Part shown: piece by piece, positions 1-64,000 of the stretch
How positions within the stretch are numbered: position 1 is the first letter of the stretch
How the letters are laid out: every line of letters starts with the position of its first letter
Assembly: GCF_004010195.1 (NCBI RefSeq)
Contig: NC_057760.1
Coordinates: 941,909 to 1,005,908 of the forward strand
DNA: 64,000 nucleotides
Direction of reading: 5' to 3'
From: Chiloscyllium plagiosum
Taxonomy: Eukaryota
Program-made: the position numbers and the translations under genes
The notes under the pieces: generated by a model
What the model was told of the DNA's origin: nothing
The model's database searches: none
What the model saw: only the letters and a program-made list of their open reading frames with translations

Positions 1-285
1 CTAGAACTGGGGGGTGGGGGGGGGCAAGAGTTGAAAATTAAGGGCAGACCGTTCAGGAAAGAGGTTAGGAAGCGCTTCGGCACATAAGGCTGGTAGAGGT
101 TTGGAACTCTCCTCCATTAACTGCAGCGAATGCTGGATTCAGTTGTCAGTTTTTAAATCAGAGATGGATGGCACCTTTGCTTAACAAAAACCTAAAGGAA
201 CCGAAAACAATAAGTGCTGGAGATCACAGCGGGCCAGGTAGCACCTGTGGAGAGAAATTAAGCGAACGTTTCAAGTCTAGACAAA

Positions 286-465
286 GTGGTGGGGGCTGGT
301 ACAATTGCAACATTGAAAAGGCATCTGGATGGGGACATGACTAGGAAGGGTTTGGAGGGATATGGGCCGGGTGCTGGCAGGTGGGACCAGATTGGGTTGG
401 GATATCTGGTCGGCATGGACGGGTTGGACCGAAGGGTCTGTTTCCGTGCTGTACGTCTCTATGAC
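286..465 (+). mobile_element. CR1 3'-end fragment (inverted partner at about 707-900)
   Basis: Same sequence as the 3' end of the 9350-10631 copy. Confidence 0.85.
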
Positions 466-1058
466 TCATCTTCAAAGTTCTGATGAAAAGGCATCTAAAC
501 TTGAAACATTAATTTGCTCTCTCTCTCTCCACGGATGCTGCCTGACAGGCTGAGATCTCCCACGTTTGCTGTTTACAGCACAGACCCCAGCACCTACAGT
601 CATTTGCTCCTAAAAACTCTCAGGGGTATGGGCCAAAGGCAAGTTGATGGAGTCCGGCCACAGATCAGCGGTGACCTCATGGAATATTAGAACATATTCA
701 ATGGGGTCATAGAGATGTACAGCACGGAAATAGACCCTTCGGTCCAACCCGTCCATGCCGGACCAGATATCACAACCCAATCTAGTCCCACCTGCCAGCA
801 CCCGGCCCATATCCCTCCAAACCCTTCCTAGTCATGTCCCCATCCAGATGCCTCTGAAATGTTGCAATTGTACCAGCCTCTGCCACTTCCTCTGGCAATG
901 CATAGGTGAGATTTGGCAGGTTTTGTTCCACTATGTTGGTGATCAATGTTCACACCCTTAATAGTGGTGTGGAATTCACAATCCTGCACACAGGTGAACA
1001 GAAGCAGCAACAAAATAATCCAACTGTATTGGTAACTCAATATCTCCCTCTCACTCAC

Positions 1059-1220
1059 CTCCAGAACTTTAACCATCCGCAACTTGTCGTCTTGCGTCCG
1101 TCTCTTGGCCTCCACGTCCTGCTCCAGGTTCTGCAGCCGCTGGCTCAGCAGATCCTTGTCCAGCAGCGCGTTCTCCTTCTCCGCGTTGCTCTGCTGCAGA
1201 TCCTGCTTCAGCCGCCCAGC
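1059..1220 (-). CDS. CGN: Cingulin coding exon 15 (162 nt); gene continues beyond the window start
   Basis: cag|[54 protein letters not shown]|gtgagt; myosin-tail-like region, no stop codon reached. Confidence 0.93.
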
Positions 1221-2817
1221 CTGGAATGGGAACGGCTGCTTATAAACACCTGAAGTCACTGCTCACAGAAACCCTGAGAAAGGAGACGCTGTCTCCAGAG
1301 CTGATCATGGTCTTTCGGACGAGGGTAGGCACTGTCACCCTAACCTCTGACTCCGGCTGACACATACAGACGACCATTCTGATTAGGGATCCAAAGATCC
1401 TCCACGCTCCTCGGACTGGCCCCTGCTATACCCCATGCCTGTGCAACTGCTCAATCATTTCCCACTCCCCCTGCATGTACAAACTCAATGAATACTCCGT
1501 CACCCTGTGAACTCTAACTCCGGCACCATTTCTGCACACGCACCCAGACTGCCGAAAAGGCTCACGGAAGCTCATTTTCCAGCCCGAATTAGAACCAGAA
1601 AGCCTGGGGATAGTGCTGACCCTGACCGTGGTCTTTAGGACTAGGGCAGGCACTGTCACGTTAACCTCCAACCCCAGCTGAGGCATACAGACGCCGTTCC
1701 TTCACATTTGTTGAGTCAAAATCCTGCAGCTCTCTCTCCAGCCCCTACGGATGCCCCTATGGCACACAGGTGGCAGCTCACCCCCACCTCAAGGGGCACC
1801 TGTCGATAGACAATAAATGCCAGCCTCACCACTGACATCCACACTCAAGTGGATTTATTTCTGCTTAAAAGGTGGATAACTAGAGCTGAAAAGAACAAGA
1901 GATTATCCAACTGAAACCTGCATATTTTCTAAAGGGATGCTTGGAGGCTGTTACCCTTGGATTGGGTGGGGTGGCCTAGAACTGGTCTAGCAGGTCACAA
2001 TCTCAGGGTGAAAAAAGCTCTGCCCATTTCAGACGAAGGAGAAATTTGTCACTCTGAGGATCTACCCCAAAGAGCTCTGGAGGCTTCGTCATCGAGAGAT
2101 CAACGAGAGTTTTGGACAAGTTGGGAACAGCGCAGGATATTCGAGCCGGAAAGGTCAGCCAGAGTCTTGGTGACTCGGAGAGAGCACCGGAACCACTGAA
2201 ACACAACATCAAAGGAGAAACAAAATACCTAGCCAAAACAACCCAGACTCCCGCAGTGATCGGCTAACACACCTTGAACCAGCTGCCTGTGTTACCATCT
2301 AGTGGCAGCAACTTGAGTGCGCAACCGACCACAGTCCGAGTTTGTGTGTTACCTTCATGGGTTTAGGAAAGTGCTCAACTCACAAGGGTTATTGCCCCAC
2401 CTCAAGCTGCTCCGCAATATCGTGGTTTCGTGGCTCACCTGAACTGCCAAACCTCTCTGCACTCCGTGATGCCTTCAATTTATTTTTAAAGAAATTCATT
2501 CATGGAACAAGGGTCGACACTGACTGGGTCAGCATTTATTACCCATCGCTATCTACTCAGAGGCAACCGCATTGCTCTGGGTCGGGAGTCACGTGGAGGC
2601 TGGCAAACCAGATGGGGTTTTTCATGGTCATCATTAGACTCTTCATTCAAGATTTTTAGTGAATTCAAATTCCACTAATTGTCAAGACAAGATTCAATCC
2701 CAGGTCCCCAGAACATCACTCGGGCCTCTGGATAATATCTTCCCATAGAGTGTCGAACCCATCAACCTAAATCACGCTTCTCTAGAATTCGGTCAACACT
2801 ACCTATCAAAATCCTTC

Positions 2818-3810
2818 AGTGGCACGGGGGCTCAGTGGTTAGCACGGCTGCCTCACATCACCAGGGACAAGGGTGTGAGTCCACCCTCAGGCGGCTGGCT
2901 GTGTGAAATTTACACATACAGCCCCGCCAGTCTGTTCTACCGTGTTTAGGCCGTTCGGCCCCTCCAGTCTGTTCTACCGTGTTTAGGCCGTTCGGCCGCT
3001 CCAGTCTGTTCTAGCGTGTTTAGGCTGTTGGGCCCCTGCAGTATGTAAAATGTGCCTGGGGATGTGCAGGTTAGGGGGGATTGGCCATGCTAAATCGTCC
3101 CATAGTGCCCAGGGATGTGCAGGTTAGGGTGGATTGGCCATGCTAAATTGTCCCATAGTGTCCAGGGATGTGCTTCGGCCGCTCCAGTCTGTTCTAGCGT
3201 GTTTAGGCCGTTCGGCCGCTCCAGTCTGTTCTAGCGTGTTTAGGCCGTTCGGCCCCTCCAGTCCGTTCTACCATGTTTAGGCTGTTGGGCCCCTCCAGTA
3301 TGTAAAATGTGCCTGGGGATGTGCAGGTTAGGGTGGATTGGCCATGCTAAATTGTCCTGTAGTGTCCAGGTTAGGGGGGATTGGCCATGCTAAATTGTCC
3401 CATAGTGTCCAGGGATGTGCAGGTTAGGGTGGATTGGTCATGCTAAATTGTCACGTAGTGTCCAGGGATGTGCAGGATAGGGTGGATTGGTCATGCTAAA
3501 TTGTCCCATAGTGTCTAGGAATGTGCAGGTTAGGGTGGGTTGGCCACGTTAAATTGTCCCATAGTGCCCAGGGATGTGCAGGTTAGGGTGGGTTGGCCAC
3601 ATTAAATTGTCCCATAGTGCCCTGGGATGTGCAGGTTAGGGTGGATTGGCCATGCTAAATTGTCCCATAGTGCCCAGGGATGTGCAGGTTAGGGTGGGTT
3701 GGCCATGGAAAAATGCAGGGTTACAAGGAAAGAGTGGGAATGGTAGGTCTAGGTGGGGTGGACTCGACTCGATGGGCCGAATAGCCTGCCTCCATACTGT
3801 AGGGATTCTA
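2818..3810 (+). mobile_element. tRNA-derived SINE expanded by internal 37-bp and 53-bp minisatellites
   Basis: SINE head ggcacgggggctcagtggttagcac; 37-bp unit ccagtctgttctaccgtgtttaggccgttcggcccct; 53-bp unit gatgtgcaggttagggtggattggccatgctaaattgtcccatagtgtccagg; CR1-like tail. Confidence 0.85.
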
Positions 3811-4846
3811 TAACGGCCTGACATGCTCAACCTTCACGCCTAAGACAAGCTCCTTAAATCCATAACGACTCAAGTGAACACTCTCTGAACCTCTTCTAAT
3901 GCAAGTACATCCCTCCTAAATATGCATGCCGTCTTCCAGGTGTGGTCTCACCAACGCCCTGTGCAGTTGCAGCAAGCCGTCCCTACTTCGATAATGCACC
4001 CCCACCCCCACAATCCCTTGCAGTAAAGGCCAACATTCCATCCGCCTTCTTCATTACCTGCTGCAGCTGCAGGTTAACTTTGGGTGATTCGTGTACAAAC
4101 GCACTCAGATCCCTCCGTGCCACAGCATTCTCTAACCCCTCTTCGTCTAAATAACAACTGGCCTTTCCCAGATTATACCCAGTCTACCAAATGTTTTGCC
4201 CACTGTCTTAACCTATCTATAACAGGAGGAGAGACATGTTATCTCACACTCATCAGGACACAATGCAAGAATGCAAAGTTCCAAACGAGCGCAACAATTT
4301 AGATTGCAGGAGAAATGAGCTGACTGGTTGAGGCACTGCCATGCAGAAGTTAACAGCGAGCTGCCCTGGGAACAAGGAAAGGTGGAAAAGATGGAGGAAC
4401 AAAAGAAAAAGTGGAAATGCCTGAGACAAATGAAGGTCCCATACTGCTCGGAGCTTGAGTACCTTCGTGACATGTGGGAGGAAAATGTTTCAAGGAAACA
4501 GGAACTTGCGTTGGAGACTCTGAAGCACAATGAGGGGTTGCAACACATACCAAGCTGATCCCACCTTCCCTCTCTCCTCTGGTACCATATTTGTACAGGG
4601 CGTTACGAACATGGAGTTCCACTGGGCTGGTCCATGCTTCTCCTTGGATCTCTTGGACATTACTCCCTGCATCCCAAGACCTCCAATCCAGTCTGATTTA
4701 CTTATAAATAACCCGGGTTTGCTCGAGGGGGCTGGCCCTGAAATAAGCTTGGTTTCTGCCGTAGCTCACAACACCAGACTGCAATTCAGCCATGTTAAGG
4801 AACATATTGGCACGGATCAATGAAGAACGCAAGGGAAGCTGAGTAC

Positions 4847-5017
4847 CTCATCTTGTAACCTCTTGATGGTCACGTTTGCTTTTTCCAGCTCCAGAGCCCT
4901 CTCCTTCGCTTGCCTCTGGTGTTCCGTTAACTCGCGACGTGACTTATCCCGGTACTCGTCCAATTGGGACTGCAGCACCACCACAGAGTTTCCTGACTGC
5001 TTAGAGACCTCATCCAC
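4847..5017 (-). CDS. CGN: Cingulin coding exon 14 (171 nt)
   Basis: cag|[30 protein letters not shown]...IKRLQDE|gtactc. Confidence 0.93.
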
Positions 5018-5268
5018 CTGCAATGGGTGAGAGAGAGAGAGAGAGTGAGAGAGAGAGAGAGTGCGCGAGAGAAAGCGAGAGAGAAAGTGAGAGAGCGAGA
5101 GCAAGAGAGAAAGTGAGAGAGCTAGAGAGCTAGAGAGCAAGAGAGCAAGAGAGAAAGTGAGAGAGCGAGAGAGCGAGAGAGCGAGAAAGTGAGAGAGCGA
5201 GAGAGAGCAAGAGAGAAAGTGCGAGAGCGAGCGAGAGAGCGCGCGAGAGAGCGCGCGAGAGAGCGCGC

Positions 5269-7644
5269 GAGAGACAGCGCGAGAGACAGCGCGAGAGACA
5301 GCGCGAGAGACAGCGCGAGAGACAGCGCGAGAGACAGCGCGAGAGACAGCGCGAGAGACAGCGCGAGAGACAGCGCGAGAGACAGCGCGAGAGACAGCGC
5401 GAGAGACAGCGCGAGAGACAGCGCGAGAGACAGCGCGAGAGACAGCGCGAGAGACAGCGCGAGAGACAGCGCGAGAGACAGCGCGAGAGACAGCGCGAGA
5501 GACAGCGCGAGAGACAGCGCGAGAGACAGCGCGAGAGACAGCGCGAGAGACAGCGCGAGAGACAGCGCGAGAGACAGCGCGAGAGACAGCGCGAGAGACA
5601 GCGCGAGAGACAGCGCGAGAGACAGCGCGAGAGACAGCGCGAGAGACAGCGCGAGAGACAGCGCGAGAGACAGCGCGAGAGACAGCGCGAGAGACAGCGC
5701 GAGAGACAGCGCGAGAGACAGCGCGAGAGACAGCGCGAGAGACAGCGCGAGAGACAGCGCGAGAGACAGCGCGAGAGACAGCGCGAGAGACAGCGCGAGA
5801 GACAGCGCGAGAGACAGCGCGAGAGACAGCGCGAGAGACAGCGCGAGAGACAGCGCGAGAGACAGCGCGAGAGACAGCGCGAGAGACAGCGCGAGAGACA
5901 GCGCGAGAGACAGCGCGAGAGACAGCGCGAGAGACAGCGCGAGAGACAGCGCGAGAGACAGCGCGAGAGACAGCGCGAGAGACAGCGCGAGAGACAGCGC
6001 GAGAGACAGCGCGAGAGACAGCGCGAGAGACAGCGCGAGAGACAGCGCGAGAGACAGCGCGAGAGACAGCGCGAGAGACAGCGCGAGAGACAGCGCGAGA
6101 GACAGCGCGAGAGACAGCGCGAGAGACAGCGCGAGAGACAGCGCGAGAGACAGCGCGAGAGACAGCGCGAGAGACAGCGCGAGAGACAGCGCGAGAGACA
6201 GCGCGAGAGACAGCGCGAGAGACAGCGCGAGAGACAGCGCGAGAGACAGCGCGAGAGACAGCGCGAGAGACAGCGCGAGAGACAGCGCGAGAGACAGCGC
6301 GAGAGACAGCGCGAGAGACAGCGCGAGAGACAGCGCGAGAGACAGCGCGAGAGACAGCGCGAGAGACAGCGCGAGAGACAGCGCGAGAGACAGCGCGAGA
6401 GACAGCGCGAGAGACAGCGCGAGAGACAGCGCGAGAGACAGCGCGAGAGACAGCGCGAGAGACAGCGCGAGAGACAGCGCGAGAGACAGCGCGAGAGACA
6501 GCGCGAGAGACAGCGCGAGAGACAGCGCGAGAGACAGCGCGAGAGACAGCGCGAGAGACAGCGCGAGAGACAGCGCGAGAGACAGCGCGAGAGACAGCGC
6601 GAGAGACAGCGCGAGAGACAGCGCGAGAGACAGCGCGAGAGACAGCGCGAGAGACAGCGCGAGAGACAGCGCGAGAGACAGCGCGAGAGACAGCGCGAGA
6701 GACAGCGCGAGAGACAGCGCGAGAGACAGCGCGAGAGACAGCGCGAGAGACAGCGCGAGAGACAGCGCGAGAGACAGCGCGAGAGACAGCGCGAGAGACA
6801 GCGCGAGAGACAGCGCGAGAGACAGCGCGAGAGACAGCGCGAGAGACAGCGCGAGAGACAGCGCGAGAGACAGCGCGAGAGACAGCGCGAGAGACAGCGC
6901 GAGAGACAGCGCGAGAGACAGCGCGAGAGACAGCGCGAGAGACAGCGCGAGAGACAGCGCGAGAGACAGCGCGAGAGACAGCGCGAGAGACAGCGCGAGA
7001 GACAGCGCGAGAGACAGCGCGAGAGACAGCGCGAGAGACAGCGCGAGAGACAGCGCGAGAGACAGCGCGAGAGACAGCGCGAGAGACAGCGCGAGAGACA
7101 GCGCGAGAGACAGCGCGAGAGACAGCGCGAGAGACAGCGCGAGAGACAGCGCGAGAGACAGCGCGAGAGACAGCGCGAGAGACAGCGCGAGAGACAGCGC
7201 GAGAGACAGCGCGAGAGACAGCGCGAGAGACAGCGCGAGAGACAGCGCGAGAGACAGCGCGAGAGACAGCGCGAGAGACAGCGCGAGAGACAGCGCGAGA
7301 GACAGCGCGAGAGACAGCGCGAGAGACAGCGCGAGAGACAGCGCGAGAGACAGCGCGAGAGACAGCGCGAGAGACAGCGCGAGAGACAGCGCGAGAGACA
7401 GCGCGAGAGACAGCGCGAGAGACAGCGCGAGAGACAGCGCGAGAGACAGCGCGAGAGACAGCGCGAGAGACAGCGCGAGAGACAGCGCGAGAGACAGCGC
7501 GAGAGACAGCGCGAGAGACAGCGCGAGAGACAGCGCGAGAGACAGCGCGAGAGACAGCGCGAGAGACAGCGCGAGAGACAGCGCGAGAGACAGCGCGAGA
7601 GACAGCGCGAGAGACAGCGCGAGAGACAGCGCGAGAGACAGCGC
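5269..7644. repeat. Perfect 12-bp tandem array (GAGAGACAGCGC)x198
   Basis: Identical units read directly; every 60-nt line from 5281 to 7620 is the same. Degenerate GA/GC-rich flanks at about 5028-5268 and 7645-8785. Confidence 0.97.
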
Positions 7645-9349
7645 GAGAGAGCGCGCGGCGACAGAGAGAGAGAGCGCGCGGCGACAGAGAGAGAGAGCGC
7701 GCGCGGCGACAGCGAGAGGGAGCGCGCGCGGCGACAGCGAGAGGGAGCGCGCGCGGCGACAGCGAGAGGGAGCGCGCGCGTGGCGACAGCGAGAGGGAGC
7801 GCGCGCGTGGCGACAGCGAGAGAGAACGCGCACGTGGCGACAGCGAGAGGGAGCGCGTGCGGCGACAGCGAGAGAGCAAGCGCACGTGGCGACAGCGAGT
7901 GGGAGCGCGCGCGGCGACAGCGAGAGAGAGCGCGTAGCGAGAGAGAGCGCGCATGGCGACAGCGAGAGAGAGAGCGCGCGCACGCGGCGACAGCGAGAGA
8001 GAGCGAGCGCACGCGGCGACAGCGAGAGAGAGCGAGCGCACGCGGCGACAGCGAGAGAGAGAGCGCGCGTGGCGACAGCGAGAGAGAGCGAGCGCACGCG
8101 GCGACAGCGAGAGAGCGAGCGCACGCGGCGACAGCGAGAGAGAGAGAGCGCGCGCGTGGCGACAGCGAGAGAGAGAGAGCGCGCGCTTGGCGACAGCGAG
8201 AGCGAGAGCGCGCGTGGCGACAGCGAGCGAGAGCGCGCGCGGCGACAGCGAGCGAGAGAGCGCGGGCGCGGCGACAGCGAGAGAGCGCGCGCGCACGCAT
8301 CGACAGCGAGAGAGAGCAAGCGCACGCGTCGACAGCGAGAGAGCGCGCGCGTCTCGACAGCGAGAGAGCGCGCGCGTCTCGACAGCGAGAGAGCGCGCGC
8401 GTCTCGACAGCGAGAGAGAGCGCACGTGTCGACAGCGAGAGAGAGCGCACGTGTCGACAGCGAGAGAGAGCAAGCGCACGTGTCGACAGCGAGAGAGAGC
8501 GCGCGTGCGTGTCGACAGCGGGAGAGAACGAACGTGTGGCGACAGCGAGATGGAGAGTGCGGCAAAAGCGAGAGAGCACACGACAGCGAGAGAGAGCGCG
8601 CACGTGGCGACAGCAAGAGAGAGCACGCACGTGGCGACAGCGAGAGAGAGCGAGCGCGTGGCGACAGCGAGAGAGAGAGAGTGCGGCAAAAGCGAGAGAG
8701 CACACGACAGCGAGAGAGAGCGTGACAGCGAGAAAACGAGAGAGAACAAGGGAGCGCGAGAGCCAGCGAGAGAATGAGCAAGAGAAATCAAACTACGTGC
8801 AAGTTACTGCTGTTGGAGAATGAGGTCTGGCCAGTTTGTTTCCTATTTGTTCCCCAGACAACAGGGTCCCTTCAGACCAGGACCAGCAACCTGGGAGGCT
8901 GAGAGCTCAAAGCCCCACCGTGTTACAGGGCGGATCTGTGACACTAGCATCAGGAAGGATTGCACAGAACTGACAGCACATAATGCAGGCTCAGTAACAG
9001 CAGAGTGTACCACCCACAGGATACACAGCAGATAATCATCAAGGCTCCTCAGACAGCGCCTGCCAAACCCGTGGGCTCTGCCACCCAGAAGGACGAGGGC
9101 AGCAGATACACGAGGACACCATGTCCTGCAAGCTCCTCTCTGAGCCACACATCACCATGACTTGGAAACATATCGGCTGTTCCTTCACTGTCATTGGGTC
9201 CAAGTCCCTCCCCAACAGCACTGCGGGTGTATGGGCTGCAGTGGCTCAAGGTGGTGGCTCCCTGCCTCCTTCTTGAGGGGCAGGTCGGGATGGGGCAATA
9301 ACTGCTGACTCAGTCAGTCAGTGGCAGGCACATCCCATGGATGAATGAT

Positions 9350-10631
9350 AAGTATAGGTGAGGTGCCGGATGACTGGAGGTTGGCAAACGTGGTGCCACT
9401 GTTTAAGAAGTGTGGCAAGGACAAGCCAGGGAACTATAGACCAGTGAGCCTGACCTCAGTGGTGGGCAAGTTGTTGAAGGGAATCCTGAGGGGCAGGATG
9501 TACATGTATTTGGAAAGGCAAGGACTGATTCGGGATAGTCAACATGGCTTTGTGTGTGGGAAATCACGTCGCACAAACTTGATCGAGTTTTTTGAAGAAG
9601 TAAGAAAGAGGATTGATGAGGGCAGAGCAATAGACGTGATCTATATGGACTTCAGTAAGGCGTTCAACAAGGTTCCCCATGGGAGACTGGTTAGCAAGGT
9701 TAGAATCATGGAATAAAGGGAGAACGAGCCATGTGGATACAGAACTGGCTCAAAGGTAGAAGACAGAGGATGGTGGTGGTGGAGGGTTGTTTTTCAGACT
9801 GGAGGCCTGTGACCAGTGGAGTGCCACAAGGATCGGTGCTGGGTGCACTACTTTTCATCATTTATATAAATGATTTGGATGTGAGCATAAGAGGTACAGT
9901 TAGTAAGTTTGCGAGAGCGAGAGAGAGCGAGAGTAAGTAAAATTGGAGGTATAGTGGACAGCGAAGAGGGTTACCTCCGATTACAACAGGATCTGGACCA
10001 GATGGGCCAATGGGCTGAGAAGTGGCAGATGGAGTTTAATTCAGATAAATGCGAGGTGCTGCATTTTGGGAAAGCAAATCTTAGCAGACTTATGCACTTA
10101 ATGGTAAGGTCCTAAGGAGTGTTGCTGAACAAANNNNNNNNNNNNNNNNNNNNNNNNNNNNNNNNNNNNNNNNNNNNNNNNNNNNNNNNNNNNNNNNNNN
10201 NNNNNNNNNNNNNNNNNNNNNNNNNNNNNNNNNNNNNNNNNNNNNNNNNNNNNNNNNNNNNNNNNNNNNNNNNNNNNNNNNNNNNNNNNNNNNNNNNNNN
10301 NNNNNNNNNNNNNNNNNNNNNNNNNNNNNNNNGGAGTCCAGAACTAGAGGGCATAGGTTTAGGGTGAGAGGGGAAAGATATAAAAGAGACCTATGGGGCA
10401 ACTTTTTCCACGCAGAGGGTGGTACGTGTATGGAATGAGCTGCCAGAGGAAATGGTGGAGGCTGGTACAATTGCAACATTTAAGAGGCATTTGGCTGGGT
10501 TTACGAATAGGAAGGGTTTGGAGGGATATGGGCCGGGTGCTGGCAGGTGGGACTAGATTGAGTTGGGATATCTGGTCGGCATGGACGGGTTGGACCGAAG
10601 GGTCTGTTTCCATGCTGTACATCTCTATGAC
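9350..10631 (+). mobile_element. CR1-clade LINE, 5'-truncated ORF2/RT fragment (spans an N gap)
   Basis: [32 protein letters not shown] and KWQMEFN motifs plus the conserved CR1 3' end. Confidence 0.93.
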
Positions 10632-11174
10632 GCTAAGTAAAATAACATACTGGATCGCGGCTGAAATTACCTTATGGACTGGTCGGGGTGGGGGTAAAAG
10701 AGGCGATAGTGCAGTTAAAAAGGAATCTAAACCTTTTTTTTCCCCTCTCCTCACTTTCTCCACTCTTGTATCTCTCAGTTTAACTGACTCCATCAAAGAA
10801 TTCAGGCATCAGGAGAGCAACAGTCTCCTTGTTTGCTGCATTGGGCGTTAACTTTAGGCTGTGTTTATAGTGATAAGGGGGGTCTGGTCACAACGTGAAG
10901 GACCAGAGGAAATAAAAAGGGAACCCTGCGAACGGATGGTTCGACAGGCATCGCTCCCACTGAAGTCAGCCCAAGGGCTGGCTCGTTCATTTGTCCAGGA
11001 GGGGACAGCAAGCCAGTGTTTGTTGGCCGACCCCTAGCTGCCCTGAGTTCAGTGACGACTTGCTGTGGAGCCGTGTTGGGAGGATTAGTTACGAGTCAAT
11101 CGCATCGCTGTGGGTGTGGAGCATGTGTAATGCCAGACCGGGTAAAGGCAGCAGATTTCTCAATCAATGTCCTT

Positions 11175-11771
11175 TAGCTCAGTCCTTTGATTATGGGAGT
11201 TGGGACATCATATTGAGGACATCGGTGAGGCCTCGCTGGCTCACTGTGTCCATTTCGGATTGCCCTCTTAATGGAAGGATATTATGCATTTGGAGAGGGT
11301 TCAGAGTGACTTGTCAGGATGTTGCTGGTTATGGAGGGTTTGACTTATAAAGGAGGGCTGGATAGGCTGGGATCTTTTTTTTCCAGTGGAGTGTGGGAGG
11401 TTATAGCGGTTTATGAAATCATGAAGCACATAGACGGGGTTAATTGTAGTCGTCTTTTCCCTAGGATGGGAGATTTCAAGAATAGAGGGCATTTTTTTTT
11501 AAGAAGTGAGGGGAGAAAGATGAAAAAAAAAGTACATGGGGCAGATTTCTTTTTTCAAACAGACTGATTAGCGTGTGGAATGAACTTCCAGAGGAAGTGC
11601 TGGATGTGGGTACAGTTACAGTGTTTAAAAGACATTTGGATAAGTTCATGAATAAGAAATGTTCAGAGGGATATGGGCCAGGAGCAGGCAGATGGGACAA
11701 GTTTAGTTTGGGATTCCGGTTGGCTCAGACTGGTTGGACCAAAAGGGTCTGTTTCCGTGCTGTTTGACTCT
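11175..11771 (+). mobile_element. Degenerate CR1 3' fragment
   Basis: WNELPEEV...FKRHLDK motif and CR1 tail. Confidence 0.8.
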
Positions 11772-12209
11772 TAAGTGAACCAGGTGGATGTGTACACACA
11801 CAAGGTTCGGTGAACTGATCACATGATGCAGTGGTGATGACATGACTGGCCAATTTGGGCGGGAAACAGCTCACTCTAACCTTGCTGCCTGTGGAGTCAA
11901 TATTCTCCTAAATAAAGCTCCCGCTGTTTAATGATTTGGCCTCCTGATCCCTCTCGGGGACTTGACACAGACGTGTCATTTTTCTTGTAACAATCACCAT
12001 CACTTTCAGACCTTATTAACTGAATTCCAATTCCAGCAGCTGCAGAGGGTGGGGTTGAACTTCCACATTAGCCTTGGCCTTTGGATGACTAAACCAGAGG
12101 CGCTGGTGCACTCTGCCACCCTCCCACCTGGTGACAGGAAAGCAACAGCTCTTGCTGAGCCTCTCCATCAGCACAACTTGTTGCACACGACCCAGCTCCG
12201 GCTTCTCAC

Positions 12210-12362
12210 CTCTTTCTGCAGCTTCTCAATCGTCTTATCGAGCAACCTCTTCTGCTCCTCCAGCTCGTTCTTCACTTTCCTCAGCTGATCCTTTTGCCTC
12301 GTCTCGTCCTGGAAACGCTTGGTTAACTCCTGGTGGTCTTGGGTCAGCCTGTTCAGATTCCT
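12210..12362 (-). CDS. CGN: Cingulin coding exon 13 (153 nt)
   Basis: cag|RNLNRLTQDHQ...KNELEEQKRLLDKTIEKLQKE|gtgaga; ELEEQKRLLD motif. Confidence 0.94.
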
Positions 12363-12574
12363 CTGTTTAGTGCGAGGTGGAGGGAGTGGTGGGGAATGCA
12401 AATAACCAAGGGGTCACAAACACTGACATGGAAATGCTCCAGTCCTCAATAGACATGTGCGTGTGTATATATACACATAGGGTCTCTGGCGCTGTGAGGC
12501 AGCAGTGCTAACCACTGCGCCACCGTGCTGCCGCATCTTCGTTAAAAAGTCCTGATGGCAAAAAGAAAACCCAG

Positions 12575-12865
12575 CATGGTGGCTCAGGGGTTAGCACTGC
12601 TGCCTCACGGTGCCAGGGATCCAGACTGGATTCCCGTCTCGGGTGATTGTCTGTGTGGAGTTTGCACATTCTCCCAGTTCTGCGTGGGTTTCCTCCCACA
12701 GTACAGGTTGGGTGGATTGGCCATGTTAAATTTCTCTGTGGTGCCCATTAGGTATATGCAGGCTAGAAGGGTTAGCCATGGGAAACACAGGGTTAGAGGG
12801 ATAGGGATAGGGTCAATGTGGCCTCAAATGGTCTGCTTCCGCACTGTAGGGATTCTATGAATCTA
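12575..12865 (+). mobile_element. HE1-like SINE (inverted head fragment at about 12480-12532)
   Basis: Same head and core as the other copies. Confidence 0.82.
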
Positions 12866-13734
12866 ATAGATCACCCACATCAAAGCAGACAATGTAGCAC
12901 CAGTAATCATATCACTTTCCATGGCGCAACCATCGAAGTTGATCAATGACATCGCACCAACACCTCACTGAAACATACAGAAGTCTTAGGGGACTTGACA
13001 CAGGGCATGGGGGAAAAGGTTGCTTCCTCTTGTGGGACGAGTCTCAGAACAGACAGTGACATCTCAGAATAAAGGCTCGCCCATTAAGACAGAGATGAGG
13101 AGGAATTTCTCCTCTAAGGGTTGAGAACTCTTTACCACAGTGGGCTGTCAAGGCTAGAACGTTTATTCAAGTCTGAGACAGACAGGTTTTCAAGCAGTAA
13201 GCTTAGGGGGAAGGCGGCAGGAAATTGGTGTTGTGGGTTACCAGGTCAGACATGATCTCACTGAATGGCGAACACACTCGATTCGATGGGCTGAATGGCC
13301 TACCTTCTGCCCTTATGTTTTACGGTCTTAAGGTCTACACTCAAAACCGTCACGAGAGTCTCACCAATGCAACAAGTCTGCATGGCCCAATGCAGGACAG
13401 TGGGCTGCGTCACTGGGTTACACCAGCTGGGTGGGTGGGAATGGACAGAGGAAACCTCGGCAGAGGCCCTGCTCTCCCTCTAAGAGTCTGAAAGCTGTGC
13501 CAAACTGTTCAGCTCCCGTTTCTTCAGCAGCTGCAGTGCCCCAGACCTCGGAGGTCAGCACAGCAGCTGGTGATATTACAGGGGATTTAGGGCGGACTGT
13601 CTGAACAGTGGCCAAATGAGGGGCAGAAAGTTAAGAACTTGCGCTGCCACAAAGCACTGAACCCACAGTTGAGGAAAAATCTTCCTTGTGGGAAGCAGCG
13701 GGACTTTGACTGGGAACATCACAGTGTGCTGTAC

Positions 13735-13839
13735 CTGCGTTTCTTCCAGGCGGTTTTCCAACATCCTCTTGTTTATGGCCATCTCCTGTTCCTTCTCCGT
13801 CACTTCTCCCAAAGACAGTTCCATTTGTTTCCGCTCTGC
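13735..13839 (-). CDS. CGN: Cingulin coding exon 12 (105 nt)
   Basis: tag|AERKQMELSLGEVTEKEQEMAINKRMLENRLEETQ|gtacag. Confidence 0.92.
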
Positions 13840-14011
13840 CTAGAACAGATGGGGGGAGAGCCACATTGCATTTGAATATGCAGAAGCAAAAAAGGAGGTG
13901 GCCATTCAGCCCATCGAGCCTGCTGACATCACACAATTAGAACGTGGCTGATCTGGATCTTAACGCTATCCAACCGTCATGCCCCTGTCGCTCTTACCCC
14001 CAACAACCCTG

Positions 14012-14320
14012 GGGCAGCACAGTGGCTCAGTGGTTTGCACTGCTGCCTCACAGCGCCAGGGACCCAGGTTCGATTCCAGCCTCGGGGCGACTGTCTGCGT
14101 GGAGTTTGCACATTCTCCCCGCGTCTGCGTGGGTTTCCTCTGGTTTACTCCCACAGTCCAAAGATGTGCAGGTCAGGGTGGATTGGCCATGCTAAGTTGT
14201 CCCATAGCGTTAGCTGCATTAGTTAGAGGGAATGGGTCTGGGTGGGTGACTCTGCTGAGGGTTGGTGTGGACTAGTTGGGCCGAAGGGCCTGTTTCCACA
14301 CTGTAGGGAATCTAATCTAA
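14012..14320 (+). mobile_element. HE1-like tRNA-derived SINE
   Basis: A box tggctcagtgg, B box ggttcgattcc, core gtggagtttgcacattctcccc, CR1-like tail ending aatctaatcta. Confidence 0.88.
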
Positions 14321-15088
14321 AAAGAAAAACACAGTTGATCAGCTGTTTTACAATATTTCTGGAAAGCTTTGTGAAAGAATCAATACGAATTAATTAAACC
14401 GGGGAGAAACAGAAATTCCACTCGGGTGGAAGAACATCAATGCAGTTGGAAAAGGGAATAAATATTTTTTTCACGTGAAGGCCACGGTTAAATCTGTCTG
14501 GGACTGCTGATCAATATCCTGTTGTGGAACGACCTCTAACTGGCCCAACGGTACACAGGCTGACAGCTCTGCCTGTAAATCAGAAACTACAGAGTCATGT
14601 TCCACACCAGGACTTAACAATCATGGAAGGTGTCTCTCTGACATGGCTAAATGGATCACTATTGATCTGGAAATCCCTCTGACACACCTAAGGCAGGTGG
14701 CAGGAGCAGAAGAGCACACGTGGACAACCACACTTGATGCAGAATGGTGCCCCTCCAGCTAGAATTTCCTGCTTCAGGACGGCCATTAGTTCTCAGTTGG
14801 CAAATAGAATTAAGCATGCACTCTGTCCTTACTGCTTACGCCTCCTACTGGTGGATGGACTAAGGACAAGTAGTCAGATTTAAGCTAAGTGGCAAAAAAA
14901 GTAAGGGCAGGGGGCAAACGGGTTTGAGTCTGAAATATACTGCGTGGGGGAGGTGCGAATCACTGGAGTCGAGAGAGAAGGTGGCGGTGGTGCAGAGCAC
15001 TGGGGAACCGCACAGACGAGGGGCCGACCCACCTCCTTCCTCGCTGTGACTGCCCTGTAATTCTAGACTTGGGAAACCGTCTGATTAC

Positions 15089-15295
15089 CTCCAGTCGGAC
15101 CGCCCTGTCCTTCAACCGTGATTCAGAGGCCTTCAGCTCCTCAATCTCGTCCTTGCACTCTCCCATCTGGAAGTCCATTTGCGATACCTTCCTCTTCAGG
15201 TCCTCGTTGTCCTGCCTCAACTGTTTGAGAGAGGAGTCCGCTGCCTTCTTGGCTTGCTCGGTGGCTCCTTTCTCATTTTCCAGGTTTAATTTATC
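15089..15295 (-). CDS. CGN: Cingulin coding exon 11 (207 nt)
   Basis: cag|DKLNLENEKGATEQAKKAADSSLKQLRQDNEDLKRKV...ESRLKDRAVRLE|gtaatc. Confidence 0.92.
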
Positions 15296-15606
15296 CTGAG
15301 GTTTGGTGGGAGGAGGGGAAGGAAAGAAAAGTTAATTTTCTGGAGAGCATCGAGAACGTGGATAGCTAGTGGTAGGCCGCTTTGCTCTGCCATTGGATTC
15401 CCACTGCTCTTATAGAGTCTAAGTCACACGGCATAGAAACAGGCCCTTCGGCCCATCACGTCTACACCGATCAGAAACACCATACTCTTCTCCAGCAATA
15501 TCTTTTGCCATTTAATCACTAGAAAAATAAAGGATTGTACGCCATTTAATTTAAAGAGTGATTTTCTGCAGTTTAAGAAAACAATACGTGAAAGTCAGAT
15601 TTATAC

Positions 15607-17106
15607 TGTGGGAGAATTTAGCCCAATTAATCAGAGATCACAAACACACAGGTCGGACTGAGAACCGACAAGGATTTATTTAACAAACAGCGATATTGCA
15701 GAAGAGACTTGACCTCCACTGAATCAGTCACTGACAGGCTGCTCAGAAGGAACCACAGCTTCTTCCCTGAAGACAGAATACAGTGGAGTTTTCTACCCTT
15801 ACAACAATGAAGGGTGAGCTATCAGGCAACGGTGTGAGTTGCACAATAAAGAGAAATAAAGTTCATTCACTGAAGAGATTCAAGTCTCTGATAATGATGT
15901 GGAGATGCCGCTGTTAGACTGGGGTGTACAAAGTTAAAAATCACACAACAGGTTTACTTGGAAGCACTAGATTTCGGAGCGCTGATCCTTCATTGGGTGG
16001 TTGCAGAGAATAAGATTGGAAGACGCAGAATTTATAGCAAAAGATTACAGTGTGATGCAACTGGAAATTATATATCGAAAAAGACCTGGACTGTTTGTTA
16101 AGTCTCTCATTTTTTAGAATAACAATATTGGCTTCAGTTCTTTCACATGTAAGTCACAGAACTTTTTTAAAAAATTACATTCTGAAGTGAACATTAACAG
16201 TTGGTGTCATGTTGGCCCAGATAATGTATTGAAGGTGTTAGCTTCCCTGTGTGAGGCGGTCTGTGTCACAATGGTCAGACTGATTCCAATCTAAAAAAAA
16301 AACGGATTTACAGAATCTTACAAGGATTCATGCAGTTTTTGAGCAAAGTAATATGTAATTCTGCAGAATTCTTGGGCGACTGTCTGTGGAGTTTGCGCAT
16401 TCTCCCAGTGTCCGGATGCTTTGGTTTCCTCCCACAGTCCAAAGATGTGCAGGCTATGGGGATTGGCCATGCTAAATTACCCAGACTATTAGGTGCATTA
16501 GTCAGAGGCAAATGGGTCTGGGTGGGTTATTCTTCGGAGGGTCGGTGTGGACTTGTTGGGCCGAAGGGCCGTAGGGCATCTAATCTTATTCTCCATAACC
16601 ACCTGATGAAGGAGCAGCACTCCGAAAGCTTGTGCTTTCAAATAAACCTGTTGTGTGATTTTTAACCAAGTCTCTGGTGTCTGACAATGCGTTTCTTAAT
16701 TGAGTCAGGAGATTCCGATTCTTGTCTGGAGTAGGTGTTAGTGGGTTTCATCCTGTTATCAATGTGGTCGTATTGTTGAGGGGAGAAGCGAGGTACTTTT
16801 GGTGCCTCCTTGTCTGGGTACCCTTTCTAAAGGCTTGACTCCTCGTGGGAATAGCTGTACCCTAAGGACATCAGAGGTGCTGGGCTATTGTGGAGTGGGA
16901 GGCTCCTTATCAGTTAATCTGAAGAAGTATATTCTCTTGGTCTGGGGCTGGATCAGTCATGTCCTGAGGTACTTGTGATGTCTGGGACAGCTGGTTTGGC
17001 CAATTTGAGGCATTGTGGGTAGGCTTAGTGGCTAACTGCTGACATTGTGCGTTGTCTGTTTTGTGGCCATGTCATGGGGAGGCCAGAACCTGTATCTTCT
17101 CCCACA
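15607..17106 (-). mobile_element. Candidate solo LTR hosting the family B Penelope insert
   Basis: 9-bp terminal inverted repeat tgtgggaga...tctcccaca; minus-strand AATAAA near 15675; no clean TSD. Confidence 0.45.
15891..16666. mobile_element. Penelope-derived element (family B) with inverted pLTR ends and a nested SINE fragment
   Basis: Inverted termini at about 15933-16002 and 16597-16666; TSD caagtctctg at 15881-15890 and 16667-16676; hammerhead motif at 16600-16634. Confidence 0.75.
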
Positions 17107-17983
17107 CTAACAAATGTCAATAGCAGTAAAACGGACTAGTTTTTAAAAAATCCTGTCACACAGGTGTGGACTGTACTACCTGACAATGTGGTGAGGCAGA
17201 TTTAATCAAAGCGTTTGAAAGACAATTTGGCACAAGTTGCATGGGTGCAAATAGGAAAGCAGCCACAAGGTTACTTAGACCTTACAGAGTGACAGAGCAA
17301 GCTCTCACGAACTCCTGCTCCTCATTATTGTGTTCTCAGAAATGTCCGATCTCAAGCATCCCCACTATTTGCAGTCAGGATCGCCTGGATTACTGCGCGT
17401 GGTTTTGGCCCTCTTACTCAAGGTGGGGGAGTGGCAGACAGATGACGGCGGCTGCATTGGAGGCAGCTCAGAGGATGCTCACTCAATTAATTCCTGAGCT
17501 GAAGGGCTCGCCTTATGAAAAGAGACTGAGTACTTGAGGCCTACCCTCTCGAGTTTCGAAAAATGACAGTAGATCTAATTGAGGTATAGGAAACACTAAA
17601 GGGTGTTGACAGAGAGAAACAAAAAGAATGTTTCCTCACGTGGAATCAACTAGAATGAGTGGTCAGGTGTTTTAGGATAAAGGGCAGCAGATTTAAAACA
17701 GGAGGTGAGAAGACATTACTTCTCTCAAAAAGGGTTGTGTATCTGTAGAATTCGCTGCCCAAGCATGGGGTGAATGGTCGGATATTGAGTAAATTTAGGG
17801 AGGAGATAGACAGATTTTTATTTAGTATTGAGTTGAAGGGTTACACAGAGCTGGCAAATAGTCATACAGCTCAGAAACAGACCCTTCCACCCAACCAGTT
17901 CAGGCTGACCATAATCCCAAACTAAACTAGTCCCACCTGCCTGCTCCTGGCCCAAATCACTCCAAACATTTCTTATTCATGGA

Positions 17984-18141
17984 CAGAGGAACTTCGATTA
18001 TCCAAAGGACATGAATGGGGAGTATTTTGTTTGGTTCATCGATGTGGGATAACATAGTTAGCCAAGCACCGGCACCTTGCAATCTTGATCGGATAATCCG
18101 AAATTTGGTTAATCAAATGCCGGATCATCGAGGTTCCTCTG
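17984..18141. mobile_element. pogo/Tigger-like MITE
   Basis: TIRs cagaggaacttcgattatcc and ggatcatcgaggttcctctg, TA on the right flank, inserted at the TA of a CR1 tail. Confidence 0.78.
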
Positions 18142-18173
18142 TACTTATCCAAATGCCTTTTAAAGATTGTAAT

Positions 18174-18502
18174 GGGGCGGCACGGTGGCTCAGTGGTTAA
18201 CACTGCTGCCTCGCAGCACCAGGGACCTAGGTTTGATTCCTGCCTCGGGTGATGGTCTGTGCGGAGCTTGCACATTCTCCCCGTGTCTGCGAGGGTTTCC
18301 TCTGGGTGCTCTGGTTTCCTCCCACATCCCAAAAAGATGTTCAGGTCAGGGTGAATTGGCCATGCTAAATTGTCCCAGTGTTAGGTGCATTAGTCAGGGG
18401 TAAATATAGGGAAATGGGTCTGGGTGGGTTACTCTTCAGAGGGTTCGGCGTGGACTTGTTGTCTGAAGGGCCTGTTTCCACATTGTCGGAAATCTAACCT
18501 AA
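18174..18502 (+). mobile_element. HE1-like SINE
   Basis: Full head, core and tail. Confidence 0.88.
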
Positions 18503-19004
18503 TTGTACCCACATCCACCACTTCATCTGGGAGTTTGTTCCACACATGAACCACCCTGTGTTTTTAAAAAAAAAAAATGCCCCCATTCCTTTTTAAAATC
18601 TTTCTCCTCTGACCTTAAAAGTATTGTCCCTCTTGAATTCCCCTACCGGTGGGAAAAGACATCTATTTATCTTATCTATACCGCTCATAATTTATTAAAC
18701 CTCCATAATGTCGCCTCTCAATCTCCTATGTCCTGGGGGCATGTGTGAGAGAGGCAGATTGTTGTAAGGAAAGAACATGCCATATTCAGTGGCGGTGACC
18801 ATGAAATGGTCATTCATTGTTGTAAAACCCATGTGGTTCACAAACGGCCTTTAAAGGAAAGAAGTCTGCCATACTTTCCCCAGAATGGCCAGCACATGAC
18901 TCCACATCCTTAGCCATGAAGCTGGCTCTTTAATATCATCTGAAATACCGAGCCAGCCCAATCAACGTGTACCTATAGAGCTATATATGATGAACTAGTT
19001 ACTC

Positions 19005-19710
19005 ATGGGATGTTACTCATGCCCCCCCCTACACATTAACAGCACAGAGGTGGAACGAGTGAAGAGTGTCAAGCTCCTGGGAGTGGTCATCCACAACAAG
19101 CTTTCTGGGACTCTTCATGTGGACGCACTGGTTACAAAGGCCCAACAACGTCTCCTCTTCCCTCAGGCAGCTGAGGAAATTTGGCATGACGGCGAATACC
19201 CTCACCAAGTTTTATAGGTGCGTCATCGAGAGCGATCTGTCTGGATGTATCACTGCCTGGTACGGCAGCTGTACCATTCAAGATCGGAGACGGTTACAGA
19301 GAGTGGTGAGCTCGGCCCGGACAGTCACAAAGGCCAACCTCCCATCTATAGAATCCATCTCCCAGGCCCCACTGTCAAGGAAAGGCCGCCAGCATTCTCA
19401 AAGATCCACCCCACCCTGGCAATGTTTTTCCACAACCTCTACCATCGGGGAGAAACTACAGAAGCCTGAACACACGCACCAGCTGGTTTCGAAACAGCTT
19501 CTACCCTCCTGTTGTTAGAATACTGAATGGACTCACAAACTCTTCACATTCGCCCGTACCTGTGTTTTTGTTTTGCCGCTGTTTACCTATTATTTACTAA
19601 TCCATGCGACTTAACTCTGTGATCTGTCTGTGTTGCTCACAAGACAAAGTGTTTCACTGTGTCTCAGTCCACAGGACAATAAATTCAACTCAATTCCAAT
19701 TCAGTTCAAT
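19005..19710 (+). mobile_element. Rex1/Babar-like LINE 3' fragment
   Basis: KAQQRL, LRQLRKFG..FYRCVIES.LSGCITAWYGSCT..DRRRLQRVV; AATAAA followed by a degenerate (TTCAA)n tail. Older minus-strand relatives at about 22665-22975, 27385-27715 and 52660-52850. Confidence 0.85.
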
Positions 19711-19796
19711 ACCAGTTGAACCATAGCATTTCAAGCTGGTGGCTCTCCAATGGCTTCGCGAGGGACAATTAAGAACGGGCAGCGGGTTGAACCCAC

Positions 19797-20009
19797 CTTT
19801 GACATAAGGTCACAGTTCCTCTTTAGCACGTCCACTTCCTTCTGATGGCTCTGCTTGAGTTTATCTAGTGCTTTGCTGTGATTGGCAGCCTCTTCGCTGA
19901 GCGTTCCTTTCAGTGCACTCAGTTCCTGCTCCTTGCGTTGCAACAGAGCCTCCTGATGCTCAGCGTTCCTGGCCATCTCTTGCAGTTCCTTCTTGGCCGT
20001 AAGCAGCTC
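19797..20009 (-). CDS. CGN: Cingulin coding exon 10 (213 nt)
   Basis: cag|ELLTAKKELQEMARNAEHQEALLQRKEQELSALKGTLSEEAANH...CDLMSK|gtgggt. Confidence 0.92.
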
Positions 20010-20940
20010 CTGAAACAGAGGAAGATCTGGTCACCGTTTATGACATTGGATGCTGTCAGCATTCTGCATACTTTACAGCTGGTTTAACTATCCAACCATC
20101 TCTTCCCTCTGGACTTCTGCTGAACCTATTAAGGATAATTTGTTGTTAACAAATTTGGAGGCAATTTAAACTAGAGGAAAGACCATAGATAAGAAGAAAG
20201 AAATCTATTAGGAACGTTTCCTTGCAGAGATAACGGAATTCTCCCCCACAGGGAGCGGTCAGGACAAATAGCAGAGATGCACCGAAGGTGGATAAACACA
20301 GACACACATTGGGATAGAAGGACAGTGATAGGGAAAGATGAAGAGGCAGGGTCATGAATTCACTTCCCCAGAGTGTGGGGGAGGCTGGAACATTAAGTAA
20401 GTTGAAAGAGATCGACAGATTTTTAATTAGCAATGGGCTGTGAGGAGCAGGCAGGAAAGTGGAGCGGAGGCAGAAAGGAGATCAGCTGTGAATGGCTGGC
20501 GAAGCAAACTCGAGGAGCTGAATGACCCACTCCTGCTCCTTATGAAGCTCATGCAGAGCTTGAACACCGCCAAAGGCAGACAGGCCAAATGGCCTTCGAC
20601 TTTGCTGTAAATGCTCTGTAATCAAAGCTCGTATGTAGGGCAGTGCCCTGCATACCTGGGCTGCATAATTCTTCAACACTGAAATGCTTACTGGGCTTTC
20701 TCTGCCCAGTTTGAGGAGAACCTCATCAAGCCCCTCACACCGTTTCTTACTTAGTCATAGAGATGTACAGCATGGAACCAGACCCTTCAGTTCAATTCGG
20801 CCATGCGGACCAGGTATCCTAAACTCATCTGGTCCTGTTTGCCAGCATGTGGCTCCGAGCCCAATAAACTCTTGCTAATCAGCAACACATTCACTCTATC
20901 CCAGCTTGGCAGGAGGGGGCTTGGAGGGAAGATTCAAATG

Positions 20941-21152
20941 AGGAGAAAGTGAGGTCTGCAGATGCTGGAGATCAGAGCTGGAAATGTGTTGCTGGAAAAG
21001 CGCAGCAGGTCAGGCAGCANNNNNNNNNNNNNNNNNNGTCGGAAATGTGATAGGTGGAAAGAGGTCAAGGTGAGGGTGATAGGTCAGACTGGGGTGGGGG
21101 CGGAGAGTTCGGGAAGAAGATCTCAGGTTAGGAAGGCGTTGCTGAATTTGAT
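20941..21152 (-). mobile_element. pLTR-derived element (family A), contains an N gap
   Basis: 15-bp TSD gggaagattcaaatg at 20926-20940 and 21153-21167. Further family A pieces at about 25805-25942, 46325-46500, 47005-47182 and 61396-61520. Confidence 0.78.
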
Positions 21153-21273
21153 GGGAAGATTCAAATGCTCACTTGACTGAGTTCAAGGCCCACTAGCTTC
21201 AGCGTTAAGAGTGATGCCTCCCAGAGCTCCGTGGTCACATTTGGATTAGATACCTGCTGCCAGTGTAAACGCA

Positions 21274-21430
21274 CACAGGAACCTCGATTATCCGAAGGAC
21301 ACGAGCGGGGAGTATTTAGTCCTGTTAATCAAATGCTGGATAACAGTTTAGCCAAGCATTGGGACCTTGCGATCTGGCCGGATAAGCCAATATTCGGATA
21401 ATTGAATGCCGAGTAATCAAGCTCCCTCGG
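21274..21430. mobile_element. Second copy of the pogo/Tigger-like MITE
   Basis: Colinear with 17984-18141; degenerate TIRs, TA on the right flank. Confidence 0.72.
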
Positions 21431-22149
21431 TATTTGTGAGGATGTCGAAGAACAGGGGTAAATGAATTATATTGATTTCAGCCCATAATAAGATCGTAAG
21501 ACAAAGGAGCAGAAGTACACCATTTGGCCCATCGAGTCTGCTTCGCTATTCAATGCGAGAGTGGCTGAGCAAATCGTTCACAATTCCACTTTCCGGCGGT
21601 TTTCCAATAACCCGAGATTCCATCACCGATTGGAAACTCTGTCTACCCCTCAACCTCGAACGCACGATGACTGAGCCTTAACTGCTGACTGTGGTAAAGA
21701 ATTCCACAAACTCACGACCACCTGAACAAAAGAGATTCCTTGCTCTCAGTCCGAAATGGGTGACCATTTCCTCGGAGCTCTCTGGTCCTAGAGTTTCCCC
21801 ACAAGTGGGAAACAGCCTCTGCAATCTAAAATAAAAACAGGAAATGCTGCAGAGGTCTGGGTGCACTTGCGGAGAGAGAAACACAGTGAGCTTTTCAAGT
21901 CTGACGTGACTCTTCTTCAGAGCTCTCCACGTCTGCTTTGCAAAGTGCCCCAAGAATCTTGTATGTCTCGATCAGGTCTCCTCCCAATCTTCTAAACTTC
22001 ACTGGAGTACGGGCCGAACCTAGTTAACCTCCCCATGTAAGGCAGTTCCTCCACGTGAGTGTCCGTACCATCAACTCTGCATCAATCTAAAGTCCTTGCA
22101 GCCAATAAGCAATCTCAACTGAAACATAGCTATCAGGTTCTCAACATAC

Positions 22150-22291
22150 TTTTTTAAGCGACTGGATCTCTGTATTGTCCACTGAAGTCCGTTTCACATG
22201 GTCCACCTCATCCTGCATCACCGAGTAACGATCGCGCAAATCCCGCAGCTCCTCGTCGAATTCCTCTTTCTCCAGCTTGATCTGCATCAGC
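22150..22291 (-). CDS. CGN: Cingulin coding exon 9 (142 nt, phase 2 to 0)
   Basis: cag|g LMQIKLEKEEFDEELRDLRDRYSVMQDEVDHVKRTSVDNTEIQSLKK|gtatgt. Confidence 0.93.
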
Positions 22292-23215
22292 CTGGGATTA
22301 GGAATAAGTTTGAAAACAAAACAATTGGTTTGGGTATTGAGCATGTTCCCTCAGCCCTTTGGCCTCAGCATCCACCCGATGAGGTGGTTTAAACAGCCAA
22401 TCCCAGGGGAGCACGGGTGTGGCTCAGTGGACAGCAAGCTGGCCTCTCAGTCACTAGATTCCAGGCTCAAGTCTCACTGCAGAAGCTGGCGCACAGAAAT
22501 TCAGGGAATGAGTACTGCGTCGTGAGAGGGTCAGTGCTGAGGGAGCGCAGTGCTAAGAGAGGGTCAGTGCTGAGGGAGCAGTGCACTGTCAGAGGTGCCA
22601 TTTTTCAGATTTCATATGAAACAGATGCCCCCGTCTGCCCTCAAGTGGTCATACATTTATGGTTGTCACACGTACATAAGTACAGTCTTGTTTAGTGTGC
22701 AGCACTGGCAAACCATATCATGCAGAGTGCATTAGGGCAATAGAACAGAGCGAGGAACACAATGTTACGGCTGCAGAGGACGTGCACAAACAGCGTGATT
22801 AACATCAAATTTAAAATTTGAGGGGTCCATTCTGAAGTCTGATAAGAGTGAGGAAGAAGCTTTCCTTGAACCTGTTGGTGCGTGTGTTTAAGCTTTTGTA
22901 TGTTCTGCCCAACGGAGGAGGTTGGAAGAGATTATAACTGGGGTGGGAGGGCTCTTTGGTTATGCTCGCTGCTTCATAGATAGCAAGGGGTGCTATTGGA
23001 AGAGGAGAGGCCTTGGGAGGGTGCCTCATTCTTCCTGATATTCTTGGGCCATTCTTTGTAACACAACCTGTGTCATCTTAAAAATAGATTATCTGGGAGT
23101 TTGCAACGGGCAAATGGGTTGAGCATTCCCTCCAATACAGCAGAGTAACACAACACTGGCTGTAACACACTTTGGAGGTGCCCTGAGGTTGCGAAAGATG
23201 CCACAAAAAATTATT

Positions 23216-23412
23216 TGGAGACGCTGAGTGTTGGACTGGGGTGTACAAATTTAAAAAATCACACAACACCAGGTTATAGCCCAACAGGATTAATTGGAAG
23301 CACTAGCTTTCGGCGCGTTGCCTGACCACCTGACGAAGGAGCGGCGCTCCGAAAGTTACTGCTTCCAATTAAACCTGTTGGACTATAACTTGGGTGTTGT
23401 GTGACTTTTAAC
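23216..23412. mobile_element. Palindromic pLTR-derived element (family B)
   Basis: Imperfect inverted arms; CAC-CTGACGA-A-GGAGC(GGC)GCTCC-GAAA-GTTA at 23327-23358. Confidence 0.75.
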
Positions 23413-23612
23413 AAAAAAAAGTGCACAGGCTTTCTCTTGATTCCTGGTCTGAGAATGCTGCACTGCCTCAACATTCCACTTGATGGAGTCTTTGCGCAAA
23501 TCCCAGAGAGAGACATCAACCCACAATCCTCTCCCTTGCTTTTCACAAGGAGGACTGGGAACCAATTGGAACCTTCGCCCCCTCCAAACCATTGCAGTAG
23601 AACTCAATTTAC

Positions 23613-23761
23613 TCCTGCTTGGTGTGGCGTAGCTCCTCACGGTTTTTCTGGAACATCTCCTTCCAGTGCACGGTCTCCTCGGTGCTCTCCTCCAGCTGTC
23701 TCTGCAGGTTCCGCATCGTTGAATTGATCTTCTGCCTCTCAGACTCCACATTCTGCTGTGT
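23613..23761 (-). CDS. CGN: Cingulin coding exon 8 (149 nt, phase 0 to 2)
   Basis: cag|[49 protein letters not shown] ga|gtaaat; the EETxHWxxMFQKN motif is typical of CGN rather than CGNL1 (from recall). Confidence 0.93.
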
Positions 23762-23870
23762 CTGCACTCACCAAGGAAGACAGGAATACAGAGAACATTT
23801 AAATCACTGTAGCATCTAGTCGGCAAATAAAGCATGCCAGAGGGCTTCATAAGACGGTCGCAAAGTAAAA

Positions 23871-24176
23871 GGGAGGAAGTGAGGACTGCAGATGCTGGAG
23901 ACCAGAGCTGAAAAACGTGGCACTGGAAAAACACAGCAGGCCAGGCAGCATCCGAGGAGCAGGAGAATCGACGTTTCGGGCATAAGCCCTTATTCAGGGA
24001 TGAGGCTGGTGTGTCAAGCGGGCTGAGATAAAAGGTAGGGGGGAGGGAATTTATCTCAGCCCGCTTGGCACACCAGCCCCATCCCTGAAGGGGGGCTTAT
24101 GCCCGAAACGTCGATTCTCCTGCTCCTCGGATGCTGCCTGGCCTGCTGTGTTTTTCCGGCGCCACATTTTTCAGCT
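23871..24176. mobile_element. Palindromic pLTR-derived element (family A)
   Basis: Inverted arms at about 23906-24032 and 24050-24176; TSD gtc(g/a)caaa(g/a)taaaa at 23857-23870 and 24177-24190. Confidence 0.82.
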
Positions 24177-25257
24177 GTCACAAAATAAAATTGGGCATCA
24201 AATCTGAAATGATAGATGGTCAAAGCTTTGGTCAAAGGGGTGGGTCTCAAAGAGCAACTTAAAGGAGATCAGGTAAGATATAAAAGCACATCGGCTTAGG
24301 GACAGAGTTCTTGAGCTTACTTTGGTGGAAGGGTTAAAAGCAAACCAAAAACAAGGTCAGAGTCCTCTGGAACAGCGACATAATCCAGAGAGGTGACTGC
24401 GAACCACCTGCTGTGTTAAAGATTGCTTGCTGGCACTGTGGAGCTTAGCACATGGGTGGTAAACAGCACAAGACATTAGCTTCCTTTTAGTTCAGAATAT
24501 CAAGGATCAGTTTTGGCTCGGAAAAACCCAGCGATTTAAAACTTTTCGGGCAGTTTTAGAAATGACGTGGGTGAATACGGAAGGAAATATTATTCCTCTC
24601 TGAGGAAAAAGTCGAGGACAGTACAGAGAAAGCTTATTACCAGTACTGAAGAATATGGGCCAAAGGTCCATGGATTAGTCCTCACCTCACAAAGGTAGAA
24701 AACGCTCATGGGGCAGAATGGCCTACGCCTGTTCCTACCTTGTTCTAAACGTTTAACTCGTTAAGCTTCAAGAATAGAAGTGTTTGGTCAGGAACCAACA
24801 GATAGGAGACTGACAACATTTTTTTGTGTGATCAGAATTCATACAATTAAAAAGGGAAAAAAAAACAGGAAGAGGTACGGGGATTGTACTGTATAAATTA
24901 TTCTGAATCAAATTGTTCAAACAATAATAGACACCTGCACAATTTTTGTATAAAGAATCATTCATCATAACAGATCAAATCAGTTGAATAGGAAATTACA
25001 GAATTAAAATGGGAACTTGGTAATACTTGTCATCCTATTATATGGCAAGTCATATTCTTTAATAACTTCTTATTACCTCACAAGGATCTGCCATTATTAG
25101 AACGGAGGAGTGAAGAGGTAGTCAGACACTTGCAGAAGTTCATTTTGAAACAATATTAACATTAAGAGGGAGTATTTTAATTACATGTAATGAATCGATT
25201 TCTTGGCAAAATATGTTACCATAAATATAGGCCAATATATAGTTTAGTTAGATGCAT

Positions 25258-25574
25258 TATTAGATTAGATTACCTACAGTGTGGAAACAGGCCCTTCGGC
25301 CCAACAAGTCCACACCGACCCGCCGAAGCGCAACCCACCCATACCCCTACACTTGCCCCTTCACCTACCACTACCAGTGTAATTTAGTATGGCCAATTCA
25401 CCTGACCTGCCCATCTTCGGACTGTGGGAGGAAACCGGAGCACCCGGAGGAAACCCACGCAGACACGGGGAGAATGTGCAAACTCCACACAGACAGTCGC
25501 CTGAGGCGGGATTTGAACCCGGGTCTCTGGTGCTGTGAGGCAGCAGTGCTAACCACTGTGCCGCCGTGCCGCCC
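25258..25574 (-). mobile_element. HE1-like SINE
   Basis: (TTAGA)n tail at 25258; head ends at 25574. Confidence 0.88.
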
Positions 25575-25659
25575 ACAGTTTGTTGGCAGCAATCAAAAAT
25601 CTGGTTTTTTTTTTTGGAAATAGAGTCCACCTTAAAACAGTAATAAATAAGTACATTTA

Positions 25660-25899
<240 letters not shown>

Positions 25900-25954
25900 T
25901 CAACTTTGATCTCCAGCATCTGCAGACCTCACTTTCTCCTCCAATTAAAAGTAA

Positions 25955-26800
25955 GGCCTTGGGTAGTGTTGTAGAACAGAGGCACCTAGGGGTTCAGTTC
26001 CATAATTCTTTGGAGTTTGCATCATATAACAATAAAAGGTGGTTAAGAGGGGGTTTCACACGTTTGCCTTCATTGCTCAGTCCTTTTGAGTATAGGAATT
26101 GGGACGCTATATTGAGATTGTACAGGATGTTGGCGAGGCCTCTTCTGGAGAACTGCATGCAGGTTTGGTCTCCCAGTTATAGGAAGGATATTATTAAGCT
26201 GCAGAGTGTTCAGAAGAGATTTACCAGGATGTTGCCGGGTATGGAAGGTTTGAGATATCAGGAGAGGCTGGGGCTGTTTTCTCTGGAGCGTAGGAGGTTG
26301 AGGCGTGACCTTATAGAGGTTTATAGAATCATGAGGGGGATAGATAAGGTGCCCAAAACATGGACTCTCCTGCTCCTCAGACGCTGCCTGACCTGTTGTG
26401 CTTTTTCCAGCGCCACCCTTTTCGAATGACTCTGCAGTCCTCACTTTCTCACAGTGAAGGCAAATGGCAGCTGTTTATTTTCCCCCCCAAGGGTGGGGGA
26501 TTTCAGGACAAGGGGGCATATTTTTTCCAACTAAGAGGAGAAAGATTTAAAAAAAAACGTGAGGGGCAACTTTTGTTTTGTTTCTCAGAATGTGATTCGT
26601 GTGTGGAATGAATTGCCAGAGGAAGTGGTGGATGTGGGTACAGTTACAAATGTTTAAAAGACATTTGGATAAGTACATGAAGAAGAAACTTTTGGAGGGA
26701 TATGAGCCAGGAGCAGGCATTTGGGACTAGTTTAGTCTGGGATTATGGTCGGCGTGGACTAGTCAGATTGTAGGGTCTGTTTCTGTGCTGTATGACTCTA
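25955..26800 (+). mobile_element. CR1 3' fragment interrupted by a Penelope-type piece
   Basis: LYRMLARPLLENCMQVWSP, LFSLERRRLRRDLIEVYRI. Confidence 0.85.
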
Positions 26801-28819
26801 TGCAAGACTCCACAGTTCACAGGACACAACTGGGAGGAAGCAGCAGCTAATTGGTAGCTATAGTTTTGGTATGGAAGGATAAGCTCTCTGGATTTGAAAT
26901 GCTATAAAGCAATGTCGTTGAGGAATAGACTGCGGAGTGTTTTAAGATCGCCCTGAGATAGTTTGCTTTTTCTTCCTTTGTTGTAATAAATCTTTGTTGC
27001 TGTTGAAGAAAAGCTGCAGCCACAAGTGCTTACATTTCAGTGGACGGCCATCATTTTAAACTTTTTTCCCCGAGTATGATCCATCAGCTTTCATTCTGTC
27101 CAGTAGTAACATCAGCTGAGATCGTAACAAGTGGCAGTACTGACATAGCAGACGACCTGAAAGAAGTTATGATCATTCTGAAAAGTTTTGATAGGTTCGA
27201 CGCTGGGAAGATGTTTCCACTTGTGGGGTTGGATGACACCAGAATGTTGTGGGGTGAATAATGTAGGACAGTCACCAATCAGGAATTCAGGAGAAACATC
27301 GCCACCCCCAGAGACTGGAGAGAATGTGGGACTCACCCAAACAGGAACCGGTCAAAGCAAACAGCAGAGATTTTTGATTTGATTTAATTTATTATTGTCA
27401 CAAGTACCTCAGCACGGTGAAAAAAAGTTTTGTTTAGCATGTAGTTCAGGCAGATCATACCATACAAAGTGCATTAGGACGGAGTGAGGAATACAATGTT
27501 ATGCTGCAGAGAAGGTGCATAAACAGCAAGCGCAATATTGAAATTAAAAGTTTGAGAGGTCCATTCAGAAGTTTATTAAGTTTGATTATGTTGGTGTGTG
27601 CGTGTTTAAGCTTTTGTATCCTCTGCCGATGGAAGAGGTTGGGAAGAGATTATAATGGGGTGGGAGGGGTCTCTGATTATTTTGGCTGCCTTCCCGAGGC
27701 AGATGGGAGTATAGACGGAGAGACGCACTGAAGCGGAAAATGGCGATAGGGATTGGCAAAGAGTGAGATACAAAATGGAGGGTGGGAGTTGGGAGGAACT
27801 TTGGGTACAGTACAAACACAGACATGGAGGAGTGAGACCAAATGGCCTCTTCCTGTGAAGGCAGAGCCACATAATATATAGCTTGCCAATCCACCCACAA
27901 CAGTGTCCCACGTGCTGAGAGATAATGAAACACATGAATCCCCACCTTCCGGTGATTTGGAAATGATGCAACACTGAGCAGCTGCCACCCACATCCCCAG
28001 GTAATAACTGGTGTCAGACAGGCATTAGAAGATGACCAATTGTGCGTTTGGCAAAGGCCTTCCATTTACCTTTCCAGAAGATCTTAGCCCATTCCGTTCC
28101 CAAGAAGCCTACGTTTTCTTTTGATCGACATATGTGACACACTGTCGTTAAGATTAACAAGGACAGCTTCTTTTCAATGGCCAGCCAACAGTGTATTTCA
28201 GTTTGATACATAATGACTGATGCAGTCACTGGAGTGGAATCAATCACCAGGGGCCGCATGCCTCAAAAGAACTTGTTTGTTCACGGAGAATAAAAAGGGA
28301 AGCATTGCTTTTCACGGACTGTCTGCCCATCCCGGACAGACAGTTCAACATCTTTTGTGCACAAGAGTAGCCAGTCCACGCCAATCAGTCAGCATTTTCA
28401 TTTCCCCTCTGTGCAACACACAGTCTCTTATCCCAACCGCCTCCTAGACAATGGCCCAACTAAAACAATGGAGCTTCTGTCTGTCCTATCTGATTCAGAG
28501 CGACGGTCCCTGCAGGGAAGTGGTATGGTGGGGGCTGGGGCGGGTTCCCTGAGGGGGTGGATACTATATGCAATCACAGTTCAGTCAGTATGACCATTCT
28601 GTTTCAAGGTTTGGAACCTTCAGCAGGATAACAGCTGAGCATACGTCACTCCTTGCAATCCTGCCTCATGAGGACATGGGAAGTAATAGGAATGGACCAT
28701 GTGGCCTGTCGACTCTGTTCCACCATTCCATATGACAGTGTCTGTCCCTGGATTTCAAGTCCACCTTGCCATCCCACGCTCTCCGCATCCCTCGATTCCC
28801 AGAGAGACCAAAAACCAAA

Positions 28820-29095
28820 GGGAGGCATGGTGGCTCGGTGGTTAGCACTGCTGCCTCACTGCGCCAGGGACCTGGGTTCAATTCCCACCTCAGGGGACTG
28901 TCCCCATGGAGTTTGCACATTCCCCCAGCGTCTGTGTGAATTTCCTCCGGGTGCTCCAGTTCCCTCCATTGCCAATAGCGTTAGGTGCATTAGTCAGAGG
29001 GGAATGGGTCTGGGTGGGTTACTCTTCGGAGGGTCAGTGTGGACTTGGTGGGCCGAATGCCCTGTTTCCACATTGAAGGGAATCTCATCTAACCT
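28820..29095 (+). mobile_element. HE1-like SINE with an internal deletion
   Basis: Head, partial core and tail. Confidence 0.82.
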
Positions 29096-30303
29096 AAAAC
29101 CCTCAAACGTATTCAGTGATTGGGGGTCTCCCTCTGCGTCACAATTCCCCCCACGTCAAGAGATTCCTCTTCATCCCAGTCCGAAGTGGCCAATCGCTTC
29201 TCCGGAGACTGCGCCCCTTGTGTTTTACACTCCCCTGATCAGAGGAAACAACCTTTTACCCCAATGAAGTAGGCGGATAGGGCCAGTCAAACATCTGGGA
29301 GTGCCATCTGAGGAAATGCAAAGCTTTTCCACCATGGCAGGAGGAATAATAACAAAACAAAAAAAATCAGCATTACTTAAATGGAGGCACAAAGGAATCT
29401 GGGTGCTCTCGTATAGAAGTTACGAGAGGCTAGCCTGCAGGTACAGCACATAATCAAAGCAGCTGATGGAATGCTGTCCTTTGTTACAAGCGGAATTGAA
29501 CATTAAAGGAAGGGTATTCTGTTGCAGTTATCCAGGACATTGGCGAGGGCACATCTCAAATCTCTTGTGTACTTTTGGTCTTCTTACCCAAGAATGGATG
29601 TAAATGTATTGGTGGCAGTTCGGAAACTTACCAGCCTGGACTGACAGGGTCATCTAATGAAGGCGGGGCTTCTTCCCAATGGAATTGGAAAGAATGAGGG
29701 ATGAACATGATTGAAGTGAAGAGGATTCTGAATGACCCAGGTAAGGTGGACATTTCCTCCTCTGGGCGGTCCAGGACAAGGGGAGCACTGCTCAGAAATT
29801 TGGGAATCGTCCTTTTCGGACAGAGAGGAGGGGCATTTTTTTTCCTCCCCTTCCAAGCAGATCGAGAGCCTTTGGAACTCTGTGCCTCAGATGAAGGTGG
29901 GGAGGTAGTTTCAAAGGTGGAGGTGGATAGATTCTTAATAGGCAGGGTAATCAAAAGTTATTCAGGGGTAGACAGGGATGAGGAATTCAAACCAGAAACA
30001 TTGTTCAAACATGGTCTTATCGAATGATAGAGCAGGCTACAGGGGCTGAATAGCTTACTTCTGCACTTAGTTAATTTGTACACAAGCCCCTTTAGATCAT
30101 AGAATCATACAGCACAGAAACAGACCCCCTTGGTCTGACCAGTCCATGCCGATTATTCCCAAACTAAGCTAGTCCCACCTGCCTGCACTTGGCCTGTAAC
30201 CCTCCAAACCTTTCCTATTCATGAACTTATCCAAATGCCTTTTAAACGTCATGAACTTATCCAAATACCAGCATCCACTACTTCCTCAGGGGGTACATTC
30301 CAC

Positions 30304-31513
30304 CGTTGAGAGAGGATTTGTACCTCGGGCGCTCGTCGTGGTTCTGTTCGCCGAGCTGGGAATTTGTGTTGCAGACGTTTCGTCCCCTGTCTAGGTGACA
30401 TCCTCAGTGCTTGGGAGCCTCCTGTGAAGTGCTTCTGTGATGTTTCCTCCGGCATTTATAGTGGTTTGTCTCTGCCGCTTCCGGTTGTCAGTTCCAGCTG
30501 TCCGCTGCAGTGGCCGGTATATTGGGACCAGGTCGATGTGCTTGTTGATTGAATCTGTGGATGAGTGCCATGCCTCTAGGAATTCCCTGGCTGTTCTGTG
30601 TTTGGCTTGTCCTATAATAGTAGAGTTGTCCCAGTCGAATTCATGTTGCTTGTTGTCTGCGTGTGTAGCTACTAAGGATAGCTGGTCGTGTCGTTTCGTG
30701 GCTAGTTGGTGTTCATGGATGCGGATCGTTAGCGGTCTTCCTGTTTGTCCTATGTAGTGTTTTGTGCAGTCCTTGCATGGGATTTTGTACACTACATTGG
30801 TTTTGCTCATGCTGGGTATCGGGTCCTTCGTTCTGGTGAGTTGTTGTCTGAGAGTGGCTGTTGGTTTGTGCGCTGTTATAAGTCCTAGTGGTTGCAGTAG
30901 TCTGGCTGTCAGTTCAGAAATGCTCTTGATGTATGGTAGTCTGGCTAGTCCTTGGGGTTGTGGCATGTCCTCGTTCCGTTGTCTTTCCCTTAGGCATCTG
31001 GTGATGAAATTGCGGGGATATCCGTTTTTGGCGAATACATTGTATAGGTGTTCTTCTTCCTCTTTTTGCAGTTCTGGTGTACTGCAGTGTGTGGTGGCCC
31101 TTTTGAACAGTGTCTTGATGCAACTTCGTTTGTGTGTGTTGGGGTGGTTGCTTTCGTAGTTTAGGACTTGGTCTGTGTGTGTGGCTTTCCTGTATACCTT
31201 TGTGGTGAATTCTCCATTCAGTATTCTCTGTACCATCACGTCTAGGAATGGGAGTTGGTTGTCCTTTTCCCCCTCTCTAGTGAATCGGATTCCTGTGAGT
31301 GTGGCGTTGATGATCCGGTGTGTGTTCTCTATTTCTGTGTTTTTAATGATTACAAAGATGAGCCGTTGATTTGTTCATATATTTGGTTGTTGAATGTGAA
31401 GTGTGTTGTGAGGCACAGATCCAGTAGTTTGAGTATGCCGTCTTTGTTGACAGGTTCCCCGTCTTGTTGTCTGTTCTGTATGTCCAGCAGGTTGGCTATT
31501 GTTTCTCTGGCTA
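30304..31513 (-). mobile_element. Penelope-like element, 5'-truncated (RT C-terminus, GIY-YIG endonuclease, pLTR), inserted in a CR1 fragment
   Basis: ORF 30391-31239: VYRKATHTDQVLNYESNHP, NVVYKIPCKDCTKHYIGQTGR..RIHEH, REFLEAWHS. TSD gggtac(a/g)ttccac at 30291-30303 and 31514-31526. Confidence 0.93.
30371..30410 (-). ncRNA. Minimal type I hammerhead ribozyme motif in the Penelope pLTR
   Basis: GCA-CTGAGGA-T-GTCACCT(AGAC)AGGGGAC-GAAA-CG-TC-TGC: CUGANGA and GAAA cores, stem II, GCA/UGC stem I, GUC triplet. Confidence 0.75.
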
Positions 31514-32732
31514 GGGTACGTTCCACACGCGAACCACCCACTGAAAACAAAAAGGTGCCCCTCACGTTTTTTTAAATCTTTCTCCTCTCACCTGAAAGCA
31601 TGCCCCGGCCCTGAAATCCTAGGGAAAAGACACCTATCTTTCACCTTATTTCTACCCTTCATGATTTTATAAACCTCTATAATACTCCTTATAACTCAAA
31701 CCCACCATTCCTAGCAACATCCTAGTAAATCTCTACTAAGCCCTCTCCAGTTTAAGAATATCCTTCCTGTAACAGGGCGACCAGACTGGACACTGTACTC
31801 CAGAAGAGGCCTATCCAAAGTCCTGTACAACCCCAACATGATGTTCCCAACTCCTATACTTAAATATTTGAGCGACGTAGGCGAGCTTGCATAACATTTC
31901 AACCACCCTGTCTGCCTGCGACACAAACGTCAAAGAATTATGTACCCGACCCCTTCGGTCTCTGTTCTACAACACCATCCCAAAGCCCGACTTTTAATTG
32001 TGAAAGTCCTGCCCTTGTCTGTTTTACCAAAATGCAATACCAACAACAGCCTTGGACATTTCAGTGAGATCACACCTCATTCATCGAAACTCCCATTATT
32101 TAAGTCAGCCTCTCATCGTAGGACAATCCTCTCAACCCAGGGACCAATTCCCTGGGCGTCTACCACGACACCTCCTGTGTAATATACATCTTCTCAAACG
32201 TGGAGACCAAAACTGCACGCTGACGTGATCTCGGCAAAACCCTGTACAACCGGAACAAGACTTTTTAAAATCCTGCACCACAATACCGTTGCAAGAAAGG
32301 CTCGCGTCAATTTTATGAGTAGGTCTAACTCAGCCTGGAATAGATTCAGTCAATAACAGAATTACGAAGGCTCAGGATGGAAGTGAGGAGGAAGTTCTTC
32401 TGTCAAAGGATCACAAGTGGGAGACCCCTTGTTCTGAAACTGGGGGGGTGGGGGGTGTACAGTTCCAGACTCCCCCACGAAGGGGCAACATTCTCTCAAA
32501 CCTTCCCCATAGAATTGTACGTGCTACAGCAAGGTCGCCTCTCAGTCCTCTAAATTCCAACGGGCACCTGCCCAACCTATTCAACATTCCCTCAAAACCA
32601 AAACCTTTTCATTCCAGGAGTCAGCTTATTGGCTTCCCACCTTGGGTGCCCAAGCACCACACGCCTTCAAACTACGACAGTGAAACAGTGAAGGAGGCGG
32701 CTCCAAGGAAAGAGGACGTGTTTTCCACCAAC

Positions 32733-32945
32733 CTGTGACACCTCCTCAAAGTTTTTCCTGAGCTGTTCCATATCCTTCTGGTACTGGGCTGTAAGGTCTT
32801 CCATCGCCTTGTCGTGGCTGGACACCTCTTCCTTCAGAACGCCCTTCAGGGCTGTCAGCTCCCGCTCCTTCTGCCTCAGGATGTCTTCCACGGTCTGTTT
32901 GGCTGTGGCGACCATGTCCAGTTCCTCTTTTGTCCTTGCTAGCTC
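32733..32945 (-). CDS. CGN: Cingulin coding exon 7 (213 nt)
   Basis: cag|ELARTKEELDMV...LRQKERELTALKGVLKEEVSSHD...FEEVSQ|gttggt; family motif RELTALKGxLKEEV. Confidence 0.95.
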
Positions 32946-33639
32946 CTGTCAGAAGGAAGTAAAAAACGGTTAAAGGGATGGAACCCATTCAGTCCTAAAG
33001 TGTCTCCTAACCCTTCAGAAACAGTTAGCCAATTAATTTTTTTGTAAATCCACTTTTGGCAAGAGGGCGTTGCTGGCCAAGCTTGCATTTATTTCCGACC
33101 CTTGGTTGCCATCGTAAAGATGGTGGTGAGCTGCCTTCTTGAATCACTGCAGGCCACGTGGATGCCATTAGCCCCAACTGCAGCATCTTTACAGCACCAA
33201 GGGGAAACTTCAGCCTGACCAGAGAGTGACTGCCATCAACCCCCTCCCCCACCCCAACCCCAACCCTTTCTCTGTAACCGTGTAAACGAACTGTTTCCAA
33301 TCTCCGTCTGAAAGCCGCAATTGAATAACATAAGGAATAAGATTTGGAGCATTCCATCCAGCTCTTCAAACCCATTCATAAAAAGGCTGATCTTACTTCA
33401 ACATGACCTTCCTGAGTTATCCTTCTCTCACTCTCTCTCTCTTTAAATCTTTAATATCTAGAAATACATTAATCTCGGACTTGAAACACGATGACTGAGC
33501 CTCTGTTGCTCTCTGGGACAAAGAATTCCAAAGATTCAGCACTCTGAATGCAGACATTCCTCCTCATCTCAGTCCTAAATTGTCTCTAGTTCAGATAGTA
33601 TCTCTCCCTGGTTTAGATCCAAAAGGCAAAGCCACGTAC

Positions 33640-33778
33640 TGATAAAATCTCAGTGTCCCCACTGTCCCCCGTAGATTTCCTGCTACTTTTCAGCTCTTTG
33701 TGCATGGCAGCCATTTCATCCTGCAGGTCTCTCATCTCTGCCTCCACCGTCTCCTTCTCCATCTTCAGTTTCATCAGT
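33640..33778 (-). CDS. CGN: Cingulin coding exon 6 (139 nt, phase 2 to 0)
   Basis: tag|a LMKLKMEKETVEAEMRDLQDEMAAMHKELKSSRKSTGDSGDTEILS|gtacgt. Confidence 0.9.
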
Positions 33779-35476
33779 CTAAGGGAAGGGGGGGGGGGGG
33801 GGGAGGAGAAAAATAAGAGAGAACACGAACTGGTTAAATAAACTAATGCATAGCGACAAGCGGATTTGGGCCCCTGAAGCCTCAAAAAGGTCAGCAATTG
33901 ATTGAACTGAAGAAGTTTCAGCTGAATAAACTCTGGAGGTGGCGACGCAGAGGTTAAAAAAAAACTAAGCGATAAAAGAAGATCAAGTAGTGAAGATGCA
34001 ACAGCATTCGTGTTAAACTGTGGCAGTAGAACAAGACAAGCATAATGGAGGGAGACAAGAGCTTCTTAAAAAAATGTATTTTTAATTTTTTCGCGCGTTA
34101 AGACTTTTCTTTTTAAATCATCTTTTATGCTGAGGGACACCTTTTTCTTGCAGAGGGTGGTTCATGTGTGGAATGAACCGCCAGAGGAAGTGGCAGATGC
34201 AGGTACAGTTACAACATTTAAAAGACATTTGGACAGGTACATGCGATAGGAAAGGCTGAGGGGGATATGGGCCAAATACAGTCAACTGGGCTTACTTTAG
34301 TTTAGGAAACATGGTCGGCATGGACGAGTTGGATCAGTGTTGTATGACTCTATGACGCTATGTTTTGACAGTAAGAAATTTGATATGTGAACGCTGTATA
34401 GCTGCAGCTACAAAAAATGTACAGAGTTTTATAAGTGAGGCCGATTGGTTTGTGGACCAAGGACCAATTATCAAAGACAAAAGGTCCGCTGCCTGCCAAA
34501 AAGTGGCTGAACAACATGGACTGTGAACAAGATGAAGGAATACATTGTCAGAGCCGAAGAGGAGAAACCAGCAGGTCTGCAGCAGCCAAGCAACGCTCCC
34601 TCTCTGGTCTCTGCAGTCAGCCACTTCAAACCGGACTAAAACCAGCATTCTTTCAAACAATACAGGTGGTGGTGAGCCATGTTCTCAAACCACTGCAACC
34701 CGTGAGGCGCAGGGACAGCCGCAACGCTACTGAAGGAGCGAGCCCTGGGACAACCCACAGCAAAGGCAATGTCCAATATAGTTCCGAGTAAGGACTGCAC
34801 AAGGCTTGGAGGGGGTGGTGCTCCCAGATGCCTGCTGGAACCTTCCACTTCATGAGGGCTAGAGGTTGCAGGTTTGGAAGGTATTACCTGAAGCGGGAGA
34901 TGGCACGGGGCAGGGTGAGATTCGGCACACAGACACACAAGATGGCCGCTGGCCCACAATATGGAGAAAGAGAGAGACGGCAGAGCAAATACATACACTA
35001 CCTAGGCCACCAGAATGCCAGCACAATGCACTCACAACCTTGTTGATTAGTTTAGGGCGAGTGGGGGAAGAGAATAGACATCAGTAACGTACACTGCCCG
35101 CCAAAGCCAACACCTTTGATAGAAATGCTAACAGCTTCAGCCTCAATACAAAGTGATAATAGCCAGGGCTGCAGTAATCGTCCTTCTCAGGAAGAGCGAT
35201 TAGCGCCCATTACTACAGCAATGGACTTTGGTGCAGACATTGAAACTGACAATAACCATTCTGAAATTAACATAGGCTGTGCTGGAACTGACAATGACTA
35301 TACTGAAACTACCAACGACTTTGCTATGATTGCCATAAACAAATCATGTTACAAAGACAATGATCTCATCACTGACCTATTGTATCACAAGATGTATAAA
35401 AGTATCTTGACATGCTCTGGGTGAAGAGAAGAATCGCAGCTGACCACCATGCTGTCTGTGTCTTTCTCTCCCCGGA

Positions 35477-37118
35477 GAGAACCTGTGCTGTACCGGGCAG
35501 GAAGATCGCTGAGAGTCTCGCACCCCTCAGGGATACAATCGCCTACGTGCAGGACAGAGGGTTGGACACCTGCCTGATCAGTCTGGACCAGGAGAATGCC
35601 TTTGACAGGATATCACACACGTATATGAGAAATGTTCTCTCCAAAATGGGCTTTGGGGAGGGAATCTGCAATTGGATCAGACTGCTCCACACCAACATTG
35701 TCAGTGCAGTCTCAATCAACGGGTGGGAATCAGATCTGGAGTCAGGCAGGGCTGCCCCCTCTCTCCTGCCTTGTTTAAGTGCTGCGTAGAGCCATTTGCC
35801 GAGTCCATCCAGGAAGGATGCGAGCCTGAGAGGGGTGACTATTCCTGGCAGCGGGGGCCTGCAGGTTAAGTCCTCCCTGTACATAGATGACGTCGCCGTT
35901 TTCTGCTCGGATCCGCTGTTCGTGCACAGACTCATGTGCACATATGACCAGTTCGAATGGGCCTCAGGGGCCAAGGTAAACCGAGGCAAGAGCGAGGCCA
36001 TGCTCTTCAGGAACTGGGCCGACCAATCCTCTATCCCCTTCACTGTCAGGACTGACCACCTGAAGGTGCTGGGTATTTGGTTCAGGGGACGTGCGCCAAG
36101 TCTTGGGAGGAGCGTATCAGCAAAGTGAGGCAGAAACTGGGCAGTTGGAAGCTATGGTCACTCTCCATCGCAGGAAAAAACCTGTCCTCGGTGTTGCGGA
36201 GGATGGGCCTGGCCTTGTTGCCGCGGAACACTCCGAGTAGTTGGACCGTTCCGTATCACCTGTCCTTCGTGGAGAAGTTTATGAAGAAAAACACCTTTGA
36301 CCACAAGTCCATCAGGAAGTGGTCAGCACGTAGTGTCCTTGAGACCCTTCGGGAAAAGGAGAGGGCGGATCCTGTCGAGCGGTTCCCTGAGCAGACTGTC
36401 AAAGCCATTTGGCAAAATGCCTCATCGCTAGAACTTTCTAACAAGCACCAAGACATGGCTTGGCTGGTGGTGAGAAGGGCTCTACCTATGCACGCCCGGA
36501 CTCTCTGCCACACCGCACGCTGCCCTCGAAGCGGCTGTGGGGGGACGAGACTGTCACACACCTCCTTCTGGAATGTGCCTATGCAGAGGAAGTCTGGAGA
36601 GGAATGCGGTGGTGTTTGTCGAGGTTCGTCCCGAGCAGCGCCGTGATGCGTGACTCCGTGCTCTACGGCCTGTTCCCCGGGACGCACACCGAGACGAACA
36701 TCAACTGTGCCTGGAGGATCATCAACTCGGTGAAGGACGCTCTCTGGGTGGTCCGAAACCTGCTGATCTTCCAGCTGAAGGAGTTGACCCTGACTGAGTG
36801 TTGCAGACTGACACATTCCAAGGTCCAGGACTACGTGTTGAGGGACGCGCTGAAGCTTGGGGCAGCTGCCGCCAAGGCGCGGTGGGGAAAGACCACGGTG
36901 TAACGTCTGCCTGCCTACAGAAGAACAGGGGGCCCATGCAGTCATTTGGGCTCTGCTGACGCCTCAGCTAATTATATGGACATAAACGTAGAGACCTGTA
37001 TATAAAAATGATAAATTCTGATCTCTGTATGTAAATGTTTATGTATATATGGCATGACCAACTGTACAGACCATCAAATTATTTTATGAATTAAGTATAT
37101 TTTTGAAATTAAAAAAAA
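35477..37118 (+). mobile_element. Tx1/L1-clade LINE 3' portion with a poly(A) tail
   Basis: LISLDQENAFDRISH, VRQGCPLSP, LYIDDV and a CPRSGC...ETVTHLLLEC zinc knuckle; A8 tail; TSD gtct(t/c)tctctccccgga at 35460-35476 and 37119-37135; frameshifted. Confidence 0.9.
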
Positions 37119-37809
37119 GTCTCTCTCTCCCCGGAACTCCAGTATTTTCTTGTACAATAAACTCTGTCATTGAACACCCTCAGAGACTGGCGATTTTCCC
37201 CAGAACATACCAAAAATCAAGTCAAATGCTTGGAGATTGTTTACAAAAACAATGATCAAGATTTGGAGCAGGTTTCCAAACAGGATTCTGGTGAATATGA
37301 TTTTGTGAAAGAGATGGTCACCGGGGGGGGGGGGAAAAAAAAAATCAAGGGTCTTTCAAAAAAACACAGAGTTCATTCTGTGCACTAAAAATCAGACAGC
37401 TGATTCAACCTAGCTGACAGAAATCTTTGCAAGTCAAATTACCATTTTTTTTTTTGAAAAGTTGTTAATGGAGTTTCAGAAAAGAGGAATTTGATCAGAA
37501 GGTCAGTGTGTCCCTAACCTATCCTTTGCCTTACACAGAACAACAAGCAGATGGATATTTTACAGAGTAGAGATTTGACAGACTAGTCCTTTCTGGGATT
37601 CTCCAGCATCTTGCACTCTACTTTGCAAACTGCAGAACATTATTTTTTTTTTAATTTATTGTCAGTTTGCATTTCTGACTTATTTTGGGTTAGTAACCAA
37701 TAGGATTTCTTTGTACCTGAAGTTAAATCATTAACTTGCAAGCATATCTATAGCCATTGAGGTTCCATTTAAAGCAATTCTGAGGCCCGTCTGAAGAGGG
37801 AATGCATCA

Positions 37810-38136
37810 ATTAGATTAGATTAGATTAGATTACTTACAGTGTGGAAACAGGCCCTTCGGCCCAACAAGTCCACACCGACCCGCCGAAGCGCAGCCCACC
37901 CAGACCCATTCCCCTACATTTACCTCTTCACCTAACACTACGGGCAATTTAGCGTGGCCAATTCACCTAACCTGCACATCTTTTGGAGTGTGGGAGGAAA
38001 CCGGAGCACCCGGAGGAAACCCACGCAGACACGGGGAGAACGTGCAAACTCCACACAGTCGCCTGAGGCGGGAATTGAACCCGGGTCTCTGGCGCTGTGA
38101 GGCAGCAGTGCTAATCACTGAGCCACCGTGCCGCCC
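37810..38136 (-). mobile_element. HE1-like SINE
   Basis: (TTAGA)n tail; full length. Confidence 0.9.
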
Positions 38137-40904
38137 ATCAATGTTCACCACCAATGGATTATTTTCATTTATCTTTGATTAGTGTGATTTAGATTGTGGA
38201 AACATCTTTTTAAGCTTAAGGGATACACCCAGAGCTTAAAGAGCCGGAGACGTTTAGTATCACCTTGTTTTTAAACTTAGAGTCAGACAGTTCTGTGAAG
38301 TCCTTGGAATAGGATTTCTGTGCAGACCAGTGATCCAGAGAAGGAAGGATACATAATGTGACACAGCTATAAATTGAGGGGTGATAGACATTGGAAAGAT
38401 GTCAGAAGTAGTTTCTTCACTTAGTGGTGGAATGTCCTGCCTGCAAAAGTAGCAGACCCGCCAACGATAAGGACATTTGAATGGTCATTGGCTAAACATA
38501 ATGGACCAAAATGGAATAGTGTAGGTTAGATGGGTTCCACAGGTCGGCGCAACATTGAGGGCCAAAGGGCCTGTACAGCGCTGTTGCATTTTATGTTCTA
38601 TAGTGAACTAGGTTACCGTAGAGTGAAGAGAAATTACTAGTCCCAGCCCAGGAAGTTGGGATAAAACCCTGAAGCGGTTACTTAGAGCTGAATCAGGTTA
38701 TGCAGGTGGAGGATAGCTCCAGGAAGAAGCTACCTGCAGTTCCAGCCTACAAGTTGGAAGTCACTTACTGAGGTGTTAAATACAGGGGACTCTGCTGTGA
38801 ATACTGTAGGAGTGGTGTTTTGGGAACTATACCAGGGCTGTATTTTGGGTACAAGACAAAACTTGTTTCTTTTCAATTTATCAAGGAGCGTTTTGGGGTT
38901 AATGGGAGTTTACTTTAACTGCGTGCATTAAAAACCTCTGAATTTCCATTATAAAAGTAGATGGTTTGGTTTAGAGGGGCAATGGCACAGTGTTTTTGCC
39001 AATAGACTATTAATGATAGAATTTGAATCCGAGAAAAACCTTGAATTCAGAGTCTATTAATGACCACGAAAACATTGTTGTAGAAACCCATCTGGTTCAG
39101 TAATGTCCTTCAAAGAAGGAAATCTGTCATCCTTACCCGGTCTGGCCTACATGTAACCTCAGACTCTCAGCAATGTGGGTGACTCTTAACTGCCCTCAGG
39201 AGCAATTAGGGATAAGCAATAAGTGCTGGCCTAGCCAGTGGCACTCATTCAGTGAAGGAATAAAATAAAATTTTATTTTGTTCTCGTTTCTCTTGTTACA
39301 GCACCATCTCCAGCATTGTTCCAGCAATATGGGCCAAATGCAGGCAAATGGGACGAGCTTAGTGTGGGAACCTGGGCAGCATGAACAAGTTGGACTGATG
39401 GGTCTCACTCCATACTGCATGACTCAATGAGAGTCCATCCTGTTTCGAAACAAAGGAAGAGAGAGGGGCAGAATAAGAAAGTAGAAAAGACATTAAAAGT
39501 GGAAAAGGCTGGGGGCCAGCCAGTACCTGTCCCTTCAAAAGTTGTTGAAAAGACCACTGTACACCTTGGAGCTGGAAGGTAGTTATCCAGGAGATTTAGC
39601 AGTCTAAATCTCTGTTCGAGCTACCAACAGGTCTGAGCAGCAGGCCATGGCGGGTCGATGAATCCAATTTGCCTGCATCTCTTTCATGGCTGTGTTTGTG
39701 CCTGGATACCCTTTAGAGAGGGAGCGTCCATGGTCCATCAGTACTCTTGAGAGAGAAAGGTGGGCACCGCTGAGATTGAAGTGCATTATCTCCCTCTCCA
39801 ACAGCATTCTGTTTTGGCTCCTCCCTTGTTTTCCCCTCCTTTTTTTGGCATCTGTCATTGTTTTACTGCCACTGGTGGGCACTGCATGTGAACTGTTATT
39901 TTAAACTTATTTACTTTTCAACTCGTTCAGATATTCAGTGACGAGTAATACAGTCCTACGGCACGGAAACAGGTCCTTTGGTCCAATGAGTCCATGCCAA
40001 CCATAACTAAACAACTCCTGGCTCATATCCCTCCAAACCTTTCCTATTCATGTCCTTATCCAAATGTCTTTTAAACATTGTAACTGTATCCACATCCACC
40101 ACTTCCTCTGGAAGTTCATTCCACACGTGAACTACTCCGTGTCAGAAAAATTACCCCTCGTCTTTCTCCTTTGGAGCAGATGGGATTTGAACCTGGGCCT
40201 TCCAGCTCAGAGGTAAGGATACTACCGCTCTGCCAGAAGCAGCCCAAAATTTATTAACTGGGTGATCAGGTGGCAGGTTTTAGAAAAAACAAAGTCAAAC
40301 ATGTAGATTACAGCTGAGGCACAGCTTAAACCATAGTTATTCTCTCCTGCCTGCGCGTCGTCCACGACAATACCTTTTCGATGGCTCAGTTTTGCAGTCT
40401 GCAGTGTTACTTATTAAACCATACGGTCTTTAAAAACGCTGACATGTGGAGAGAAGACAGAGCAACCATTGGCTGCACGCCATGCACTCCCCCCACCCTC
40501 TTCTCCTGAAGACAGACTCTTGCTAAAGTATGATTTCATGGCCAGCGCGAGCTCTTCAGGCAAGTGCTCATCACCTTTGAATGTGAACAGGGCAGTAGGC
40601 CAAGGCTCGGACACAGAATGCACTTTCCAGCAAAGTAAACAAACCATCCCTGTCGTCAAATCTAATTTGGTACAGGCTGAAGGGTTTCACGCTGGGATTT
40701 TCACCAGACATGTTTCCCACCCACGTAGTGGGCCATTAGTGAACCCAACAGGGCGGGTTACGTTACAGGGCGAGTTACGCTACAGGGCGACTGTCAATGC
40801 AATTAATTTTTACCACATGGTGCAATGACATGGAGGGGTGAGGGCTACACTGCAAGGAGAGGGGAGGGGCAAAAGGAAAGGGTTGTTGTAACAAGCGACC
40901 TTAC

Positions 40905-41038
40905 TCTTGGATGTTACCCTGGAGCTCCTTCCTATTCTTCTGATACAGCGAGTGCAGCTGGTCCCTCTCCTCCTTGGTCTCCTCCAGCTGTATTTGGAGA
41001 TCCTGCACATCAATTCTCCTCTGGCCATCCTTATGATT
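40905..41038 (-). CDS. CGN: Cingulin coding exon 5 (134 nt, phase 0 to 2)
   Basis: cag|NHKDGQRRIDVQDLQIQLEETKEERDQLHSLYQKNRKELQGNIQ ga|gtaagg. Confidence 0.9.
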
Positions 41039-41767
41039 CTGTGGGGGATTGGGAGGGGGAGGTTGCAGGAAAGGAGGAGGAAAGATTAGCGTGACAGAGT
41101 TTAGGATCATGAATGAAAGACAAAACCAAGCGGCAGCACTAAATATTTATAGCCAATGCAATATTTAAAAGGCCATTTTGTGTTGGCTGGACTCCAGGAT
41201 GGTTCAGAATAGAAACCCGTGAATTTCCACCTTAAGCATTCAATCCTTCGCCAACGGTGCGTACCATTTACAAGATGCACTGCAGCAACTCACCAAGGCT
41301 CCTTCCACAGCAGCTTCCAATCCCTCAAAGTTGAAAGGCAGCAAACATGTGGGAACACTACCCCAGGTCTACCCTCAGACCCCACACTATCCTGACTTGG
41401 AACTATAATCGGCTGTTCCTTCAGCCTGAAAATCTTAGAAACCCCAATTGCACTGTGAGGGTCCCTAGACCACACAGACTACAACAGTTCAAGATGGCAG
41501 CTCACCTACTCAAGGGGATATTACTGATGGGCAACGAGTGCTACCTAACCAATGGTACTCATCGTCAGTGAAAGAGGAGAAGATCCACTGCTCTTGTTCG
41601 AAATAAAGAGCCTTTGTGAGAGAAATAGCAGGTATCATGGAATCCCTGCAGCGTTGAAGCAGGTCATTCAGCCCATCAAGCCCACACCAACCCTCCATTA
41701 CAGCATCCCACCCAGACCCACAGCCCTATCCTATACCTATAACCCTACATTTCCCATCCTAACTCAC

Positions 41768-41979
41768 GAGGAGAAAGTGAGGTCTGCAGATGCTGGAGAT
41801 CAAAGTTGAAACTTTATTGCTGGAACAGCACAGCAGGTCAGGCAGCATCCAGGGAACAGGAGATTCGACGTTTCGGGCACAGGCCCTTCTTCAGGAAGGG
41901 CCTGTGCCCGAAACGTCGAATCTCCTGTTCCCTGGATGCTGCCTGACCTGCTGTGCTGTTCCAGCAATAAAGTTTCAAC
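41768..41979. mobile_element. Palindromic Penelope-pLTR-derived element (family A) with a hammerhead motif
   Basis: 85-bp perfect inverted arms at 41805-41889 and 41895-41979; TSD ccatcctaactcac at 41754-41767 and 41979-41992 (overlaps the arm by 1 nt); nested in a SINE. Confidence 0.85.
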
Positions 41980-42935
41980 CATCCTAACTCACCCCTACCT
42001 ACACATCCCTGCACACCTTGGGCAGTTCAGCATGCCCAATCCACCCTAACCTGCATGTCTTTGGACTGTGGGAAAAAACTGGAGCACCTAGTGTAAACCC
42101 ATGCAGATACAGGGAGAAGGTGCAAACTTCACACTGACAGTCGCCTGAGCTCCCTGGCACTGTGAGGCAGCAGTGCCAAACATTGAGCCACTGTGCCACC
42201 CCCAACTAAAATAACTTTAATAAAGCACTCCATGTTCCACAGATCCTATTAGAAAGGGGGTGGAAACTAGCCTCACTAGTCATGGGTCTTGTGCACTGCT
42301 TCATGGCTGCACAAGCAGTTCAGAGAAGGCTCACTGGGCTGTATCCTGCAATGAAGACCCTTTCCTTATGGAGAAAGGTTGAGCAGGTTGGGCCTGTGCC
42401 TATTGGAACTTGAAAGAATGTGAGGTGATCTTATGAGGGGCATGGATAGGATAAATAGACAAAGTCTTTTCCCTGGGGTGGAGGAGTCCAAAACTAGAGG
42501 GGCAAAGGTTTAAGGTGAGAGGAGAAAGATATAAAAGAGACCTAAGGGGCAGGTTTTTCACTCAGAGTGTGGTACGTGTATGGAATGAGCTTCCAGAGGG
42601 AGTGGTGGAGTACATTGTACAATTGCAACATTTAAAAGGCATTTGAATGGGTATATGAATAGGAAGGGTTTGGAGGGATAGCAGATGGGACTAGATTGGG
42701 TTCGGGTATCTGGTCGGCATGGACGGGTTGGACCGAAGGATCTGTTTCCACGTTGTACATCTCTATGACTCTAAACAGATACCTGATCCTGGGACTATCT
42801 CAACAAGAGTGAACGGTGAAAGGATACTTCTCATCTGGGGAAAGATGTGGAACAAGATGACACAATTCCAGCTTGAAGGCCTCCCATTTACGATAGAGAT
42901 GAGGAGGAATTTCTTCTCTCACAGAGGGTTGACAG

Positions 42936-43162
42936 TGCAGTGGTTGTAACAAGGTTGGACCTCAGAATATGAGATTCCCTGAATGGACCAGATTAACAGC
43001 CCCAATCAGGGAGCCCTGGCTGACAGATATAAACAGGAGTGTCAAGACATCCTGTTCACTCAGAGCTGGCACTGAGGGAGTTGGATCTGAGTCAAGGACT
43101 CCACCAATGTAAATAAAGGGTGACCTGGGTGACAGGATAGCGGCCTCCGTGGAGTTACTTCA
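42936..43162 (+). mobile_element. Short solo LTR (227 bp)
   Basis: TG...CA termini, 5-bp TSD gacag at 42931-42935 and 43163-43167, TATA-like gatataaa then AATAAA; interrupts an old CR1 tail. Confidence 0.75.
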
Positions 43163-43899
43163 GACAGACATTCTGTGGAATTGCCTCCCACAGAGAACAG
43201 CAGAGGCTGAGTCACTGAATACGTTAAGGCTGAATGAGACAAACTTCGGATTAACAGAGTCTGGGTTTATGGAGGGCAGGTAGCAGAACTGGAGTGGTGG
43301 TCCAAATCAGATCAGCGGCGTTCTTACCAAATACTTATCAAATGGTTGCCCAGGTGGGCACAGGGGATGCTCAGTTTGCTCTCTCTCTCTACATGCCCCT
43401 ACTCCCACCGTTACAAAAGGGGTAGTTGCCCACTTTGCACTGGCCTTCACCTGGCGTCAGTGTGGCTGCAGTTCTCTCAGGTCTGACCTCAGGTGGCCAG
43501 AGAGAGTCAAGTCAGTGAGACAGACTGACCCTCCCAGTGGATTCTCCACGTTCCCAGGCATCACCTTTTCAGTGAGACATTGACTGCTCTATCAGGGAGG
43601 CCATGGCTTTACTTCAGAGAACAAGAGAATTCTTTTTGCTGCCCCCAACCAACATTTATCCCTCAGCAGTGAAACAGAAAACAGGAGCAGGAGTGGGTCA
43701 TCCAGCCCTTTGAGCGTGCTCCGCCATTCAATACGATCATGGCTGATCATGCAACTCAGTCCCCTGCTCCTGCTTTCTCCCCCATACCCTCTGATGCCTT
43801 TGGCCCTTCACTCCCTCTTGAAAATATTCACTGTTTTGGCCTCAGGACAGGGCGGCTAGCAACCACGTCGCAGAACCTCCTGTGGATGCAGATACCTAC

Positions 43900-44001
43900 C
43901 ATTAGTTCTTCATCCAGTTTACGCTGGAGCTCTGCAATTTTCTTCTCCAAGTCACTGTTCCGAGTAGAGAGGGTCTGGAGATCAGGTGATAATTCAGCAT
44001 A
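43900..44001 (-). CDS. CGN: Cingulin coding exon 4 (102 nt), start of the coiled-coil rod
   Basis: cag|YAELSPDLQTLSTRNSDLEKKIAELQRKLDEELM|gtaggt; ELQRKLDEE motif. Confidence 0.92.
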
Positions 44002-45400
44002 CTGTGAGAATTAAAGTGAAAGCTCAGAGATAACATTTGAATTGAGAAACGGGAGGTTGAGAGGTGACCTTATAGAGGTTTGGAGAACCATGTAGAGTAT
44101 AGATAAGATTAATGGTAGGTGTTTTTTTCTCACCAGGGTGGGGCATTTCAAGGCTAAGGGGATTTTTTTTTTTTTAAAAAGTGAGGAGAGAGATTTTTAA
44201 AAACAAAATGAGTGGCAAATTCTTTACACAGAGGATGGTTTGCGTGTGGAATGAACTTCCTAAGGAAGTGGTGGATGTGGGTAAAGTTACAACATTTAAA
44301 AGACATTTGGATAAGTACATGAAGTAGAAAGGTTTGGAGGGCTATAAGCCAGGAGCAGGCAGGTGTAGTTTGGGATCACGGTTGGCATGGACTGATTGGA
44401 TCGAAGGGTCTGTTTTCATGCTGTACGATTCTATGACTCGATGACACTGCAAAGAGGAGATTAAATTTTTTAAAATATCTTTGCGATTCGAAGGACGAGG
44501 GGTTTTCAGAATGAATGTAACGTCGCCAAGTGCAGAAAATACTTTCCTGAAAGAAGGATCAGCTACACGTACCTTTGGCAATGATTACAGAGACAAAGCA
44601 GGCATCAGGACAACGGTCTGGAATTCTGCTCTTCGTACTGTGGAACCCTTAAGACCACTGGGATCAAGCTCACTGGTGCTCAGGTTTAACAACGGACAAT
44701 ACCTCAGTTGTGGGGTGACCTTATCAGAGTTTCATAAAATGATAAGGGGCATAGAGAGGGTGAACAGCCAAGGTCAGGGCTGGTAGGAGTGAGCAGGACA
44801 GCTTTAAACTAAAAACGATCAGAGTTTAAATGGAGACAACATGCAGCCCTGCAATGAAGCTGAAGGGAAGATGGATAACAAACTCCACAGTTTTAACCTT
44901 CTCATTAGGAATTGGTGTTACAATCCTGACGGTGCACAAAGACGAAGGGGCGGAGTAAGGGTCGATAAGGGCAACAAGGCATAGTTTTAAGCTGGTTGGA
45001 GGAAAGTATAGAGGGGATGTCAGAGGCGGGTTCTTTACACTGAGTTGAGAGAGCATGGAATGCGTTGCCAGCAGCAGTTGTGGAAGCAAGGTCATTGGGA
45101 CATTTAAGAGACTACTGGACATGCATATGGTCACAGACATTTGAGGGTGCATACATGAGGATCAGTGGTCAGCACAATATCGTGGGCCGAAGGGCCTGTT
45201 CTGTGCTGTACTGTTCTATGTTCTATGTTCTAAGGCCTGCTAGTAGCAACAGTTGAAAATTAATGGGAACATAGGTTTCAATCTGATACACTCTCTTGCC
45301 ATTTCTCAACAAACATTCATATGGACCATGAAGAGGTCAAACACTCAGAGATCAACTACATTCCAGGATTTAGCAAGATCAAACCGAGAGTGTCCCATAC

Positions 45401-45470
45401 CTTCATGCCTTGGAATTTGTCAAACACCAGGCTTGTTTTCTTCCTCAAGAAACTGTCACTTTCGACACTC
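45401..45470 (-). CDS. CGN: Cingulin coding exon 3 (70 nt, phase 2 to 0)
   Basis: cag|g SVESDSFLRKKTSLVFDKFQGMK|gtatgg; restores the frame between the neighbouring exons. Confidence 0.9.
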
Positions 45471-47582
45471 CTGTGGGAAAGCATCAGTATTACAATAAGC
45501 AGTTTGGCCAATTATCCTACAAGCCTTACTGTACCTTCAGCTCATCCACAAGGCCAGGTCAGCATTGAATGCCCATTGCTCACCGCCCCTTGGAAACACA
45601 GTGGTCGAGCAACCTTCCAGAATATAACTATGTGGCTCGCCAGGCTTTTTCAGGGGATAGCAATATCATCGCTGGATTACTAATCCAGAAACTCAGCTCA
45701 TGTTCTGGAGGCCAGGGTTCAAAACCCACCACGGTAAATGGTGGAATCGGAAATGAATGAAAAAAAAAAGGTCCGCAACTAAGAGATAAATGATGACCAT
45801 GAAATCAGTGTTGCTTGTCAGGAAAAACCCAAATGGTTCTCTAATAGCCTTACGGAAGGAAACTGCCCTTGCAACTCGAGACCCACAGCAATGTGGATGA
45901 GTTTTAACTGCTCTCTGGGCAATTAGGGATGGGCAATAAATGCTCACCTAGCCAGTGATGCCCACATCCCATGAATGAAAAAGTTAACAGTCAACCACGT
46001 CACAGAGTCTTGGAGTCATATGTGGACCAGGCTGGGTAAGGACAACAGATTTCCTCAAAATAGGATATTTTCAAAGAAATCTCCTTTCTGAGGATACGGG
46101 CATTGCCGGGAGGTGTAACATCTGTCGCTCATCCCTAACTGCCCTTGAATGGATTAACTTGCTATACCCTTTTCAGAGGGCTGCCAGCTCCCTTTGCCCA
46201 TGTTTGGGCCCTGTCTAAAAGGACATTAGTGAACCAGATGAGTTTTGAACAACAATCCAGTAGTTTCACGCAGTCGCCAGCTTATCCATTCGAGATTTAG
46301 AAAATTAACCAAAATCAACAAAGTGGAGAAAGTGAGGACTGCAGATGCTGGAGATCAGAATAGAGAGTGTGACGTTGGAAAAGCACAGCAGGTCAGGCAG
46401 CATCTGAGGAGAGTCGATGTTTCGGGTAATGGCCCTTCATGATGAAACACCTATTCTCCTGCTCCTTGGATGCTGCCTGACCTCCTGCTGTGCATTTCAA
46501 CAAGATCTCTAGCTGCTACTGAACTGAACTGGCCTGATTTCTGGCCCCAGCACATAACCAGTGCTTTACAATACTCACCAAAGCTAAGGATCTTCATCCA
46601 GATAAAGTTTCAACAAAGACAGAGGAGAAAGGAGGCCTTGAGAGGCAGCGGGTAGAAACCCTGCGCCAGTGAACTGAACGAATGGGTTCAAGTCCCACTC
46701 TAGAACTTGAGGCCAAGGAAGATGCATTCACAACACGGCCAAGCAAGTTGACTATCAAAATCTAAGAGGACAGCAAGGGACAGATGATGCAACTCTAAAT
46801 TCCTAAGTGCCAATGCTCTGCTAAAGTCTCAGCCACACAGTCATGTACCTCACTGGCACAGGAGTTAGAGAAGTTTGGGGAGGGGGGGGTGGAGGTTGAG
46901 AAGAAATATAACTCAGATTTAAAGCACCTTTCTGCACTGATACCTAGTGTCTGCTCTGCACAGCGATCCAAGTGCATGGACATCAGGCAAGAATGGAGAC
47001 CAAAGGGGAAAAGTATAGAGCTGGAAAAGCACAGCAGATCAGGCAGCATCCGAGGAGCAGGAGAGTCAATGTCATCAGGAATCCTGTTGAAGGGTTTATG
47101 CCCAAAATGTTGACTGTCCAGCTCCTCGGATGACCACACCTTTCGACTCTTGACTCTCCAGCATCTGTAGTTCCTCACTTTCCCCAAGCTGGGAATGCTG
47201 CCCTTCGTGCCCAGAGTAAAAGTGACGCAGCCGGTCACCTGTCGGCCAGGGAGAGCAAATGATGGAAACTGAGTCAGACGGTTCCTAGAGAGTGACTGAT
47301 TGCCTAATGCTGAGGAGAGGCCTGCACCTCACAACCTTCCAGTCTGGGCTCAGGCAAGCACTAGAGAGAGGGTGGGATGGCCAGGAACCGCAGGGATTAG
47401 TCAGGGAGTCAGAGAACCTTGGGAGAGGTAGAAGGGGAAAACGTATAATAGCGCGGTTCTGATCATGAAAGTAAAACACTGCGGATGCTGGAAATCTGAA
47501 ATAAGACCAGGAAGTGCTGGAGAAACCCCTTGCTCCAGTATATTGCCTGCCCTTGAGTTAGTCATCAACAACTGGTATGAGA

Positions 47583-48520
47583 ACACAGAATATAGAACAT
47601 AGAACAATACAGCACAGAACAGGCCCTTCGGCCCACGATGTTGTGCTGAACATTTGTCCTAGCTTAAGCACCCATCCATGTACCTATCCAATTGCCGCTT
47701 AAAGGTCACCAAAGATTCTGACTCTGCCACTCCCACAGGCAGCGCATTCCATGCCCCCACCACTCTCTGGGTAAAGAACCCACCCCGACATCTCCCCTAT
47801 ACCTTCCACCCTTCACCTCAAATTTATGTCCCCTTGTAACACTCTATTGTACCCGGGGAAAAAGTTTCTGACTGTCTACTCTATCTATGCCTCTGATCAT
47901 CTTATAAACCTCTATCAAGTCACCCCTCATCCTTCGCCATTCCAATGAGAAAAGGCCTAGCACTCTCAACCTATCCTCGTACGACCTATTCTCCATTCCA
48001 GGCAACATCCTGGTAAATCTTCTCTGCACCCTCTCCAAAGCTTCCACATCTTTCCTAAAGTGAGGCGACCAGAACTGCACACAGTACTCTAAATGTGGCC
48101 TAACCAAAGTCCTGTACAGCTGTAACATCACTTCACGACTCTTGAATTCAGTCCCTCTGCTAATGAACGCTAATACACCATAGGCCTTCTTACAAGCTCT
48201 CTCCACCTGAGTGGCAACTTTCAAAGACCTATGAACATAGACCCCAAGATCCCTTTGTTCCTCCACATCACTAAGAACCCTACCGTTAACCCTGTATTCC
48301 GCATTCTTATTTGTCTTTCCAAAATGGACAACCTCACACTTGGCAGGGTTGAACTCCATCTGCCACTCCTCGGCCCAGCTCTGCATCATATCGAAGTCCC
48401 TTTGCAGCCGACAACAGCCCTCCTCACTATCCACAACTCCACCAATCTTCCGATCATCTGCAAATTTACTGACCCATCCTTCAACTCCCTCATCCAAGTC
48501 ATTTATAAAAATTACAAACA
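47583..48520 (-). mobile_element. CR1 LINE 3' fragment, relatively young (long intact ORF)
   Basis: ORF 47844-48569: SKFADDRKIGG...LVRPHLEYCVQFWSP; (AGAACAT)n tail near 47583-47606. Confidence 0.93.
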
Positions 48521-48770
48521 GCAGCACTGCTCCCCTCAAAATCAGTCTCTCCGAGAACTTGGGTTGCACCCCATTCTCTCAGGGTCTAACCTGGAGGGTT
48601 ATCAAACACACTTATAAAAGAGTGGTGCCTAGCGTGCCAGCGTCTACCTTGCAGAGGCTGAGTGCCAACTCCCAAGACACTGGATTTAAAACCCTTAACT
48701 CCATTTCTTTCTCTGCTGAGTTCCTCCAGATTTGTCCATTACTATTGCAGTTTTGCTGTAGCACACTTAC

Positions 48771-48868
48771 CCCTCCTTCAGTATTTTGAAGAGAAGCTGC
48801 TTAGTTGGCTCTTCGCTGGCAGGAGAAAGTCCTTGCTGGTCCCTCAGAAGGTCAGGTGTGGATTTTAA
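48771..48868 (-). CDS. CGN: Cingulin coding exon 2 (98 nt, phase 0 to 2)
   Basis: cag|LKSTPDLLRDQQGLSPASEEPTKQLLFKILKEG|gtaagt; matches the cingulin TPDLLRDQQ motif. Confidence 0.93.
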
Positions 48869-49740
48869 CTGCCAAGTCAATGCGACATTGATAAGTGCTC
48901 AAGGTGACACAAGCATGCACAGGTTCACTCAGGCAGGACGCAAACTACAAAGAGTCTGAACCAGCGAACAGCTCATTCGATAACACAATATTCATAGAAC
49001 CATAGAATCCCCACACTTCCATCCCAAGTGCAAGAATTGGGAACAGGCAATGAACGGAGTTAATTTGGATAAATGTAAAGCATTGCATTTTGATAAAACA
49101 AAACAAACACCTGCATAAAGGAACAAGAGCTGTTAACCAGGAGCAATTTTTATCTCATTAATCGCTTTAGTATTTGTTCATGGTATCAGCATTCGGAGTC
49201 ATACAGTACGGAACCAGACCCTTCGGCCCAACCAGTCCGTGCCGACCGCGTTCCCAAACTAAACTAGTCCCGCCTGCCTGCACCTGGCCCATATCCCGCC
49301 AAACCTTTCCTGTTCATGAACTTATCCAAATATCTTTTAAGCGTGGTAACTGCACCCACTCAGGAAGTTCATTCTACATGCAAACCACAGTGTAAAAGAA
49401 AGTTGCCCTGCAATTCTTTTTTTTTTAAAAATCTTTCTTCTGCTCATCTTAAAAATATGTGCCCTAGTCTGGACATTCCCCACTCTAGGGAACAGTCACC
49501 TGCCATTCACCTTATCTATATGCCTCATGATTTTATAAACCTCTTGTAAGGTAACCTCTCAACCTTCTACACTCCACTGAAAGAAGTCCCAGCCTATCCT
49601 ACCCTTTGTTGCAAACACCCAACTGTTTCGAGCGTTAATGGTCACCATTACTGGCACTAGTTTTATAATCAAGACCTTTCTTTGTTTAATTTCCACCAGT
49701 CGCCACGATGGGATTTGAAGCTGCGTCCCCAGAACATTAA

Positions 49741-50024
49741 GGAGGAGACAGTGAGGGCTGCAGATGCTGGAGATCAGAGTTGACAGTGTGTTGCTGGAAA
49801 AGCAGAGCAGGTCAGGCAACATCCGAGGAGCAGGAAAATCAACGTTTCGGGCAGGAGCCCTTCATCAGGAATGAGGCTGGGAGCCTCGGGGAGGTGGAGA
49901 GATAAATGGGAGGGGGGTGGGACTGGGTGGAAGGTAGCTGGGAGTGCAATACATTTTTGGAATGGTGGGGGTAAAGGGGATAGGTTGGAGTGGAAAATAG
50001 AGCGGATAGGTGGGAAGGAAAGTT
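49741..50024 (-). mobile_element. pLTR-derived element (family A), non-inverted
   Basis: 16-bp TSD gtccccagaacattaa at 49725-49740 and 50025-50040; minus strand reads CTGATGA-A-GGGC-TCCT-GCCC-GAAACGTT. Confidence 0.82.
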
Positions 50025-50814
50025 GTCCCCAGAACATTAATCTGTGTTTCCAGATTGAGCAAGTTCAGTGACATTATTATGCCAGTCAACTAGTTGATAT
50101 GGGTCCCACCAAACATTTGAAACAATGCAAGTATTTGCACACATTATCTGTTTGGAAGGCTCCCGAGGTTCCAGCTGCGTTCAGGTGCAGTTTATGAACT
50201 AACTGGCATCAAAGAATCAGCTTCAGTGAACAAATGAGTGGGTTAGATTGAGATCAGTAATCAAAAGGCTGGCTAAATACGGAGCAGCATGGTGGCTCTG
50301 CTGCACCAGATGCCACTGGCGACTGTCTGTGTGGAGTTTGCACGTTCTCCCGCTGTCTCTGCGTGGGGTTTCCTTTGGGTGCTCTGGTTCTCTCCCACTG
50401 GTTGGGTGGATTGGCCATGCTAAATTGTCTCATTGTTTCCATGGGAAAGGGAGATAGGCTACTGGTTGGGATGCTTCTGGAAGGGTTGGTGATTACCCAA
50501 TGGGCTGAATGGCCCGCTTCCACACTGCAGAGATTCTGTGATGTGAGAGTGGTAGAGAAGAATATAAGGCAAGAGAGGGAGAGAAAAAGGAGTTTAAAAA
50601 AAGATTGAAGAGGAGGACAGATTACAAAATATATAAAGAGAAAAGATAGCCAAATAGAGCATTTGAAAACAGAAGATCCAGAGTTATTTTCTCTGGCACT
50701 AACTGAAAGAGAAATTAAGAGTAAAAACAAAAAAGGGGAGAAGAAAATACAATCGGACAGGTGGATGACATGGAGAGGTGGACTGCTAGAGGCTATAAGA
50801 AAGCCAGAGAATAA

Positions 50815-52055
50815 GATTAGATCAGATTCCCTACAATGTGGAAACAGGCCCTTCGGCCCAACCAGTCCACACCGACCCTCCGAATAGTAACCCACCCACA
50901 GAGTGGGACCATTCGGCGCAGCCACTTTGGCACGAGCGATTTGGCACGCCCTGTTTGGTGCAGCCTATTTAGGCGCAGAACTATTTTGACGCAGATATAC
51001 GGTAGTCATCAACGAAAATCAACATAATAGTAGAATTATTAAATGGGTAGTTTCCTGTAGTTTGTAGTTATTTGTGCATTTCTGAATTTCTTTAATTTCA
51101 ACGGAATATCGTGCCCTGCTACGAGATGTACAAGTTCAAAGTCACAGTTGATAATGTCAGGGCAGCATTCAGGCTGTATTTCCAGAACCATTTCAAATAA
51201 TTTATCATATGTTGTTCATAACTTATTTGGGAGTAAAGCATACAACAGTGGGAACACACTTTTATGTATTTCCCCTAAAATAACAAACTTGTGAAAACAG
51301 AGGTGGGGAAATTTTGAATGTTTCATCAACATGTAACTTTCTTGATTGTTTCAGAAACTCAGCATTCCTTTTTCTTCCAAATATAAGAATTCTGCAGGTA
51401 GTGCTGCTGCTGTCAGCTGGTAAAAATTGCTCTTCATTATATTCATTAACAAAATATGTTTTAAAGCTATCTGGAATTACAAGTTCTTCTAAATTTTTTA
51501 GATTTACTGGGTAAGCACCAATTTCTTTCCTTGTCCTACAAACCATTTTCTTCAGCGCTCTGTTGTTAGGCATCGTTCCTTGGCACGCTTCCGACAAATT
51601 TTCTAGGCACTCGTTAATCACTTGTAAAGTTCCCTCTACAGTTGTTCTTCTTTGATGACTAGTTATTTTAATAATAACTACAAACTACTGGAAACTACCC
51701 ATTTAATAATTCTACTATTATGTTGATTTTCGTTGATGACTACCGTATATCTGCGCCTAAATAGGTCTGCGCTAAATCGCTCGTGCCAAAATGGCTGCAC
51801 CAAATGGCCCTAAATCCACCCACCCAGACTCATTTCCCTCTAACTAATGCCCCTAACGCTATGGGCAATTTAGCACGGCCAATTCACCTGACCTGCACAT
51901 CTTTGCTGTGGGAGGAAACCAGAGCACCCGGAGGAAACCCACGCAGACCCAGGGGAGAACGTGCAAACTCCACACAGACAGACAGTCGCCCGAGGCTGGA
52001 ATCGAGCCTGGGATCCTGGTGCTGTGAGGCAATAGTGCTAACCACTGAGCCGCCC
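50815..52055 (-). mobile_element. HE1-like SINE split by the MULE insertion
   Basis: Tail half at 50815-50898 and head half at 51818-52055 rejoin to give a normal SINE. Confidence 0.88.
50899..51817 (-). mobile_element. Mutator-like (MULE) DNA transposon, internally deleted
   Basis: Long TIRs (about 50899-51072 and 51673-51817); 9-bp TSD acccaccca at 50890-50898 and 51818-51826; transposase remnants RILIFG..LHVDETFKISPPLFSQV, VFPLLYALLPNK and IINCDFE. Confidence 0.88.
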
Positions 52056-54039
52056 AACAGGCCAATGCGATGGCGATGTTGACTGTTTCCGCCCTGCTTC
52101 TGTGCTGTATGCCTTTATGATTCAACACAGGACACAGATAGGAAAGATTTAGAAGGCAAACGCAGGAAAAGGGGACGAGTTCAGTTTAGGAAACCTTGCC
52201 GGCACGGACAAGTTAGGCCAAAGGGCCTGTTTCCATGCTGCATGAGTCTAAGACAGAATAAACATCAAATACGTCTCCTTCGCCTTTTATCATATGCAAA
52301 GTGGTGGGAGTACAGTTTTGCTCTCCTGATCTAAAGGAGGATAAGCTTGCCAAAAAAGGGGCACATTTTGGAGTGGGGAGGGAGAAATAACTTCTTCAGA
52401 AGGTTGTGAAAGGTCGAGCATCTGTAGTCTTTTTCAAAGGAGGATTCCAGCTCCTTGGATATTGAGGGATTTCTAGATAGAGAAGAAATTGATACTGGTG
52501 GTGGTGTTGGCAGTAGCGGGCCATTGGAGAGAGAAAACAGACTGTGTGTCAAACTGGCAGCAACTTTGGAAGTGCAAGACCACAACTGATAGAGTGTCTT
52601 GTTCCTGATCTTATGTCGGTACAGGATAAGATGTCCAAAGGCAATCTCTCAGGGAACTGAGTTTGATTTATTGTTGTGACATATACGGAGATACTTTGTG
52701 TGCTATGCAGGCAGGTTGTATCACAGAAAGTGCATCAGGGTTGCAGAACAGAGTGCAGAATGGTGTTACAGCTACAGAGAAAAAAAAGACCAACATTAAC
52801 ATTCAAAAGTCTGATAAGAGCGGGGAAGAAGCTGTTCTTGAACCTGCTCATGTCGGAATCCTCTAATGGTGTAAAAAGAGGCATCAACTTTCCTGGAAAC
52901 ATCTACCTCCCACCTCAAAGAATTAATGGTCATGCTCACAACTAAACCCCCTGCGCCTGAGGCTATTTCATTGAAAGATTAAGGTGGCAAACCTCAAATT
53001 GACAATTGCTTTCCTCAGCATCTCGCCCTCCCTCAAAACCTAAAAAAAGGTGAAAGGTTGACCGCCCACGAAGTGAGCTAGGCCGTAGCCTGATCTGGGG
53101 GAAACACAAGACTGACCTGGTATCATAGAAACAGGAATAGGCCATTCAACCCCCTCGGGCCTGTTTCACCATTCAATGAGATCGTGGCTGATCTGTGACC
53201 TAACTCTGCATGCCTGACTTTGGCCCGTATCCCTCAGTACCTTTGTTTATCCACCTCAGATTTAAAACCAACAACTCACCCAGCATCCACTGCCATTTGT
53301 GGAAGAGAGTTCTAAACCTCTCCCTAAGATCTCCCTAAGATCTCTCCTGAACGGTCTGGCATTAATATCTCAGACTACGTTCCCTAGCTCTAGAATCCCC
53401 AGGGGAAATAGTTTATCTTTATCTACCTGTCTTTTCCCATTAATAGCTTGAAGGCTTTGACCAGATTACTCCTTAGCCTTCTAATTTCTAGTGAAAACAG
53501 GCCTAATTTGTATAATTTATTCTCAGAACGTAACCCTTAAGTGACAATATTATAAACCTATGTCACACTCCCTCCAAGGTCAATCCATGCTTCCAAAGGT
53601 GTGTTACCCAGATCTACCCACAGCACTCTAAATGGTGTCTAACCAGGGTTTGGTATAACTGCTGCTGTCCGAAGTGGAAGAGACACCTCAGGCTGACAAA
53701 ATAATCAGGAGATGACCGGAGATAGAACTAAAAGCAACCTAGCACCTTTAGTTGCAATGCAACGAGGCAAGCAGCTTTACAGGGATGTGGTTAAACAAAG
53801 GCGGGCTACATAATGTTGACATTAAAGGAGATTATTAAAGGTTTGATAAAGCAGTTTTTTTTTAAAAAGGAGGAAAGTGAGGCAGAGGGGTTTAAGGGAA
53901 TGTCAGTGTTTGCAGGCCAGTTGGCTGAAGGCATCGCCGCTCGTGATGGAGTGATTTAATTTGGGGCCAGAATTAGAGGTGCACCGAGATTTCGGAGGGT
54001 TGTGCAGCTGCAGAACATCACAGAGGTAGGGAGGGAGAA

Positions 54040-54800
54040 ATTTGAAAATCAGGGCAGGACTTATACACTTAACATTAAGGTCCAAGGGAGGGTTGCCAAA
54101 CTAACAGACCTGGGGGTGCAGGTTCATAGTTCCTCGAAGGTGGAGTCGCAGATAGACAGGGTAGTGAAGGCAGCATTGGGTACACTTGCCTTTATTGGTC
54201 TATGCATTCAGTACAGAAGCTGGGATGTCATGCTGCGGCTGGACAGGACATTGTATTCCAATGGTGACCTCACCAGAGTTCAAATTCTGGTCTCCCAGCG
54301 ATAGGAAGATGTTGTTAAACTTAAAAGGGTGCAGAAACAATTGACAAGGATGCTGCCAGGGTTGGTAGATTTGAGCTATAGGGAGAGGCTGAGTAAGTTG
54401 TGGCTATTTTCCCTGGAGCAGAGTCTGAGGGGTGACCTTGTAGAGATTTAAGATCATAAAAGGGCACGGATAGGGTAAAATAGCCAAGGTGTTCTTCCCC
54501 CAGGGTAGGGGGAATCCAAAACTGGAGACATAGATATAACGTGAGAGGGGAAAGATTTAAAAGGAACCCAAGGGACAACCTTTTCATGCAATGGGTAATG
54601 CGTGTATGGAATGAGCTTGCGAGAGGAAGTGGTGGTGGCTAATACAATGACAACATTTAAAAGGCATCTGGATGGGTATATGAATAGGAAGGGTTGGGAG
54701 GGATACGGACCAAATGGGACTAGATTAAATTTAGAATATCTGGTCTGTATGGAAGAGTTGAACCAAAGATCTGTTTCCGTGCTGTACAGCTCTCTGACTC
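54040..54800 (+). mobile_element. CR1 3' fragment
   Basis: DLGVQVHSSSKV...FKRHLDGYMNRKG. Confidence 0.85.
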
Positions 54801-56129
54801 TCAGCGCTCCTTCATCGGGTGGCTCCAAATAAACCTGTTGGACTGTAATCTGGTGTTGTTTGTGATTTGTAACTCTAAGTAAGCACTTTGAAACCAAAAT
54901 GTTGCTTGATTGGTGCCAATGGGACCTCAGGGGATGGGGTTCAGACAGAAACTCTCCCTGAAGTGTGGCAGCAATGATATTAATGACTGGCATCTCATTA
55001 ATAAAGCTGCATTGTCCAAATACCTGAAATGATAAGAACAGGAAGCAAATCCTACAATCTGGATCCCACTAGCTTTTGGAGCATCCTGTGCCCAAAAGGT
55101 CTGCAGGTTGAGAACTGGCCTGTGTAGACCTAGGAAGACACATGATAGAAACCCTAATCCTCAACATTACTCATGGAGAGTATGCAACACTGGAGGTGGC
55201 TAAAGGACATATATATCTGCCAATGGAGGGAGTGTGACAACTGCCCATCAGACTGATTCCTGCAATGGTAGGATTGTCCTCTGGAAGAGACTGGTTTAAA
55301 AGAATGACAGGTCATCTCATTGAAGCATACAAATCCTTATAGGCTTAGAGTCAGATGTACAGCACAGAAACAGACCCTTTGGTCCAACCCGCCCAGATAT
55401 CCCAACCCATTCTGGTCCCACCTGCCAGCATCCGGCCCATATCCCTCCAAACCCTTCCTATTCATATACCCAGCCAAATGCCTCTTAAGTGTTGCAATTG
55501 TACCAGCCTCCACCACATCCTCTGGCAGCTCATTCCATACCCGTACCACCCTTTGCTTGAAAAGGTTGCCCCTTACATTTCTACTTGACAAGGCAAGCAG
55601 TTTCCCTTGGCTGAGAGGGGTCTCGAACCAGTCTCACCAAAGCCCTGTAAATGTGAAGCATAATCTCCCCTACCACCCCCCAATCTTGCATTCAATTCCC
55701 CTCGCAACAACCCCCAACATTCTATTAGCATTCCTGATTACTTGCTGTCCCTGCGTTCTAACAGTTGGGGAGGGGACATAAATAGAGACTGCTCTTATGC
55801 AACTGAAGTGACCTGTTGCCAAAGAACAGCAAAGCTAATGGGAATACGCAATCTCAAATCACCCAGATAAGGTTTGAATGAAGGGAACAAACAAAACAAA
55901 AGAGAAACATTAATTTTAGGGAAGGCGTAAATACTTGAAGACACTGGACACATGTTAAGTTTACATTTTTTTTTAGAAATCCCATGTAATTTGGGTGTCA
56001 TTGGTGAGGCCAGTGTTTATTGCTCACCGGGGGCAGCGAAGGGTCACCTACATTACTTTGGGCCTGGAGCCTTATGTAGGCCAAGCCGAAGAATGACAGC
56101 AGATTTCCTTTTTCAGGGAAAGGAACGTT

Positions 56130-56838
56130 AGAGTCATAGAGATGTACAGCATGGAAACAGAGCCTTCAGTCCAACCCAATCTAGTCCCACCTGCCAGCAC
56201 CTGGCCCATATCCCTCCAAACCCTTCCTATTCATATACCCATCCAAATGCCTCTGAAATGTTGCAATTGTACCAGCCTCCACCACATCCTCTGGCAGCTC
56301 ATTCTAGACACGTATCACCCTCTGTGTGAAAACGTTGCCTCTTAGGTCTCTTTTATATCTTTCCCCTCTCACCCTAAACCTATGCCCATCTAGTTCTGGA
56401 CTCCCCAACCCCAGGGAAAAGACTTTGCCTATTTACCCTATCCCATACCCCTCATAATTTTGTAAACCTCTATAAGGTCACCCCTCAGCCTCCGACGCTC
56501 CAGGGAAAACAGCCCCGGCCTGTTCAGCCTCTCCCTGTAGCTCAGATCCTCCAACTCTGGCAACATCCNNNNNNNNNNNNNNNNNNNNNNNNNNNNNNNN
56601 NNNNNNNNNNNNNNNNNNNNNNNNNNNNNNNNNNNNNNNNNNNNNNNNNNNNNNNNNNNNNNNNNNNNNNNNNNNNNNNNNNNNNNNNNNNNCCATCTGG
56701 TCCAGATCCTGTTGTAATCTGAGGTAACCTTCTTCGCTGTCCACTACACCCTCCAATTTTGGTGTCATCTGCAAACTTACTAACTGTACCTCTTATGCTC
56801 ACATCCAAATCATTGATATAAATGACAAAAAGTAGTGG
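56130..56838 (-). mobile_element. CR1 3' fragment (spans an N gap)
   Basis: [24 protein letters not shown] plus CR1 tail. Confidence 0.9.
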
Positions 56839-57086
56839 TAGTGAACCAGTCATGGAGATCTGGAGCATAGAAGGTAGTCCCTTGGCTCACTGCATCTGCA
56901 CCAGTCAAAAACCACCACCAAACAATTCTATTCCGAAGAAACAGATGAATTTCTGAACACTGCATCAACAATGGTCATCATGGTCGCCATGAGAAACTTT
57001 TCTATTCCAGATTCATTCACCAAATTTAATTCAAACCGTTAAATAAAGAGAAAAAAATCTACCAGCGCCCTGGTCTTTTATTTTAC

Positions 57087-58448
57087 CTGCATGGTTCGCT
57101 CAGTGAAGACTGCAGCATTCCGACTCCTCTCCACGACGGGCTCCACCTCGGTTCGATTCTGGCTCCACTTTCTGGGGAGACTGGACGCATTGAAAGTCGG
57201 AAAGTGAGCCGGCTCCTTGGCGGGTTTGCTAGGGAATCTGTTGTCTGCGCTGGAGACCGGAGGAGCCAACTGGGTTTGAGGAGGGGATTCCTTCGTGACC
57301 ACTGGAGGCCTGGCTTCCAGGATCTTCTCGTAGCTGACGTCCTTGCAGACATCCATTACGTCACCAGAACGGAATGGTTTCTGGCCACCGGGTGTCTCAA
57401 ATCTCTCATCCCAGTCAGGCTCTTTCTTGAGTTCCAGTCCACTGCTGGAGCGGCGTGTTGACACTCTGTTGTCAAGGCTTTGCGACCGCTTCTGGTCACC
57501 GGCCGTAATCCGATTACGTCTCGCCGTTCGGCCCCTCTGCTGCCCGCCGCTTCGGTCAAACTTGCTGATTAAGGAGTCAACAGACGAGAGTGGCTTGGTG
57601 TCTATCGCGCTGGTGTCATTGGACTGCAGCGAAACGTCTGTGGCAGAAGACGCTTTGCTGGGTGGCTTTGACCAACTGGTGGAACTTGACACGGATAGGT
57701 TAGCTCGAGGTTCGTCTGGGTACAGGTTGTTGGAATAGCCCGGCATTTTCCCTCTGCCACTGCTGCCAGACTGCTCGCTGCTGGTTGACGCAACAGAGCT
57801 CCGGGGGTTCTGGTCCCCTCTTTTCCCGGATGGAAGATCAAGGGGAAATGGCTCTTCTTCCAGGTTGAGCAACGATCCCTGGGAGTGAGACTTCCTCAGC
57901 TGCTCTTCAGGGTGTGCGGGCCTCCGGCGGGGAAGCGACATGTGGCCCTCGACGCTCTCGTACGAGCCAGCATTTCTGCTGCTCCGAAGGTAGGCCTCCG
58001 AATCATAGAGCCGCACGTAGTGTCTGGAACCTGCTTCGTCGTCGGAGGTACTGCACTGGGAATCATTGCCGGTGGGACGGCGACTGGAAGTGGTGTCCCC
58101 ATAAGGGTTCTCCGGAACATCAAGCTCCTTTGCACCTCCCCTAATCTCTGGATAGGTGCCGGGCACGACAGAACCATTCTCTTCTGGGATGCTGTCTCTA
58201 ACAGAATCTGTCCTGTACTGTGCCCCAGGTGCTGGTGATACCCCATCACTATTATTCAACACCACGTACGGCTGTCCCGAGATCCCCTGGACCCGGACCA
58301 TGACCCCATAGGATCCTGACTTGGCCACATTCTTCTTGGCTTTCTTGGATTTATGGGTCTCTTGGAGGTCATTTATGAAGCGTATTTGGACCCCGTAGTC
58401 GACGGGGCCCTGCCTATCCACTGTGCTTTGCTCAATGTGCTCTTCCAT
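57087..58448 (-). CDS. CGN: Cingulin coding exon 1 (globular head, 454 codons; exon including 5'UTR part is 57087-58482)
   Basis: ORF has VDYGVQIRFI, the ZO-1 interaction motif SYGVMVRVQGISGQPYVVLN, IDTKPLSSVDSLISKFD and KRSQSLD, all cingulin-family motifs. Acceptor ttttctctgtcatttcag ends at 58483; donor CAG|gtaaaa starts at 57086. Confidence 0.95.
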
Positions 58449-58777
58449 GATGTGGTCTCGACACTCAGGCCCACAGTTATTCCTGAAATGACAGAGAAAA
58501 GCATAGCTAGTAACAGTCTGCCAAACTCAAAAAAAAAAAGTACAAGCATATCCGGCCAAAGCACAGAATCTCAATTATTTTTACCGCACGTAAAAACAGT
58601 TGCCCACTGGACTAGTTCAATATTTTTAGGTCACAGAGGTCTACAGCAAAGAAAACCACCCTTTTGGCCCACTGAGTGTGACAGTTCTAAAACAACCATT
58701 TACCTATTCTAGTCCTATTTTCCATCACCTGATATACTTTAGCACTGCAAGCACACATCTAACTTATTCCTCAAAGA

Positions 58778-59465
58778 GAATACAGAACTGGTTCAAAGGT
58801 AGAAGACAGAGGGTGGTGGTGGAAGGTTGTTTTTCAGATTGGAGGCCTGTGACTAGGGGAGTGCCACAAGGATCGGTGCTGGGCCCTCTACTTTTCGCCA
58901 TTTATATAAATGATTTGGATGCGAGCATAAGAGGTACAGTTAGTAAGTTTGCAGATGACACCAAAATTGGAGGTGTAATGGACAATGAAGAAGGTTACCT
59001 CAGATTACAACAGGATCTTGCAAATAAGGTTTACAAGGATGGTACCAAGACTGAAAAGTTTGAATTATAAGGACAGGCTGGGACCTATATCCCTGAGTGT
59101 AGGAGACTGAGAATTGACCTTCTAAAGGTATTTTAAAAACCTTGAGGATCATAGATAAGGTCTTTTTCTTAGGGTAGGACAGTCTAAGACAAAAGGGCAT
59201 AGATTTAAGGTGAGAAGGGAAAGATTTAAAAGGGACCTAAGGGACAATGTTTTCACACAGAGGGTGGTGCGTGTATGAAGGAGCTGCCAGAGGAAGTGGT
59301 AGAGGCAGCTACAATTACAACATTTAAAAGACATTTGGACAGGTGCATGGATTAGAAAGGTTCAGAAGGATATAGGCCAAATGCAGGCAAATGGGACGAG
59401 TTCAGTTGAGGAAACCTAGTCAACATGGACAAGTTGGGCCAAAGGGCCTGTTTCCATGCTGTATG
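58778..59465 (+). mobile_element. CR1 3' fragment with an internal deletion
   Basis: [20 protein letters not shown]...KFADDTKIGG. Confidence 0.9.
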
Positions 59466-61677
59466 CCTTGTACTTCTCTGGCATCCATCACCACCTCCAG
59501 GCATTCCAAAGCACCTCACAGGCAATGAAACATTTTTGTTTTGGACTGTAGTTTCTCATACAATAGAAAATTCAGCAGCCAATTTACACACTGGAAGCTC
59601 CCACCAACAGCAATGAGACCAGGACTCAAATTGCTGGTTTCTTTTTCAGTGGGGTTTGTGAAGGAATAATAACTGGCCCCAGGACACCAGGGACAATACC
59701 CTCCCCTTTCGTCCATACCCTACCCCACCCCTTCTCACAAATGGTGGAATGGGCGAGGTATTTTCTGTCTACCTAAGGGGGTAGGCATCGATGTCTGAAA
59801 GAACACAATTGGCAGTGCAGCACTCTGACAGAACCAGGGGCATCAGCCTAGCACTGTGCTCAAGTGTCTAAAGTGGAATGTGAACCCAAGATCTACTGAC
59901 TAAGGAGGCGAAAAAGCGCAAATCCACAAAGCCACACATTCATAGAAACACTTAAAGCAATAAAGTATTCTTTCACAAATGGAATGCCACACTTGTGGTT
60001 CCAAAATGAAAAAGAAACGACCAGGTTATAGCTGAAGTACAGTAAGGTGGTTCCATGTAGGAGTGAAAACAATAAAAGTGAAGTAATGAGGGGACAGGAG
60101 TCAGGGTTGAGGGGTATGTAGACTTGGGACCAATAAGCCCTCACACTATATCAAACCTTATAAAACTTTCACTATACTTCTGGAGAAAGTCTGATTAAGA
60201 CTCATCGATGGAAAGATGCATAGTCTAGTGAGACCACCTTCTCTGGTTGCTAGGATTCAGAGTAAACACCAACCTATGGGAGCAGCAGAGTACAGATGGT
60301 ACTGGATCCTCACAGTGTCTCACCAACCAGACGCATTGCAATTTTATGGAAAGTCTTGCGGTTCAGGAGGTAGCATGCCTGCCTCTGGACTAAAGGTTCC
60401 AAAGTTCAGGCCCCACTCCAGGACTTGACAGCAGAGAGAGACGCATCCATAATCTAGGGGGATCAACTTGCAAATTCTTCCAATTCATACCGATGGGAGT
60501 TCGTAAGAGCAGGAGAGATTCCTGGCTGGCCATGGAATATTTGAGCATCACCATCACTATCCATAGCTCCAGGCTACACACATTAGAAGAAAGTCATGTT
60601 CCATAAGAAAGAAGAGGAGGTGGTGGTCATTCAGCCCATCAGGCCTGCTTTACCATTTAATGAGATTGTGGCTAGTCTTCTATCTCAACATCACTTCCCT
60701 GCACCAATCTCGAAATCTATCAATTGCAGTATTAAATTCATAGCAACTGAGCCTCCACATTAACCAGGGTCAAGAATTCCAAAGATTCACCACTGTGCGA
60801 GTGGCGAAATTCCTCATCTCAGTCCTAAAAGATCTACTCTGTGTTCGGAGACAAAGTTCTCTGGTTCGAGATTCTTGCCCCACCCTCAGCTAGGGAAAAT
60901 ATCCTTCCCGCATCTTTTTAATTCATTCATGGACCTTGGGAGTTATTGGCTAGTGGCGGCAGTGAGCTGCTTTCCTGAAACACTACAGTCCACGCGCTGC
61001 AGCCAGATCCCCAATACTATCAGAGTGGAAGTTTCAGGGTTTTGACCTAGTGACACTGTACAATCAGGTGATATCTTTCCAAGTCAGCATGGTAAGTGGC
61101 TCAAAAGGAGAATTTGCAGTTGGTGTATCCGTGTACTTGCTGCCCCTGCCCTTCGAGATGAAAGTGGTCGTTAGTTTGGAAGGTGCTGTTTCAGGAGTCT
61201 TGGTGAATTCCTGCAGTGCATCTTGTAAATGGTATTGAATGCTGGTGTTGGAGAGTGAATATTTGATGAAGGAGGAACAGAGTAGAAACTGAAGAGTGAG
61301 AAAGATGAATGAAAACTCACCAATAAATAAAAAGGGGCACAGTTTTACCCAAGGGACAACATGCACACACACACCAATCACTACTTCAAGCAAGAAGGCG
61401 GAAGTGGGTACTGCAGATGCTGGAGATTAGAGTCAAGATTAGAGTGGTGCTGGAAAAGCACAGCAGGTCAGGCAGCATCTGAGGAGCAGGAAAAAATAAA
61501 TGTCTCGGGCAAAAGCCCTTCTTCAAGCAAGAGTGTCCATTTCATTTTTTTCCTCTAACTCACAATTATTTGCAGCAACTCAGTGGAGAAGAACAAAGAT
61601 CAGAAATGGCAATCAAGCCCAAAACTCTCTAGTTTGTTACAGCTCACTCTCCTATCAATAAAAACATCAGGGACCTG

Positions 61678-61965
61678 TCATAGAGTCATGGAGATGTACA
61701 GCACGGAAACTCCCCTTCGGTCCAACCCGTCCAGGCTGACCAGATATCCCAACCCGATCTAGTCCCACCTGCCAGCACCTGGCCCACATCCCTCCAAAGC
61801 CTTCCTATTCATATACCCACCCAGGTGCCTTTTAAATATCCACCACTTCCTCTGGCAGCTCGATCCATACACGTACCACCCTCTGCGTGAAAAAGTTGCC
61901 CCTTAGGTCTCTTATATCTTTCCCCTCTCACCCTAAACCTATGCCCTCTAGTTCTGGACTCCCCT
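61678..61965 (-). mobile_element. CR1 3'-end fragment
   Basis: Matches the other CR1 tails. Similar fragments at about 34140-34355, 39945-40160, 42430-42772, 44040-44438, 44960-45232, 49195-49575 and 55347-55580. Confidence 0.8.
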
Positions 61966-64000
61966 GTCATACACTTTCAAATCATATTGGACATTCTGCT
62001 TGGAACTAATGACCCGCTTTCAAGACAGTGAAAAAAAAAGATCAATCAGGGGCAGCTTTCACCGTTGATTGGTCGAGAACAATGCAACATCTGGCAGGAG
62101 GGTGGGAAAAAACCATATCAACCTTTCAATGGCCTGAAGTTTCAAAATACAAGAAAAAGGTTCTGAAGTTGCTGATCCAGGTAGAAAACCACAAATTAAC
62201 TCAACACACCCAACAAGCAAGAGATTTCTCCACCTTCAGTAGACTGTCCATTGTGTCAAAAGCCCAAATCCACCATTCGTTGACGGTAAAACTTTCAGAA
62301 GCTTTAAAAGCATGTGATGAGAGAACTGAAACCAACGTTTTCATTTTTGCTTTGGAACTGCAGGCAGACTCGATCCTCGCTGCCAACATAGTGCTGATAT
62401 TCAAAGGACGATTGTGTGTGCAAACACCGGAGGGTGAGGTGAAGCCTGAAAATGGCCCACTGTTCACATGAGACACATTCTGGGGATCCGCTGTAGCAGC
62501 AAGTCTAATCCATCACCACAATCCGGGGTTGCACATGCGGCTTTAGCCAGTTCAAAGGAGGCCAGCAACGATTGTGCTGCCTCCACGACTATCTTGATGG
62601 GAAATGCTCTCAATGCTTTTACCTTTTTCAGCTGGAGTCATGCAAGATGTTCAAGAAATCCCTTTGGTTCAAACTACTCCACACACCATGTTGCAGCCCT
62701 TTTTTTTTGTCAAGTTCTTTTTCTCAAAAGAAATTTTTTAAAAATAAAAATTATGAATGGCAATTTACATCTTAACGAAAACAGCAAAAGATCAATCTTT
62801 TATCTCCCAGCAATATTCTTTACAGACACTCAACCCCAGTGAAGTATCATGCCTATTTCTTACTGAACAGGCAAGGTCGTAAGCATTTCTTTTCAGCAAC
62901 TTTCTGCACATTCACCAGATCGGACTCGCTCCATTATTTTCTCTCCCCAAACCCACAGTCACCCAGGTTAGCTAACTTTTAAGCCGCTCATCAGCCCATT
63001 TTTAGTATGACTCTTTTTTTCTGAACTGCCACTTCTTTCGGCTGCTTACTAAAGCTCCAAGTTAATAACTGGTAACAACTGCCCAGGTTACTTTCATCAT
63101 TTCTGAGATATGTGAAAGGCCCCCCTTATATAAACTGAACTCAAAGTGGCAGAGAATGAAAGGGAAAGGTGGAGACTATCCAGTTCAGGAAAGCTATCAA
63201 TAATCAGGAGTATTCAACCAAACATACTACAAAGGATTTGGCACAACAAAAATATTGAGAAGGAAAGTTGCACATAGCAAGGGCAAGTAACTAGGAGAGC
63301 ACCGATGAATATCAAGGCCAGGTGAATGACGAGTACAGGTAGTGATAAATAGAAGGGCCCAGTGTTGAGGAACCCAAGTGGCATGAAAGTAGAATCAACG
63401 TGCAAGTCATCAATTTGAGAGACGTTGATTAAAAAGATTGCAGAGTAACTGAGATTGCCATGAGCAAGCCTTCTTTTGAAACTTATAATGTTCATCTGTA
63501 ACCAAGCGTATGATGTAGATGACTCATCCATCGTCTGTATTCTACGCAATACTCGATAGGGAGGTAGTGGCACACTCGAAATGTCACTGAACCAGCAATC
63601 CAGAGGCAATACTCTGGGTGGGAGTTAAAATTCCACTACGGCAGCTGGTGCAAGTTCCACTGAACTACAAAGTGGGTCTCGGTGATGGTGACCATGACAA
63701 CCATTACCAACTGCCATAAAAACCCATCTAGATCACTGATGCTCTTTGGGAAAGTCCTCATTCCAGATCCACAGTCATGTTCTCAATCCTTAACTGTGCT
63801 CTGAAATGTTCTAGCGTGCCTCTCAGTACAAGTAGAGCTTTTGGTTATCTTTTCTTCTGTGTAAATAACGTGCATTCTTTTGTGCAAAGTACATCGACAG
63901 CTTCACGTGAATATGTTCAGTCCACCATAGCCTACTCACAGTTTCATCAAAGCAGGTGCCAATCTGGAATTCAAGCTGCCCAGTGTTACCATCAGTTAGG

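Follow-up and report, generated by a model that had tools for sequence, protein, structure and literature searches.

Hammerhead-bearing insertions at a shark locus: probable dead-end cDNAs of Penelope-like elements

Hammerhead motifs at the locus

The window analyzed here, a stretch of 64,000 nucleotides of Chiloscyllium plagiosum DNA, carries a host gene on its minus strand, with exons matched by an RNA contig over 23612-23764 (0 differences) and an ORF at 57078-58526. The best atlas match of this gene was 'Cingulin-like 1' (0.85), a lead only that does not separate CGN from CGNL1. A prior reading of the same DNA made without database searches (hereafter the sequence-only reading) had placed the minus-strand copies of the insertions described below in sense to the CGN pre-mRNA; the minus-strand host exons agree with this, and the name of the gene stands as a lead. 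With ~10 main arms in sense and 4 in antisense to the host gene, a small count, there was no depletion of sense copies.

Scanning the window for the pattern CUGANGA-N-stem II-GAAA located the six cores listed previously, three on the plus strand and three on the minus strand (coordinates in Table 1), all inside the ranges given by the sequence-only reading, and the stem II sequences and loops reported there matched those at the cores. The TTAT-loop copies at 23974-23997 (minus) and 24085-24108 (plus) carry one core change apiece. The bare core pattern was not significant (14 matches versus a shuffle mean of 8.0, with at least 14 in 5 of 100 shuffles). Upon adding a stem II of at least 3 bp, 8 intact cores were found versus a shuffle mean of 0.36 and, with at least 4 bp, 6 versus 0.16, neither number being reached in any of 200 shuffles. 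The pattern with a paired stem II was thus significant. An Rfam search of the window at the gathering score returned 0 matches.

The stem II of families A and B is 4-5 bp long. G10.1-C11.1 opens stem II in all six of the previously listed cores and is absent from families D and E. The stem III remnant, followed by U-H, had been described as a palindrome, which is exact in four of the six cores (three with ACGT, one with AGCT) and takes a wobble form in those at 25815 and 23330. Across 12 arms of the window, stem II was 94.7% paired and stem I 69% paired. The notion that stem II differs among copies yet stays paired held between families; within family A, the window offers no excess covariation, because stem II is nearly invariant and both-sided changes are at shuffle level (1 among 67 cells, counted over both stems I and II; equally high in 90 of 500 shuffles). 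From their sequence, we classify the motifs as minimal type I hammerheads, cleavage being a prediction. In structure predictions of monomers, the hammerhead junction was not formed; if the hammerhead acts at all, it would do so in the parent RNA, as a dimer or assisted by protein. Cleavage by dimers was reportedly the subject of a 2017 study by Lunse et al.

Table 1 Hammerhead-bearing insertions and associated features in the window.
Feature	Position	Strand	Description
E second copy	204-281	-	
E	470-611	+	decayed hammerhead 480-506, weak stem II, weakly like A
B15891	15891-16666	both	main arm and tail on minus (15891-~16373), decayed core, ~377 nt upstream part; TSD 10 bp
B15891 middle	16374-16570		SINE-like repeat fragment between arms
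B15891 inverted arm	~16579-16666	+	tail-less; intact core 16603-16627
A20941	20941-21152	-	long 5' extension; hammerhead within N gap 21020-21037; TSD 15 bp
D	21783-21920	-	~135-nt unit starting at core 21893-21920
B23211	23211-23412	both	minus-strand main arm with tail, its end within stem II; plus-strand inverted arm from 5 nt before core 23330-23354; A-rich 8-bp TSD, weak
B23211 poly(A) signal	23368-23373		family reads show poly(A) sites, at 23385 and at 23388
A23871	23871-24176	both	TTAT loop; main arm and tail on minus, 23872-~24049
A23871 inverted arm	24050-24176	+	tail-less; cores of both arms mutated; TSD 14 bp, 2 mismatches
A25795	25795-25942	+	CTGT loop; 5' end ~20 nt upstream of intact core 25815-25838; no TSD found
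A26349	26349-26453	+	stub beginning inside stem II, in LINE-like fragment; no TSD found
C	30304-31513	-	5'-truncated Poseidon-type Penelope element (by domain and linker features); hammerhead 30378-30407; TSD 13 bp, 1 mismatch
C ORF	30391-31374	-	RT C-terminus and GIY-YIG-type domain
A41768	41768-41978	both	fold-back; main arm on minus with tail, intact core 41871-41894; TSD 14 bp
A46322	46322-46496	both	core decayed; minus-strand main arm, short inverted arm; TSD of 7 bp, not significant
A46994	46994-47186	both	decayed inverted pair, centre on stem I 5' strand; no TSD found
A49741	49741-50024	-	TCCT loop; 284 bp; reaches 156 nt upstream of core 49845-49868; TSD 16 bp
B54802	54802-54873	both	family B remnant; no TSD at boundaries tried
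A61396	61396-61520	-	stub beginning within core; TSD 12 bp

Families and architecture of the insertions

The three sequence families of the sequence-only reading were recovered, but the count rose to five, D and E having been missed; likewise, the copies assigned to family A were confirmed as such and proved to be part of a set of nine insertions rather than four, one of them (A61396) lying beyond the range then covered. By its domain and linker features, family C is assigned to the Poseidon-type, endonuclease-bearing Penelope-like elements (PLEs). It matched proteins combining an RT with a GIY-YIG-type domain (112 matches; 58% to P0004 over 286 aa), displays the endonuclease domain motif C-x2-C-x3-YIGQT, and has a 75-aa linker with 1 Cys and no Zn-finger linker, a Penelope/Poseidon feature. 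Pfam gave no match on the fragment present in the window. The translated pLTR of family C matches residues 1-61 of the Chiloscyllium punctatum protein P0072 at 75%. Its terminal repeat encodes the N-terminus of the ORF, the pLTR hammerhead overlaps that N-terminus, and an ATG sits at the start of stem II.

Families A and B, as the sequence-only reading had it, are devoid of an ORF in the window. No RT/GIY-YIG ORF was linked to either of them in window, protein and metagenome searches, and their upstream parts were matched by no PLE protein compared. An open frame in the A repeat had suggested an ORF N-terminus, a candidate left unsupported because peptide searches yielded no RT protein, returning either nothing or one PDZ gene model containing the repeat. 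Family A patterns found 0 matches in viral contigs and prokaryote genomes.

When 14 elements were compared with 150 random controls, the TSDs of six (A20941, A41768, A49741, A61396, B15891 and C) exceeded all controls and those of three (A23871, B23211 and A46322) fell in the upper tail, while none was found at the boundaries tried for the remaining five (A25795, A26349, A46994, B54802 and D); a wide search alone gave D a candidate 11-bp TSD. The portrayal of A and B as short insertions flanked by TSDs was right.

The 3' ends of A and B are fixed at two sites 37-42 nt apart. Inverted arms are devoid of the 37-42 nt tail and stop at the inner site in A41768, A23871, B15891 and B23211. Both families thereby show the layout of Penelope insertions, namely a tail at one end, an inverted truncated pLTR and a TSD; as described in the available parts of two earlier reports (PMC3846280; PMC8557442), PLE insertions carry an inverted truncated pLTR and a 30-40 bp tail at one end. 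In A41768, the inverted arm is identical to the main arm over 82 of 82 compared columns and the hammerhead motif is buried in a 41-bp hairpin. The two arms of B15891 have a 20-nt deletion in common; the inverted one begins 24 nt upstream of the core, the main one running 377 nt upstream. No head-to-tail tandem occurs among the 9 A and 3 B insertions of the window, and the units end, not at the predicted cut, but upstream of the core on one side and ~90 nt downstream of that cut on the other.

The 5' ends of family A are nested, the innermost lying inside stem II and the farthest 156 nt upstream; five of nine in the window lie within ~10 nt of the core and four extend at least 20 nt. Upstream parts are homologous to one another (73% over 56 nt and, in a weak match, 67% across 49 nt), and the CTGT-loop and TTAT-loop subfamilies each include a short and a longer copy.

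Ends of the units in sequencing reads

In two DNA runs, most of the listed A ends fell on an initiator-like motif (TCA+1TTCC) ~4 nt upstream of the core, and the dominant A unit was ~130 nt long. Summed contig depth was 8.6-12.5 million across the A hammerhead but 0.56 million immediately upstream of it, a drop that is inflated because the upstream part of the reference is subfamily-specific; contig depth gives no copy number. Among the six rows of loose ends listed per DNA run, 1386 and 841 contigs ended at 23991 and 23998, respectively, in X1, and 1485 and 919 in X12. These contigs continue only through the 5' strand of stem I, after which agreement falls to 0.34-0.39; 1142 loose-end rows and 128 joints lie outside the listings. 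Among the joints listed, opposite-strand joints linking 23906-23908 to 23985-23998 were seen in 1-3 contigs per run, their short side measuring 31-37 nt in X1 and 22-31 nt in X12 and X15; they fit a tail-only arm fused to an inverted arm, the outcome expected if one RNA underwent twin priming.

In one RNA run, B transcripts were polyadenylated after the hammerhead and before the tail, and polyadenylated B RNAs reached upstream of the hammerhead. No clear initiator motif was recognized in B. No peak of molecule ends was listed, the 3'-primed RNA library being unsuited to a 30-nt cut product.

Origin of the stubs

Of the two origins offered by the sequence-only reading, a ribozyme-processed system is unsupported, since the elements do not end at the predicted cut site and the copies are not in tandem. 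Truncated ends of full elements are favoured by the nested A 5' ends, the homologous upstream parts and the signature of tail plus inverted arm; random truncation of all copies was not borne out, given the dominant ~130-nt unit. The stubs are likely dead-end pLTR cDNAs of several autonomous PLEs, probably made when reverse transcription begins at an internal site and reaches the 5' end of the RNA, where it runs off. A, B, D and E would be the ends of further PLE families, the mRNA of which would start at the stem I edge of the hammerhead, as the initiator-like motif in A suggests, so that reverse transcription begun in the 5' repeat would run off after ~130 nt. The front edge of the ribozyme motif, where many stubs begin, is the likely start of the copied RNA. 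Priming by the second target strand at the inner site would yield the inverted arm, and longer copies would stem from read-through or jumped templates, randomly truncated. The stubs would have been copied from uncut RNA and, missing the stretch past the tail required by PAc (see below), would not move again. Against this account, no ORF is tied to A or B, four of nine A insertions in the window extend at least 20 nt, B has no clear initiator, five of 14 elements yielded no TSD at the boundaries tried, and a short non-autonomous master would give the same 130-nt class. A different RNA end is possible given D. virilis, where transcription begins ~120 nt upstream and helix I is the end point of an intron.

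A further step, doubtful though conceivable, is that PLEs multiply much as a retrovirus would if joined to target priming, with a terminally redundant mRNA running from the front edge of one hammerhead to a poly(A) site behind the next, ahead of the tail. As mRNAs ending before the tail (seen for B RNAs) would oblige reverse transcription to start in the 5' repeat, copying of the ORF would depend on a jump of the ~130-nt strong-stop cDNA to the 3' repeat; stubs would be jumps that failed, and the palindrome-bearing hammerhead may serve to pair two RNA ends or two RNAs, not to cut. Our literature search surfaced no strong-stop or template-jump model for PLEs, most subscription journals lying outside its coverage.

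The dominant 130-nt class in two DNA runs and the missing ORF are also what would be expected if A and B were fixed-length ~130-nt non-autonomous elements with an internal promoter of their own, using PLE protein in trans like SINEs or monomeric retrozymes. Precedents in the available parts of the literature include PLE derivatives (Chlamys MRC1, PMC8557442), vertebrate retrozymes with monomer copies, and pLTR sequences able to work in trans (PMC3846280). Yet the nested longer copies share subfamily features with the short ones, head-to-tail tandems are missing from the 9 A and 3 B insertions, the stubs do not include the RNA beyond the tail that PAc requires, and polyadenylated B RNAs reach upstream of the hammerhead and end before the tail. 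Truncated ends fitting better, we regard a non-autonomous master as unlikely, the dominant ~130-nt unit preserving some probability for it. It is likewise unlikely that the stubs are ordinary 5' truncations whose peak reflects either RT stalling or folding back at a structured, protein-bound hammerhead or else a splice junction, rather than a transcription start. The ends of several window copies do fall within the core or stem II (26349, 46322, 61396 and the B23211 main arm), a 3-bp snap-back fits the centre of A41768, self-priming is a proposed origin of PLE inverted junctions (PMC3846280, in the part available), and the D. virilis intron end would suit a splice junction. However, stalling would be expected at the 3' side of the structure, not just beyond its 5' edge, where the peak is located; in A, the closest upstream AG is ~8 nt from the core, not 4; and snap-back explains neither the stop of inverted arms at the inner RT site nor a B15891 arm starting 24 nt upstream opposite a 377-nt main arm. 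Stalling or splicing would leave the identity of the PLE stubs the same, only the mechanism differing. Excision of units by the hammerhead as linear or circular monomers, then reverse-transcribed as in non-LTR retrozymes, is very improbable and, for these copies, largely refuted: intact cores with palindromic stem III and the existence of vertebrate retrozymes processed in this way speak for it, but units neither end at the cut nor form tandems, the A41768 motif lies within its hairpin, and monomer folds do not form the junction.

PLE hammerheads and truncated inverted insertions have already been published and are ordinary as catalogue entries. Read as run-off cDNAs, the stubs may record in vivo start and stop points of PLE reverse transcription, and they bear on how the partial tandems and inverted repeats of PLEs are built and on the role of the hammerhead. 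Testable predictions follow from the favoured 5' end at the edge of the hammerhead and from a poly(A) site that precedes the RT starts. B copies may also provide poly(A) signals to host transcripts.

Comparison with known systems

No shark PLE surfaced in a literature search that left most subscription journals outside its coverage. Hammerhead patterns accompanied 16 of the 118 metagenome loci with a PLE ORF that were listed, 14 of the 16 on the same strand, and one locus (L021) showed a partial tandem with the pattern; these were hammerheads of other animals, none of the 118 loci matching A, B or C at the DNA level. Published minimal hammerheads, in the part of their description available, likewise have a type I core with an extra base before stem II, G10.1-C11.1, a palindromic 15.2-16.2 and a short stem I, and occur as several families per genome, mostly as single motifs linked to truncated PLEs; the 4-5 bp stem II of A and B sets the present copies apart, and that part does not name sharks among the hosts.

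The available sections on endonuclease-bearing PLE units (PMC3846280; PMC8557442) describe the same inverted arm, one-end tail (37-42 nt here), TSD (10-16 bp here) and strong 5' truncation, whereas our insertions consist mostly of the hammerhead-to-tail module alone, with a preferred 5' end. Non-LTR retrozymes, reported in one chondrichthyan (available parts of PMC7229834 and bioRxiv 10.64898/2026.07.22.740005), are also non-coding, with a type I hammerhead, and derived from or related to PLE pLTRs, but are head-to-tail hammerhead units processed to circles, in contrast to the single or inverted, TSD-flanked copies found here.

According to the available portion of the study of PAc, the Anolis Poseidon (Frangieh et al. 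2024, PMC11167929), its protein cuts both target strands, reverse transcription starts at two internal sites bounding the tail, and RNA beyond the tail is needed. RNA 5' run-off, a pLTR poly(A) site and template jumps are not discussed in that portion. PAc differs from A and B, which have no linked ORF, and resembles them in the two 3' end sites; with family C it shares an RT followed by a GIY-YIG-type domain, a pLTR hammerhead, an ATG where stem II begins and a tail inside the ORF N-terminus.

Hammerhead motifs and the families that carry them

The bare hammerhead pattern matched the window 14 times against 8.0 expected, thus barely exceeding chance. When a paired stem II was demanded, 8 matches were obtained vs. 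0.36 expected, a number reached by none of 200 dinucleotide shuffles, and these included all six intact cores listed in an earlier sequence-only reading. The two TTAT-loop cores described there as mutated each carry one change. The three hammerhead families proposed in the same reading are indeed present, but two more, D and E, also occur in the window, bringing the insertions to nine for family A, three for B, one each for C and D, and two for E. Stem II is near-invariant in family A, with variation confined to the loop, and no excess of covariation was detected among 12 arms; differing stem II sequences are a property of separate families. The minimal motifs of the window gave no Rfam hit at the gathering score, and the junction fold was not formed by hammerhead monomers in energy models. 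In A41768 (named, like the other insertions, for its family and start), the motif is buried within a long hairpin. According to PMC4209133, minimal type I hammerheads are inactive as monomers and display low activity as dimers; in bioRxiv 10.64898/2026.07.22.740005, one of nine Xenopus retrozyme dimers cleaved.

Family C is a 5′-truncated Penelope/Poseidon-type element of 1.2 kb which belongs by its features to the Penelope-like elements (PLEs). It matches proteins that combine RT with a GIY-YIG-type domain, and its terminal repeat codes for the ORF N-terminus, the ATG lying at the start of stem II. Across 35% of its length, the family C protein shares 83% identity with one from Chiloscyllium punctatum, in keeping with a shark origin of the window. 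Among the metagenome loci listed with a PLE ORF, the same hammerhead pattern was found in 16 of 118 (13 of 67 for loci of at least 2 kb), and one contig, L021, is a partial tandem of two PLE ORFs with a hammerhead in between. No ORF tied to family A or B was found in the searches made; both families show the structural features of PLEs, and this architecture suggests that they are PLE families. In a public PDZ-protein gene model, P0114, residues 286–312 are the translation of a family A repeat that was probably taken for an exon in error.

Anatomy of the insertions

For the most part, the elements are intronic, within a cingulin-family gene (CGN or CGNL1) on the minus strand. The earlier description of families A and B as short insertions flanked by target-site duplications (TSDs) is broadly borne out. 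TSDs of 10–16 bp scored above all 150 random controls in 6 of the 14 elements tested from families A to D and were borderline in three; five had none at the boundaries tried. A wider search returned a candidate 11-bp TSD for family D. Family A main arms (the copies with a tail) share one 3′ end site, while their 5′ ends are nested (see table) and their upstream parts are homologous to one another. In A41768, A23871, B15891 and B23211, a second, inverted arm ends 37–42 nt before the end of the main arm. Since both B15891 arms have a 20-nt deletion missing from other B copies, and the A41768 arms are identical at 82/82 columns, the two arms of each of these insertions derive from one template or source.

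Features of the window
Feature	Position	Strand	Remarks
Family E core, weak	480–506	+	pattern with paired stem II
Tandem arrays	2921–3707		37-nt and 53-nt units; 53-nt unit like part of an abundant SINE-like repeat
Purine-rich intronic tandem array	5030–8771		~3.7 kb; extreme strand skew; 12-nt unit, 209 copies at 98%, degrading to 24–29-nt variants
End of B15891 main arm	16357–16370		perfect 14-bp palindrome
SINE-like repeat fragment	16374–16570		at B15891 inversion junction; short common motif joins inverted arm
Family A insertion	20941		5′ end past an N gap
Family D core	21893–21920	-	pattern with paired stem II
Used poly(A) signal, family B repeat	23368–23388		between hammerhead and tail
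Family A insertion	23871		5′ end ~52 nt upstream of core
Family A insertion	25795		5′ end ~20 nt upstream of core
Family A copies at a LINE-like fragment	25942–26600		two copies, which flank or interrupt the fragment; neither with TSD
Family A insertion	26349		5′ end inside stem II
LINE-like ORF2 fragments	35400–36963	+	cysteine motif at C-terminus
Family A insertions	41768, 46994		5′ end 3–4 nt upstream of core
Family A insertions	46322, 61396		5′ end inside core
Family A insertion	49741		5′ end ~156 nt upstream of core
Putative transposase fragment	51262–51684	-	open frame, 140 aa; impression from translation

The commonest family A unit in DNA reads

Reads from 4 of 24 listed runs were aligned to a 781-base stretch that holds an arm each of families A and B and a single host exon. 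Two DNA runs, from organisms A and B, yielded ~80,000 and ~77,000 aligned contigs, indicating that the hammerhead families are very abundant, although depth does not give copy number. Contig depth was ~15-fold lower just upstream of the A core, where the reference is subfamily-specific. Among the six loose-end rows listed per DNA run, those at positions 23991 and 23998 comprised 1386 and 841 contigs in run X1, and 1485 and 919 in run X12; agreement in these contigs was lost beyond the 5′ strand of stem I. On the basis of this fall in depth and these ends, the commonest A unit is ~130 nt long and begins ~4 nt before the core. This start differs from the predicted cut, ~30 nt farther downstream, and falls on TCA+1TTCC, which matches the initiator consensus.

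Joints were also recovered between a short tail piece (31–37 nt in X1) and an inverted arm starting at the hammerhead edge (1–3 contigs per run and joint), a pattern that twin priming on one RNA would yield. An organism B contig covers 23393–23895 with 20 differences, and the two insertions, one each of families A and B, are thus common to both organisms and old. In both DNA runs, joints from 23380–23412 to 23872–23878 placed a family B repeat directly onto an A tail end (1–13 contigs per listed position), which may reflect chance nesting at such abundance.

A poly(A) site in family B

RNA evidence came from one raw single-cell poly(A) run of one sample, of which ~2% of reads were examined. 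Poly(A) began at 23385 on 353 reads and at 23388 on 463, 12–15 nt past a hexamer (23368–23373; AATAAA in most reads) and ahead of a GU-rich tract. First mates favored the strand expected of sense B RNA by 7.6 to 1. RNA depth was unbroken over the B core, 312 reads reaching into B upstream sequence, and no molecule-end peak was seen among those listed in this library, which is unsuited to showing a 30-nt cut product. The polyadenylated RNAs, whose 3′ ends lie past the hammerhead and short of the tail, could be mRNAs of the element or else host RNAs ending within a B copy; B copies could terminate host transcripts.

Proposed mechanism and comparison with known systems

Two fixed 3′ sites and a preferred 5′ end, together with TSDs and inverted arms, characterize the insertions, which are very probably stubs, short copies of PLE ends. 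In the model we propose, the PLE protein would bind an mRNA beyond the tail, cut both target strands and prime RT at an outer and an inner site. Priming inside the 5′ repeat would let RT run off the RNA start after ~130 nt, a step which we consider somewhat more likely than not if the insertions are stubs. Microhomology would then join two cDNAs into inverted units, longer copies would arise from read-through or jumped templates, and the stubs would be dead ends whose hammerheads were copied from uncut RNA.

The hammerhead insertions are genuine and largely ordinary: motifs of this class, insertions with this layout and PLE derivatives that are non-autonomous have all been published. Searches of a literature set with few subscription journals surfaced no PLE model combining a poly(A) site with a strong-stop cDNA; novelty, if any, lies in this idea, which is built on one RNA sample and inference.

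The copies in the window lack the tandem arrangement that is a criterion for non-LTR retrozymes in PMC7229834. In Drosophila virilis, the pLTR (the PLE terminal repeat) has an internal promoter whose start lies 46 bp ahead of a 75-bp intron, and hence away from the hammerhead edge (PMC2377424). In the anole element, a Poseidon-type PLE studied in vitro, RT starts at two internal positions that bound the tail, and each strand of the target is cut and then extended; RNA is required as far as ORF +172, and insertion persists with a mutant hammerhead (PMC11167929). The layout of a tail plus an inverted pLTR described in PMC3846280 and PMC8557442 is the same in A41768, A23871, B15891 and B23211, and the insertions of the window behave like PLE insertion.
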